Assembly: GCA_009859145.1 (NCBI GenBank)
Contig: VRVR01000001.1
Span: forward strand, 435,692-499,691
Direction of reading: 5' to 3'
DNA: 64,000 nucleotides
Origin: Andalucia godoyi And28
Lineage: Eukaryota; Protista; Jakobida
The translations under genes and the position numbers were made by a program. The notes beneath the pieces were generated by a model. It saw only the letters and a program-made list of their open reading frames with translations, did not search any database and was not told the origin of the DNA. This document shows, piece by piece, positions 1 through 64,000 of the stretch. Every line of letters starts with the position of its first letter. Position 1 is the stretch's first letter.

Positions 1-12
1 AGAGAGAGAGAG

Positions 13-507
13 ATGGAGATAGAAAGAAAGCTGTTTACCTTGGCGTTTATCATTAAGGACAGCAGAATCTTGCTTGGGATGAAGAAGCGAGGATTTGGAG
101 CGAACAGATACAATGGTTTTGGAGGCAAAGTTGAGGTTGGGAAAGAAACCATTCGCGAGGCCACGCAGCGTGAGTTGCAGGAAGAATGCGGAGTCACGGC
201 AGTTGGTTTGCGGAAAGTTGGAGAACTTGAATTCACGTTTGATCCGCAGCATGAAAAAAAGTTGCTTCATCTGCATGTCTATCTGGCGAATGAGTATACA
301 GGAGAGGTCACCGAGTCGGATGAAATGGCTCCAGAGTGGTTTGATCTGTCTGCGATTCCGTTCAGGCGAATGTGGCCTGACGACCAGCTTTGGTTTCCTC
401 ATTTGCTTTCCAACCAAAATTTTGTCGGTCGTTTTCAATTCAGTGATTTCGAAACGATTCTCCATTACTCCGTCGACCTCCGAACGCAATTTCGTCCTGA
501 TGAGTGA
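13..507 (+). CDS. NUDT1: Nudix hydrolase, 8-oxo-dGTPase (MTH1/NUDT1) family
   Basis: LLGMKKRGFG-x-YNGFGGKVE, Nudix box GKETIREATQRELQEECG, and C-terminal IPFRRMWPDD typical of MTH1. Confidence 0.9.
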   Translation: MEIERKLFTLAFIIKDSRILLGMKKRGFGANRYNGFGGKVEVGKETIREATQRELQEECGVTAVGLRKVGELEFTFDPQHEKKLLHLHVYLANEYTGEVTESDEMAPEWFDLSAIPFRRMWPDDQLWFPHLLSNQNFVGRFQFSDFETILHYSVDLRTQFRPDE

Positions 508-708
508 CATCATCCAGAGCTGCGCCCTCGATGGACGAGATCTGTTTGCTGTCATTGTTCATATAATACTGTGCGAGAGATTAGAAAATAAACAAGACAA
601 GGTGAAGAAGAAGAAGCAGCCAGACCGACATCGTTTACCCATCCTGGTTATTCATTTATTTATTTATTATGTTTTTGACTGAACGACTGCAAACCGGCAA
701 TCGATTGA

Positions 709-2484
709 TCATTGGAGGCTGGAGCCTCTGTGCAGGAGTTCAACCAGCCGTGCACCGTGTCGAATTTCCTGAGCGGTAGGCATGCGGCCTTCGCGAACAA
801 GCTCAGCAGCAGCAGCAGCGATGGGGTCCCTTCCGAGCGTAACGACTGCAACGATGGAGCCGGCGCGTTCAAAGTACGCTTCCAGAGTCCACGAATCCGT
901 ATCAAGAGTTTTCAAGATCACAGAATCGTAGCCTGCACCAAGATACCCTACGCACCGCACGGATTTCCCCCACGCAGCGTGCCAGAAAAATGGCACTTGG
1001 TAATACGGCTTCGGACGCACGGGAGGCCGGTGAGCACAGCCAGGCTCCGCGGAACTCAGATTCAAGGATGCAAAAATATGCTGACCAACGCATCGACCCA
1101 TTTGCTCCGCGACAGTCCAGTGTTCGATTCTTGTGTGATGAAGCGGGTCATCGGCAGAGGTGCCGTCGACACACTCCAAGAATGATCGATACGAAGCCAG
1201 TGCAAACGGGAAAGACGCCACATCTCCACAGGCATACACATTTTGGTCCTCCAAGCCGCACACCTGCAAGAACGGATTCACAACGATGCCACTGTTCTTT
1301 GCATCTATGGACACCTTGGGATGTCCTCGGACGAGATCCGTACGTGGCTCGACCCCCGTAGCAAGGATCAGGACATCGCAGTCCAACACGACAGAATTTT
1401 CCAAGATGACTTTCGAAACGCGTTTGCAGCGGCGGCAAGTACCTTCCTCAACAGTCTGCATGTCTCGAATTGTGGTCTCCAGCTGAAACTGGACTCCCTT
1501 TGCGACGGCGAGGCTCATGAGAAACCGTCCAACGTCTTTTCCAAACGTGTTTTCAAAAGGCACAGACGAGCGACCAACAATGGTCACCTTTGCTTCTCGA
1601 GGCGCGGAACGAAACACGGCAGCCATTTCCACTGCAATGAACGACGCACCGAAGATGACAACACTCGACTCCTTTGACTGCACGTTGGCCGCCGCTCTCT
1701 TCGCATCCTCAACCGTTCGAACAGTATGCACATTGCTGCACGAATCCATGAATGAACGGAAGAATGGCGGAGCCTTTGGCGAGCAGCCCGTTGCTAAAAC
1801 CACAAAGTCGTATGGAAACGCCTCGCCGTCCGAGAACTGAACGACTTTCGACGCATAAACAACGGTGGAGACCTTCTTGCCGAGAATCAAGTCGACATTC
1901 AGACATGCCCACTCATCCGGCTTACGCAGCGCAAGTGTTTTTGCATCTGGATCAAACGCCTTCGACACCTTGGGTCGATCATACGGTGCACATGGTTCTT
2001 CACAAACAATAACGATCTTTCCTGCAAATCCACTCGTTCGCAATGCCTCTGCACAAGACGCTCCAGCAGCTCCTCCTCCGATGATCGCCACCGTTTTATC
2101 AGCATGTCTGGCCTTCTTCCTGGTCCCTTGGAAGCTCGCTGTGATTTGCGAAACGTCAACCAAAACGGCGTCTTGCGCAAGATCAATCTGAACGCAAAAC
2201 GTTTGCAGTGGATGTCGACCGGGTGCATCTTCGATGTCTCCTGATTTTGCACTGAAGCACGCACCATGCCACGGACAAACAATTCTATCTCCATTGAGAA
2301 CGCCCTTCGATAGCGGCGCACCGTAATGGGTGCATTTCGCACCGGTTGCGTAAACGTCATTCGAGATGGTCCGAGCAATCAAAATGGATTTGAGCTCTTC
2401 CGTCGCAACCTCTTCCGGAAGCGCAACTTCAGTAAGCGAAGGTGTCGCAAGACTTGAGAGCGTCGCAACTTTCACGAACGCCAT
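709..2484 (-). CDS. AIFM3-like Rieske [2Fe-2S] plus FAD-dependent pyridine nucleotide-disulfide oxidoreductase
   Basis: Rieske motifs CTHYGAPL and CPWHGACF; GGGAAG FAD-binding motif; PYDRPKVSK; GDVASFP; RIEHW; VPFFW. Confidence 0.88.
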   Translation of the reverse strand: MAFVKVATLSSLATPSLTEVALPEEVATEELKSILIARTISNDVYATGAKCTHYGAPLSKGVLNGDRIVCPWHGACFSAKSGDIEDAPGRHPLQTFCVQIDLAQDAVLVDVSQITASFQGTRKKARHADKTVAIIGGGAAGASCAEALRTSGFAGKIVIVCEEPCAPYDRPKVSKAFDPDAKTLALRKPDEWACLNVDLILGKKVSTVVYASKVVQFSDGEAFPYDFVVLATGCSPKAPPFFRSFMDSCSNVHTVRTVEDAKRAAANVQSKESSVVIFGASFIAVEMAAVFRSAPREAKVTIVGRSSVPFENTFGKDVGRFLMSLAVAKGVQFQLETTIRDMQTVEEGTCRRCKRVSKVILENSVVLDCDVLILATGVEPRTDLVRGHPKVSIDAKNSGIVVNPFLQVCGLEDQNVYACGDVASFPFALASYRSFLECVDGTSADDPLHHTRIEHWTVAEQMGRCVGQHIFASLNLSSAEPGCAHRPPVRPKPYYQVPFFWHAAWGKSVRCVGYLGAGYDSVILKTLDTDSWTLEAYFERAGSIVAVVTLGRDPIAAAAAELVREGRMPTAQEIRHGARLVELLHRGSSLQ

Positions 2485-2887
2485 TCGTCACAAAAAAATC
2501 CCTGTCCCCCCCGAAACACAAAAGCAATATGGATGATAATCAGTACACGCAGAAGACAACACTGCATAAATGAACACGTTGATGCAGCAGCAAAGAGACA
2601 TCATCAGGTCCCAACTCGAAACAAAAACAAAACAAAATACGAATTTCCAAAAATATCCAGCTGATAGTCGGGAATTTTCCAAATGGAGGAGTGCTTCGTC
2701 GGAACACTTTACAGAAGAGCAATGAAAAAATAAAGTAGAATATGTGTGGAAAAAAGAACGTTGTAGAGAGAGAAATGCGATGGACTCATCATAATGGCGC
2801 GGACCACGCGGATTTTGATTTATTTATTATTATTTAAACTACCGGTAAAGGAGGCTGGGATTGACAGTATGGGGCAAGGAAAATGGG

Positions 2888-5800
2888 TCATCGAGGAACT
2901 ACACGGGTCTTGAACTTGACGACGCAAGCATCGACGTTGACGCCCATTTCCTTGCTCATGACCGTTCGGAACCTCTTACTTCCCGAGTCGTACTTCAGGA
3001 ACGACTCGACATTGTCCGAGGTGACTTCGGAAGGCAGCACTGCTCCAGCGGCAGTGTGGATGAGAACCGCCTTCTGAAGCACTTCGTCAATGTAGTACAA
3101 GCCGCGGTACGTAGGATGATCCGCATCTCGAATGGCAACGTAGAAATACTCACCGACGTGAGCATCGAGAACTTCGGTAACCTGCGCGCATGCTTGCTGA
3201 TTCACAAATCCAGCGAGACAGACATGCCGAATGGCATTTCGGATAAGTTTCTTGTTCGAAGACGCACCAACGGCAATTCGCTTCAGCTGAGGGGTCGGAG
3301 ACTTGATCGTTTGTGCAGCAGCCCACCGCGGCGGCGGAGGAGTGCCTGCGGCCAATGCAGGATGTCCCGAAGCGGACTGGTGATCATGTTGCGACGTCGC
3401 TGCAGAAGATGACGGCTGGGGAGGCGGCCCAGACTTTGGAGAACGACGTTGCTCGCGTTCCTTTTCCTTTTCCTTTTCACGCTCGAGGATGATTTTATCC
3501 TTCTTCAGTCTTTCTTCGATCATCCGTTGGCGCCGACGCTCTGATTCTCGTTGCATGGCTTCCATCTTGGCTTGATACGAGCGGTCCGAAACCGTGGCTG
3601 CAGCTTCCGAAACGGGAATGGTGATCGAAATCGGTTTGCGCTCCGGAGAAGGAATTTCCGGATCATGGGACTCGGCTTCGGAAACCACGAGATGAGAACG
3701 CAGCAAGTTTTCGTCCGCTTGCTGCTGCTCGGCTTGGAACTGCGCCTCCAATTGTTCATTTTCTTCTCGGACGTACGCAGTCTCCCAATCCGAGTACTGG
3801 GGACCTTCATCCTCACTGGCATGCGGTTCTGCTGTTGCAAAAGAAGAAGCAATTGTATTTTCTGTTGTCGCAGCGGGAGAATCCTGCGGGGACGCAGAAG
3901 GAGAACCAGTCTTTCTTTCCTTCAAAAACGATAGAACCGCGGCCTTCTTCCGTTCTTCAAAATCTCGCTCCAAAGCCTCTCGCTGGCGCCGTCGTTCTTC
4001 CTCAAGCTGTGCCATTTGGGAATGCAGCATGAACCGGAGCCGCTTGTCTTCGTCCGCAAACTTCTGCTCATGTCCAGTGCGACTGTCAGCATTTACGCCA
4101 GTCCCACCACCGCGATGATCGTTTTCGGGTTCCGAAGGTGACGGTAGAACGGGGTCTTTCCGCTCCCATCGACGGCGCGGATGTTGGCGCAAGGGAGACA
4201 TGACAAAATCCTCGGATCGCGACACCGACGCATCCGATGTGTTCCAATCCCCGCTGCTCGAGCCATTTCCGCGATCTTCATCAACCTCAATTCCGAGGGG
4301 ACTGTGAAGCGCGTGTGAGGGATCTTGGTGCGCGTCTCCGTTTCGATGTCTATGGGCATCTCGGTCATCGTCATCGTCATCGTCATCGTCATCCTCATGA
4401 CTGTACTCGGATTCCGGAGGCACGGCGACAACCCCAGAGGATCTGACACTCTTATCCTGGCGATCATCTGCGTAACGCACTCGGGAATCGGAGCGTCGAA
4501 CGGATTCTTCGCCACCTTGCGATGACAACCCATGTGCAGGAAATGCTTGGGATTGCGACGTTGACGGCCGTGAGCGACGTTCAAAAGACACAGAATCCTC
4601 GAAGCGAATTCGCTTGGGAGGAACCGAAACGGACCTCGCGACAGCAGAGACAGAATCATCAAGCCGAGAAGAAAACGAACTGCGCAAGACATCGTCATCG
4701 CTGTTAGAATGCAACAGAGGGGATCGTGACAATCTGCTGCTTGACGACGGAGAGCGGGCATCAGAAAAATTATGGGAACGGTCAGGGGTTGACACATTGG
4801 ATTCCACTGCAAACGGTTCGGAAGAAGAGCGCAACGCCGAACTCCGCGAATATCGGGCATGCAGCTCTTCGTCTCCGTAGTCCAACTCTCGCGGAACATT
4901 TGATCTCTCGTCGTCCTCTTCGTAGGAATTGTCGCTGACTGCATCTTGCAGGTCAGATTTTGGATGGTCGTACTCATCCGGAAAAGAAGATATCATCGGC
5001 TCATTGTCACTATAAGCGTCGCCAACCAGCAACGACGGTCGGTCGAGATCGCGTGCCGAATTCGACACCCCAGAGGTCTTTTCCGCAGCGGGGGACTGCA
5101 GCGGGGAGGCAAGCAGCAGAACATCGTCGGACGTCGAGGACACAGTGGAGCCACGAGTACTCTCAGGTGCCAGCGGTGGATCCGCAGATCGAGCACTGTT
5201 ATTTCCCGATCGACGAGCATGATTCACAGAGGACGTCCGATCTGGAGAGGATGCATGAATGGGAGACGAAGGAACCGGTTTAGGCGATTCCAATCGTTCT
5301 GGACTTGCCTCTCGCGCGCGCTGCGGCCGATCATCATCCTTGAGAGACGACGCAGCCACAGACGGTGCAGTGCGAGGCCGAGTGTTCTGAGAACTGGACA
5401 CATCCTCAGATCGTTCATACGATCGTCGAGCACCAGCATGACGCCTGGATTCAACGTTCTCGGATTCGTTAGCAGTTTTCCGGAGAGAACTCGGCGATCT
5501 GTCACGCGATAATACAGTCGTTGCTGGCTGCGACGGATACTGTCGACTGTCAGAAGCCCGATCATCTCCATGTTGAGAGCCCGCGGATGCTCGTGCAGCA
5601 GTCCTGACAGGAACCGGGGACGAGTTATCCGCCCGGCCGTCTTCGGGTGAGTGCAAATCATGGCCGGAGGAGGCTTGTGGCTTCGAGATTCTGGTTTCAG
5701 AAGAATCTCGAGCAGCAGCGCTTCGGGAAGAAGAAGAAGAAGAAGGACTTGAACAAGCCTTCACAGCAAGTGTGGCACCTTGTCCAGTGCTTGACATAGA

Positions 5801-7402
5801 CTCCCGGTCCTTTGTGCTACGAACTGGTCTGGAGCGAGGAAGGGGATCTGCACTTGAGTAGGATACATTTTTGTGATGACTGCTCTCGGAATGCGAACGC
5901 GACGCTCCATGGTGCGCCGACTTTGAAACGTGCGCCGAATGTGGTCTCCTGCGAGACTCACCTTCGTAGTCACCGTGCTCTGCGACGTCGTTGTGCTGTC
6001 GTGCAGGAGATTCGCCACGAGGAAGGTGTTCAACAGAGTGCTGGGCTTCCAATACAGTCGGTGATTGATGTGCAGAGCTCGCCGACTCGCCCGATGTCCG
6101 TCTACTGTAACGCGACGGCGACTGAGAAAGCAGCTCGTTTGATCGTAGAATTTCCAACTCGGAATCGTAGTCAACCATCCGTGCAGGACTCCGGGCCTTT
6201 CCAGACGGCGAATGGCGTGCTTCAGCAGAGGCTGGTGAAGCTGGGAGCTGCGAATCGTCAGAGGGAATCTGCAGAGCGGAGGAAGGAGAGCCGCCGTTGC
6301 TAGACCTTCTCGATGGAGAATCTGACCACTGCGGTGAAGACTGTGTAGGAGAGGTAAGGATCCGTGATCTGCGTGCTTCTAAATCCTTCCATTTTCGCTC
6401 GAGTTCCGTCAGCCTCTCTTTCTGCAGCTTGAGTTTTTCTTCCTTTGACGCCGATCTTCGCTCTTCTCTCCGCAGCCTAATGGACGTCTGATCATCGTCT
6501 TCAAAGGAAACATGTGGAGATGAACGGCTATCCAATTTTCTTACTGTTCTCCTGTCCTTCAGCCTCAGAAACAGTTCTGCAATAAACATTGTAATATTAA
6601 GCGAAAGTTCCGGTGCAGCATGAATGACATCTTCCGTGGACACAAATACCGGCAGATGGCACACCTCACGAATTGCCTCAAATACAGTGTCCAGTGCGGC
6701 AACTCTGTCCGGAAGCGACCTTGTGACGAGTGATTGCGGAATGAGCGAAGGAAAGTACAGACGCAGGAGCTCCGCCAATGGCTGGACGGCGGAGAGATCG
6801 TGCAAATCGTCGACACGAAGCCAAAGAGACAGCGCATCCTGCAGATCGTACGGCGCTACTTCTTCCATTCCTGATTCCTGGATGTGATGCGCAACTTCCG
6901 TAATGCTGATCGACGACAAATGGTAAGACATCAACGTATCGATGACGGCTTGATGCGCGGATTCATCAAAAGGAACCTGTTTGCAAAGCACAGCAGGATC
7001 GCAAAGCGTATCCAGCAACTTCGTTTCCATCCATTTCGTAACGACGACCATTGTTGTCTTTGCATTTCGCTTCGGCGAAGCCATGTATGCAGCAATAGTC
7101 GTTGGGCATTCTTGGAAAAGGACTTCGCAGCCAAACAAGTACAGCATTCCTGATGCAAGAATGATCCGTACCTGGTCCAGTGACCGGTCATCTTCCGCAG
7201 AAACAACGGTCCAACATAGTCGCATGTCTGGAACAAACGGCGACACCCGGCTCTGGAATCCCTCGGACGTCGTGCCGGACTGGTGAGCCTCCAGAACAGC
7301 AGACAGCAGCCATCGAAATGAAGAGTAGAGTCGAGATCGATGTGCTTGGTACTCGGATGCGCCTCTGAATCGCCTTGCGGTTCCTGTTAATGGAGAGTAC
7401 AT
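2888..7402 (-). CDS. CAMSAP/patronin-like microtubule minus-end protein (CH-like N-terminus, long disordered linker, coiled coils, C-terminal CKK domain)
   Basis: N-terminal PFDESAHQAVIDTLM, PYDLQDALSLWL and NITMFIAELF resemble the CAMSAP CH region; C-terminal KLIRNAIRHVCLAG...YRGLY...FLKYDSGSKRF...VDA is CKK-like. First ATG is at 7402 (ORF track starts at an upstream GTG). Confidence 0.8.
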   Translation of the reverse strand: MYSPLTGTARRFRGASEYQAHRSRLYSSFRWLLSAVLEAHQSGTTSEGFQSRVSPFVPDMRLCWTVVSAEDDRSLDQVRIILASGMLYLFGCEVLFQECPTTIAAYMASPKRNAKTTMVVVTKWMETKLLDTLCDPAVLCKQVPFDESAHQAVIDTLMSYHLSSISITEVAHHIQESGMEEVAPYDLQDALSLWLRVDDLHDLSAVQPLAELLRLYFPSLIPQSLVTRSLPDRVAALDTVFEAIREVCHLPVFVSTEDVIHAAPELSLNITMFIAELFLRLKDRRTVRKLDSRSSPHVSFEDDDQTSIRLRREERRSASKEEKLKLQKERLTELERKWKDLEARRSRILTSPTQSSPQWSDSPSRRSSNGGSPSSALQIPSDDSQLPASPASAEARHSPSGKARSPARMVDYDSELEILRSNELLSQSPSRYSRRTSGESASSAHQSPTVLEAQHSVEHLPRGESPARQHNDVAEHGDYEGESRRRPHSAHVSKSAHHGASRSHSESSHHKNVSYSSADPLPRSRPVRSTKDRESMSSTGQGATLAVKACSSPSSSSSSRSAAARDSSETRISKPQASSGHDLHSPEDGRADNSSPVPVRTAARASAGSQHGDDRASDSRQYPSQPATTVLSRDRSPSSLRKTANESENVESRRHAGARRSYERSEDVSSSQNTRPRTAPSVAASSLKDDDRPQRAREASPERLESPKPVPSSPIHASSPDRTSSVNHARRSGNNSARSADPPLAPESTRGSTVSSTSDDVLLLASPLQSPAAEKTSGVSNSARDLDRPSLLVGDAYSDNEPMISSFPDEYDHPKSDLQDAVSDNSYEEDDERSNVPRELDYGDEELHARYSRSSALRSSSEPFAVESNVSTPDRSHNFSDARSPSSSSRLSRSPLLHSNSDDDVLRSSFSSRLDDSVSAVARSVSVPPKRIRFEDSVSFERRSRPSTSQSQAFPAHGLSSQGGEESVRRSDSRVRYADDRQDKSVRSSGVVAVPPESEYSHEDDDDDDDDDDRDAHRHRNGDAHQDPSHALHSPLGIEVDEDRGNGSSSGDWNTSDASVSRSEDFVMSPLRQHPRRRWERKDPVLPSPSEPENDHRGGGTGVNADSRTGHEQKFADEDKRLRFMLHSQMAQLEEERRRQREALERDFEERKKAAVLSFLKERKTGSPSASPQDSPAATTENTIASSFATAEPHASEDEGPQYSDWETAYVREENEQLEAQFQAEQQQADENLLRSHLVVSEAESHDPEIPSPERKPISITIPVSEAAATVSDRSYQAKMEAMQRESERRRQRMIEERLKKDKIILEREKEKEKEREQRRSPKSGPPPQPSSSAATSQHDHQSASGHPALAAGTPPPPRWAAAQTIKSPTPQLKRIAVGASSNKKLIRNAIRHVCLAGFVNQQACAQVTEVLDAHVGEYFYVAIRDADHPTYRGLYYIDEVLQKAVLIHTAAGAVLPSEVTSDNVESFLKYDSGSKRFRTVMSKEMGVNVDACVVKFKTRVVPR

Positions 7403-7403
7403 G

Positions 7404-7457
7404 ACACTCACTCACACACACACACTCACACACACACACGCACACACACGCACACAC
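7404..7457. repeat. Imperfect (CA)n microsatellite abutting the CAMSAP-like start codon
   Basis: Directly visible. Confidence 0.9.
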
Positions 7458-8474
7458 CCCGACGTTCTCTCAACAATGGACAGATCTACCAGATTATTCC
7501 TTTGTCAAAAACCTAAAACGATATCTGCAAGTGACTGAACAAGCAAGCACATTGCCAGCAAAATAACTAGTCGTTTCATAGACTCCTTTTTTCTTTTATT
7601 TTTTACCACAAATCCGGCGGGCCCATTTTTCTTTTATGCTATTCAGACTATCGTACATTGTCTAACGTACAGCACCATCGACGCTGCTCTCTACAGTGGA
7701 TAAAAGTTTCGCCCAAAACTGTCGGGGAAATTTTTTGTTGGGGATTGCAGAAAACAAACCTCCAACCTGGAAAAGCCGAGAAGAAAAGGAGACACAAGAT
7801 GGGAAGGGGGAGGGCATCAAGCACCATGGAACCCCAAACGGAAAGCCAAAAAAGCAAAAAAGAATAGAATTGAACAATGTTGGTGTCTCCATATTTGCCG
7901 TTTTTTCCACAGCTTTTTCATTTCGTTCATTCATTCTTTTCGTTCGTTCTTTCCTTTGCCTTTTCTCCGTGTACATTTCTCCTTTCTGGTCTGCTCCATA
8001 CAAGAGACAAGGTGTTACTTTTTATTTTACTTTATTTTATTTTTTGTTTTGAATTTTTCAAAGGGGGAAAAAAAAAGCTTTTCTCTTTGATTGCTCATAT
8101 TTAAAAAAAAAGAAAAGAAAAAAAAAAAAAGAAAAGAAAAAAGGAAAGAAAGGAAGGAAGGCATCAGGAAGAAAAGAGAAGAAGAAGGCTCCAGTCCCCG
8201 TATATATTGTACTGTTTGTCTGCACTGTCTGTTTGGTTGTTTTGTCTGCTTGTCTGTTTGTTTTTGTTGTGTGTACATCCTTCATCGCTGCCGAGTTTCT
8301 TCCGTCGTATCTGGATAAGTCTGCTGTTCTTTGATCGCTGATCTTCGTCTATCATCATTATCATTATCATTATCATTATCATTATCATTTCAAATTAGAG
8401 ATTGATTGTTTACATATATACATTAGAGCTTTCCTGTTCATCATCGTTTGTTGTTTGTTGTTTCGCCGATCATC

Positions 8475-11400
8475 ATGACGTCTTCCATTCCTGTCCCCAC
8501 AAAGCGATCCAATGTGTCGTTCTCGAGCGCATCGTCGCCACCGTCAAGCATGTTTGCCTTTTCACCTCCTTCCGGAACAGAGTCTTCTGCACTCTTGTTT
8601 GGGTCGTCGCCTTCTGACATGTTTGCTATGGAGCCGTCCGCCGCCGCAGGGTCCTCGGGGCTTTCAGGAACGCACCCACACTCGAATGCGTCGAGTTCGG
8701 TGTCATCTACAGTGAACACAAGCCATTCGTCGTCCTCGAATCACAGTAATTCCACAGCTCCGCTCGGCGTTTCTTTCGCTTCTACCACCACCAGCACCAC
8801 CCCCATGTCTGCCGCCAACAGTGGGAACGGAAGAAGTGGGAATTTTGGAAAGTCTGCAAGTGGTCAGCAGCAGCAGTCGTCGTCATCCTCGTCGCAGCAG
8901 TCAGTGTACGGTTATCAATCGAGGAAACAGCTGTCGGGGTTTGTACGCCAAAGATCGAATTCCAGAGGGACAAAGGATTTTTCTCTTTCGACATCGCTTT
9001 CGTCGTCGATTGGTAAGGACTTGAGGTTGCTGGATGCGAAGCGATCCCGGTTTGGCGGCGACGACTCTGATCTGGAAGACGAACATGGGAATCCAGAGCT
9101 GGGAATGAATGCGGACATTCCGTTTTACGAACACATGAAACAAATGGACGTGTTTCCGCAAATGGAGATGGATGAACTCAACGTTGGTGAGTTGGAGTCG
9201 TTAAGATATCAAGCGGCAAACATTCTTGCTGCACAGCACAATTCTGGACTGCTGGCGGCACCTGGAAATGGATTTTCAGACTTGCTGACCGTGTTTGGGC
9301 ATATGGATGTCTGGAACCAGTCGCAAGAGGCCGTGGGGTTCAGCGCGAATGTTTCCGGCACCGGAGCATCCGGGGCATCGTCGACTCTTGGTTTTTCCAA
9401 TGCTGGACCCATTTCGACGTCCCACAACCAGAGTAATTCCGGTGCATCCACAGCCTCTTCCTCCAATTCCGGATCAACCAATCCAAGCAGTTCGACGTCG
9501 GGAGGCAGCTCGCAGTCACTTGGAACCAATTCAAAAGGGAAATCATCTGCGACTTCCGCGCAATCAGGTGTTCCGCTTCCAAATTCGTCCACTGTGGTTG
9601 TTTCCAGTGCAAATTCCTCGACGACAATGACTTCCACATCGTCATCATCATCGTCATCATCATCGTCATCGTCGTCATCGTCATCATCGTCATTGTCATC
9701 GTCGTTGTCATCAGCACCTGCTGCGCCTACACCTGTCTCAACTTCGTTGAAGAACAACAAGAAGCAGGTCAGAAGGAACATCATAGCCAGCACTCGACCC
9801 GAGTCTGATGATGATTCGACGGAGGGCAACAGCGCTGCTATGGATCTTGACTATGGTGAAGGAAAAAGAAGCGAGGACGAGGAAGAGGTAGGGTCTGCGG
9901 GCGTTCTCGCTTCAGCATCATTCCAGAATATGCGCCTGTCAACGCCTAAGAAGACGTCTAGCAGTGTATTTTCGAATGCGGTGCACAGCAATGCTTCAAC
10001 CACAGCTGGTGTAAGTTCTCAAGGGCATTTCAATGCAGCTAACGATCACATGAAGTATTCGTCTGCTGTGGCTTCAGGCATCGCTGCAGGCGGCGCAGCT
10101 GTTTCGTCTGCGGGTTCGAGTGCCCCGATGCTTTTGTCGCATGGAAGTGCTTCGGCAAGCGCTTCTACGTATTCGTCTTCTGGTGGATCTACTGGATCAG
10201 GTTCCGGGTCTTTGTCATCCTTGGCAGACTCCACAGGTGCTTCTGGGCAGAATTCGTCCTCCCTGGTGCCGCCGCTGACTCTTCACACCTCCGCTTCCTC
10301 TGCGTCCATGGATGATGACGAGGACTCTCCACGCAATTCGAATGCACAGGTGCCCATTGGCCCAGACGGTGAGATCGACATCAGGCCCGACGACGATTCT
10401 TTTTCACAGTCCCGCCTTGCCGAGTTGTTTGGACTGCCTGGCAGATTCCGAGATTACAAGCGATCGTTGTTTGATAACCACAAGATGAAGCAACCGCAGC
10501 TCGATTTCATGGACCAGGATGTTGAGCATCGAGAATTGTGTTTGCGGTTGCCTCACCGGATCACGGCCGCGCAATTTGCCGCTCGTATTATGCTCATGGC
10601 CTTTCATTTTGCACTCCGAGATGGGAGACATCCGTCTTTTTGGAAGAAGCTTGCGCATGCAACGTTATTTAGGTGTATCTCCGATGACGTTCGTGTCCGT
10701 TTCGATCCTGCAGTGGGTGTCGCATCATACAACTTTTGGGCTGCCGGTTCCGAATACAAGTCGTCGGTGGATCGTGCGCAGCGAGATGCGGTCAATTTCG
10801 AACTGGGGCTTCGTGGGATTACGAGTCTTCACACTTCCAATGGCAGCGCGGCGGTTGCCTACAAGCAAATGCTGCTTCGGGAACGCGAAATGGGTATTCG
10901 AAAGGAGGATGATGACTCTCCGGAGTTGAAGCTTGGTGCACCGGGTCTTCGGTTTGCAATGCCGCATGCAAATGGTGGTGGGTCGAGTCTTTCTTCAGTT
11001 TCGAATATGGCATCACTTGCGCACGATTCTGAACCCTCAGAATTACCAGGATTTTCGTCCGGTGCTTTGGCAAGAGAGACAATGCCGCCTCCACCGACGA
11101 CAGCCGTGGCTCACGGGTCGATGTCTTCGCCTCCTCATGAATCAGTCGGCGCAAATTCGTCTGCGATGATCTCTATGCCATACGGCCCCGGTGGCAACAG
11201 CCACAATGCGTCGCCTCCGTCATCGTCATCGTCATCGTCTCCGTCTTCGGGCCCTTCTCAGAGTTCAACGTCAATACTGAACTCTGTTCCGCACGGGGGA
11301 TCATCTGCATTTCCGACATCCTTGCAATCATCTGCACCAGGAATGAATACCTTTGGAAATGCGCCAGTACCTGTGTCTGGCTCTTCTGCAAGTCTGTTGC

Positions 11401-13172
11401 CATCTACTGGGATTTCTCCACTGGCGTCTTCTTCGGTTCTTCCTTCGTATAGCGGGTCTGGCGGAAGTGCGCTGTCTCGCTCGTTGTCGGCACCGAATAA
11501 CCCTCCACTCTTCTCAGCAGGCTCAGTAACTTCTGTGCTTTCGTCGGCGACTCCGTCTGCGTCTGCGTCTGCATCTCCGTCTGCGTCTGCACAATCCTCG
11601 TCTTCAAGAGTGGCATCAGCTGCGCAACGCAAGACGAAGAATGTTCCTCGTCAGAATGTTCCCATTCAGAAACGTAATGTGCCGATGATTCCAGGTGGTT
11701 CGTCCGTTTCCGGTGCTCCAAACCAGCCAGGTGGCCCCGGATCTGTGTTGTCCTCGTCGGCATATGCAAGTTCGTCAGGCGGTGCTCCGCGATCCGTCCA
11801 GCCGACGCCGACGGCAGCTGTCGTGATCACAGACGAAGACGTCCACATGCTTCCGTCTGGTTTCTCGGATGCGCCGTATGGAGATCTGGTCCCGGAAGTG
11901 ATGTATGATCGTGTGTCTGGAGTGATGGATACTTCGGATTTTCTTTCTATGGAAGCAATGTCGGATCTTCCGTCGACTCCATCGTCAATGGGACCCGTTG
12001 CTCAGAACGGTCCTCCATTGCCGACGTTTACCCCTCTGCCAGGTAGCATGTCCGTGTTCGGGCCCCAGTCGTCTGTCTCGCTGTTTTCTCACCATCACAG
12101 TCATCAGCAGAACTACCACCCACAGTCAAGTAATCCCAGTGCAGGCGCCCCTAACAGCAGTCACGCGCATCATCAGGTACACCACCAGCACGGCGCCCAC
12201 CATCACCCACCTAGTTCCATGAGTGTGTTGTCGTCAACGAATTCCATTCCGGCCTCCATGACCTCTCTGCTTGCTGCCGCTTCTGGACAGCCTCAGGCGC
12301 AGACGCATGCTGCGTCACAAGGGTCCACTTTTCGCAGAAATCCGGCAGCCTCCTCTGTGAATGGGCATTCCACTCCCTCAGGCGCATCTTCCGTACCGGC
12401 CCATGTGCATATGCAACCGCACGCGCACGGACACCCGTCAACTCCGATTTCAATCCAAAAGTCCATGTCGGCTCCTACGACTCCGTTGCAGCCGTCCACC
12501 ATTTCTCTTCCGCTTCGTTCGCCATCGCCAGCCGCCCTCCCAGCTGCAATGGTCTCCCCTTCACCCACCTCTCATCACATATCGTCATTTAGCAATTCAT
12601 CATCATCATCGTCGTCGTCGTCGTCGTCGTCATCATCGTCGTCACTCTTTGCATCCAACAGCTCTTCGCAAGCGGGACCCGTATCGGCAATGGTACCGGC
12701 GTCACCGATATCTGCCGGAATCCCGCCCACTCCACCGAGTGTTCCAAGTGCTCCACAGACACCAATGACACAGGCCGCTCCGTCTCCCACTCCAGCAACG
12801 CCTTCTGCCGCATCTTCTGCAGCAGCTGTATCCGCTTCGACGCCGTCGGGTGGTTCGACCGTCGGGTCGTCGACTCCGCTTCCCAACAGCGGTGGAACAG
12901 CGGCGGGAGCAATGTCCCCTGCACAGGTTCCAAAGGCTCCACAGCAACCCGTGACCGTGTACACATCCGGAATTAGGGCAACGGTAACCTCGACCTATGT
13001 GTCTGTGAAGATCCCGCCGAAGAAGACTGCCACTGCATCGTCACCTGTCGTTGGGCCGCTGCCTTCTCCTGGTCTCGCGCCTGCCGCATCTCCAATCCCA
13101 ATATCTCCAGTCCCTGGATCCCAGCCGTCCGCTTCGCCTTCCAAGCCGTCCGCAAAGAGAACTGGAAAGTGA
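8475..13172 (+). CDS. Large Ser/Pro/Gly-rich low-complexity protein of unknown function with one putative folded island (about 10400-10900)
   Basis: 4.7 kb uninterrupted ORF with first ATG at 8475; no family recognised. Confidence 0.75.
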   Translation: MTSSIPVPTKRSNVSFSSASSPPSSMFAFSPPSGTESSALLFGSSPSDMFAMEPSAAAGSSGLSGTHPHSNASSSVSSTVNTSHSSSSNHSNSTAPLGVSFASTTTSTTPMSAANSGNGRSGNFGKSASGQQQQSSSSSSQQSVYGYQSRKQLSGFVRQRSNSRGTKDFSLSTSLSSSIGKDLRLLDAKRSRFGGDDSDLEDEHGNPELGMNADIPFYEHMKQMDVFPQMEMDELNVGELESLRYQAANILAAQHNSGLLAAPGNGFSDLLTVFGHMDVWNQSQEAVGFSANVSGTGASGASSTLGFSNAGPISTSHNQSNSGASTASSSNSGSTNPSSSTSGGSSQSLGTNSKGKSSATSAQSGVPLPNSSTVVVSSANSSTTMTSTSSSSSSSSSSSSSSSSSSLSSSLSSAPAAPTPVSTSLKNNKKQVRRNIIASTRPESDDDSTEGNSAAMDLDYGEGKRSEDEEEVGSAGVLASASFQNMRLSTPKKTSSSVFSNAVHSNASTTAGVSSQGHFNAANDHMKYSSAVASGIAAGGAAVSSAGSSAPMLLSHGSASASASTYSSSGGSTGSGSGSLSSLADSTGASGQNSSSLVPPLTLHTSASSASMDDDEDSPRNSNAQVPIGPDGEIDIRPDDDSFSQSRLAELFGLPGRFRDYKRSLFDNHKMKQPQLDFMDQDVEHRELCLRLPHRITAAQFAARIMLMAFHFALRDGRHPSFWKKLAHATLFRCISDDVRVRFDPAVGVASYNFWAAGSEYKSSVDRAQRDAVNFELGLRGITSLHTSNGSAAVAYKQMLLREREMGIRKEDDDSPELKLGAPGLRFAMPHANGGGSSLSSVSNMASLAHDSEPSELPGFSSGALARETMPPPPTTAVAHGSMSSPPHESVGANSSAMISMPYGPGGNSHNASPPSSSSSSSPSSGPSQSSTSILNSVPHGGSSAFPTSLQSSAPGMNTFGNAPVPVSGSSASLLPSTGISPLASSSVLPSYSGSGGSALSRSLSAPNNPPLFSAGSVTSVLSSATPSASASASPSASAQSSSSRVASAAQRKTKNVPRQNVPIQKRNVPMIPGGSSVSGAPNQPGGPGSVLSSSAYASSSGGAPRSVQPTPTAAVVITDEDVHMLPSGFSDAPYGDLVPEVMYDRVSGVMDTSDFLSMEAMSDLPSTPSSMGPVAQNGPPLPTFTPLPGSMSVFGPQSSVSLFSHHHSHQQNYHPQSSNPSAGAPNSSHAHHQVHHQHGAHHHPPSSMSVLSSTNSIPASMTSLLAAASGQPQAQTHAASQGSTFRRNPAASSVNGHSTPSGASSVPAHVHMQPHAHGHPSTPISIQKSMSAPTTPLQPSTISLPLRSPSPAALPAAMVSPSPTSHHISSFSNSSSSSSSSSSSSSSSSLFASNSSSQAGPVSAMVPASPISAGIPPTPPSVPSAPQTPMTQAAPSPTPATPSAASSAAAVSASTPSGGSTVGSSTPLPNSGGTAAGAMSPAQVPKAPQQPVTVYTSGIRATVTSTYVSVKIPPKKTATASSPVVGPLPSPGLAPAASPIPISPVPGSQPSASPSKPSAKRTGK

Positions 13173-13294
13173 GCGCAGTTGCGATGTTGCGACGTCTTCA
13201 TTCTGATGTGGCGTTGCGATGTTATTTTTTGTTTGTTTTGTTCATGATTTGCCATTTACTTGCTCTTCCAATTTCCTGTCTGTTTGTTTGTAGT

Positions 13295-13340
13295 TCTCTC
13301 TCTCTCTCTCTCTCTCTCGTGTGTGTGTGTGTGTGTGTGT
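13295..13340. repeat. Compound (CT)n(GT)n microsatellite
   Basis: Directly visible. Confidence 0.9.
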
Positions 13341-13866
13341 ATTATCGTGACTCTAGAGGTTAATTTGTAAAGCACTGCAGTTGTCGTTATCGATTTCAAA
13401 AGAGGAAAATGAAAACAGAGACGAAACCGTTGACAAGTGTTGAACTGTTGTTATCGTGCTTTTATTTTCGTTTTCATCAAATGCTGTTTGTGAGGAATAT
13501 GACTGCATTCTACATTGGAAATTCGACACGTCTCGTATGGTGCGGAGGGGGAGACTCTCCAACTGCTGTAAACAATACGTCATTGATTAGGGTTTTGCTA
13601 AAAACCTCCGTTAAAACGTACGTTACCGATCGGATTTTTGTTTTTGATTTGGTCTCTTCTTTTTCATTTGTCCTAGCTTTTTCCTTATATTTATATATTT
13701 ATTTTATGCCTCTTTTTCTTATCAGCAACAAGTGCTTTTGCTACTATTATTATTATAATTATTAATTACTACTACTACTACTACTACTACTGCTATTGTT
13801 GTTGTTGTTGTTAGTTAGTTAGTTGTCAGTTAGTTTAGTTATTATTAGGGCCAAGGAAGAGAGAGG

Positions 13867-14406
13867 ATGGGACTTTTGACGTTGTTGCGCAAGTTGAAGC
13901 GGTCTGATCGAGAAGCACGGATTCTTGTTCTTGGGCTTGACAATGCAGGCAAGACGTCGTGTTTAAAGCGTCTGTCCGACGAGGACATTACTCACATTAT
14001 GCCTACGCAAGGCTTCAACATAAAGTCACTTGTGCACGACGGCTTTAAGCTGAATGTGTGGGACATTGGTGGCCAACGCACGATCCGACCGTACTGGCGC
14101 AACTACTACGAGTCCACGGATGGACTTGTGTATGTTGTTGATTCTGCGGACCGTCGGCGGCTTGAGGAGTCCGGAGTCGAACTGCAACTGCTGCTCGAGG
14201 AAACCAAGCTTGCCGGAGTCCCGCTGCTTGTCTTTGCAAACAAACAGGACCTTATCAATGCGCTGCCGGCTCATGAAATCGCAGATGCAATGAACTTGCA
14301 TGCTATCAGAGACAGACCATGGCAGATCCAAGCATGTTCTGCAAAGTCCGGAGACGGACTTTCCGAAGGCATGGAATGGATGGTCAAGAACATGAAGACG
14401 CAGTAA
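13867..14406 (+). CDS. ARL3: ADP-ribosylation factor-like GTPase 3
   Basis: [58 protein letters not shown]. Confidence 0.93.
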
Positions 14407-14491
14407 AACAAAAGAATGAAACCAACAATATGACCTAGGCAATACGCCTACATTATACACTGAACGTGCATATCTACGAAATAGACATGCA

Positions 14492-14600
14492 TCGCGCTCC
14501 GTTCCCAATCTCGATCAGTCTGTGAGCCACTTTCTCAGCGTGACACGTTGTTCCTGAGAAGGGTGCATTTTGATTCTGACGGCCCTAGCAGCAGGCGCTT
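14492..14600 (-). pseudogene. Fanzor/TnpB fragment: N-terminal motif joined by deletion to the RuvC-III motif
   Basis: RAVRIKMHPSQEQRVTLRKW resembles the TnpB/Fanzor N-terminal R-x-Y-P-T-x-E-Q-x-x-x-L-x-x-W motif; immediately followed by GAT CGA GAT TGG (G) AAC GGA GCG. Confidence 0.75.
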
Positions 14601-14689
14601 TCGTGTCCTCAGTTGCAGCGATTGATGCACCTGGAGATACGAGAGGAAGAGGCGGTAGGAAGACGGTGGGATTTTGCGACTGCGACTGC

Positions 14690-14824
14690 GCCTGGGGCAT
14701 CGTAGCAGAAAACCACGAGTTCTGCAAGAGACGGTCCCTGAGGCTTCTGCTTCGGGTTGGCTGCCCTGCGTGCTGGGGATTGGAGATCGTGTCTTGGAAG
14801 TTCGCTGGACGAATGATAGATGGC
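14690..14824 (-). pseudogene. Possible degenerate IS607 TnpA catalytic-domain remnant
   Basis: One frame reads AIYHSSSELPRHDLQ...RAANP...AELVVFCYDAP, and RDRL(t)CR lies at 14739-14721. These weakly resemble the IYARVSS..Q..DLQ, (R/K)DRL.RF and ELVV motifs of IS607 TnpA. Confidence 0.4.
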
Positions 14825-15016
14825 TACGTGTAAGCACGAATTCCCTGTGAAACAAACGAGCTGGTGTCGGCCAGTGTTAACCGTGTCTGTTTATGTATAC
14901 TCCCCCGTATGCATGACAATGACGTGCTATTATTCAACGGTTTTAATCAGGAGTTGTTCAAAAACTGTCTGTAGTGCACCGAAAAACAAAAACAGAATGA
15001 CAAAACAAAAAAGAAT

Positions 15017-15089
15017 CACCCGATGGGGGGCTCGAACCCCCGACCCTGGGATTAAAAGTCCCATGCTCTTCCGACTGAGCTAACCGGGT
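15017..15089 (-). tRNA. tRNA-Lys(UUU)
   Basis: 73-nt cloverleaf ACCCGGTTAGCTCAGTCGGAAGAGCATGGGACTTTTAATCCCAGGGTCGGGGGTTCGAGCCCCCCATCGGGTG; anticodon TTT. Confidence 0.95.
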
Positions 15090-15531
15090 TTCTGTTCTAC
15101 GCCAAGCATCAAAATTCATACATTAATTAACAGTACGCAACCTCAACCAGAAACGCGGTACAGCCGTTGAATTTGAAAACGTGGGAAAACGCGCTTTCGC
15201 CGTGGAATGGAGACCACGGGTTTCATCTCGAGAGGCGCAGCTGTTGTCGTCCCAGCTGATGAAAGTGTTAACTCATTCCTTCAAATCACGGAAAAATACG
15301 TGTATGTAACATAGAAGGGTACACGGTGCTTTTTTTGGTACGAACCAGAATCGTTGAAGGAAAGAAGAGACCATGTGTTTTGAGGCCGTGCGCGGGTGAC
15401 TGTTTCCAAGTGCTCCCAGAGTTCTACCTATGCTTGTTTCATTCTTCCTTGTTTCGAGTTTCCTTGCCTGACGCGAATGATTTTCTGCGTAAACAATCTG
15501 ATAATAATTGAAGAAAGGCTCAAAATGTGTC

Positions 15532-15604
15532 ACCCGGTTAGCTCAGTCGGTAGAGCATGAGACTCTTAATCTCAGGGTCGTGGGTTCGACCCCCACATTG
15601 GGTG
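15532..15604 (+). tRNA. tRNA-Lys(CUU)
   Basis: 73-nt cloverleaf ACCCGGTTAGCTCAGTCGGTAGAGCATGAGACTCTTAATCTCAGGGTCGTGGGTTCGACCCCCACATTGGGTG; anticodon CTT; T-run terminator follows. Confidence 0.95.
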
Positions 15605-15772
15605 CTGTTTTTTTCCCCCACTCACCGCCGTCTTCTTTTTCTTTTCTTTTTTCCTTTTGACCAATCCCATTCCTTTTGTCACGAAGTACGATCTCCAGAT
15701 TCGGAGAGAGGAAACGAGACTTAAAACCGCGGAGCAGCAATCGCAGTACCCAATACTCAGGTGCAATAGAAA

Positions 15773-16300
15773 ATGTCGTCGTCGGACATCCAGCCTTCCC
15801 TGCAAGACCGAGAACAGCTTATGAGAGTTTGGGCAGTTCGTCGTCGAATGGCGCTCGATGCGAAGAAGTGGCTTGACTCTGATTCCTCCGGCACACCTTC
15901 TGCTGTACCTTCGTCGACGTCTCTATCCCCTTCCTCCAATTCCAATTTGAATGTCAATCCAAATCCGAGCTCGACTACGAACGTCGTTCCGCAGCAATCG
16001 AATGGTGCGACTGCTGAAAGGAGGAGCGAGCATCCGAGTGCAGCAAGTTCGAATGGAAACAGTGCTGGAAATGCCGGCAGCGTGTTTTCGGGGTTTTCTG
16101 ATCGCGACAAGCTGTTTTTGTCGCGCATGGAAGAGAGAGTGGATGTGTTCAAGGAGGAAGTTCTGCGGGAGGTTATCGGGCAAATGGCACATGAAAAGGC
16201 GCAGTCAGCAAGGCTTGAAAAGGAGCTCGAGTGGTCGCGTCGACGCATCGCAGAGCTCGAAAGAGAAGTCGAGAAACTCAGATCCGTGCATTCTAGATAG
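15773..16300 (+). CDS. Hypothetical protein with C-terminal coiled coil
   Basis: 175-aa ATG ORF with a heptad-like C-terminus. Confidence 0.65.
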   Translation: MSSSDIQPSLQDREQLMRVWAVRRRMALDAKKWLDSDSSGTPSAVPSSTSLSPSSNSNLNVNPNPSSTTNVVPQQSNGATAERRSEHPSAASSNGNSAGNAGSVFSGFSDRDKLFLSRMEERVDVFKEEVLREVIGQMAHEKAQSARLEKELEWSRRRIAELEREVEKLRSVHSR

Positions 16301-16841
16301 CAGGATTTTCTCCCCCCGTCTTTCGTTTTCCGTTTTCCGTTTTCCGTTTTCCGTTCTCAGGTTTGTACCTTGGTTCCGATGCGAGACTGAATATGGATGG
16401 TCAGCAGTGATTCGCCATGCTTCGCTAGACGTTAAGCTCCTTTCTGTATAAAAAACAATGCTAAAACGATATTTAAAAAAGTAACAATCGTAGACATGGC
16501 TGAAAACGGAATCACCTGTCGTGTTGCTCGTCGACTGTAGTGGCCTTCGAAATCCAGGTCGACTTGCCCCGTCAGTCGTTGTCACGCTGACCGTGACCAG
16601 TCGGGTCAGCCGCTGACCCGAGTTGCAATTGGAGGGAAAATATAAGAAAATACTCTCCGCTATGCGTCTTAGCGAGTTTGGAAAGCAGTTTTTCCTTTTC
16701 TTTTCTTTCATTCATATTTCAAGTATGTTTTCCTTTAAATTTGAACATTGATATTCGTTTTATTTATTTATTTAATTAATATTATTTATTTATTCGAAAA
16801 AAGCTTGATCTATTCATTCATTCCAGCCACGCAATTTGAAC

Positions 16842-17969
16842 ATGCGTGCATCCTTTGCGGTATTGGTGTTGGCGGCTGTGCTGGCTGCGGCGTTTGTTAC
16901 GGCAGCTACGGCGGCGCCCTCTGCGCTGTCCGAGGAAGAGGCCGCGGTGTATCTTCCGCAGTTTGAAGCGTTTAAACAGCAGTTTTCAAAGGCGTATGCG
17001 GATGCCAACGAGGAACAGTTCCGGTTCCGTGTCTTTGTGGACAATGTGAAGGAAATCGCACGGCTGCAGAAAACGACGACAAAGACGAAGTTTGCCATTT
17101 CAAAGGTTTCGGACCGGCTGTTGGAAGAGCTGGCGGGCACTGTGAAGCCTGCAGCTACCACTCCGTTTGTGGCCAATCCAAAGCAGAACAGTGTGCCGCA
17201 GCTGAACGAAAACAAGCGGGTCAAGGTCAATGCAGGCCAGCCGTTCACTTGGCAGGGCACCAACCGCGTGACCTATGTCAAAGACCAAGAGTATGTCTTC
17301 TTGTTGCTCTTCTCTTCTTATTTTTAATTATACACCTTGCGTATTTCGTGCAAATGCTGACCTGTCAATAATGTGTGGTGGTTTGTTAGATCTTGCGGCG
17401 GTTGCTGGGCATTTGCGAGTGCTGCAGTTGCCGAATCTGCGTGGAATTCTGGGAACTCGCTTTCGCCGCAACAACTGATTGACTGCTTGTCGGACCAGAA
17501 TGGCTGCAATGGCGGATGGCCTGCGACGGTCTTGTCGGATATGATTGGACAATTCTGGGAGGGATGGTCCGACTACCCGTATGTCGGCTATCAGAATTCC
17601 CAGTGCATGCAGTCATCGTCGCTTGCGCAGTACACGTACAACTATCAAGTGGGCACCGCCGATTCGATTGACTACAACACGGCGTTCAGCAACATCCTTT
17701 CGTACGGAACCGTTGCAGTGGCAATCAACGCAAATTCTGCATTCCAGTCGTACTCTGGCGGCGTGATCGACATCGATACGTGCGACGACAGCACAGTGAA
17801 CCATGCAGTGTCGGCTGTCGGTTACGCGTACGATGACAACGGCGATCCGTACTACATTGTCAAGAACTCATGGGGTCCGTCGTGGGGTATCAATGGATTT
17901 GTCTACATCCGCGCTGATACCAATGCCTGCAACATCAACTTCTCTCATGCATGGTTGCAGTTGTCTTAG
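16842..17969 (+). CDS. Secreted papain-family (C1A) cysteine protease with I29-like propeptide; exons 16842-17290 and 17389-17969
   Basis: Signal peptide; prodomain FEAFKQQFSKAY...RFRVFVDN; splicing GTATGT...TTAG gives VKDQESCGGCWAF; NHAV; YYIVKNSWG. Confidence 0.9.
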
Positions 17970-18372
17970 GATCCTCTGCACGCGTTTTTTCGGCCCCCTC
18001 TTCTTCTATCTGTTTTATAGTTGCTTTTGGTCATTCTCTTATTTTTCGATGTTTCCGGTCGGTTTTCCCTTGTTGGTTTTGTTTTTCATGTTGCTCTCTG
18101 CTTTTGATGTTCTTGGATATTACGTTTCTTTTCACATTCTGTTCGTATTCTATGTTGTAAAATTCCGGTTGCCGGTTCTTTTCTTTTTCTTTTAAAATGA
18201 CTTATTGCACTTCAACCTTCAATCTGTCTCACAGGATCACATTCATACGTACCACATACCATTCCGACATACATCACGAGCACGGCACCAGTCAGGAAGA
18301 CCAGCCCAAGCAAAGGCAGAAGAAAAGAAAGAAAAAGAAGAAGAAGAAAAAAATAGAGAAAGAAGAGGATCA

Positions 18373-21300
18373 TCAACGTTGATTTTCAATGAGTCCTGCA
18401 TCAGCTTCGTTGCGGCTCGTAATTGCGGCCTTTTCCCGCTGCGAACCTGGCGGATCCTTCCAATACTTCTTAATCTTCCAACCCAACCAGCCAATGAACG
18501 CGGCAACCCAGAAACAGAAGATGAGAGCAATGAGCACGCGGAAACCGAGGGTGGACTGCGTCGTGTCGGTGTCCTGCAAGCGATCGAGAACAGGAATCTG
18601 CTCATAAATGATCGCCACAATAACCAGAGCAAGACAGGACAGCGAAGCCACCTTGTTCACCGCACGCTGCACAAACGGCTTCGTGTAGAAATGCACAAAC
18701 ATGTGCACGACAACCACGGCGACAGCGAGAAACAGCCGTGCCGAGATAGAGTAGTCGTGCCACTGGCGCGTGACAATGAGGAGCAACAAACGCCTGAAGA
18801 GGTAAACCAGATCGTAGAAGTACCACTGGCGGTTGTACGTCAGAATGAAGAATTTGAACGCCCTTACTAGGCCCTCGGAGCTATCCGCACTTGTCGTTGA
18901 TGAGGACACAGCGTACTTGTCGGAAGACGAGAATGCGCCATGAGGGGACTCAGCTTGGGGGCGCCGAGGAAGGCGATCCTTGATCAGGAGGAACGCAGCA
19001 GCGAATGCCAGAGGAAGAAGAATGACAACGATGATGAGAAATGCTATTGCAAGGCCGGTGACGTCCTTGTGCGACTCCGAACCGAAAGAAACGGCAGGAT
19101 TGGACGACAGATACTTCTCTCCACCGATGACACGATACGCAAAGTGATCCAGAACAACTTCGGAAACGGGAGTGTGAAGGAATGTTAGCAGAAACAGAAG
19201 TGACTGCAAAAACGAGGCCACAACCACATTCTTTGGATTAAATCCCTCGAAAGCCGGATCCCCGCGATGACGAGTGGACTGCCAAAAAACATATCCAGCA
19301 TACACAGGAAATGTCAGCGCCATGCCCAGCAACCACACAAACGGAGAAAAGACAGACAATGCGAAGTACTGAGCATACGACATGTCCGAAACACATTCGT
19401 CCGTGATTGCAGAACCAAAGATTGCAAAATTCAGAGAAAAAACATTCATGTACGAGAAATTCGCAAGAATGGCGCAGGTTTGGAAAAAGTCAAAGAAAAT
19501 CTTCATGAACGAAAACGACTTGTTGTGGAGCGTGTAGATCAAGAATAGCAAAGCCAAACCCATAATGACCATGAACGTCACTGCTCCGCCACCTACACCA
19601 TGAGACTTGCAGGGAATGCAGATTCCATTGACCTTTGCGTATCCAGAACCACATGTGGCACACAGCACATTTTGATAATGATTTGCGCACCGGTTGTCCG
19701 CGAGACACATTGACGCGCAAGGAGAACTGAAGGCACAGTTCTCAAGATCGCAGGAGTACATTTTGGCTTTGTTTCCTTCAATGTTTCGGTAAAAATTCTT
19801 GCGCGACAGCACAAGATTTGCACCGGGGCAGGTGGCGCCATCCGGGCAATCAAAACAACCGGAAATTCCATCCAAGTTGTAAGTACCGCGAGCACACGCG
19901 ACGCACACACCGTTGAAATAATAATAGCCTGGTTGGCATGTAGGGTTGATAAACGTGACGAACCGAGACTGTTTCCTCGCCCCCACCCCAAACAACACAA
20001 CACACGTGGAGTTCAGCGGTCCACCAATCGACATTCCAGATGTAGTAGCTTGGCCATTCACAAGCGACACCACTCCGCCGCTCGCCAAGTAGCACGACTG
20101 ACCCGAGTCGACCGAAATGCTTACAGACGGGAAATCGGAAGAAGTTGGAATTTGCGCGCCGAACGCATCCACAACAGTCAATGAGACATTGATCAATTCA
20201 CCAGCGTACACGGTCGGAGGAAATGCTGCAGCTTGCACGGGGTTTGTTTGCGCAGGGGCGCTGGAAATGAAAGGCGGGGACGAAATGAATGAGTTTCCAT
20301 CCATGACCTTTTGCAGGGTGAACAGGCGGGGAATGGCATTCAAGTACAGCGCCGACCCCGCGGCAGCCTGTTCATTCGTGAACGTGTTGCCAGCCATGAT
20401 TACTGAAGGAACGGAGTTGCCCTTTGTCACAGCGTTCGAATACACCGCCCCACCATAGTACGCATAGCTGCCGGAAAATGTGCACATGGTCACATTCAAA
20501 TTCATTCCCGAGTGATAAATCGAGCCCCCCGTCGAGTACTGCAGTTTGAGCGTGCGGTGGTTCGCAAACGACGTTCGCGAAATAGTGAGGGAATCTACTG
20601 CAGATGCAGCATCCGACGACTCATAGGAGATGGCACAACCTTGATCCATGCACTGGTTGGATTGAAAATAACAGTCCTCAAAGAACGTGGCATCAGAACT
20701 GGTCAGGCGGACGGCAATGTTTTGGTTGTTGATAAAACGCGACTTCAACACTCTCAACCTCCCATTGGTTCCTTGGATGGCACCTCCAGTTGCCGACAGC
20801 GTGTTGTTCATGAACGTGACGCTGTCCAGCGTAATGAGCCCTTCGGACGCGACGTACAATCCACCGCCAACCGAATTGTATGCACCGTTCGCAGCAAATG
20901 ACGTGTTATAGATGTACACAGTATCAAGAGGACCTGGGGACGCGAAGACTCCAGACCCCACAAGCCCAGCTGCGTTCTTGTAAAACTGCGAGCCCACGAT
21001 CGTCAGAGTAGACCGTGCAAAAATCGCTCCTCCCTGCGCAGCACCCGTGAAGCACGACGTCGGGGACGTGCATCCTGAGAAGTAAGAATTTGAAATAAAC
21101 GCTGGAGAGCGAAGCATAAGTGCGCCACCGTACCCCGAAGCCACAGCCCTGTTTCCAGCGAACGAACAATCGCGAAACTCCGTCTTCATTCCTGACGAAA
21201 GAGGCGCGCCGTCCAAGTAGACCGCTCCACCAGATCCCGAGTTTGAAGCTGCAGCGGCAGCGTTCAGTGTCCAAGTGCAATTTACAAAGACCGGAGCTGA

Positions 21301-21705
21301 GAAGCTCGATATGGTCACTGCAGTTTGCGTGTCTTGTGAAAAACTCGCCGAGATCAGCATCGGGGAAGCATCTTGGATCAGAAGCGCGCCTTTGCATTTT
21401 GTGAATCCTAATCCATAAATCGACAGATCGCGATTCCGATTTATGATTTTGACACCAAACAGAATGTTTGTTGCATTTGTGCAGTCAATGGTTACTCCGT
21501 AAGCATAGATCGTCTTGATGGAAGACGACGACGCATCAATGGTGATGTTCCAGTTCCCGGCACCCGTGCATGACGTGCATGCATTCCACACAAGCGACGT
21601 CTGCGCTGCAGCAATCGCGGAATTCAGCTGATCTTGCAAAGTCGCCGCCGTTAGCCCAGCCGCCAGCACAACGAGCACCACGACAGAAACGAACGATATT
21701 CTCAT
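18373..21705 (-). CDS. Cell-surface protein: signal peptide, pectin-lyase/PMP-like beta-helix repeats, Cys-rich (GCC2/3-like) segment, about 8-9 transmembrane helices
   Basis: Repeated F..N.A...GGA(I/L/V) motifs; CQPGYY..C..CARGTY..C..CPDGATC; multiple hydrophobic C-terminal segments; ATG at 21705. Confidence 0.8.
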   Translation of the reverse strand: MRISFVSVVVLVVLAAGLTAATLQDQLNSAIAAAQTSLVWNACTSCTGAGNWNITIDASSSSIKTIYAYGVTIDCTNATNILFGVKIINRNRDLSIYGLGFTKCKGALLIQDASPMLISASFSQDTQTAVTISSFSAPVFVNCTWTLNAAAAASNSGSGGAVYLDGAPLSSGMKTEFRDCSFAGNRAVASGYGGALMLRSPAFISNSYFSGCTSPTSCFTGAAQGGAIFARSTLTIVGSQFYKNAAGLVGSGVFASPGPLDTVYIYNTSFAANGAYNSVGGGLYVASEGLITLDSVTFMNNTLSATGGAIQGTNGRLRVLKSRFINNQNIAVRLTSSDATFFEDCYFQSNQCMDQGCAISYESSDAASAVDSLTISRTSFANHRTLKLQYSTGGSIYHSGMNLNVTMCTFSGSYAYYGGAVYSNAVTKGNSVPSVIMAGNTFTNEQAAAGSALYLNAIPRLFTLQKVMDGNSFISSPPFISSAPAQTNPVQAAAFPPTVYAGELINVSLTVVDAFGAQIPTSSDFPSVSISVDSGQSCYLASGGVVSLVNGQATTSGMSIGGPLNSTCVVLFGVGARKQSRFVTFINPTCQPGYYYFNGVCVACARGTYNLDGISGCFDCPDGATCPGANLVLSRKNFYRNIEGNKAKMYSCDLENCAFSSPCASMCLADNRCANHYQNVLCATCGSGYAKVNGICIPCKSHGVGGGAVTFMVIMGLALLFLIYTLHNKSFSFMKIFFDFFQTCAILANFSYMNVFSLNFAIFGSAITDECVSDMSYAQYFALSVFSPFVWLLGMALTFPVYAGYVFWQSTRHRGDPAFEGFNPKNVVVASFLQSLLFLLTFLHTPVSEVVLDHFAYRVIGGEKYLSSNPAVSFGSESHKDVTGLAIAFLIIVVILLPLAFAAAFLLIKDRLPRRPQAESPHGAFSSSDKYAVSSSTTSADSSEGLVRAFKFFILTYNRQWYFYDLVYLFRRLLLLIVTRQWHDYSISARLFLAVAVVVVHMFVHFYTKPFVQRAVNKVASLSCLALVIVAIIYEQIPVLDRLQDTDTTQSTLGFRVLIALIFCFWVAAFIGWLGWKIKKYWKDPPGSQREKAAITSRNEADAGLIENQR

Positions 21706-21794
21706 TTTCTTTTGAGATCCGGAAGAGGCTGTCAGCAAAACCTAGTACGCTCAGTACAACAGCAACTCCACACACACACGCGCGCGCGCGCAAA

Positions 21795-21856
<62 letters not shown>

Positions 21857-22175
21857 ACTAACTTGGACACTTGCACGATACAGAAAGAAGAATAAATATA
21901 GACTCGACGACGACAACGCTAAAGAAGGCTTTAATGAACACGAGAAAAAGATACGCACGAAAAAACGATGGCACAGAAAATTTCGGATCGGGAATCGAGG
22001 TTAAAGAATTTCACCGCCGCGGGCACAGGGGGATGCCAGCCCGCCAGCCGGGCATCGCTACGGCAGCCCGTGGGAACGTTTGAGAATGGTCCTACGTGTA
22101 CTGGCACATGCGAAAGAGAACATCCCCACAACAAACGCTTCGTCTCGCGACAGGAATGGAGAATAAGAGACTGCT

Positions 22176-23735
22176 TTACATGTTACAAGCCACAAAGATG
22201 TTGAAACCTTCCGAGGCAGTTGATACGATGGATCCTGGAATTTGAGGATGCCAATGAACTTCCTTGACCTGCTGCTGGCCCTGATGGACAAACATGAGTT
22301 GCGGGGGTACATCTTTAACGTCCTCGTCGTGGTCTGAACCGACGATTCGCATACCTTGGACTCGCTCCTCCTCCTCCACAGCTTCCGGAGTTTGTGCAGT
22401 CTTTGACGCCGAGTCGTCGCGTTCGACAGACAGATCCCACAATGTGATTTGATCATCGTCAGACGAAACGGCAAGCACAGATGAATCGGTTGGATGCCAT
22501 TCGATCGACGTGATGGGGGCCTTGTGATAGTCAAATGACGCTGCAAACGTGCCCGAATTGAACATTCGAAGATCCCATACTCGAAACACGCCGTCATCTC
22601 CACCGGAGGCCAGCAGATAGGCCATTGTTTTGTTCCAGGAGATGACGTTGACGTCGGAAGCATGTGCATGGCCCACGACAACGGATGCCTTTCCTGTGCT
22701 TTGTCTCATGTCGAACACACGAACAGACCCATCGACACATGCTCCACAGAACACGTACTGTTCGGTTGGAGACCACTGGATGTCTTCGATCGAATGGCCG
22801 TCATTTTCGGCAACAAATGACGCACGAGTCCAGGCAGAACCAGTGCTGGAAGTAGGAACACAGACACCTACATGACCCTTGCAATTTCCAATTGCGAGAT
22901 AGCCCTTTTGCGCATCCAACGTCGACCAGTCCATTGCGTAACCTTCGGTTCCCCTGCGTTGCTTTCCTGAACTGCTCTGCAAAATCGAATCGCAGACGAA
23001 GAATGGCGTTACATCCCCGGAAATTTTCGACGCTGCAATGGAATCCAGTGCAGCAAGATGCTGTGACACATCAAACAGCGAAACGCTACCTAGCTCAGAC
23101 CACGTCGCCAAGATGTTTGGAGTCTGCGGCATACTCCGGATTCGATTGACACACCCTCGGTGATTGATGGTTCTGCACTCCACTTCCGGGTCCTCGTCAA
23201 TGTCCGAGTCGTCGTCCTCGTCTCGATCCGAGTTATCAGGATCATCATCAAAACGAGTTCTGCTGAGTTTTGCACACTTGTACAACGAAATCTTGTTCTC
23301 GTCCACAGACTCGGCTTGGGTGCCTGCAGCAAAATACATCGTGTGGGGATATCTCTTACGAGCCATCCCGAATTTGTCTCGTATAATATCAAATGACAAC
23401 GAAGGCCATTCCGTGCGAAGCTGGTGGAACATGTTGTAAGCAGTGGGATCATAATCAAGAGTTTCACCTTCTTCCATCGTGTCGACTCCCTTTCGCCATA
23501 CTCGACCAGGAACCTTTGAAACATGGTCTCCGTCGGCGAGTTCCTTCATTTGCGTGTCTTCATCGTCTTCATTGTCTCCTTCGCCCGCATCCACTACAAC
23601 CTCTCCTTCGTCTTCGTCATAATCATCGCCAAAATCATCCTCAAACTGAATATTCATCTCTTCATTTTGCTCTGCGTTCGATTGCGACTCTGAAAATTGC
23701 ACTCCTTTTCGCCGCTTTGCACCATCCATAGGCAT
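22176..23735 (-). CDS. GRWD1: Glutamate-rich WD40 protein (GRWD1/Rrb1), ribosome biogenesis
   Basis: LDYDPTAYNMFHQLRTEWPSLSFD, AGTQA, HRGCVNRIR, SIEDIQWSP, DVNVISWN, PPQLMFVHQGQ, EVHWHPQIPG. Confidence 0.9.
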   Translation of the reverse strand: MPMDGAKRRKGVQFSESQSNAEQNEEMNIQFEDDFGDDYDEDEGEVVVDAGEGDNEDDEDTQMKELADGDHVSKVPGRVWRKGVDTMEEGETLDYDPTAYNMFHQLRTEWPSLSFDIIRDKFGMARKRYPHTMYFAAGTQAESVDENKISLYKCAKLSRTRFDDDPDNSDRDEDDDSDIDEDPEVECRTINHRGCVNRIRSMPQTPNILATWSELGSVSLFDVSQHLAALDSIAASKISGDVTPFFVCDSILQSSSGKQRRGTEGYAMDWSTLDAQKGYLAIGNCKGHVGVCVPTSSTGSAWTRASFVAENDGHSIEDIQWSPTEQYVFCGACVDGSVRVFDMRQSTGKASVVVGHAHASDVNVISWNKTMAYLLASGGDDGVFRVWDLRMFNSGTFAASFDYHKAPITSIEWHPTDSSVLAVSSDDDQITLWDLSVERDDSASKTAQTPEAVEEEERVQGMRIVGSDHDEDVKDVPPQLMFVHQGQQQVKEVHWHPQIPGSIVSTASEGFNIFVACNM

Positions 23736-23807
23736 GTTGTCACGCTGCAGGAAATTCCGCACTGGGAGGAAAAAACGAAAACCAAGAATGGATCAAACAC
23801 GAAACTA

Positions 23808-23850
23808 CAAACAATCAAACAATCAAACAATCAAACAATCAAACAATCAA
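23808..23850. repeat. Tandem 8-mer (AAACAATC) x about 5
   Basis: Directly visible. Confidence 0.85.
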
Positions 23851-24323
23851 ATAAAAACACTGAACAAACCCAAAGTCAGTTTTTCGCGCTTTTCAATGCG
23901 CTTTCCACTTCAAACCATGTGCAGATGTTGGTGTTTTGTTACAGTCGACGCAGTCAAGCGCTCTTTCCGACCTCTGCACGTTTTGAAAACCAAAGTTTAT
24001 TCAAGATTTTGTGTTATCTTCTTTTTGCTTTTTGTTTGTTGAAGACTCGCTGTTTACACACCCAAATTCTACCAGCATCGAAAGAAAGAAAAGAGAAATC
24101 ACCTATTAAACGAAGATTGGACATTCGTTTGCGACGGGCAAGCATGAGGAAATTGAAAGAAACGGAAAAAGAAAGGGAAAAACGAGGGGAAGGAAAAATA
24201 AAAGAGGTGAAACAAGTCGAAGAAGAGAAAATACAAGAATTCTAAATCAGAAGAAGAGGGAGGGGAGGGGAAGAACAACAACAAGAACTGGAAGGCTCGT
24301 CGTCCGACTCAGTCGCACAGACA

Positions 24324-26068
24324 CTAGAGCGGATTCACTGCGTTGTACACATAAAGATAATTCAGTGATGCACAAGCAATGATATTGTCCGTTGGATGCC
24401 AGGCAGTATGCAGGACCTTCTTGGTGTAGTCTATATCATCACCTGAAGTTCCGTTTCCGATTTCCTTTCCTTTGCTCTTGGTGCGTGTCAAGGAACCCAA
24501 GCGAGACCGAGTGGTCTTTTTCTTTGGAGAGATCTTCGAAGCTTCCACCAACGCAGTTTGTCTGCCGAGATGATCAAAAGCATAAAACATATTAGCGTAC
24601 GACCCAGTTAGGAACTGGCTACCATCGCCAGAAACAGCACATTCGAAACGATCAAAGATGGAATCATTCTCGTACAGCGTGCACAATTGAGAGCGCAGCT
24701 GATCGTGGACATTGATCACTCGCAGAGGCCGGGACTCCATATTTACATCCCATAACTTCAAAGTCAAGAAGTCGCGAGTCAGAATGTACCGGCCATCGCG
24801 CGTGAACTTGGCATCAGAAATCGAGCACACAATCTCCGTAAAGTACGATTTTTCAATTTCCTCCGGAGATTCGAACACTGCAACCCACAACAATTAATTT
24901 AAATTAAAAAAAATAATTAAAATTAAAATAAAAAGAGAAAGTGAGTTGACACGGATCGTTTGAAAAATAAAAGAAAACGCACGACAAACAACTAGGCAAA
25001 AAGGTGCGGTGGAATCAGATAAATCCCTTTAGTTACAACATTGAGAATTCAGACGATACTAATCAAGATATACATCCTTTTCCCAAAACCGCAGATTTCA
25101 AAAAAGATAACAAGAGAAGAAAAGAAGGAAAAAACAAAGGGAAAGAAAGGCAAGAAATTGAGAAACATACTTTTTGAATGGTTGTCGCACAAAGCATTCT
25201 GTCTCATGTCGACCATCTTGATGATGCCTCTAGATGTAGTGTAAATGAAGGAATTGCACTGCTGGGGATGGAAGCACGCCGTGGTGACTACTTCGTTCAA
25301 GTCCTCCATGTTGTTCGGCTTGATATCTACAATGTTGAACGAAGTATTCGGGACTCCAACGTGCCATAGATTGATCCGCAAGTCGTCGGCCGACAGAAAC
25401 GTTTCTCCGTCAGAATTGAGAGATATAGAATTGATATGATATGCATGCCCGTTTCCGTACACCCTCTTTTGCTGAGCCGTCACAACAGTTTCTCCGTACG
25501 ACACTCGCGGCAGTCTCAGCGACCGCAACCTGTTATTCGCTGGAGACGAATAGGAGGGCTTCCCAGACTCGATGTTGAACGTAGACACGTTCTGCACGCT
25601 TCTTTCGAAAACCTTCCACAGCTTGATCGTCTTGTCATTCGTCGTCAGCATGAACAAGCCATTTGGAGAGCCCTTCAGAAACTTGATTTGGTTGATCTTT
25701 TCCTCAATCTCCACGGACTTCAGATAGTCAAACTCGGGAGAATGACTTTGGAATTCTGTGTACAGCTTATACTCTACAACAGGGCTCGGTGCCTTCAAAC
25801 GTTGCAGCGACCCCGAACGAGATCGGTTCAGTGCCGAGGCACTCGCCCCTGGCGAGCTTCCGGCGCTTGGCGACCCAGGAGTCCCTGCAGAGCCGGCTCG
25901 CTTCAGAATAACCACGCGGCCCCCTCTATCGCCGATCGCGAGATTATCGCCCGTTTCGTCAAACTCGACGGCGCTGATGATGTCCGCCTCGGTCGGTTCT
26001 TCTCCAAGACCCTTGTCACCGAACACTTGTGCAAACTGCCAATCCATACTTCCGGTTGCAGACGTCAT
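24324..26068 (-). CDS. PPP2R2: PP2A regulatory subunit B55 (PR55/CDC55); exons 26068-25171 and 24877-24324
   Basis: WQFAQVFG, EADIISAVEF, EFQSHSPEFDYLKSVEIEEKIN, HAYHINSIS, SISDAKF, FDRFEC; intron GTATGT...TGCAG restores the frame. Confidence 0.93.
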
Positions 26069-27337
26069 TCCAGTTGTTAATTACTATTGCTGTTCTTCTT
26101 GTTTTTTTTTCTTTTTCTTTTTTGGGTCCTCCTCTTCTTGGGTGTTTGCTAGTTGGTGGTGGGAATTGGGACGGCTCGGCTTCGGCAAAAAATGGAGAAC
26201 TTGGATTACAACGCGTAGGAAAGCGGGCAAAAGAAACGATGATTGTTATTGCACAAGCTTGCAGACATCAACTGAAAAAACGAAGTACGGCAACAGGAGA
26301 TGAGAGAGAAGGCGAGAGAAAAGAAAGAAAGAAGTGGGGGGAAAAAAGACACAAATGAGTGAGATCAATCACACGTCGTTAAGAAAATGATCCACTGAAA
26401 CAGAAAACGTTCGAGAAAACAAGGGTAACGAGGAAGAGAAGAAAGGCGGAGGAAGACGAAGAAGAAAAGAAAAAGAGGAATGTAATTAAACCAAACGAGA
26501 AACCGATACACAGAATGAATGATGAAAAAAAAAAATGAAAAAAAAAAAGGAAAAGATAGCGAATGAATGAAAGAAGGAGAGAACGAACGAACGAAGGAAT
26601 GAACGAATGAAGGAATGAATGAATGAAAAGAAGAAAGAAGGAACGAAAAGAAGGAGAAATAACGAAAAAAAGGAAGCAGCAGCACAAACGCCTTTTAGGC
26701 TCCTTCAAATACTCGTGTGTGTATGTGTTGGGATAAAGAGAGGACCGGCCACTTTTTTTTCTAAACCTGTTGGGGAGGGGGAAGAGTTTCCGAAGCGAAA
26801 GGCCTCTCTCATTCTCTCTCTCTCTCTCTCTCTCCTCTGTTTCCTCTCTTCGTGTTTGCCTTACTCTGACACTGCGGGCTGTCAGAACGAGTGACATGTT
26901 TTCCGGGTTTTCTGTGTTGGTTAGCTAAAAAAGGGGGGTGTCATTCCCCTCGAGAAGAAAAAAAAAGTCAGTAAACCACCGGGGGCGTGTACCGCTTTGT
27001 CACACGTTGTTGTCATTCGCCGGATCTTTCTTGTTGAAATGGAAATTCCGTTTTTAACGTCATTCTCGATTCTGCATTTACAAAATGACAATCAGCTAAA
27101 ATAACAGAGTGAATTAATAAATGTGTTCCAGCAGAAAGAACACAAAAACGAAGAAGAATAGAAGATTTATTTATCTTTCAGCGCAATATACGTGCTTTCG
27201 AATAGAAGGACAGTTCATCTGATTTTCGTAATCAAAACAATATCAAAATCAAACAAGAACGACGAAGCTGGATTGTTTTTTCTTTTTCTTTTTCTTTCTT
27301 CTTTCTTCTTCAATTTAAACAATCGGATATTAGAAGT

Positions 27338-28147
27338 ATGGACGCGAGTTCTCTGTTAGCTTCTGAAGAGGGCTTAGATGTTGAGTCTCCGCAAAGCGAC
27401 ACTTTGCCAGCGCAACAGGGAGTCCTGCGCTATTCACAGCAGCAGCAGCAGCAGCAACAACAACAACAACAACAACAGCAGCATCAACATCCTCTGGCGG
27501 GAATCAGGTGGACGCAGCCATCGCGAGGTTCATTCTCCAATCCTAGCATGTCCGTATCTCCTGGGCTTTCGTCTTCTTTTTCTAGACCAACGGCGTCGAT
27601 GAGCCCGACGACTGTTTCTGCTGTCCCTGGCGCTGCCGTGGTGGCAGTGGCCAGTTCCAGTTTCTCGAATCCACAGTCTCCAGTTCCCCCACAGAGAGTC
27701 CTCGCTCCAACTGCGCACAAACCATCGGTGATCCGACCGACTGCACAGCTTCCGCCTTCTGCACCACGCTTGCTTGTGGCGCCACAGCCTGTGTTCATGC
27801 ATGCTGGCTCTGCAACTAGCATGAATTTGAGCACATCAAGCACCACATCAGGCCCTACGACTCCGGTCTCCCATGCGCTTCCTGCGCTTCCAGTGGGCGT
27901 CTCATCCGAACAGATGCTTAGAATACAGTATGTGACAGATCCAAGCGTCGATTGGGGCGTGTATCTGCAGGATCTAAATGTGAATCACAACGACCCGAGC
28001 GTTATTCGATTCATGACGTCAACTCCCGCTGTGCTAGAAGACATTGTTTGTCAGTTAGAAGATTTTGCCCTCAAGATCAGCCAGATTGAGAATTCAGAGA
28101 TACAGAGGGCCGCTGCTCTCAACATTCTGGGTGGTTCGCAGGCCTGA
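27338..28147 (+). CDS. LIN52-like MuvB/DREAM subunit with Q/P/S-rich insert
   Basis: N-terminal SLLASEEGLDVESP resembles LIN52 SLLSFEKLDRASP; C-terminal LEDFALKISQIENSEIQRAAALNILG resembles LIN52 LAYQLGLDESREMTRGKFLNIL (reference motifs recalled from memory). Confidence 0.6.
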   Translation: MDASSLLASEEGLDVESPQSDTLPAQQGVLRYSQQQQQQQQQQQQQQQHQHPLAGIRWTQPSRGSFSNPSMSVSPGLSSSFSRPTASMSPTTVSAVPGAAVVAVASSSFSNPQSPVPPQRVLAPTAHKPSVIRPTAQLPPSAPRLLVAPQPVFMHAGSATSMNLSTSSTTSGPTTPVSHALPALPVGVSSEQMLRIQYVTDPSVDWGVYLQDLNVNHNDPSVIRFMTSTPAVLEDIVCQLEDFALKISQIENSEIQRAAALNILGGSQA

Positions 28148-28238
28148 GGAAGGACCAAAAACACAGAAGGAGACACAAAGACTGCGGCTCGAGAAGACCT
28201 TGCTCTATTTATTAATCATCTTTTTTTATGTCTCATGA

Positions 28239-30096
28239 TCACACATTCGTCAATTGGTCTCCGTCGTCGAGGCTGGGCATCAATTGTGTCTGGATGTTCC
28301 AAATTGCCATTTCTGGATGCTGGAGTGGGAGCACGTGGCGAAATTCTTCAAAAGCGAGCGGAGTAGTCTTGGGTGTTCTGCGAATTTCCATTTGGAAGAG
28401 CTGTACATACGAAAAGAAGCAAAAGCAGAGGGGAGAGAGAGTGAGAGAGAGAGAGAGAAAATAAGAACAAGAATAATACAGACATCGACAGCGATTAGCA
28501 CTAGAAAGAATGCAGTGGAAGCATAAAAAGACTGGGAAATGAACTACATACTGTTTGATAGGAGTGATTCAGAAACTCGGAGATGTCCAGCGCATCCTTT
28601 TTGAATTCCTGTTCGAACAATTTCACAAGACGCGCAACCGACGGGCAGTAGTGAGACTTCAGCGTATCCAGTTCCCATAACGACGATGCAAGAGCATTGC
28701 ACTTTGCCGGGTCGACCTCGTCCGCCAGATACGGATCCGTGGAGAGATTGCTGGAGACAGCTGATGCATTGGAGCGAACGGCGGTTGCGCTGTCGGTATG
28801 CACGCTCCGGTGAATCAACTGCATGCAAGACGCATGTCGCTTCAGCAAGTTGTAAATGAATGGAATGGCAGACAAGATTCCAGCAGGTGAAGCTGTCAAG
28901 CACAGCCTTGCAGTCCTTTTTGCAAATGCGCCAACGACGTATGCAGGCAGCAGAGGCGACGTCAAGAACAAATCCGCCAACTTGAAGAAACGAGCTCGGT
29001 ATTTTGCCATGAACACAGTGGGCTCGAACAGCGCGTACAGTTTCTTGTAAAAATCGGGGTAGTCCAAGTTGTACTTGACAATCAACGTGAAGATTCCGTG
29101 CAGCGCGAGCAGAGAGATGACACCACCCCGATTATACGAGTCCCGCAGGAAGTCAATCAACAGCAGCGGTTGTGTTACGTGCGGGAGCACCAATTCATGA
29201 ATTGTCAGCAGCACCCGCTTATACGACAAGGATGTCAACGGTTTTCTCAAGTAGGCCATCCAAAAATCTGTAAAAACCTTGCGGTGGAACTTGACGTCAC
29301 GCAGCCTGAAACCAGAGCCGTCCAAAGCAGCATACGAGAAATGGAAATCATTGAGCTCGTCCGGAGTGGACGGCAAATTGATATCACCGCAAACATCATA
29401 AATAGTATCGATTGCGTGATCAGACACCTCGGAGCCTTCCTTCTTCAATTGCTTCTCCAAAATCTCGTACACAAACGCTCGAATGTCGTCAAATCCAAAC
29501 ACAAAGTTGTCCTTGAACGCCGCCACAACGGACGGATCTACTCGGGAATCCGACACAACCAACCAGACCAGAGACGCAAACACTCCTCTTTGGATGTAAT
29601 CGTGGGCAACATCGAACTTTGCCGAGAGCGCGTCCATCTCAATTCGCGTCAGATCCATGATAAGCGTCAGAATATCAACCTGCATTCCAGGGTCATCGCA
29701 CGTCATGTATTCCAGCAATTGTCCGCAGAATACTTGAAATTTCTTGAAGATCCATTCTCGGAATACCAAGGTGGCCTTTTCTCCAGCATCAACATTCTCC
29801 AAGTCCGATACTCGTGCCGACTTCCCCGGAGTCAGGTCTTTCGAGTCAATGAATGTGGAAAAGCAAGCAACCAGCGCTTTTGCCGCGTGGACCACAACTT
29901 CCGACGAGGACGACTGCTGCATGATCTGGAGCAGTTTGGCAAGGTTATTCGCAAACTTTCGACTGTCTTGACTGAATTCACTTTTCAATCTGGTAATGGA
30001 TGAGACCAGATTTTTCGGAGACTCCTTTTCCGTGCTCTCGCTGCCTACCTGCAATTGGCGTTCTCGTTTCGTACTCTGTTTTCCTTTGGTCCCCAT
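28239..30096 (-). CDS. NOC4L: Nucleolar complex protein 4 (NOC4, CBF/Mak21 family); exons 30096-28552 and 28400-28239
   Basis: LLIDFLRDSYNRGG, LDYPDFYKKLYALF, FFKLADLFLTS, AFAKRTARL, SSLWEL; intron GTATGT...TACAG gives SYQTLFQMEIRR..PLAF. Confidence 0.9.
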
Positions 30097-30462
30097 TGTC
30101 GCAGACTTTCTTCTTGTGCTCTGTGATTTAATTGCGCCTCGTTTCCTCTCCCTTTTCCCTTTCCCTTTCCCCCCTCTCTCTCTCTTTCTCGTCTACGTAT
30201 AACCCAAACAAAAAGTTTCGCTCATGAAAGATCCAGGAGAAATCTGTGTGCTGTAGTGCGGTGTCAGCGTGCTGACACACCAATGACATTTTCCGTTTCC
30301 TTCTTTCTCATTGAGTCCCCTTTCCCCTCTTTTAATGTTCGCGAAGACATTTTGCAAAAGAAGAGTGAAAAAACGTCCTTGTATTATTTCCATTTTACAT
30401 ATATATACATATTCATATATTCAATTTTTTTCGTTTGCGACACGTTCTTGCGCTCTCCAAGA

Positions 30463-33400
30463 ATGCAGAACACGGACATTGCACCGCTCCGTATTGGAGC
30501 GATTTCGTTTGGCATGTTCAATGAAGAGGACATGCGCAGGGTGTCTCATCTGCACGTTTTCGACAAGGACATTTATTATGCACATACTCGCAAGCCGCAT
30601 CCACATGGCGTTCTTGATGACAGGATGGGGACTTCTGTTAAAACAGGTACTTGCTCAACTTGCCATAAGAAATTGACGGACTGTCCTGGACATTTTGGTT
30701 ATTTGCGATTGGAGCTTCCGTGCTTTCATGTCGGGTTCTTCAAATCAATCCTTGAATCGCTGCAGCGCATTTGCAAGTCATGTTCCCGAATACTTTTGGA
30801 TGACGAGGCAATTGAAAATTATCTTGCAAAAATGCGAAATCCGCGTCTTGAAACCCTTTCTCGAAAGGCACTGTACAAAGTTATTGGAGAGCAGTGCAAG
30901 AAATGCTCCATTTGCCCACATTGCCAGAGCGCAAATGGTCCTGTCAAGAAGATTCCTCCGCTGAGACTTATCCACGATCGCTACCGCACGGTGTCTTCTG
31001 CGGCTTCCAACAAGTCCAATCCAACGTCGGACCAAGAATTCCGTGAGCTGCGCGAATCCATGCGGGAGGCGATGGATTTGAACAAGGAGCTCGAACAACA
31101 TATTCAGCGTGCAGCGGACGATCTGCATCCCATTCGAGTTATTCAGTTGTTCGAAGCAATGATTCCGTCGGATGTTGAATTGCTGGACATGAATTCAGAG
31201 GCCGGCAGGCCAGAGCGTATGGTTCTGACCCACCTGCTTGTTCCTCCTGTTGCTCTCCGGCCGTCTGTCGTGAACGATACTCTGGCAGGCTCAAATGAGG
31301 ATGACTTGACTATGAAGCTGCGGGAAATTGTGCAGATTAATAATGTCATCCGATCCAACAAGGATAAGGGTATGGCAATTTCTACAATGTATGGCGATTG
31401 GGAATTTCTGCAAATGCAGGTTGCCATGTACATCCATTCCGAATATCCGGGCCTTCCATCCAGTTTGAATACCTCGGGACGTCCAATTCGGTCGCTTTGC
31501 ACTCGCCTGAAAGGGAAGCGAGGCCGCTTCCGAGGAAACTTGTCCGGCAAGCGTGTGGACTTTTCTGGCCGTACAGTGATCTCCCCCGATCCGAATCTGC
31601 GAATTGACGAGGTTGTGGTTCCACGCCGCGTTGCCAAGGTGCTTACATATCCCGAGCGCGTTTTCAAACACAACATTGACAGGCTCAGGCAGGCTGTGCG
31701 CAACGGTCCTGACATCCATCCTGGAGCGAACTTCATCGAATCTGGTCGGGACGGCTCCAAGCGTTTCTTGCGGTACGGAGACCGAAATACAATGGCGGAG
31801 CAAATGCAAATTGGAGATGTTGTGGAAAGGCACTTGATTGACGGGGACGTTGTCTTGTTCAACAGACAGCCTTCTCTTCATAGGGTTTCTATTATGTGCC
31901 ATAGGGTTCGTGTGCTTCCGTTCCGAACGTTCCGATTCAATGTGTGCGTGTGTGCGCCGTACAATGCTGATTTTGATGGCGATGAAATGAATTTGCATGT
32001 GCCTCAAACGGAAGAGGCGCGCTCCGAGGCGTTGGAGTTGATGTCTGTCTTGAAGAATCTCCAACTCCCCAAATCAGGCGAACCAGGCATTGCACCCAAT
32101 CAGGACTTCTTGACTGCGTCGTATTTGCTGTCGAAGAAGGGGACGTTTCTCGATCGTGCCCAGTTCACGCATTTGATCGAATGCATGCTGCTTGAAAACG
32201 AACTTGATCGCAAGGTTTCGCGCGTCACTCTTCCGCCAGCTGCTATTCTGAAACCGGTCGAGCTGTGGACTGGAAAACAGGTGTTTAGTGTCTTGCTTTC
32301 CCCGTACAAGAACGATCCGGTGTTTATCAATCTCGAAACCGCAACCAAGAACTATTCCGGGAAGGACGAGTACATGTGCAAGAACGACGGGTTTGTAGTA
32401 ATTCACAAATCCGAACTACTCTGCGGCACTCTCGACAAGAGTATTCTTGGTAACGGTGCGTCGAAGGCCGCATCTCTCTTCTATGTTCTCATGCGAGAGA
32501 AAACAGCGAGCTATGCGGCGACATGCATGGCTCGCGTGGCTCGCGTGACGTCCCGGTGGCTGATGGCCCACGGGTTTTCCATCGGCATTTCCGATGTTAC
32601 GCCGTCGGAATCCGTTCGTGGTGGAAAGCATAAGATCGTATCGGAAGGCTATGCACAGTGTACGTCCTACATTGAGCAGTACAACGTCGGAAAACTGCAG
32701 CCGCAGCCTGGATGCAATGCTGCGCAGTCGCTTGAGGCTGTCCTGAACGGCACCCTCTCGCAGTTGCGTGACGCATGCGGAAAACTGTGCATCCAGGAAT
32801 TGCCATTCCGAAATGCGCCGTTGATTATGGCGTTGTCCGGATCAAAAGGTTCCAACATTAATATTTCCCAGATGGTTGCTGTTGTTGGCCAGCAGACTGT
32901 TGCGGGTACGCGAATCCCGGATGGGTTTGTCGGAGTGCGCGCTCTTCCGCATTTCGGAGAGGGCGAGAAGACTCCGAAAGCAAAAGGCTTTGTTGAGAAC
33001 TCGTTTTACACTGGCCTCACTGCAACAGAGTTTTTCTTCCACACCATGGCCGGGCGAGAGGGTTTGGTCGATACTGCTGTCAAGACCGCAGAAACTGGCT
33101 ACATGCAGCGCCGTCTCATGAAAGCTTTGGAGGATTTGAGCGCAAAGTACGACGGCACGATTCGCAACTCGGAGAATGGTATAGTCCAATTCTTCTACGG
33201 TGAAGATGGGCTGTCTCCGTTGGAAATGGAGGGCAAAGATTCTCAGCTGTATGCATTTGATCGTCTGCTGCTGGACGCGCGCTTGGAGGTGAATCCTGAA
33301 GCGGCTAGTGAACACTCTGTTTTGCCCGGGGAGGTTTTGATCCGAATGGGCCGATTCCTGGACGACGAAGCACCGAAGGAAGGCATCAACGAAAAGGTTT

Positions 33401-34707
33401 GCGCACAGGTTCGCGACGCTATCACGTCATTTGCACAGCGTCTGTCTAAGCGCCGTAGCATGTTGGGACTCCAAGACAACAGCCGGTCGTCGCGTCTGGA
33501 TGACGTGGAAACCATCTATGACAAGACCACACGATTCTCTGCTTCGCAATTAGAGATTCTGTTTGAGCGATTCATGCAAAAATATCGTCGAGCACGCGTG
33601 GAGCCTGGTGAGGCTGTGGGTGCTTTGGGTGCGCAGTCCATTGGAGAGCCGGGCACGCAAATGACCTTGAAGACTTTTCATTTCGCTGGTGTTGCCTCGA
33701 TGAACGTCACCTTGGGTGTTCCCCGTATCAAGGAAATTATCAACGCAAGCAAGACCATTTCGACTCCAATCATCACAGCGGAGTTGGTGGACAGCAAGAA
33801 TGAGCGTGCAGCTCGAGTCGTCAAGGCTCGTTTGGAGAAGACCCTGCTGGGGCAAGTGTGCGAATACATGCGTGAAGTATACACACCCGGGCAATGCTAT
33901 GTTTCCATCAAGCTCGATGGTCACGCACTCTCTGCGCTGATGCTTGAAGATTTGTCCGCAGATGACGTTCGACAAGCGATCATCGCGCACCCTAAGCTGG
34001 CTTCGTCGTCGAAGATGAAGTTGAAAGACCGACACGTCCGAGTTTACGGCCCGTTGAAGCTTCGAGTATATCCTGTGGACACCACCAGAGAGAACATGTA
34101 TGCCCAGTTGCAGTATCTTCGCCAGCAGCTTCCCCTTGTGTTGGTCCGCGGTTACCCAACAGTGCAGCGTGCTGTCATCAATCGCAGAGCCGGGAATTCG
34201 GGGGAAATGAATCTCCTCGTGGAAGGCACGGACCTTCTCCGAACCATGGGTACTCCGGGTGTCGTAGGGGTGAAAACTACTTCGAACCATGTCATGGAGA
34301 TGGAGAAGGTTCTCGGAATCGAAGCAGCCCGTCGAACCATCATGTCTGAAATCAAATATGTTATGAGTTCGTACGGAATGAACGTCGATGACCGGCATGT
34401 CATGTTGCTGGCAGACGTAATGACGTTTAAGGGCGAGGTGCTGGGTATCACTCGTTTCGGCATCGGAAAGATGAAGGACTCTGTTTTGATGTTGGCGTCG
34501 TTCGAGAAGACGACTGATCATCTTTTTGATGCTGCGGTCCACGGCCGAGTCGACCATGTGCGAGGCGTGTCGGAGTGCATCATTACGGGATCTCCGATCC
34601 CTCTCGGAACCGGCATGTTCCGGCTCATGATGCAAAACAAAGACAGGGCGATTGGGCATGCGCCACCGAAGCGTGTGACTCTGTTTTCAAATACGTTTTC
34701 AAAGTAG
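30463..34707 (+). CDS. RPC1: RNA polymerase III largest subunit (5' end uncertain, a short upstream exon is possible)
   Basis: [86 protein letters not shown]; no CTD heptads. Confidence 0.93.
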   Translation: [1414 protein letters not shown]

Positions 34708-35236
34708 GCAAAGAAAGGGTGGGGGAAAAAGTATTTTAAATAATAATAATAATATGAAGAAGTCCAAATTTCTGTCGTCCCAGCCACCACCATTCTTATC
34801 GGTTTTGGCCAGACTCGCGAACATATGCCGAACAATCAGGAAACAATATGGTGTTCGTTTGCCGATTCCGAAGAACCAGGCAAATTCGTGGAACCGTGAG
34901 TGTCGTCGCCATCGCATTTTGTGCTGTGCGTTTTTTACACCTTCGTCGTCGTCGTCGTCAGACGCATCGTTCGGCACACAAAGACAAATGTTCAGCGCAG
35001 TCCTTCCATCACGCGAAATGAATCGACATTTGCAACGCCACCAATCCTGCTTGTTTCATCAGTGAATGCAATCCGTAGGTGTCATTACACATGGACTTGG
35101 AGCTCGGACATCCTTCGTCTATGAAGTGGAAACGATCATGCCTGCAAGAAACACAGAGTCAAAGAACGACGCGCTGGAGGAATACGAAAAAAGAGAAAGG
35201 AAAAAACCCGGGTTTTTGCATATTTGCACAAAGGAG

Positions 35237-35365
35237 CGCCTACATTATACACTGAACATGCTGCATATCTACGAATAGACATGCATATTCAATCCTGCAT
35301 CCCGTTGTCGGGAAGGGGATAGGCCCCCCAACACGCCTCACGGCGTTCTTCAGATAGATGTTCTG
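35237..35365 (-). ncRNA. Candidate omegaRNA scaffold at the element B right end
   Basis: Follows the Fanzor C-terminus. Hairpins ACGCC-GUGA-GGCGU (35346-35333), UCCCG-ACAA-CGGGA (35313-35300) and a 10-bp stem with UUCG loop (35285-35262). Ends at the terminus conserved in all three copies. Confidence 0.55.
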
Positions 35366-35583
35366 CGCTCCGTTCCCAATCTCGATCAATCTGCGAGCTA
35401 CACGCGGGACATGCAAACACTTTGCTTCCACACAACTTGCGATGGATTTCCCCCCGCAACGGCCGCATGTTTTAAACGTGTACTCCTCCGTCACAAGTCA
35501 CAATCGACACCTGCCGCCCCGCGAATTCGCGCGATTTGCAGAGAAGCCGCTGCCGCGCAGTTGTCGCCTTGGCGATCTTTCCT
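35345..35583 (-). pseudogene. Fanzor/TnpB C-terminal fragment (post RuvC-II, Zn finger, RuvC-III)
   Basis: After correcting small indels: KIAKATTARQ/RLLCKSREFAGRQVSIVTEEYTFKTCGRCG-EIHRKLCGSKVFACPACSSQIDRDW-NGAQNIYLKNA. Confidence 0.88.
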
Positions 35584-35671
35584 GGCGGCGGCCCAGCGCT
35601 GGAAAGTGGCGGTGGAGATTATCATGGGTCTTGCGCAGCGTTGCGGGCGTGACGGACATGGCGCGCTGCAT
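35584..35671 (-). pseudogene. IS607-type TnpA N-terminal MerR-like HTH fragment
   Basis: MQRAMSVTPATLRKT(H)-ISTATFQRWAAA with one frameshift; homologous to element C. Confidence 0.7.
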
Positions 35672-35911
35672 GGACAATAACAATATAAATAAAGATATGA
35701 GCGTCGCTGTGCGAGAATGCAACGCGGCGGCGTGTGTTATAGGGATTTCGTGATCAAAATGGGGCGAAACGAATCGGGCATCGTGTGACGGAGTTGCCAA
35801 GATAACAAACGCATGCGCATGGCGCGTGGCAGTGTTTTTTTTGTTTGCGTGCGCTTTAGATTGCTTCATCATCTTGCAATAAGTGGCAACGGCGAGTCGG
35901 ACGACGAAGAG

Positions 35912-37762
35912 TCATTCAAAATCGTCTTCGTATAAATCGAGATCCAAATTGGTGGGGGATTCGATTCTGGAGACTACGTCAGTGTTCAGTGGATTGGACG
36001 CGAATTGCGCATCCGTCCGGTCCACCATCCAGCGCAACCATGTGGAAGCTTTCGAAGGAGGTGCGAGACGGCTTGAGCCATTGTTGTTGGTACTATTACT
36101 TTGCGGTTGCGATCCCACTATGGAAATGAGTTGCTCACACGTCTCGTGAAGAAGACTGCGTTCCCGCTCCCAGGCATCGACCTCATTCATGCGCGCTTCC
36201 TGTTGCTGCACTGCATGGTTTTGCAAGACTTTCAAATGCAAATTCGTCATGCGGAATCGATGCGCCAATTCCGTCAGCACCTCAGTCAATGCTTTGCGAT
36301 CAGGCAGAGTCAGATTCGCGGCAAGGTGCGCTACCTTGGATCCAATACCTGAAAGACGGGTGACCGCATCATCGACATCGTCCGGATCCGCAGTGGCCTT
36401 GACGTCCGACACAAGATGAAGGACAGACCGTTCCAAATGCTCGGAAGATGACTTCAGCTGTGCGTTGATGGAGGCTTCAATGTCATGCAACACACGGTTC
36501 GCCGCCACCTGTGGATGCATGTTTTCTGGCATTTTGGAGGACGAGGAATGAACTGGATCGGATAGCCTCCCATGTACGGCCTTCAACAATGAATACGCTC
36601 TGAAGATCAATCTATCGCGTTCAATCAAGAAACGTCGTAGCAGATCCTTGATTTCCGCCTTGTGAGACTGTCGCGAACCCAGCAGGATCTGATTCTGCAA
36701 TCTCAGGGAGGCAACTTCCTTGATCAAATCATGCATTCGAGGCACCAGCTGAACACAAGCCGCATGAATTTCCTTGACTGTCTCGTGATCCTCGGAAGTG
36801 CCTCGAAGCCTTTGGCTCATCAGAACGTTGAACTTGTCGAGACTGCATGTTTTGCAAAGCACTAGCTCCCCCTCCAGTTCCGCGAGCCTTCTCTTCAAAT
36901 TCTCCATTTCGTCATTATTCCCAGAGGCCTTTGCTTCCATGAAGAGAGTGCTCGTCGGATTGGGGTCTGCTGGTTTGTTCAGCTCTGCTATAAGATCCTC
37001 GATCGACAAGTCGCTTGCAACGGCAATCTTGTCCGAGTCTGTCCTTGACGCGGGGGAAATGGGAGTTTGATGGTCTTGGTCCTGCAGTGGGTCATTGTCG
37101 TTTGTCTTTCTCTTTCGCAACGAAGTTCGCAGCAGCTTATTCTCCTCTTGCAGATCTCTATTCTGCGCAAACAACTTTCGAATTACATTTTGCGATTTTT
37201 CAAGCCGTCCCTCCAGCTCCGAGAATGCCTGCTCCACCTTTTTGAGTCCCCAGACCTCGGATTGGAACATTCCCACAGGAACGCTGGCTTGCGAGGATTC
37301 GATTTCCGCCAACAGCTCTTGGAACGTACCCTTTTCTCGAGCAAGTTCATGAGGAACGTTCGGAATGTCGCCCAGGACCAGGTCTTCTGTGTTGTCGAAT
37401 CCCTTCATAGCATCCAATGACGGGTCCGTGAACAAGAGGATGCTCTTCGTCCTGTACAAATCTCGCAGAACAGACATGGACGCTCCAATCAGCGATGTAA
37501 TCTCCGACGAATTCAAGAGTGCTGCGACATCCTTGCTCGAGTGCACTGAGATGCTCCGTGCAAACTCCGGAGCCAACGACCGCAGCTTGTCCACTGACGA
37601 CTCCCTTTTCGATACAGCATTTAAATTGTGATGCGACTGCGATCGCGCAGACCGCGGAGTCGACGTCGATCTGCTTGATTTAGGAGCACTGGACACTCGC
37701 GGAGAAAGTAAAGGAACCAGTTTATGCGGTCCAATCGGCAGCGGAGGAACCGTCGACGACAT
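35912..37762 (-). CDS. Hypothetical coiled-coil protein
   Basis: About 616-aa ORF with ATG at 37762 and several heptad segments. Confidence 0.75.
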   Translation of the reverse strand: MSSTVPPLPIGPHKLVPLLSPRVSSAPKSSRSTSTPRSARSQSHHNLNAVSKRESSVDKLRSLAPEFARSISVHSSKDVAALLNSSEITSLIGASMSVLRDLYRTKSILLFTDPSLDAMKGFDNTEDLVLGDIPNVPHELAREKGTFQELLAEIESSQASVPVGMFQSEVWGLKKVEQAFSELEGRLEKSQNVIRKLFAQNRDLQEENKLLRTSLRKRKTNDNDPLQDQDHQTPISPASRTDSDKIAVASDLSIEDLIAELNKPADPNPTSTLFMEAKASGNNDEMENLKRRLAELEGELVLCKTCSLDKFNVLMSQRLRGTSEDHETVKEIHAACVQLVPRMHDLIKEVASLRLQNQILLGSRQSHKAEIKDLLRRFLIERDRLIFRAYSLLKAVHGRLSDPVHSSSSKMPENMHPQVAANRVLHDIEASINAQLKSSSEHLERSVLHLVSDVKATADPDDVDDAVTRLSGIGSKVAHLAANLTLPDRKALTEVLTELAHRFRMTNLHLKVLQNHAVQQQEARMNEVDAWERERSLLHETCEQLISIVGSQPQSNSTNNNGSSRLAPPSKASTWLRWMVDRTDAQFASNPLNTDVVSRIESPTNLDLDLYEDDFE

Positions 37763-38270
37763 TGAATGGGGGGCCAACTACTACTACGAACCTACTATTA
37801 TTGTAATCTTCTACTTTTCTTTTTCCTACGCTTTTTCTACAACAGCGAGAACCGAGCACTACAAACGGATGACAGGGATAAACGAAGTACACGAAGAGCA
37901 CTCTATTTCTTAGTTTCCCACTTATCCAAAAACCAAAAACCAAAACCAAAAACCAAAAACCAAAAATAAAAACGCAAAGATTTATAGTCAAACTACGGAG
38001 TTTGAAGGGACGTTTGGAAAGGTGACGGTAATCAAAAAGGGTCTTTGTACAGCAGGAAAGTGAATTTCGTCGCCCTCAATGGCCCAATTCCGATCCTCCT
38101 CTTTCGTGCGTTCGTGCGCGATGTGTGGGTGGATGGTTATTACGATCATTATTATTGTTATTTAATACATTTTTTGGGATTGTTGTAAATTACAAAAGGG
38201 AGGTTTTGTACGCTGCTGCATACTCGTCGCACGACACTCTACAATCATCACGTACTCGGTTTAATAAAGA

Positions 38271-38585
38271 ATGACGAAGCTTGCACCTCCAGATCTGAAA
38301 AAGTATTTGGAAAAGAAAGTCTCTGGTATGCACGCTGTTGATTTTTTAATGAATGTTTATATTTTTATCTTCTGACTGCTCATTGTTGTTTCTTCGAACA
38401 TAGTGAAAATGAATGCAAATCGAACTGTGGTTGGAATTCTGAGGGGGTTTGATCAGTTCATGAATATCACAATGGAGGATGTCATTGAGCTCGTGCATGA
38501 CGACGGCGCCCCAGTTCCATTAGGCACTGTTCTTATCCGCGGAAACTCTGTGCACATGCTTGAATTACTGGAACGATCCGAATAA
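38271..38585 (+). CDS. SNRPG: Small nuclear ribonucleoprotein G; exons 38271-38325 and 38404-38585
   Basis: Spliced [39 protein letters not shown]...IRGNSV; intron GTATGC...ATAG. Confidence 0.9.
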
Positions 38586-39045
38586 ATGTCATGATTAACG
38601 AACAACAAGATGTGTAGCATCCAATCTCTCTCTCTCTCTCTCTCTCTTCAACTTTTGTCATCACCTGCGCCAGTTCGTAGTGGATTCCGGACGGCTGAGC
38701 AGCCCGGTGCTTAAATAAAATAAATATTAAAAAAGACACGAGGCTTAGTGAGCGTGTGCGCATTGATACGTTGATCCACGTTCCCAGAGCGTGTCACCAA
38801 CACGACTTCTACTCGCACAGCGTTGCCTGTCGTAAAGGGACCATTAAAGGACAGCACTCAGAAAAAGAGCGTTTCTCAACGTTCTTCTCTGTTATTCTCA
38901 TCCATGCTATTCTGTTCTTCCTGTTTTTTTTTTCTTTTTGAATTCCACTAAAAACAAACGATCAAACAAAACGAAACAAAAAAGAAACGAAACAAAAAAG
39001 AATAAAAAAGAAACGCAAAGAAGAGAAGAGATAGGGAGTGGTAGG

Positions 39046-40824
39046 ATGACTTCTTCTACCGGGTTTTTGAGCACGACGACGACGAAGAAGAATGCCTCTT
39101 TTCGCCCTCTGACGAATTCGACGTCGCGAGAATTGTTGGCGTCGTACACACAGTCCGTACAAGGAAAGTACAACACTGGGATTGCGACTCGGTCATTTGT
39201 GACGGCTTCGACGGCAGCTCAGATTTCGCAGGCGCATTCGTTTTTGCTATCGGGAGATGGAGATGCGGCGATTGCGATTGTCCAGGGAATTCTGAGGTCG
39301 TTTCATGATCCTTCGCTCGATGCAGAGTTGCTGATGTTGCTGGGCGACGCGCAGTTGCAAGTTGGCGAAGTGGAACGGTGCGTCGAGTCGTTCACGGCTG
39401 CTCTTCAATCAGAACCTATGCTTCCTCATGCCTACAGAGGACGGGCGAAAGCATATGAAAAACTCGGGAAATTCGAAAACGCAGTTTCTGAATGGAGAAA
39501 AGTCGGCCAAGTCGATGACTACTCGGTGGACGACTGCGTTGCATATGCGAATTCGCTCTTGGCGTGCTCTTCATTCCGTGCCTCCGGTCGCAGCATCGAG
39601 CATGGTGCGGTTGAAGAGGAGGATGTCACGCAGCGAAATGATGCGCTGGCACAGATGGGGAAGCAGGCTGTCGGGTTGTACAGCAAGGCAATTGGAATGG
39701 AGCCAAGCATCCCTGGGCTGTACTTTTACCGAGCGCATGCACTGCATCAGATCGGACTGGATTCTGAAGCAGAGAAGGATCTTGTCTATATCCGATCTTC
39801 GTTTCCGAATTTTGTCGACCAGTATGTCCGCGAAGGAACCGTCGATTCGCTTCGTGCGGCCTTGATGCTGCTTGAAGAACGTGACCCGCGAACAATCATT
39901 ACAAAGTACAAGCTCGCCGATATGCTGATGCAGGATTTGCTTGCCTCGTCGGATGCGCAGGAAGCAAACGGTGCAGAAGGCGGGGGTGCCCTGGGACTTG
40001 TTCACGAAGTGCTGAGCTTGTTTTCTACGGTATTGGATCGGATGCCAGGCGGATTTGTCGTGCGGCCAAGTACCTTGTATGCGAATCGTGGGGCAATCTA
40101 TTCACGGTTTCTGGGGGACAACGATCGAGCTCGAACGGAGTTCCAAAGTGCTCTTGAAATGGCAGAGCAGGAGGGCGAGGCTGCTGCAGAAACGAGAGAG
40201 TCGGCCGTTCTTGCCCTGATTTCCTTGGCCGTCAAGTACACAGACGTGGTGTCGATCGCGAACTCGCGTGGTATTCCTGGAAAAGATGCGTCTATGGCGT
40301 TTGTGCGTGCCGTGATGGAAAAGTCGGTGGCCGCTTTGCTCAAGTTTCGCTCGGAACTGGACTTTAGAATACAAGACGCAAAGACACAAATTGAGGAGAC
40401 GGAAGCCGCTTCTGCAGCGGACGAGTCCATGAAGCCAAGAGTCAGTGAGCTTCAGGAAGCTGCAGCCGCGCTTCTTGCGGAGTGTGCAGACCTGGAAGCG
40501 AACATTGCTCAAATCACAGGTCGTGGAATTTCTGTCAGCATGCCCGTGAATGCATTCGGAGAGGCGGCCGCGCAGCTGCTTTTGCGATCGGTTGTGAGCA
40601 GGCACCATGTTGCTGTTTCCTCTGAACAGGAGAACCACGGGGCTGTTCTTCGGATGGTGGAATTTGCGATCAGGGCATACTTGGAGCATCCAGAGGGACC
40701 TTCTGTTTTGGGCCCTGTTGCCGACGACTTTAAATCGAGCATTGCTGCTGTCCAGGAGAAGCGAGATGCCGCAATCCAAGCACTGCGCGATGCAAAGGAC
40801 CCCAAGAAGAAGAAGAAAAAGTAA
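39046..40824 (+). CDS. TPR-repeat protein
   Basis: Helical repeats LLGDAQLQVGE..AL, AYRGRAKAYEKLGKFENA, LYFYRAHALHQIG, LYANRGAIY; first plausible ATG at 39046. Confidence 0.8.
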   Translation: MTSSTGFLSTTTTKKNASFRPLTNSTSRELLASYTQSVQGKYNTGIATRSFVTASTAAQISQAHSFLLSGDGDAAIAIVQGILRSFHDPSLDAELLMLLGDAQLQVGEVERCVESFTAALQSEPMLPHAYRGRAKAYEKLGKFENAVSEWRKVGQVDDYSVDDCVAYANSLLACSSFRASGRSIEHGAVEEEDVTQRNDALAQMGKQAVGLYSKAIGMEPSIPGLYFYRAHALHQIGLDSEAEKDLVYIRSSFPNFVDQYVREGTVDSLRAALMLLEERDPRTIITKYKLADMLMQDLLASSDAQEANGAEGGGALGLVHEVLSLFSTVLDRMPGGFVVRPSTLYANRGAIYSRFLGDNDRARTEFQSALEMAEQEGEAAAETRESAVLALISLAVKYTDVVSIANSRGIPGKDASMAFVRAVMEKSVAALLKFRSELDFRIQDAKTQIEETEAASAADESMKPRVSELQEAAAALLAECADLEANIAQITGRGISVSMPVNAFGEAAAQLLLRSVVSRHHVAVSSEQENHGAVLRMVEFAIRAYLEHPEGPSVLGPVADDFKSSIAAVQEKRDAAIQALRDAKDPKKKKKK

Positions 40825-41070
40825 TTTCTCCTCCTTCTCAGCCCCGTCTTCGTCTTCATTGTCGTCGTCGACGTCGTCTCGCACCTTGTACAAAACAAAA
40901 CAAAAAAAAATACCCCCAACAAAGAAAACTTGTTTACATATGGTCCATCCTCGTTCTTTTTTTTAATTTTCTTGTAAGATAAGAATAAAAATAAAAAAAC
41001 AACAACCAACAGACACACCACATGGGAAAAGCAATTACTCAGACGCTTGCACGCGACTTGGGGGGTCCGT

Positions 41071-41993
41071 CTACATGGGAGCCATGCGAAGAGACCCGTC
41101 GATCCGGATGGTCTCTCCGTTGATGTACGGGTTTTCGATGATGGACTTCACCAGTGCAGCGTACTCTTCAGGTTTACCGAGTCGGCTGGGAAACGGAACG
41201 CTTTTCCCCAATGCTTCCTGGGCCTTTGCGGGCAACGAAGCCATCATGGGAGTGGAAAACAAGCCAGGCGCGACCGTGGCGACGCGAATGCCCAGGGATG
41301 CCAGTTCGCGCGCAAGCGGAAGGGTCATTCCCACGACTCCAGCCTTTGAAGCAGCATATGCCGCTTGACCAATCTGACCGTCAAAGGCCGCCACAGAAGC
41401 AGTCATTACAATGACACCTCGCTCTCCATCTTCATTGGGCTTCTGGCGGGCCATGACTTCCACAGCCAACCGAACAATGTTAAACGAACCGCTCAGATTG
41501 ATTTTCAGAATCTTTTCAAAATCCCCTAATGGATGCACGGACCCGTCTCGGCCAAGCGTCTTCTTTGCCAGTGCAATCCCTGCGCAATGCACAACACCGT
41601 TCAGTTGTCCGTACTGCGCAATGCACTTTCCTATTGCTGCTTTCACAGACGACTCTTCCGAAACCTACATCATTCGACACGCCCCAAATTTTTGTTTTCG
41701 TTAAAATAAATATATAAACACATTACGGAAAGAAAGGGGGGAAAGCCCATGTTACTACTGCTATAAGAAGCGTACAAGGCGAAAACATCAGCACGGGGGA
41801 AGTGGGGAGCATGCCATACATCAGTCTTGTGGAAAATAGTTTGCGGAAGCGAACTGCAAAGCCCATTGCCGACTTGTTCGTTCATATCGGCAATCAGGCA
41901 GCGGGCACCCTGCGACACCAGGGCGCGCACAACGGCTTCTCCGAGGCCGGATGCGCCTCCAGTCACAAGAAACACAGAGGACGGGATATGCAT
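41071..41993 (-). CDS. HSD17B10: 3-hydroxyacyl-CoA dehydrogenase type 2 (SDR); exons 41993-41820 and 41664-41071
   Basis: [53 protein letters not shown]-like, [21 protein letters not shown]. Confidence 0.92.
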
Positions 41994-42429
41994 CGTTTGG
42001 AAGCGTCGGTACGAACAGAAGATCGAGAGACTGTTTTTATTGGTTGTGCTGTTTTGTTGTTGTCATGAAGTTTGGTTTTGCAGGGGTTTTCACCCGCAAG
42101 CTTTCCTCCGGGCCGCCTTCCATCGAGAAATAGAAGCTTACACTCCAAGAGAGGAGGGCGGGCCAGCACTGAAACTCAAACAGCTAGCTGCAAGTGGAAA
42201 TTCCATAGCTGCTTTTGAAATCTGGCCGATAGCTGCAGTGCACGCTTTTTTTTTTTCACGATTTTTCTGGCAGAGGCTCTCTCAACCCCCGGAATCGGTG
42301 CCCGTTCTTTTTTTTTTCCCCCTTCTCCCGCGTCTTCTTGTTTTTCCCTGGCTTCTGCTTGTTCTGTGTGTTGTTTTCAACTTCTTAACTTCTAATGCCT
42401 AATGATAGGTCTACGGGTCATTGATTTGC

Positions 42430-44298
42430 ATGAGCCGCGTGGTTTGTCGAAAGCCTTGGATTGTAGCTTCTCTAGTTGACTTTATCGAAAATTTCAAGTT
42501 TCCGATCCAAGAAAAAGTCGTTCAGATCGTGAGTGTGAAGTCGCTTTTGCTTCCTGAATCTCACTTTTTCTCTCGATTTTGGACGGCAAATTCAAATTCG
42601 GCATTGCTCAAGTTTGAGACGTTGGTACAGAATAAGATATTCGAGCAGTTTGCTCATTCTCCAGGATCCACATTTTCGTATTTTCGCTGTGCAGTCTCGG
42701 ACGGCCACTCTTTGATTTGGGCGCACTTGTCTGATTCTGCCTTTGGCTCGTTTCTGAAGCAACTGCTGCCGTTGAAACCGGGCGACATACAAGGGATTAC
42801 AGTGAAATTAGACGCCTTTTCGTTTGGAGTAGATCGAACAAACCATCAATTTGCTCTCAAGATTGACAAGGTTCGCGTTGTCGATCGATCTCGTTGCTTT
42901 CCATTTCGAAAAGAACTCCCCTTTGTCAACGATCGACCTCCCGTGCGCATTCTGTATCAGCGGATCGTTTCTTTCTACGAGTCCCATCAGTCTTCGTACG
43001 ACGCTGCAATTCACCAAGTCAGCTCGGAGACATCTGTGAACTTTCTCGCAGGCGGTCTGTTCACTCAGGATACCGAGCTTGTGGGACTGCTCGCGCTCGT
43101 ACGACTTGTCCAGCAATCCGGATCGATTCTGTCGCTGTCGTCGTCAACCTCTTCTTGTGCTCTTTCTGCCGCTGCTGCCGTGGATTTGCCAGCGGTTTTG
43201 CATCCTCCGCCGCCTCCTGTGAGCACCACAATCCTGTCAGCAAAAATGCAGTCCCGCAGCATGCTGGATGTTTCCGACAACCCCAGTCATCACGACCGTT
43301 CGCGAACACAACCAAACTCTAAAAAGATTCGCATGCTTGCTGGGGGCACATCGATCCGCTCGATGGATGTGCTACCCGCACTCCAGCTTCCCGAGCCGCA
43401 GAAATGGCTTATGAATTGGAACGATCGTCAAATGTTGGCAGTTCGAAGCACCGGCACTGACCAGCCCTTGAACCCTGCCTTCTCTCTTGTTCCACGGGGG
43501 TTCTCAAAGATTTCCTACCAAAAGGACAGCGCAACTCTGGATGTGGCGCGTCAGGCGCAGCTCCGTATTTCACAGGAGGACGAACCCGCGTTGACGCAAG
43601 AATTGGAGCACTCCGATCGAGTCCGCGTTCATCAGTCATCTGGTTCGCAATTTGAGACACAAGAAATGCGCGTGCACTCTGCGTGTGCTGGTGATCCCGG
43701 TGATGCGGAGGTTGAGAGCGGCAGCAACGGTCATGTCCATGAGCAGGACAGGGTGGTTAGTCCGTCTGACTTGGAGTTCTCACAGTCACCAGTGCGAAAG
43801 CGGGCCAGAGCATCCAGTTTTACTCACGAGAAAGCTTCAACGGAGGGTGATGAGAGCCTTGTCGACTGGGCAAAACTAATGTCTCCTGAAGGCAAGCGTT
43901 TGCTGGTCGATGAATCAATCGATATTGATCTTCCGTTTGCGGCAGTCCGTAGCCCCGCAGAGCACGAAGACAATGACGAAACCCAGGACCCAACCGCGAA
44001 TCTCCTTTATGCATTTGGGCCGAATGATGTGAACTCCAGTTTAAGCCGGGTTTCGGCAGGAGTTGATACGTCTTTCGTGTATACTCCATCCATGTTTGAA
44101 TCCAGCACCGGGTCCTTGGAGAATCGAAAGAGGATACTTCACGACGCCGACGAATCACAAACACCGGAGTCAAAACGCTCGCGCAGTGCGTCCGGAATGC
44201 ACTCCGGCGATGCCACCACTCCTTCCTCCGGCTCCAAGCTCACCACGAGTATTAACTGGTTTTTAAGCACCATTATCGGAATGCGCAAACCGCGTTAG
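42430..44298 (+). CDS. Putative TPP1/Est3-like OB-fold telomere protein with disordered C-terminus
   Basis: N-terminal KPWI, then VSDGHSLIWAHLS and alternating beta-strand pattern ending in LPFVNDRPPV, as in the TPP1 OB fold. Confidence 0.55.
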   Translation: MSRVVCRKPWIVASLVDFIENFKFPIQEKVVQIVSVKSLLLPESHFFSRFWTANSNSALLKFETLVQNKIFEQFAHSPGSTFSYFRCAVSDGHSLIWAHLSDSAFGSFLKQLLPLKPGDIQGITVKLDAFSFGVDRTNHQFALKIDKVRVVDRSRCFPFRKELPFVNDRPPVRILYQRIVSFYESHQSSYDAAIHQVSSETSVNFLAGGLFTQDTELVGLLALVRLVQQSGSILSLSSSTSSCALSAAAAVDLPAVLHPPPPPVSTTILSAKMQSRSMLDVSDNPSHHDRSRTQPNSKKIRMLAGGTSIRSMDVLPALQLPEPQKWLMNWNDRQMLAVRSTGTDQPLNPAFSLVPRGFSKISYQKDSATLDVARQAQLRISQEDEPALTQELEHSDRVRVHQSSGSQFETQEMRVHSACAGDPGDAEVESGSNGHVHEQDRVVSPSDLEFSQSPVRKRARASSFTHEKASTEGDESLVDWAKLMSPEGKRLLVDESIDIDLPFAAVRSPAEHEDNDETQDPTANLLYAFGPNDVNSSLSRVSAGVDTSFVYTPSMFESSTGSLENRKRILHDADESQTPESKRSRSASGMHSGDATTPSSGSKLTTSINWFLSTIIGMRKPR

Positions 44299-44739
44299 CA
44301 TGTGCCTTCTTCCTGCTGAATGTTATTATTATTATTATTATTGTTGTTGTTGCTGTTATTGTTATGATTCTGCATTTTGGTTTCCCCCATCCTGTACAGC
44401 TCGTTCTTGTTCTTCGTGCATACAGCAGAGCCGCTGCGTACGCGCTCGTAACGTCTGTGACCGCTCGCCAGGCATTTCGCCTTGATTAGTTATCGTCGTC
44501 TGCAATTCGGACCGAGACGATTGATTCGCAGGATCGGCAGGCATGCAGCACTGCAATAGTACCAATTAGAACCAATTAGTATTGATGCAGCGTATTCTTG
44601 ACATGCGCCTTTCCCGCTGTATAAGTCGCTCGTTGTCGATTTCTTTACATATAAAGCTGAAAGCCTCTTTCCAATTTGTTTCCTTCTCGCTTTCTGTCTT
44701 GTTGGTTTTCTAACGAGTAGAACAGACCAACACGGAAAC

Positions 44740-44877
44740 ATGCTGAGAAGACCTCCTACAAAGCTTGAAGTTGGAACCGAGGCTGATTTTGAAGATGTTT
44801 GCGCAGTCCGTGATTTCAACTGTCGATATCCCCGTATGAAAGACAACGACGGCTCACCGAAGCGTCCCTATTCCTGA
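44740..44877 (+). CDS. Possible CDC26/ANAPC12-like small APC/C subunit (may be spliced to an exon near 45001-45130)
   Basis: MLRRPPTKLEV..E.DFED resembles the conserved CDC26 N-terminus MLRR.PT.(L/I)EL. Confidence 0.45.
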   Translation: MLRRPPTKLEVGTEADFEDVCAVRDFNCRYPRMKDNDGSPKRPYS

Positions 44878-45221
44878 TCATTTGTCCTCTAATTGCTTGT
44901 TTTATTTCCCCTTCTTCTTCTCCTTACGTCCTCGTCGCCGTCGTCTTTTTATTTTTTTTATTTTTACGTTTTTTATTTTTTAAAAAAATGGATTTTTTAG
45001 ATTCTGCAAACGACGGAAAGCCTAGAAGAGTGTTTGGGTCGCAGGAACCTCAGAACACCATTGCGTCTCTTGCGCAACAAGCTCGGGCGCACTCTTCGAC
45101 CTCTAGTACCACCACTTCCCAATCATAATCCATTTCGTATGTACGGCTAATTGCAAAAATAATAAAAGGAATAATAAAAAGAAGAGAAGCAAAATGCATT
45201 GCGGGGGTGGTGGAACGTCTT

Positions 45222-45580
45222 CTATGTTTCAGTTGGCGAGATGGATGACAACGATAATGATGCTGATGATGATGCTCTGCAAGCCGGTGACGAAGACGGC
45301 TGCCTATGCTCAATCATTGCGAGTGAGACACCGGACCGAGTAGAAGGAAATCGAGAGAGAGAAAGGGGGGATGGTCGGTGTAATGCAAAGTACTGTGATA
45401 GAGCACCCCGGAATCCAAGCGCGTGGAGTAAAGGAAGAGAATCCAGCAACTTTCGAAATCCGACAAATGCAAGCACGACTGACAACACTCGAAGCTCGTG
45501 CCGTTCAAACCCAAACAAGACCATGGTTGATTCTTCTCTAGGAGTGGCGATGATGAGAGCTGGTTGTAGAACCTGCCTTG
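45222..45580 (-). CDS. Possible exon of an unidentified minus-strand gene (weak F-box-like pattern)
   Basis: Open frame after a CAG acceptor: VLQPALIIATPREESTMVLFGFERHELRVLSVVLAFVGFRKLLDSLPLL...; start not resolved. Confidence 0.3.
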
Positions 45581-45837
45581 TCGCGTTTTAAAAAATATGT
45601 TTATTATCGAATATCCAAAACAAATAATTATAATAATTATAATTAATACTCGTGCGCCGCCTATATGGATTATGCCGTAGCACAGTCGGGCAAATTTCCC
45701 CGCAAAAATCTCCGAAACCTCCGCCGACAAAGCGTACGAAATTCCCGAACGCCTACATTGTACAATAACCACGAATAATCATCGCTGATCACCCATAATC
45801 AATGTTGCAACCCAACAACATGCATAGCATGCTTGCC

Positions 45838-45960
45838 GGAGGCGGCAGCTGCTTTGCGTAGCGCATCGTGACGCACGTCGTATGGCACCTCTGCTAGCCA
45901 TGGATGCTGCAGCACAGTCTCAGAATCACTGTTGAGAAGCAGTGCGCGCAGCGCCTTGAT
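45838..45960 (-). pseudogene. Fanzor internal (REC-region) fragment
   Basis: IKALRALLLNSDSETVLQHPWLAEVPYDVRHDALRKAAAA resembles the Fanzor W-L-x-x-x-P-Y-D-(I/V)-R-x-x-A motif. Confidence 0.78.
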
Positions 45961-45964
45961 TTTG

Positions 45965-46110
45965 GGCCGGCTGTCCGACGGCGCGTTCGACGTCTGCGAG
46001 GCAGTACATGCGATGGGAGCCGGCGTGGATGCTGCGGATCGTTTCGGCGGGGCGGAGATGCCATAGGTCTTGCGCAGCGCTGCGGGCGTGACTTACATGG
46101 TGCGTTGCAT
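45965..46110 (-). pseudogene. IS607-type TnpA N-terminal MerR-like HTH fragment
   Basis: MQRT..VTPAALRKTYGISA-[deletion]-AETIRSIHAGSHRMYCLADVERAVG. Confidence 0.78.
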
Positions 46111-46460
46111 GGACAATAAGAATAAAAATAAGAAATGAGCGTCGCTGTGCGAGAATGCAGCGCGGCGGCGTGCTTATAGGGATTTTATGATCAAAACGAA
46201 GCGAAACGAATCGAGCATCGTGCGACGGAGTTGCTGAGATAACAAACGCATGCGAATGGGCGCGTGGCAGTGTTTTTGTTTTTACGTGCGCTAGATCATC
46301 AAAATTCCCGAACCGCATTGCGTTTCCGAGCTGTTTTTGGTCTTTTTCAGCCATTCGGCTTTTTCTGCATGCAGACGGTGTAGAGCAGACGAGTATCTGA
46401 CGGGAATTAGGCAATAAGGTCATCTAACTTGCAGAGACACAAACCAGAAAGAAAAGGAGG

Positions 46461-47096
46461 ATGAAGATGCGATTACGGACGCAAATTCATGTGTTGTTTG
46501 TTGTGTATGCGATTGGTATGCTGTTGTGTGTGATTGCGTTTGTGGATCGGACATGGTCGGAAGTGTCGATTGCGAGCATTCCTGATTCCGAATCTGCGGT
46601 GTTGCAGAGCATAGAGATCCGGTTTGGCTTATTCTACTACTGGGTCAAGTATAACCACCGCGATGGGCTGCGGGACGAGGACATTTTCCACATTTCAGAC
46701 ATCGGATCTCGCGACGCAGTTACTCGAGTGGGAAAAGTGCAGAGTTCGGCAAACTTTGCGACGGTTTGTTTGTCGATTGGCCTTGCATCCTCGATTGTCG
46801 CCGCGCTGCTGCTGCTCGCAGTCGAGAACAACAGGACAAAGTTCTTTGTCGGATGGGTGCTGTCCACCGTGTGTGCAGCCGGGTTTCTGATGGCCGCTTG
46901 TGTGTTTCAACCGGCGCTCAAACCCTCCGTGGACGACTACAGGAACTCCGGCTGGAGAGAGTCGCTTGTTTCTTCCACGGTTGGTGGCGGCTGGGCTCTG
47001 TGCTTTTCATCTGCAATCTTGCATGTTGGATGCCTTGCGTTTATGTTTGTCCAGCGAAAGAACTTTCGCGAGCGAAGCAGCTATGTTTCCATGTAG
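46461..47096 (+). CDS. Four-TM claudin/PMP22-like membrane protein
   Basis: Four hydrophobic helices; W after TM1 and RFGLF in the first loop. Confidence 0.7.
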   Translation: MKMRLRTQIHVLFVVYAIGMLLCVIAFVDRTWSEVSIASIPDSESAVLQSIEIRFGLFYYWVKYNHRDGLRDEDIFHISDIGSRDAVTRVGKVQSSANFATVCLSIGLASSIVAALLLLAVENNRTKFFVGWVLSTVCAAGFLMAACVFQPALKPSVDDYRNSGWRESLVSSTVGGGWALCFSSAILHVGCLAFMFVQRKNFRERSSYVSM

Positions 47097-47208
47097 AAAA
47101 TATTCTCTTTGTTTTTTCCCCCTTCTTCTCCCTTCTCTTTTCTTTTGATGAGGGTGTTGCTGCTGTCCTGGGAAGTCCGCAAGTCTTTTCGATACGTAAT
47201 CACGCAGA

Positions 47209-47250
47209 TAATCGCACAATCGCACAATCGCACAATCGCACAATCGCACA
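47209..47250. repeat. Tandem 8-mer (ATCGCACA) x about 5
   Basis: Directly visible. Confidence 0.85.
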
Positions 47251-47379
47251 TGGCATTCTAGAATGTAAAGCACAACTCAAGATGATAAAGGCAAGCGAAG
47301 CACGTGGCGCGGAGATCGGGAGGGATGCAGGTCTTCTGCGCAAGACTCTGTTTAATAGAGGCTGCCAGCTCACCGCTCA

Positions 47380-48407
47380 TCAGCACGATTCCAAAAGCAG
47401 AAGTTGCTCGGGGTCGTCTTGTAATTGATCTGTGAACTGCTGGAACTTCGCTGGAGTTTCGCCCCCGAGCTTCACTATCGCAACGAAGCCAGCCTTTCGG
47501 TCGGCCACATACAGGACTTGGTTGCAATCAACGAACATTCCCGCCGGATGATCAAAGCCATTTGTCAGTACGGATGCCAGATCCGTCTTGAGGTCCACGG
47601 CAATCACAGCATTGTCTCCTTCGACAGAAACGAGGAGTGTTTGACCGTCCTGCAAGAGCAGAATACCCACAGGCTGTCCACCCGAGCCAGATGTCCACAC
47701 GTCTCCAAGAAACTCCCCGGTCTGCACGCTGTACGAACGAACAACGCTTCCGCCATTGTCAGCAACATACAGAATGGACCCGTTTGCAGAGAAAACCATT
47801 CCCCGCGGCGTCACCAAGCCACCTTCTTTCTGCCCCACCGTTTGTGCCGACGGAGAAAACGTCCCCGCATCGAAGCTAAGCGTCGGAAACGTGTGTTGGA
47901 GATACGACGACACCGGACAAAGCACTCCTTTTGCATCGAAGCACAGCACCTCGGCTGTGTCCTGGTTCGACACATACACATTGCCCGACGTTTGGTGGAT
48001 CACAATCTTGTAGGGATGCACCAACCCGGGGTCAGACGCAGACAGATTCGCAAATACATCAACGAACTTGCGGATTCCAGAAGCCTGGTCGGCGGGTCCA
48101 AAGCGCAAGACAGACGAATGCGACTTGTGTGCATTGCAGACATACAGCACATCATTCGCCCGATCCAGGTGCAGCGACCGCAGCTCATCCAGCGTGATTC
48201 CCGAGGGAGGGTCCGCCAGCACCGCGCTGTTCACAATCGCTCCAGAACTGTCAAATGCAACAACATTGTTGATCGGTGTGTCTGATTCACCTCGGAACGT
48301 CGCATAGAACATTGCCTTGTTCGCGGCAAAAGCGTCTGTAGTCACACCCAGCACCAGCGCAAACACCACAAGCAGCCCGCGTGCAGTCATCATGCTCATC
48401 ATCATCA

Positions 48408-48408
<1 letters not shown>
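47380..48408 (-). CDS. Secreted beta-propeller protein (NHL/SMP-30-like)
   Basis: Signal peptide; repeats VHPYKIVI..NVYVSN, TPRGMVFS..LYVADN, QPVGILL, HPAGMFVD..LYVAD. Confidence 0.78.
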
Positions 48409-48442
<34 letters not shown>

Positions 48443-48943
48443 TTGCTGCTGCTGCTGCTGCTGCCGCTGCTGCTACCAGTCTACCACTTTTACACCAGCA
48501 TGCAACAATTGATAATGACGAGAAGCAATATCAAAATCAATACATTTGTTGAAAACAATAAACGAAAGAAAACCAAAAATAGAAGAGTGATTCTTCCCGC
48601 TATGCTTTCATGACTACAGTAGAAACATCGCATCCTTTTTTCCGGGTGGGTTCATTTGAGTGGCAAGCATCACATGAGTGACACACTGATCTACAGTTGG
48701 CGAAAAGAAACCCCAAGAAAAAATCCCCTTTTCAAAGCAAAATACCAGCAAACAAAGCAAAAAACGAAGAGAAGATAAGAAAAGATAAGAGAAGATAAGA
48801 AAAGATAAGATAAGATAAGAAAAGAAAAGAAAGCAAGCAACAAGGAATTTGACGATTCTGTGCAGTCCGCAGCCACGGAAAGTCTCCAAACAAAAGCAGC
48901 AAGAAATCAAGAAATCGGGAAGCAGAGCACCAGATTGAGAAAA

Positions 48944-51049
48944 ATGAGTGATCCTCTGAAGCTTCGATTTGGTCCAAAGGTGTCGATTTTGAATTCAGTG
49001 CTGTTTCTGCACAGCTTGCTCGTGAAACCTGGTGCGATTTCGCACGACAATTTCCCAGTCGCGCGAGTCTGCATTGCGCCTTTTTCGAGTCTTGAGCGGA
49101 TGTTTTCCGCGTCGGAAATCCAGAAGCGGACACCGGACTTGCTGAATGGAAAGTGGCTGTTGAGCGTGGATGAAATGGCGGCTTGCGGACCGATTGTGGA
49201 TGCGTTCTGCGAGGTCAATGGTACGATTACGAGTGTTTCCAAGGAGCCTGGTCAGTTTATTGCGGGGGATCTGGTCGTTGGAACTGTGGATCCGTGCAGA
49301 CATGAGCAGCTTCGGCTTTGGAAGTGTCTTATTTGCAATGCGGAAGTTCCTGCCGGGCCCAGGCGAGAAGAGTACGTGAATTGGCATGAGCATCCCGATG
49401 TGCAGATCTTGAAGACGACTGCACAGCAGCACGCGGTCGAGCAGATGAGCGCAATGGAAAAGTCCAAAAAACTGTTCCTTGTGCTTGATATCGACCATAC
49501 GTTGCTCCACGCGTCGATGTCGACGGCTCCTCAGATGTCCAGAGCGTATAACCAGAGACTGGAGACACTCCCAGAATATCAGACGTGGGATGAAGACACA
49601 AAATGGGAGTCGCGGATCCACGACTTGTACTTTGCGCAGACGTATCATGCCGTGAAGTTCCGTCCAGGATTGCGCAGGTTTCTGCGAGAATCACATGCAA
49701 TGTTTCAGCTTTTGGTCTTCACCTTCGGGTCAAGACCGTATGCAGAAGCGGTGGTCAAAGTCTTTGATCCGCAGCGCAATTTCTTCTCTTCCAGAATCGT
49801 GTCGCGCGACGATTGTCCAGATGGGTCTTTGAAGACTCTGGAACGGCTGTTCTCTGCCAACCATCACTCCGTGCTGATTGTGGACGACTCGCCGCATGTC
49901 TGGAACTATGTTCGCAACGTCATTACGATTCCGAAGTACGTATTCTTTCCTGAGGTGGACAACCGGCCTTTAGACCCAAGCGGCCAGCGTGGACTGGACA
50001 TCGACTATACGATCGCACATCATGCGCCGCTTCCGACGGCTATGCTGGATTCCTCTCTGGCATCTGTGTTTCAAACCCTTTCCGACGTTCACAAGTCCTT
50101 TTTTGCCGCACCTGCAGACTCGAAAAAGGACGTAACGCAATTTCTGAAAGAGCGAGAGTTCCCGTCGGTAGGCCAGTTCCTATTCGACTGTGTGATTGTC
50201 TTTTCGGGTTTAATTCCACGCGGTGAACCGCGACCAGAGTCCTTCGATCTCTGGAAGAAGGCAGAAGCCTGCGGAGCATCGTGTTCCTTAACCATGACTT
50301 CGGAAACGACCCATCTAGTCACTGCGTCCGTCGGCACGGAAAAAGCGCAGGAAGCTTTGCAACGTGGGGATGTGTTCGTCGTCAAGCCGGCGTGGGTCAA
50401 TGCATGCTACGAACTTCGTGAAAGGATGTTTGAGGTTCCGTTCTTGTTCATGTTCACAAAGTCCAAGCAGTTAAACACTCCCGATGTTCCAGCATCCGGA
50501 GAGGAACTTGTTGATCTGAACAAGTCGTTTGCAGAACAGGACCGCCAGACATTCTCAGAGTACCGCTTCCTCGTTCAGGAAATCAAATTTTCTCTGGAAT
50601 CGCTGCGGACTGCATCCGAACAGCTGCAAGATTTTGCGGATATGACAGCTTTTTTGGGCGCTGACTTGCAGAAGCGCCGCGAAAGGCTGGGGGTTCCACC
50701 GCAAACGCCGACTCCGAGTGCCCTCGGCTTACAGGCATCCGTGTCTTTTCCGGATGCGCAGAATGAACACAATCACACATTTTCTGCAGAATCCGAGGAC
50801 GAAGAATACGAGAGGTCCCGCAACCGTGCAGAGCGGGAAATGGAAGAAAAGGACGGAAGTGACTGGGAGGACGAAATTGGTGGACCATTTCGAAAGACGC
50901 CTCGTCGAATGTCAGCACGCGGCGGTGGGATGCTTCATGCGTCCACCGAAGAAGCCTTGGCCAGCCTGGACTGGGACGCCGATGAACTCGAGGGCGGCGG
51001 GTATGAAAGCGAGGATCGACTGTCCAATGACGAGGAGGCCGGATACTAA
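48944..51049 (+). CDS. FCP1/CTDP1-like Pol II CTD phosphatase with BRCT domain
   Basis: LVLDIDHTLLH (DxDxT), KFRPG, FSSRIVSRD, KTLERLF, ILIVDD-like motif, BRCT with THLV and W; acidic tail. Confidence 0.87.
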   Translation: MSDPLKLRFGPKVSILNSVLFLHSLLVKPGAISHDNFPVARVCIAPFSSLERMFSASEIQKRTPDLLNGKWLLSVDEMAACGPIVDAFCEVNGTITSVSKEPGQFIAGDLVVGTVDPCRHEQLRLWKCLICNAEVPAGPRREEYVNWHEHPDVQILKTTAQQHAVEQMSAMEKSKKLFLVLDIDHTLLHASMSTAPQMSRAYNQRLETLPEYQTWDEDTKWESRIHDLYFAQTYHAVKFRPGLRRFLRESHAMFQLLVFTFGSRPYAEAVVKVFDPQRNFFSSRIVSRDDCPDGSLKTLERLFSANHHSVLIVDDSPHVWNYVRNVITIPKYVFFPEVDNRPLDPSGQRGLDIDYTIAHHAPLPTAMLDSSLASVFQTLSDVHKSFFAAPADSKKDVTQFLKEREFPSVGQFLFDCVIVFSGLIPRGEPRPESFDLWKKAEACGASCSLTMTSETTHLVTASVGTEKAQEALQRGDVFVVKPAWVNACYELRERMFEVPFLFMFTKSKQLNTPDVPASGEELVDLNKSFAEQDRQTFSEYRFLVQEIKFSLESLRTASEQLQDFADMTAFLGADLQKRRERLGVPPQTPTPSALGLQASVSFPDAQNEHNHTFSAESEDEEYERSRNRAEREMEEKDGSDWEDEIGGPFRKTPRRMSARGGGMLHASTEEALASLDWDADELEGGGYESEDRLSNDEEAGY

Positions 51050-51213
51050 AATTGTAGTTTTCCATATTAATTGTACATTTCAAAGATTTCAAGAAGAAAG
51101 TTCTGTGTGACGAACAAGCTCCGGGACATTCTTGTCCCTGGAAAGGAAGGAAGGGAGGGAGGGGGAACACGGGTGTTGAATAAAATCTGCACTCGTCTTC
51201 ATGACCACAAACT

Positions 51214-53193
51214 TCAAGCATCCGACGCTTCAGGCTCCTTTTTCGGGGAAGAATCTTCTTGTTTTCGCTTCTTCTTCCTTTTCTTTTCCGAGTCTGTGGC
51301 CTGCAGCTCACGACATATCCCTTCCGCAACGTGAAGCTCTCCCTTCATGGCTTGAATATAGGTCACGATGGAGATCATCGTCTGCGTTACGTATCCCAGT
51401 GTGTCAAATGCCTTTCCAAAGACGTCGACTGCCGTATCTTCCGAGCCTTTGCGATCCTGCTTGCGTATTCCTTCTTTTTCACACACCTCGTCGACGATGC
51501 CGACCAATCGCTCCATGGTTTCTGACAGGTATCCCATTTGCAGATCAGTTTCTGCAATTCGCGATTCTGCCATCACAAGATCATCTTCTCTTCGGCCGAG
51601 CTGCTTTTGCAGTTCCGTCGCGAGAGCTGCCTGTGCTTTCAACGGCACAAGTTGGTCGACAATACGCCTCGTTGCACGTTCTTTTTCCTCGACCTGCTGC
51701 AGAAACTGGTGCAGCTGTCCCTGGAACTTCTCGTTCTTCTCCGTTTCCAGTCTTGCCTTTGACTGCGCATTTTCATAACGCTGTCTGAAATTGTGGGTGT
51801 TTCTTTCGGACTCCGCGAGCTGAGCGTTTGTCGCTGCGAGTTTTGCTTGCAGCGAATCCACTGTTGTGCTGAGAGCATCCGCTCTGTCCCTTTCTTCTCG
51901 CAGCTTCGTGACTGCCAATCGGTGCTTCGTTGCAAGGCTGGCCAGTGCACTCGTTTGATTTCCTGCAGTGTCTGCGTCGTTCGGTGTGGATGACGACGGC
52001 TTGGCGACTGGATCTTGCACCGAGCTGGTCCTTGCGTCGCTGTCGATGAGTTGAGTGGCAACGGAATCGTCTTTGCAACACTGCTTGGTGTCTGAGGATG
52101 CTGTCTCCTTGTCGGATGCCGAAGGCGACGACGGAGCGTCCTTTGGAGCACCCTGAAGTTTCTTATTGAGAAAGCGGAGCCTCTGAATCTCTGTTTCCTT
52201 TTCTCCCACAACGTGCTGCAAATGTTGCACGTGCTGCTCGAGCGAACCTTTTGGTTTCACTGCCGACATCGATGCTTGCTGCAGCAGCAGCAGCCTGTCT
52301 CTTTCCTTGACGACCAGCTCCACCCGTTTCTCAAGTCCAGCGAACTTTTGAAGCACGTCATCCAGCATGTCGTCCTTTTCCCGGAGTGCTCTTTTCATGT
52401 CTTCCACTTGCTTGTCAGCCTCTTCCCATTTCTGCTTCATCGCTTCGCTCTCCGCTTCCACCTTTGCCCTGTTGCTCATCAACTTCTTCGCTTGTTCCGA
52501 AGCATGTATCCACTTTTCTCTGTAAAAGTCGATCCTGTACACCGATTCTCTGTTTGTGTCGTTGATGTTCGTCTGCAGCACACTCTTTTCTTTTTCCATT
52601 GCCCTCTTCATCTTTTGCATTTCCGTCGCATACATTTTTCGCTCCTGCACGATCAAGTCTATTTGCGTGGACGCTTCCTCACTTCGTTTTCGCGGAGTGT
52701 TCGTTCCTTCCTCCACGAGATCCCTGGACGTGGATGTAGTCATGGATACGGACGTGTTGTTGTTGTTGTTGTTGTTGTTGTTCGTTATCCACGAATCCGG
52801 TTCCTGCGCATTCAGATCGCGTATATCCAACGACTGTTCTACGGCCTCCACTTGACCGGTGTTGTTACAATCATTGTTACCATAGCCACTACTGCTACTA
52901 CTGCCACCAGTGTGGCTGCTGGTTTGATTGTGAACCGCCGGACTGCCATGCTCAAGCCTGATTCGCATTTCAGCATTTTGCTCATAAATGGTGTCGACTT
53001 GCTGGTTGAGGATGATGATCCTTGCGTCGCGTCGTGCCAGCTGCTTCTTCGCATTTTTCAACTCAGTCACCAGTTGATCTCTCGAATACCCAGAAAATTC
53101 CTCGGTTAAGTTCTTCTGAATTGCAGTAGAATCGGAAGGCGAAGAAAGCACCTTCTCACTGCTACCCAGAGAGCTGCCATTTCGCGCATCCAT
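51214..53193 (-). CDS. Hypothetical long coiled-coil protein
   Basis: 659-aa ORF rich in E/K/Q heptads. Confidence 0.78.
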   Translation of the reverse strand: MDARNGSSLGSSEKVLSSPSDSTAIQKNLTEEFSGYSRDQLVTELKNAKKQLARRDARIIILNQQVDTIYEQNAEMRIRLEHGSPAVHNQTSSHTGGSSSSSGYGNNDCNNTGQVEAVEQSLDIRDLNAQEPDSWITNNNNNNNNNTSVSMTTSTSRDLVEEGTNTPRKRSEEASTQIDLIVQERKMYATEMQKMKRAMEKEKSVLQTNINDTNRESVYRIDFYREKWIHASEQAKKLMSNRAKVEAESEAMKQKWEEADKQVEDMKRALREKDDMLDDVLQKFAGLEKRVELVVKERDRLLLLQQASMSAVKPKGSLEQHVQHLQHVVGEKETEIQRLRFLNKKLQGAPKDAPSSPSASDKETASSDTKQCCKDDSVATQLIDSDARTSSVQDPVAKPSSSTPNDADTAGNQTSALASLATKHRLAVTKLREERDRADALSTTVDSLQAKLAATNAQLAESERNTHNFRQRYENAQSKARLETEKNEKFQGQLHQFLQQVEEKERATRRIVDQLVPLKAQAALATELQKQLGRREDDLVMAESRIAETDLQMGYLSETMERLVGIVDEVCEKEGIRKQDRKGSEDTAVDVFGKAFDTLGYVTQTMISIVTYIQAMKGELHVAEGICRELQATDSEKKRKKKRKQEDSSPKKEPEASDA

Positions 53194-53687
53194 CGTTTGC
53201 TCAGCTTCACTATGTATGACCGTAACTCCAAAAAATAAAAATAAAAAATGGAACTCGGAAGCCGAGGTTCTCCTTTATCAAGAAGTGATCGTGAAACTCA
53301 AAAATGGAGCGAATAGTTACTGAAAGGTAAAAACGAAAAGCAAAGCAAAGCAAAGCAAAGCAAATCAAAACAAAAAAACCTTAAATCTCTTCCCGAAAAT
53401 ACACCCGTCGTAAATAACAAACAGTTCCCGTTTGTCATCAATTGATCCTTGACCATTTCGCGGGAAGCACATAAAGCACTGCGCCTCCTTTCTAAAGTTG
53501 AGCATTATCGGTGTTTCATGTTTTCCTCAAAAAGTGAAATGTATAAAATACATAATACATATAAATAAATAAGTAAATAAATAGAAAGAAGAAAAACTTG
53601 CATTTTAAGCAAAATCATCGGAACAAAGAAGGAACTGGCTAAGAAACGGGGCTAGGACATAAAGTTGTGAGAAAGGGGAAAGGCGGC

Positions 53688-56627
53688 ATGTTGGAGATTG
53701 TAGAGCGATGTTGCAAGAGTGGACATTCAGAGTCGGAGGTTCAGGCTGCGCTGGAAGAGCTCGGAGCTTTGACTCGACAGAGAACAATGTCGATATTGCA
53801 GCTTGTGGATCATGCGGAGCTGTTTCTTGTGAGCATGGACGACACGGAACGTTCGAGAGCAACGCAGATGCTCACGAAAGCACTGGAGCACTGCGATTCT
53901 TTTTGTACTACGACTGCATCTGTGACGAGTGGTACTGGTCCGAGCGAAGGCGTGATGAATGCAGATGCGCTTAGTTTTCTGGTTCAGTTTTACACGTCGA
54001 GGCTGCATGACTTTTTCTCAGTTTCGGCATTGTTGGAAGGACTTGCAGTTCTGTGCTCTAGGTTCCAGAAGCTTCGAGATCAAGATGTGCTTCCGTTGAC
54101 TCAAAGTCTGTTTGCCGACATCAAGGCTCAGTCGCTCAGTCATTCACAACGCCAGCTGCTTCTGCGACTGGTGTCGTTGATTGTGGACCGGTATCCGGAA
54201 TTTGTGGTTCAACAAAACGACGACTTTCTTGCGGGTTTCCTTTCTGCGGTTGAAAATGAAAGAGATCCGAGGTGCCTTGTGTTGGCGTTTGCCATTTCTG
54301 CTAAATTGGGATCTTTGCTTCTCGGCCCCGATGCGCCGTCGGTCGAATTAGCAGGTGATTTGTGGGAAATTCTCTCGTGCTACTTCCCAATCATGTTTAA
54401 GCCACCAAAGAACGACAAGATTGGAATTGCTCCAAAGGATCTAAGAGATGGGCTAAGAGTCGCAATGGCGTCCTCTCCACACTTTTTGCCATACCTTGTG
54501 CCATTCATGGTGGAGAAAATGCTGGTGTTGAACGGGGATGTCCTTTGCGATGCATACGATACGCTCAACTCCGCTCTAGGATTATATGATGCCAAGCAAC
54601 TTTCTCCGTATCTTGGAGAGTTGGTTTCGGCAACCACAACTTCCTTCCTGACGATTCCTCCAATGGACGACCATGTGGTTGCGTCGTGCTTGTCGTTTGT
54701 CCGCCATCTTGCGTCTGTGGGTGGCCGACAACTAGTCACCCTGTTTCTGAGGCCTGCGCTGGCATCTTTCAAGTCGCCACATTCTGCGCGGTCGGAGGAT
54801 CCGTTGCTGGCACAGAGACATGTGCATTTGGTCTGTACCCTGTTGTCCGCCTCCGAAGACTGCGCTCGGACGGTCATCAACGTTGTGCTGACGGATCTCT
54901 GTTCAGCATTTCCAGATCGTCCGCTGCCAGACGACCGATCATTCTTCTTGCACGTCATGGAAAGTTTAGCGCTTGCTGCAGCAGCTTCCAATTTCATGCA
55001 TATTTTGGACAATCTGCAAATGAAAACGATGCTATTGTCCACGTTTTCCATTGCAGAGGAGAATTCCGCGTCTGATGTTCGGATGCTGGTTGCGTCCACA
55101 CAAACCCGGACTGTCTTCTATGCAATTCCAGGTTTTGTGGATACTCCCGACGACGCTCGAAACTGCATCCGACGTCTTGTCTTGTGGTTGGGCCTCCCGC
55201 CAGCGGAGGTCAAAGGGGACGGACACGTTCTAGCATCGTTGCAGAAGGTTTTGAATTTTATCGCAGCATCGAAGAATTCCGCGCTGTTGAGCGACCAGTT
55301 GCCCGAATTACTGGCCTATGCACTGGAACATTCCGAAATTGCCCCTCGCTTCATCAGTTCGCTTGTTTCGGCTGCAGTAGCTTCGTCAGTGTTTCGTGCG
55401 TCACTGGCAGAGCAACTGCTGCTTCTTCCGCAGAGTCTCCCATTTTGTTTTCTCGAAGCTCTTGCCAAACTAGCAGAGTTGCAGTTTTCTGATGCGGCGA
55501 AGCTGGCAATGTTTTCTATGGATCATTTGCTTGCGAGCTTCCAAGTGGACACTCAGTTGGTGTTTGCTTGTGCGTTGTTTGCACGCCAGTGCTCACAGCC
55601 GGTGCTGGAATCCATCTGGGATTGTCTTCGGTCTGTTCTAGACGATTCTGCAGCTTGGTTGATGCATGTTAGCGGAATGACGGGCCGTCCGTCTCGAGTC
55701 GCATGCGGCCCAACCCCTGCAGCATTCTTTGCAGCAATATCAGCACTGTGCGCAGCATTGCCGAATCCCGTGGCCTTGCAGATTGCAGAGGATGTTTTCG
55801 CACGCGTCAGATCAACGCAATCATTGGATTTTTGGTCCTCCCGAGCACTGTCCATCGTGATGAACAAGTCTTCTGACGCCGATTGTGAATGGCTTGTGAG
55901 CAGCCATGCTTCCGACCTCTTGTCGGCTTTTCCAAACACATTGTTCCCCTGGATTGTGAAGGCGTTTGTCACACGCAACGATTCACGTGCCTACAGTGAG
56001 TTTGTTCCGCGGCTGTTGGAGAATTTGTCGCGATCGTCGGTTGCCATTGTTCTTGACGACTCACCTCTTATGCTGTATTCTGTCGCCTTGTTTCAGTCGA
56101 ATATCTCTGTCCTTTATCGGCAGCGTTTTTTCATGACTGTGCTACCTCTGCTGTTGTCGAAGATCGATGCGATGGAGCCTTCGCACGACATGTCCGTTTG
56201 CATCGCCAACCTTGCCGATCTCTGCTCGCACGTTCCGTTTTCCGTCCTTTCCCAGCACGTCCAGCTCGTTGTGCAGAGCTTAGCGCAGATTCTGAGTTCG
56301 GAGTCCTGGAGCGGGGATGCAGCTGGGCTGGAGAACGTTTTGGCCACCTGTCGGGAGTTCGTGATCAATTCTCCTTTGATATTTTCGAAAGACATTCGAA
56401 TGTGGATTGACATTGTTTCTCGACATCTTACTCACTCTTCCATGACTGTGAGGATTGCTGCCGTCCGAGTGCTTCATCGAATGGCTCTCACGCTGGAGAC
56501 CGCAATTACCTCACCCTACAAGAAGCTCGTCTCGGATCGCTTGAGGGTGCTCCTCGACGATCGCAAGCGGCCCGTTCGCATTGAGGCCGCGAATGCGCGC
56601 AGCCATTGGGTGATGTTGGTTGACTGA
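53688..56627 (+). CDS. MMS19: MMS19/MET18 cytosolic Fe-S assembly HEAT-repeat scaffold
   Basis: ENERDPRCLVLAF, LSCYFPIMFKPP..DL..LR, C-terminal LDDRKRPVRIEAANARSHW. Confidence 0.88.
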   Translation: MLEIVERCCKSGHSESEVQAALEELGALTRQRTMSILQLVDHAELFLVSMDDTERSRATQMLTKALEHCDSFCTTTASVTSGTGPSEGVMNADALSFLVQFYTSRLHDFFSVSALLEGLAVLCSRFQKLRDQDVLPLTQSLFADIKAQSLSHSQRQLLLRLVSLIVDRYPEFVVQQNDDFLAGFLSAVENERDPRCLVLAFAISAKLGSLLLGPDAPSVELAGDLWEILSCYFPIMFKPPKNDKIGIAPKDLRDGLRVAMASSPHFLPYLVPFMVEKMLVLNGDVLCDAYDTLNSALGLYDAKQLSPYLGELVSATTTSFLTIPPMDDHVVASCLSFVRHLASVGGRQLVTLFLRPALASFKSPHSARSEDPLLAQRHVHLVCTLLSASEDCARTVINVVLTDLCSAFPDRPLPDDRSFFLHVMESLALAAAASNFMHILDNLQMKTMLLSTFSIAEENSASDVRMLVASTQTRTVFYAIPGFVDTPDDARNCIRRLVLWLGLPPAEVKGDGHVLASLQKVLNFIAASKNSALLSDQLPELLAYALEHSEIAPRFISSLVSAAVASSVFRASLAEQLLLLPQSLPFCFLEALAKLAELQFSDAAKLAMFSMDHLLASFQVDTQLVFACALFARQCSQPVLESIWDCLRSVLDDSAAWLMHVSGMTGRPSRVACGPTPAAFFAAISALCAALPNPVALQIAEDVFARVRSTQSLDFWSSRALSIVMNKSSDADCEWLVSSHASDLLSAFPNTLFPWIVKAFVTRNDSRAYSEFVPRLLENLSRSSVAIVLDDSPLMLYSVALFQSNISVLYRQRFFMTVLPLLLSKIDAMEPSHDMSVCIANLADLCSHVPFSVLSQHVQLVVQSLAQILSSESWSGDAAGLENVLATCREFVINSPLIFSKDIRMWIDIVSRHLTHSSMTVRIAAVRVLHRMALTLETAITSPYKKLVSDRLRVLLDDRKRPVRIEAANARSHWVMLVD

Positions 56628-56834
56628 CATGCATGTGGCGAAGTGCAGCGCAACGGAACAATGAGGTATGCATGGCACACACGCGGACACCCACACGGAT
56701 GTAGTAGTTTTTTCCGCTCTTTCTCCGCACAAAAAAAATAAATAAATAATAATAATAAAAATGTCTGTACAATACAAGAAGAGCAGGAATACTGTTATCC
56801 GGCCGGTGAAGCCATTTATTTTCAATGGAGACTT

Positions 56835-57942
56835 TTAGTCGTTTTTCACCAGCCAGGGAAGGGCGTCCAAATCGACGTTACCTCCCGATATCACTACAGC
56901 GACATTCTTGAGATTGAATTCGCGTGCAACTGCTCGAAACTCTGGCGTCATGACTGCTGCCACTGTCACTGCCGACGACGGTTCAATCACCAACTTGCAT
57001 CTTTCAAACACCATCTTCATCCAGTGCACAATCTCCTTCTCCGACACGGTAAACACGCCATCGACGAGTCTTGAAATGACATCCCAGTTGCGCAGCCCAA
57101 TTGTTGTCTTCAGACCGTCTGCAATGGTGTCAGGAGTCTTGGACAACGGCGTTCGGACTCCGTTGCGAAGCGACAACCATGCGTCGTTCGCCTCTTCGGG
57201 CTCTGCTCCAAAGACCTTGATTCCTGGCTTCAAAGCCTTTGCGGCAATCGCAATACCTGACAGCAGTCCACCGCCACCACAGCACGTGATGATGGCATCC
57301 ACATCGCCACACTGTTCCAGGATTTCCAGAGCCACCGTTCCCTGTCCCGCAATGACTCGGTCATCATCATACGGAGGGATCATGGTAGCCCCAGTTTCCA
57401 GCATCACCTTTGCGGCAGTTTCCTCTCGAGACTGCTGTGTCGGTTCGCACTGAATAACCTTACCTCCATAGCTCTCCACAGCCAGCTTCTTCACTTTGAG
57501 AGCATTCCGCGGCATCACAATATATGCTGGTATTTGCAGCGTCTTCGCAGCTGCCGCCAATGCACCCGCATGATTTCCAGAGGAATGCGTAATCACTCCG
57601 TTCATCCGTTCTTCGGCACTCAGCAGCAGCGCCGCATTGAACGCCCCTCGAGCTTTGAATGCACCGCACTTTTGCAGCGCTTCATTCTTGATGACCAGAT
57701 GAAGCCCATCCGTTTGCGAATCAAGAAATTCTGTCATCCTTGCACATCCGCTTGTCAGCAACTCACAACACAGACAGGGAAAAGACAGAAAAACCAGCTG
57801 TAAAAAAAATAAAACCAAGGGGAAAAAAAGATATCGTACCTGACGTAAACACCGGGGTCTTGTGGATAAACGGCTGGATCCGCCGATGTGCTTGTTGAAT
57901 GTCCTCAATGCAAACACCGCAGTTCACTCGATCGCTCGCCAT
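56835..57942 (-). CDS. PLP-dependent serine racemase / Ser-Thr dehydratase; exons 57942-57840 and 57730-56835
   Basis: IHKTPV; KNEALQKCGAFKARGA; SSGNHA; PPYDD; GQGT; GGGGLLSG; TIADGL; IEPSSA; SGGNVD; intron GTACGA...GACAG. Confidence 0.9.
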
Positions 57943-58407
57943 TCTACCGCCCTTCTTTTTCTTCTCCGACTGTATCACTAGTTCTTCGGGCGTCGGGCTC
58001 CTCGTTCTAGCCGTCGCTGTCCGAATTCTTGGCCTTTATGAGCATCATTATGGTGAGTGCGTGTGTGTGTGTGTGAGAGAGAGAGAGCACGGAAAAAAGG
58101 TCCGGCAGTCCTTCCGAGATTAGGGTTTCTTTCGGCCCTATTTTGTTTAATCGGGCTCGGTTTTATTTTCCTTTTTTCCTTTTTTTTTTGTTGCGCCGTT
58201 TTGTTTTCCATTGCGATATTTATTACATGCAGGCTTCTCCTCTCGCTTTTCTTTGAGAAACATTCAAAAATTAAAAAAAGCAGAGGAAATTTAGTTTTCC
58301 AGTTTCCGTGAAGGACACACTCAATTGGAGCGTGATAAATCAGCAAATTTATTACACACGTATATTTTGGTCGGGGGGTTTAGGGTTTCTTTTTTCTCCG
58401 ATTGGGA

Positions 58408-59586
58408 ATGGGTGAGAACAGCGGGATGATACCCACTACGTCCGTTTACGAAGCGGAGAATCTGGCGGCAATTCGTGGGCGGCCGTCGATTTCTGATCGT
58501 CGAAAGCTGGCCATGAAAGCTAGACGGCTGTTGCAGCTTGCGGATGCAGAGAGGCTCAAGGAGAGTGGTTCATCGCTGGCTGCGTCGGCACCGGCATCGT
58601 CGTCGCCGTCGTCGTCGTCGTTGTTGTTGTCGGAGAACCAGAGCAATGGGATCGATCTCCATGTTTCAAATGCAGGTAGCTCCAGCGCTGATGCATCGAA
58701 CGTGTCTTCTTCTCAAGCAGGAGACGAGTCAGAGACAGAAAATGAGGATCGCAGTGCAACGAGAAAACGTGGTCGGCCGCGGATGACGAACGCGGAAAAG
58801 TATGAGGCAGCAGCCCGAAGGATTGTTCGACAGCTGATGATGCTCGGTACTGCTGGCATGCACTTGGGCATGAATTGGAATCAACCAGAAGACAATCAAT
58901 CCCGTCCCTTTGACTCCTCTTCTGCGTCGACTGCGTCTTCTTCTTCTTCTTCTTCTTCTTCTTCTGCTGCTTCTTCTTCTTCTGCTGCTGCTGCTGCTGC
59001 TGCTGCTTCTACCTCGTCGGCACCATCATCGCTGTCAACAGCGATGACTGCAACAGCAACTTCGGCAAGCTTGCCAGTTTCTGGTTCGTCGACTGCGAGT
59101 TCCGGTTCCGCAACTTCTGCAGAGAGTGTAGGGCAAGCGACATCTTCCCCTACGCTACCTGGCCTCACTTGCAGGTTTGGAAGTGCTCCGGATCGCTTGT
59201 CTGCGGCATCAAGCGTCGCGGAAGTGTCAGCGCTACCTTCTGCAATCGGTAATACTTCGAGCGCAGGATCCGGGTGTGAGATGGTGCAATTGTCGAATTC
59301 GTCGCTTGCGGGTCTCCGAACCGATGAATACGTGACTCCGGTTGCTGGATCTTTGCGGAAGCGAGAGCTGGGACTGCGGAAAAGGCCAGGGCACCGCAGT
59401 GGGAAGCGGTCCCGCACCGTCCGTCTGAGTGGCGGGGACTCTGCAGATGCAGACGAGTTTGGGGACGATTTGCATGATGTAGATGCCGCGGATTCAAATG
59501 AAGATGGAGATGGCACCGACAACGAGGAAGATGCCGATCACGAGGAAGCCAGCGTTGCAGACCACCACATCGTTGCGTCCCTGTAG
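58408..59586 (+). CDS. Low-complexity protein with AT-hook motif
   Basis: RKRGRPR AT-hook; basic NLS-like and acidic tracts. Confidence 0.65.
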   Translation: MGENSGMIPTTSVYEAENLAAIRGRPSISDRRKLAMKARRLLQLADAERLKESGSSLAASAPASSSPSSSSLLLSENQSNGIDLHVSNAGSSSADASNVSSSQAGDESETENEDRSATRKRGRPRMTNAEKYEAAARRIVRQLMMLGTAGMHLGMNWNQPEDNQSRPFDSSSASTASSSSSSSSSSAASSSSAAAAAAAASTSSAPSSLSTAMTATATSASLPVSGSSTASSGSATSAESVGQATSSPTLPGLTCRFGSAPDRLSAASSVAEVSALPSAIGNTSSAGSGCEMVQLSNSSLAGLRTDEYVTPVAGSLRKRELGLRKRPGHRSGKRSRTVRLSGGDSADADEFGDDLHDVDAADSNEDGDGTDNEEDADHEEASVADHHIVASL

Positions 59587-59875
59587 TGTGTGCGAAAAGA
59601 AAGGCTCCGACATTTGTAAAACGCAAATGCGGGAAGGGGAAAAGGAAATAGAAAGCGAGGTTGCGAGATTCAATGGCACAGGTTCTCTTTACACACAAAG
59701 TCATGCATGGCATGCTCCTATTCATGTAATATTTTCGCATATACTTCTTAGCTCTGCGGTACGTTCCGCGAATTTTTTTTCTTTTTTTCTTTTTTTCTTT
59801 TTTTTGGGTTGCAAGGGAAGAAAGAATTGGACACATAACAGCGGAAGCGCGAAGAAACATGAATGGGACGAACAA

Positions 59876-61297
59876 TTACTGTTTCAATCGCTTGTTCTTC
59901 AGGACAATAAAGTTTGTATCCTCAAGTGCTTGTTGCAGAAAAGGATGCGCAAGAAGCTCGGTCATGTCTGCTCGGGCAGCGGGGTCCTTCACAAAGCAGC
60001 GCTTCAGAAAGTGGTGGAATTCTGGAGACCACTTTGCCTTGTCCTTGAGCTCTGGTGGTCCTTGGGTGGCGATCATGAACAGCGCACGCAGGGGCGGCAA
60101 GTCCAACAGAGGGGGCTCTCCTTCGGCCATCTCAAGCGCCATGATTCCCAAGCTCCATACATCGCACTTGAAATCATACGACTGGCCGCGGATCACCTCC
60201 GGGGCCATCCAGTACGGAGTTCCGACGACTGATTTTCTCTTTGCGGCCATGTCCGTCAGTTCTGCGCAGAACCCAAAGTCTGCGATCTTGATCTCTCCTT
60301 TTGGTCCAATCAGCAAGTTATCCGACTTGATATCGCGGTGGACAAACTTCTTATCGTGCATATACTTAAGGGCCAGGATGGATTCTCTGCAGACTGTGGC
60401 GACTTCAGGCTCGGTCAGCTGCACCTCATACAACAAGTCAGTCAATTTTCCGCCTGGCATGAGATCCATCACGATCCAAAGCTCATCCTCGACCTTGTAC
60501 GCTCCGTAGTACCGCACAACATTTGGATGCTGGCATGCCTGCATGGTGGCCAGCTCATTCACCAGTGCCTCGACCTTGGTGTCCTTCTTCATGTTAATTA
60601 CCTTGACGGCAACATCAATCTTCTTTTTCGCATACGACGCGCGATATACGCAGCCCGACGAGCCTTCGTCCAGCTTGACCATTTTCGAAAACAGCTGCCT
60701 CGGATCACCCTTTGCAATCAGGTCGTCAAGCGTCATCTGGTCCGGAGAAAAGACAGCCTTGCGTGTCTTTGGTCCGTCCATCGTATACTGCAGCACATCC
60801 ACCACGGCATCTGTGTGATCCTTCATTTCCTTTGCCGAAAAATCCGACATCTCAAGCATGACTTGCAAGTCGGAGGGCAATCCCTGCAGCGTCCCGGAAG
60901 TCTCGTCGAAGTACACGTGGATTTTTCTCTGGAACCCAAACGGCCTCGATATGTTCATTGTTTCCGAGCCGCCCCCCATTGTGGCGGTTTTCTTGTGTTT
61001 TGAATCGCCATTCGACGACTGTGATTGTGATTGTGATTGCGCCGAAGACGACGAAGATGACGAAGACTGAGGAGGTGGTGAAGGTGACGTCACTGGCTTG
61101 AGCTCAGGAGGAAGCGTCTCGGAGCTCACAAAGTCTCGAGCAGGCCGACCAACATTGAACTTGGCCCATTCCTCAGGCAACCCTTTCAGCTCGCCCGTCT
61201 CAGGATCAACCTCGACATGAATTCCGCGCTGGAAAGCAGACGGCGCAGATATCGAAGCAGAATTGGGTGTTGATCCCGGCGGCGGACTCGAAGACAT
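59876..61297 (-). CDS. PAK/STE20-family kinase with two CRIB motifs
   Basis: ISAPSAFQRGIHV and ISRPFGFQRKIHV; VAVK, HRDIKSDN, DFG, KRKSVVGTPYWMAPE. Confidence 0.9.
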   Translation of the reverse strand: MSSSPPPGSTPNSASISAPSAFQRGIHVEVDPETGELKGLPEEWAKFNVGRPARDFVSSETLPPELKPVTSPSPPPQSSSSSSSSAQSQSQSQSSNGDSKHKKTATMGGGSETMNISRPFGFQRKIHVYFDETSGTLQGLPSDLQVMLEMSDFSAKEMKDHTDAVVDVLQYTMDGPKTRKAVFSPDQMTLDDLIAKGDPRQLFSKMVKLDEGSSGCVYRASYAKKKIDVAVKVINMKKDTKVEALVNELATMQACQHPNVVRYYGAYKVEDELWIVMDLMPGGKLTDLLYEVQLTEPEVATVCRESILALKYMHDKKFVHRDIKSDNLLIGPKGEIKIADFGFCAELTDMAAKRKSVVGTPYWMAPEVIRGQSYDFKCDVWSLGIMALEMAEGEPPLLDLPPLRALFMIATQGPPELKDKAKWSPEFHHFLKRCFVKDPAARADMTELLAHPFLQQALEDTNFIVLKNKRLKQ

Positions 61298-61810
61298 TTT
61301 TCTTTCTTTTCTTAAAAAGAAACCAAAGAAAATAAATAGATAAATAAATTAAAATAGTTCCATAAATTAAAAAAAGACTCTTCAATGCTGTGTGATTTGC
61401 TGGGTTTTGCAACAGATCAATACAGATGGTTGGTGAACGACTGCATAGCGATGATTCTCCGTTGCGTTTTGTTTTTTCTGTGAGGGTAAATTCAGGTGGA
61501 GTCCAAGTCGGAGGGATATGTCCCCGATTTTAAAAATTCGGGAACGGCAAAATATATCATAAAACAAAAATTAAAAGAAAACCGTTCTTTTGGGTTCCAT
61601 TAGAATTCCGAATCCGGAACATGGTTTTGTGCTTTGTGCGCTGCTCACTTGCACTCTGAATGATTTCTTGTGTTGCCTTTTTCTTTTCCCTTTTGGATGG
61701 CTGATCTGTTCTTTTGGAGGGGGTTTGCGTTTTTTCCCCTTCTTTTTCGATTGGTTCCCAGAAGAATCAAAGAAAGAAGGAAAGAAAGAAAGAAAAAACA
61801 GAAGAGGGGA

Positions 61811-63115
61811 ATGGAGACAGAGCATATGCACACGCATTCGACGCTTGTTTCGTATACTGGAAACGGCCAAGATGCATCCTTTTTGCAATCGGCTCGGCTC
61901 GACGACTCTCGAGATGTGGACGTGTCGCACATGAATGCATCGTTGACAGCGTCCGACTCCGAGGCAAATGAGGCAAATCGCGAGGTCCAAGCGCGAGTCT
62001 CGGATCGGCGGAATCTCATTCTTAAGAAACTGAACAGAACGCTGTCGCTGCAGTTCAATGTCGCTGCGTTTGTGCGAAAGGGTGGTCTGGAAGAGCTTGC
62101 AAAGGCTCTTGAAGACCGCAACAAGATTGTCCGGATGCGTGCATTGCAGCTCTTTGGAAAAGTTTGTCTGTGTTTTCCCCAGCATGTTGCGCAAGTGCTG
62201 CTTTCCGAGGCGCATATCCGGAGCTTTTTGGCGTGTGCAAACGATTCTTCACGGAATGTTTCCTATGAGTTCTCGCTGTTGTTGCATATTCTGAGCAGAA
62301 ATATCGATGGACGAGGCCTTCTGCTCAAGAGAAAGCAACAGGTCATGGAGATTCTTGGAGGTGCCCATGGACTGAAGTCGCCTGATAAAGCCGTACGGTC
62401 TTCCATGCTTGCAGCCACGCAGGGCCTGATGCGCAGCGGTGACTGGAGAAATGTCATATCCGAGCAGAAGGGTCTCAAGGAGTCCATTGCGCTGATCCAC
62501 GAAATGGAAATCCCGGAGCTCCACAGTGCATCTGGAGAGGTCGACGCAGTACGAGCAGAAATGGTTTTGGAGACTGTGTGCCACGGAGACGAATCTGTGA
62601 TTCACAAGCATCTCAAAGAAGCGGACACCCTTCTTTTGAACTCGGCTTCCAAACTGAGAGACGTCACGTCACCCGACTCTGCTGCGCATCCTCTTGCGAA
62701 GGCCCGAGCAAGGTCTTCCTCCAACGCATCAGGGACAGGATACGATGGCGGGTCGCATTTCAAAAAATCGTCGAGGAATGTTGCTGTTCTGCGTGAAAAG
62801 GCATTGGCCCGAGAACGTTCTGAACAACAACAGCAGCAGCAACGAGTTGGTGCAAGCGACGATGAGGGCACGGAGGAAGAGATGATTGTGGACGACGACG
62901 AGGATCCTGCGTATGCCCCGTCTGATGTGGCGGATGATCCGCGAGGTGGTAAGAGCGAGGGGAAGGGCAGGGGAAGGGGCAGTGAAGCGATGTCGGCCGC
63001 TTCGAAGTCCAAAAAGAGAATGCTTCTGCCAGCTACATCTGCAAACCGCGCGAGAAAACAAGGGCGGTACGGGTATTCCCCTGTGTCATACCCCTCAGAT
63101 GACCAAAGCGAGTAG
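61811..63115 (+). CDS. ARM/HEAT-like repeat protein with disordered tail
   Basis: LAKALEDRNKIVRMRALQLFGKV; ATG at 61811. Confidence 0.68.
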   Translation: METEHMHTHSTLVSYTGNGQDASFLQSARLDDSRDVDVSHMNASLTASDSEANEANREVQARVSDRRNLILKKLNRTLSLQFNVAAFVRKGGLEELAKALEDRNKIVRMRALQLFGKVCLCFPQHVAQVLLSEAHIRSFLACANDSSRNVSYEFSLLLHILSRNIDGRGLLLKRKQQVMEILGGAHGLKSPDKAVRSSMLAATQGLMRSGDWRNVISEQKGLKESIALIHEMEIPELHSASGEVDAVRAEMVLETVCHGDESVIHKHLKEADTLLLNSASKLRDVTSPDSAAHPLAKARARSSSNASGTGYDGGSHFKKSSRNVAVLREKALARERSEQQQQQQRVGASDDEGTEEEMIVDDDEDPAYAPSDVADDPRGGKSEGKGRGRGSEAMSAASKSKKRMLLPATSANRARKQGRYGYSPVSYPSDDQSE

Positions 63116-63565
63116 GAGGAGGAGGAACGAATGTTTTATTTGTCTGTCCGTTTTGTTTCTGTTTTGCTTGTTTGCTTGCATTGTCTCAATCGATGTGGAT
63201 GTCGGTCTGTATGATAAAGTGTCTACGCCTACTTTGTGTGCTTTAAGTACTTTGCGCACCAAACACACGCACACATGCCCAAAGCCGTCCGCGCTGCAGT
63301 TTCACGTGCCATTCCAAGACAGCTGTAGTGGGTAAATGAAAACCTTCCGCCATTTCTGACTGTCTCAGGGCAAAAATGCCCGCAGCCTTCTCCCCTCAAG
63401 CCCTGTTTGCGGTCATGCATGCCTTCTGACCAGATTTTTTGCGGTTTCAGCGCATTTTGGTCTCCTTCTTTGTTTCCAATGTTTCCGTTCGTTTTTCTTA
63501 TTTTCCACCCTTTCCTTCTTCCCTGTTGTGCCAAACGAGAAAGAAAACAAACACACACACACATT

Positions 63566-64000
<435 letters not shown>

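Follow-up and report, generated by a model that had tools for sequence, protein, structure and literature searches.

Probable relics of an IS607-type transposon with a Fanzor2 nuclease in the jakobid Andalucia godoyi

A 64,000-nucleotide stretch of the small Andalucia godoyi genome (the window) holds three intergenic islands, A, B and C, and a smaller scrap, D. Very probably, these descend from a eukaryotic transposon of the IS607 type, which encoded both a serine recombinase and an RNA-guided Fanzor2 nuclease, and all are now dead copies with internal deletions. An earlier, sequence-only reading had proposed this family, an IS607-type TnpA joined to a TnpB-like Fanzor nuclease, and it is supported by matches to a Fanzor2-clade profile and to PF07282, by the TnpA of intact relatives, by the TAGGCG terminus, and by the paralogous gene ANDGO_03800.

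IS607 elements have no terminal inverted repeats, make no target-site duplication, and are excised and inserted by TnpA, with insertion at a matching dinucleotide. In TnpB and Fanzor systems, the right end overlaps the end of the nuclease gene and is transcribed into the guide-RNA scaffold. The intact form of the present element would have spanned about 2 kb: some 200 bp of non-coding left end; TnpA with a MerR-like helix-turn-helix; Fanzor2; and a short right end. If established IS607, TnpB, and Fanzor biology applies, the guide would be the host DNA just past ...TGTAGGCG; the nuclease would cut empty sites, and repair would restore the element. What the window copies lack is the catalytic domain of the recombinase and the greater part of the nuclease, so they can neither move nor cut unaided. 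Defective copies likely spread in trans, through a then-active TnpA, or by duplication.

Islands and their shared terminus

The relics and their parts are listed in window coordinates, with the evidence for each in brackets.

14445-14830, minus strand: relic A, with right end and two nuclease pieces, a RuvC-III scrap and one from the N-terminus (HMM, tblastn, blastn to B)
14445-14491, minus strand: A right end, with invariant tail 14445-14458 and inner hairpin 14467-14491 (terminus match, blastn, fold)
14494-14530, minus strand: A nuclease RuvC-III remnant, ..QTDRDW.. (92% identity to B 35365-35401)
35237-35874, minus strand: relic B, with left end, TnpA helix-turn-helix scrap, last ~90 codons of the nuclease, and right end (blastn, tblastn, HMM)
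35237-35293, minus strand: B right end, with 14-nt tail GTATAATGTAGGCG at 35237-35250 and 18-bp hairpin at 35251-35293 (fold, covariation)
35292-35585, minus strand: B nuclease C-terminal remnant, with alternative glutamate, CxxC...CxxC zinc ribbon, and DRD (PF07282, HMM)
35586-35671, minus strand: B TnpA N-terminal helix-turn-helix remnant, MSVTPATLRKT.. / ..ISTATFQRWAAA, with one frameshift (tblastn, HMM)
35672-35874, minus strand: B left end, non-coding, ~200 bp, 87-88% identity to C (blastn, nhmmer)
45750-46301, minus strand: relic C, with left end, TnpA helix-turn-helix scrap, 35 codons from the N-terminal part of the nuclease, and a second-subfamily right end (blastn, tblastn, HMM)
45750-45801, minus strand: C right end, with tail ..GTACAATGTAGGCG and 16-bp hairpin 45766-45801 with GCGA loop (fold, covariation)
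45856-45960, minus strand: C nuclease fragment, ..KALRALLLNSDSETVLQHPWLAEVPYDVRHDALR.. (tblastn E 3e-8; HMM E 2.8e-9, profile positions 144-183)
45977-46110, minus strand: C TnpA N-terminal helix-turn-helix remnant, M*VTPAALRKTYGIS / AETIRSIHAGSHRMYCLADVERAV, with one in-frame stop and one frameshift
46111-46301, minus strand: C left end, non-coding (blastn, nhmmer)
45739-45750, no strand: C flank, 12-bp direct repeat AAATTCCCGAAC, copy 1 (its last base is the terminal base of the element)
46302-46313, no strand: C flank, 12-bp direct repeat AAATTCCCGAAC, copy 2 (perfect match to copy 1)
13480-13554, plus strand: relic D, 25 codons surviving from the nuclease RuvC-II region, ..VCEEYDCILHWKFDTSRMVRRGR.. 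(HMM E 3.9e-4, positions 368-392)

The three islands end in one shared terminus, as had been claimed. The 15-mer CGCCTACATTRTACA occurs three times in the window, at 14445, 35237, and 45750, where 0.00 occurrences are expected. Allowing up to one mismatch adds no further site, all three lie on the plus strand, and none of 100 dinucleotide-preserving shuffles contained a match. The sequence-only reading had described two variable positions in the terminus (A/G and T/C); there is one only, a plus-strand A/G. It was right that the flanks diverge at the same base: the left flanks of A, B, and C are unrelated right up to the terminal base. It was right also that the islands are GC-rich (54% G+C, against 32-46% in adjoining intergenic DNA).

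Similarity extends inward from both ends. The left end that B and C were said to share over about 240 bp is indeed common to them: B 35611/35623-35855 and C 46051/46062-46292 are 87-88% identical over 234-246 bp, and nhmmer recovers both left ends (B, E 6.5e-93; C, E 1.6e-86). At the right, blastn aligns A 14445-14492 to B 35237-35286 (90% identity) and A 14494-14530 to B 35365-35401, so A lacks about 75 bp that are present in B. The proposed order of left end, TnpA, nuclease, and right end stands for the family; A has no recognisable left end. Homology in A was followed to about 14823, and its left boundary is uncertain; this relic is either 5'-truncated or diverged. Relic B has a deletion junction near 35586. 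Relic D lies on the opposite strand to the others, upstream of the Arf gene (tblastn E 0.088). A right-end-like stretch at 16379-16412 (nhmmer E 0.0045) has no tail, and was not counted as a further copy.

Nuclease and TnpA remnants

A nuclease HMM profile, built from metagenomic relatives alone, was run against raw six-frame translations of the window, with no frame correction. It matched all three islands, and in addition scrap D. The E-values are 2.8e-9 for C, 7.1e-9 and 9.8e-7 for B, and 1e-7 for A (14823-14518). Searches with tblastn agree, with E-values over the three islands of 3e-13, 8e-13, and 3e-8; the second of these pairs A 14730-14524 with L001 protein residues 126-194. After frame correction, the B nuclease C-terminus passes the Pfam cutoff for PF07282 (45.5 bits against 26.3; E 8.8e-12), a check that had been proposed beforehand.

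The features by which we assign these pieces to Fanzor2 are those of Yoon et al. 2023 (PMC10711439). The RuvC-II alternative glutamate, a few residues upstream of the zinc finger, is present in B (..VSIVTEEYTFKTCGRCG.., with the 7-bp duplication discounted), and is invariant (E367) across the alignment of relatives. B likewise has the C4 zinc ribbon, with the RuvC-III RD/DRD motif after it (PF07282), and A keeps ..TDRDW... A, B, and C all lack the RuvC-I DPG region through deletion; ANDGO_03800 has IALDPGVRTF, and the motif is invariant in the relatives. The genes around the relics (Arf, CAMSAP, RNA polymerase large subunit) are those of an ordinary, intron-poor eukaryotic nuclear genome, and the window proteins have exact matches in EukProt. 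The nearest solved structure to the closest intact relative is mimivirus L79, a Fanzor2 (PDB 9b0l; E 3.6e-26); named matches include mimivirus R104-like and chlorovirus transposases.

Within the window, signs of TnpA are weak; they are firmer in ANDGO_03800, the sole further copy documented beyond the window. The sequence-only reading placed pieces of a MerR-like helix-turn-helix protein, a nuclease, or both in every island. The nuclease part of that claim holds for all three; helix-turn-helix pieces occur in B and C only, and are individually not significant. The TnpA HMM gives E 0.02-1.6 for the C piece and aligns the B piece to positions 16-37, not significant alone; run over raw six-frame segments of the window, it found nothing significant. 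The uncorrected N-terminal pieces have no MerR or helix-turn-helix match in Pfam, and a chimeric B plus C peptide matches HTH_17 at E 1.2e-4, below the cutoff. No copy in the window has the serine recombinase catalytic domain. The pieces do resemble ANDGO_03800 (85% over 13 aa for B; 83% over 24 aa for C), which is collinear with both the N-terminus (E 0.001) and the C-terminus (E 6e-10) of TnpA, and then runs into the nuclease (ALDPGVRTF...).

Intact relatives supply the missing parts. In these, the gene just upstream of the nuclease is a MerR plus Resolvase TnpA (Resolvase, E 1e-19 to 7e-23; MerR, 2e-6), and the closest of them share the ...TGTAGGCG terminus with the window copies. Of the full-length relatives, P0001/L001 is the closest, with 68% identity across the pieces, and its end reads ...CAGTGTAAAATGTAGGCG. 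The ~2.0 kb copies L007 and L008 are 88% identical, and their similarity stops exactly after TGTAGGCGT; at their left end the boundary is blurred by an indel. TAGGCG also ends the conserved 3' region of L003, L013, L019, L021, and L023.

Some eukaryote-type relatives have an intron-like interruption. Two readings of the N-terminal sequence were rejected: MSVTPATLRK... as the nuclease's own N-terminus, because TnpA lies in another frame of the same DNA; and the relatives' long N-terminal extension as ordinary protein, because there too TnpA lies in another frame. This overlap of frames in the relatives may have a wider interest.

Right ends, flanking repeat and rival readings

Each right end folds more stably than expected (z scores: A, -2.87; B, -2.26; C, -4.40). 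Relic A has lost its hairpin's outer 5' arm to the deletion of ~75 bp relative to B. Among B, C, and L001, 50 of 51 cells are paired and five of 17 pairs show compensatory, double-sided changes, in a structure derived from those very three sequences. An alignment of eight right ends from relatives gave no consensus fold, so covariation is claimed for B, C, and L001 alone. The 14-nt tail hardly varies, with 13 of 14 positions kept while the hairpin changes. The C right end differs from those of A and B (hairpin, 55% identical; tail, 13/14); the copies fall into two or more right-end subfamilies, one of A and B and another of C. Rfam finds only two tRNAs in the window at gathering score, and no match at E<=1 in island B. 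Presumably, hairpin and tail correspond to the anatomy expected of the 3' end of a guide-RNA (omega-RNA) scaffold. If so, the conserved terminus and hairpin likely mark the guide-RNA boundary for the whole metagenomic clade.

A perfect 12-bp direct repeat flanks C, and its 11-mer is found nowhere else in the window; transposition by a serine recombinase would not be expected to produce it. No crossover dinucleotide could be recognised. The 12-bp repeat would fit a different history, in which a Fanzor2 lineage was captured by a target-site-duplicating transposon ('Fanzor2*'), or was inserted during break repair, with the TnpA-like scraps incidental. There is precedent: cut-and-paste transposons that have captured Fanzor2 genes, and that have target-site duplications, are described by Yoon et al. 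2023 (PMC10711439). Such a history is nonetheless quite improbable. No terminal inverted repeats join the two termini of B or of C; flanking repeats at A and B do not rise above chance level, and none is seen at L007 or L008. Moreover, the closest relatives have an IS607 TnpA in the canonical position, and ANDGO_03800 keeps pieces of it.

The IS607/Fanzor2 reading also has a bolder version. This jakobid may have, or may recently have had, an active lineage that moved deleted copies; some insertions at least, C among them, would duplicate an 11-12 bp target, and right ends could still supply guides to neighbouring host DNA. We regard this as unlikely. Duplication of 11-12 bp is unexpected for a serine recombinase; staggered cuts by the nuclease itself could provide a route.

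Two further readings fare worse. The host might have co-opted the relics, or just their right ends, for instance to serve as 3'-UTR or terminator hairpins, or to encode guide RNAs for a nuclease whose gene lies elsewhere. Relic A does begin 39 bp past the stop codon of Arf, the hairpins at the right ends remain stable, and the 14-nt tail is almost unchanged among diverged copies. Yet the A hairpin lacks its outer arm, the annotated proteome has no intact nuclease, and recent common descent and past selection in active elements explain the conservation equally well; we consider co-option very doubtful. Hardly credible is an origin from a giant-virus genome that had integrated and left fragments: IS607/Fanzor2 elements abound in such viruses, many giant-virus contigs contain relatives (up to 40% identity), and the A. 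godoyi genome paper mentions unassembled subtelomeric transposon/viral-like scaffolds, but the islands are just 0.4-0.65 kb long, every one of them stops precisely at the terminus of the element itself, their flanks are ordinary host genes (Arf, tRNA-Lys, RNA polymerase large subunit) with no other viral genes nearby, and L001 (68%) is far closer than any viral match.

Decay, host range and known systems

Every copy is dead, through large deletions, frameshifts, and a stop, although some homopolymer frameshifts could be assembly errors in the published, 454-based assembly. A 7-bp tandem duplication (TTGTGAC) disrupts the B nuclease remnant, as do at least three more frameshifts. This duplication is common to B and ANDGO_03800, and an extra G (GATTGGGAAC, a 1-nt insertion) is common to A and B. 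Because such lesions are shared by copies at different loci, copies already defective must themselves have been copied. The description of the family as non-autonomous is therefore sound: no copy has an intact gene, and defective copies were propagated. Since no intact copy is found among the annotated proteins of the same organism, past autonomy in the A. godoyi genome is deduced from the relatives.

The relics establish jakobids as a new host record for an already known element type, adding a deep-branching protist group to the hosts of IS607/Fanzor2. "Andalucia" is absent from the supplementary tables of two large Fanzor surveys that were searched, as are jakobids from the host lists checked; surveys based on intact proteins miss genomes in which relics alone survive. 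Practical value is modest, since nothing among the relics is functional. They are natural material on element decay, with nested deletions that spare the ends and broken copies that were propagated.

"MITE-like", the other half of the earlier description, fits only loosely and makes the copies seem more uniform than they are. MITEs and short IS200/IS605-type derivatives, like the relics, are short and non-coding, keep their ends, and need a transposase in trans. However, members of a MITE family share one length and usually bear terminal inverted repeats along with target-site duplications, whereas the relics have a different deletion in each copy, no inverted repeats, and a flanking repeat in one copy only, not a fixed target-site duplication.

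Closer counterparts are the IS607-type, Fanzor2-encoding elements of eukaryotes and giant viruses: ISvMimi_1/2, ACa-1/-2, ISvAR158_1, and ISvNY2A_1 (Bao & Jurka 2013, PMC3627910). As here, these have TnpA followed by a TnpB-like nuclease, no terminal inverted repeats, a eukaryotic host, and the nuclease motif set D...[TS][TS]xx-C4 zinc finger...RD. They differ in that the window holds only decayed, internally deleted copies, and they are described without target-site duplications, unlike relic C with its 12-bp flanking repeat. Mimivirus L79 and NlovFz2 of Naegleria lovaniensis encode their guide RNA at the right end, and NlovFz2 places the Fanzor2 family already in Discoba; sequence identity to these is low, and the window copies have no functional genes. 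Finally, the cyanobacterial 'pro-Fanzor' IS607 TnpB proteins (Yoon et al. 2023, PMC10711439; for example, L002) resemble this family in their RuvC-I motif (DPG), in an alternative glutamate immediately preceding the zinc finger, and in an adjoining MerR plus Resolvase TnpA. One of these is 58% identical over the C-terminus, but they are bacterial and lack the long N-terminal region of the eukaryote-type relatives.

Relic islands and their nuclease

Three GC-rich intergenic islands of this protist, relics A, B, and C, are IS607/Fanzor2 elements that have decayed; the sequence-only reading was right in kind. Andalucia godoyi is a free-living jakobid flagellate. The window comes from eukaryotic nuclear DNA that is compact and poor in introns (~50% G+C), and its long open frames include those for an Arf GTPase, a CAMSAP-like protein, an RNA polymerase large subunit, and a CBF/Mak21 protein, among others. 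(Four window proteins have letter-for-letter matches in the protein collection, all of them from EukProt alone.) This character agrees with the published description of the A. godoyi genome: about 20 Mb, genes tightly packed, introns few. According to the assembly paper, subtelomeric transposon/viral-like scaffolds were omitted from the assembly.

Features in the window
14445 (A), 35237 (B), 45750 (C): outermost base of the element terminus ...TGTAGGCG
13480-13554, plus strand: relic D, RuvC-II scrap of the nuclease, in AT-rich intergenic DNA upstream of the Arf gene
45739-45750 and 46302-46313: perfect 12-bp direct repeat AAATTCCCGAAC, flanking C exactly
15017-15089, minus strand, and 15532-15605, plus strand: a pair of genes for tRNA-Lys (TTT and CTT anticodons)

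Searched with up to one mismatch, the terminal 15-mer CGCCTACATTRTACA lies in the window at 14445, 35237, and 45750 only; none of 100 shuffles contained any match. The left flanks of A, B, and C are unrelated right up to the outermost base of the terminus. By blastn, A and B share 14445-14492 with 35237-35286 (90%) and 14494-14530 with 35365-35401 (92%), and B and C share 35611/35623-35855 with 46051/46062-46292 (87-88%). The islands are 54% G+C, versus 32-46% in adjoining spacers. The islands are as first described, apart from two corrections to the ends: A has no left end, and the terminus has one variable position, not two. The tRNA-Lys pair adjoining A forms an 83-nt inverted repeat (87% complementary, 442 nt spacing). 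The stretches 63562-63671, 13297-13342, and 48392-48477, in spacers and coding repeats, are long di- and trinucleotide microsatellites, of the forms (GA)n, (TC)n(TG)n, and (CTA)n(CTG)n.

The concatenated peptide pieces from the window returned three proteins: P0001, a metagenomic "putative transposase" (437 aa, PF12323 and PF07282; 68% identity across the matching segments); P0002, a bacterial TnpB; and P0003, the annotated A. godoyi protein ANDGO_03800. Contig L001 carries the P0001 frame, which is open from base 1 onward and at least 572 residues long, with an NLS-like KKRPPRVRP. With this L001 protein as query, tblastn matched each island once: B 35555-35292 to residues 482-563 (E 3e-13), A 14730-14524 to 126-194 (E 8e-13), and C 45960-45856 to 217-251 (E 3e-8). 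Nothing else in the window was significant in that search. A profile built from 15 relatives only and run on raw, uncorrected six-frame segments found C (E 2.8e-9), B (E 7.1e-9 and 9.8e-7), and A (E 1e-7). A fourth match at 13444-13587 (plus strand, E 3.9e-4; aligned part 13480-13554) is relic D, which is very short, lies on the strand opposite to A-C, and has no recognisable ends.

The frame-corrected B carboxyl terminus scores 45.5 bits against PF07282, above the Pfam threshold. Read base by base, its alternative glutamate and zinc finger are VSIVTEEYTFKTCGRCG...KVFACPAC, and its RuvC-III motif is IDRDW/NGAQNIYLKNA; these motifs are broken, both where 7 bp are tandemly duplicated and at three or more further frameshifts, of which two fall in runs of G. 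Among solved structures, P0001 is closest to mimivirus L79 (E 3.6e-26), a Fanzor2, and its named database relatives include mimivirus R104-like and chlorovirus transposases and glomeromycete proteins. Yoon et al. 2023 (PMC10711439) gave DPG and the alternative glutamate as fingerprints of Fanzor2. By these sequence fingerprints, the nuclease family is Fanzor2.

The recombinase and its overlapping frame

The MerR-HTH pieces of the sequence-only reading had no profile support in an initial Pfam search. Using TnpA of the bacterial IS607 element L002 as query, a search of 85 relative loci found, in almost all and in the nearest eukaryote-type relatives too, a same-strand TnpA gene immediately before the nuclease core. 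Pfam confirmed these proteins as Resolvase (E 1e-19 to 7e-23) and MerR/HTH_17. ANDGO_03800, which derives from a paralogous element copy, is collinear with TnpA: the HTH aligns with its residues 8-43 (E 0.001) and the TnpA carboxyl-terminal tail with residues 34-93 (E 6e-10), and the nuclease follows at ...IALDPGVRTF.... Its HTH piece is common to B (35659-35621) and C (46048-45977, 46098-46054), at 83-85%. On the window alone, the TnpA profile gave E 0.02-1.6 for C and nothing significant for B; a chimeric B+C peptide against HTH_17 gave E 1.2e-4, under the cutoff. The profile matches in the window are unconvincing by themselves. The element order correctly proposed from the sequence, from left end through TnpA and nuclease to right end, rests mainly on the relatives and ANDGO_03800.

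In the relatives, the two genes appear to share DNA. The nuclease frame is +1 relative to tnpA, and stops were counted in 47 metagenomic loci against an expectation from synonymous-codon shuffles. Across tnpA, the +1 frame is strongly depleted, with 51 stops versus 203 expected; the +2 frame is not (592 versus 630). Residual +1 stops fall mostly in the first fifth of tnpA (41 of 51), with none in the last two fifths. The pattern recurs in 49 giant-virus loci (111 stops in the +1 frame versus 254 expected). There is no depletion in the +1 frame of the nuclease core (963 versus 949), nor in tnpA genes lacking a nuclease next on the same strand (n=2). These counts point to a nuclease ORF that overprints the greater part of tnpA, also in bacterial loci such as L002. 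Either the nuclease would be translated from within tnpA, making the region dual-coding, or another constraint would hold the frame open. We found no mention of this overlap in the literature searched.

In two eukaryote-type loci (L007 620-683, L008 825-896), the TnpA and nuclease frames break together and resume ~60-70 nt on at the next profile position; the interruption looks like a short spliceosomal intron within the dual-frame region. L001, the closest intact relative, has a decayed TnpA frame over 1-450 (a stop inside; HMM E 1e-4), and its nuclease frame is open through the same DNA up to the contig end. The "NSWFS" motif, part of what was taken for an amino-terminal extension of the nuclease, is the shadow of TnpA "KLVVL" in the other frame.

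The right end and its hairpin

L001 ends in ...CAGTGTAAAATGTAGGCG, 39 nt past the stop codon. L007 and L008 (~2.0 kb each, 88% identical) lose similarity exactly after ...TGTAGGCGT, and TAGGCG closes the conserved 3′ region in L003, L013, L019, L021, and L023 as well. The TAGGCG terminus marks the true right boundary for an entire clade. No terminal inverted repeats were found.

Directly upstream of the tail lies a predicted hairpin (fold z: B -2.3, A -2.9, C -4.4, L001 -6.1, L023 -9.8). Among B, C, and L001, hairpin identity is only 55-70%, with 50 of 51 cells paired, against 11-20 of 51 in slid controls, and double-sided changes in five of 17 pairs (covariation over three sequences, the same three that supplied the structure). 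The 14-nt tail agrees at 13 positions. Hairpin and tail match the 3′ end expected of a TnpB/Fanzor guide-RNA scaffold, which makes them a candidate, not proof. The right end had no Rfam match, and a wider alignment of right ends gave no consensus structure. The right ends fall into at least two subfamilies: A and B share one, and C, nearer to L001, has another. A stretch at 16379-16412 (plus strand) resembles the 5′ half of the hairpin region without the terminal tail (nhmmer E 0.0045), and may be a fifth scrap or chance.

The 11-mer of the repeat flanking C occurs nowhere else in the window, and no similar repeat flanks A, B, or the L007/L008 pair. Such a duplication is not expected of serine-recombinase insertion.

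Decay and copying

No window copy retains an intact gene, and the protein search with the concatenated peptides found no intact paralogue among annotated proteins. Large deletions differ copy by copy: in A, nuclease residue ~194 is fused to the DRD motif and the right end is 75 bp short; in B, the HTH abuts nuclease residue ~470; and C runs from the HTH to nuclease residues ~217-251 to the right end. Other lesions are held in common: the 7-bp duplication and out-of-frame tail CDGGVHV* by B and ANDGO_03800, and an extra G in GATTGGGAAC by A and B. Broken copies were therefore copied, which, together with the absence of an intact gene, supports the proposed "non-autonomous" status. The accompanying MITE label is too strong, since each copy carries its own large deletions. 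The window elements add to a known kind, IS607/Fanzor2.
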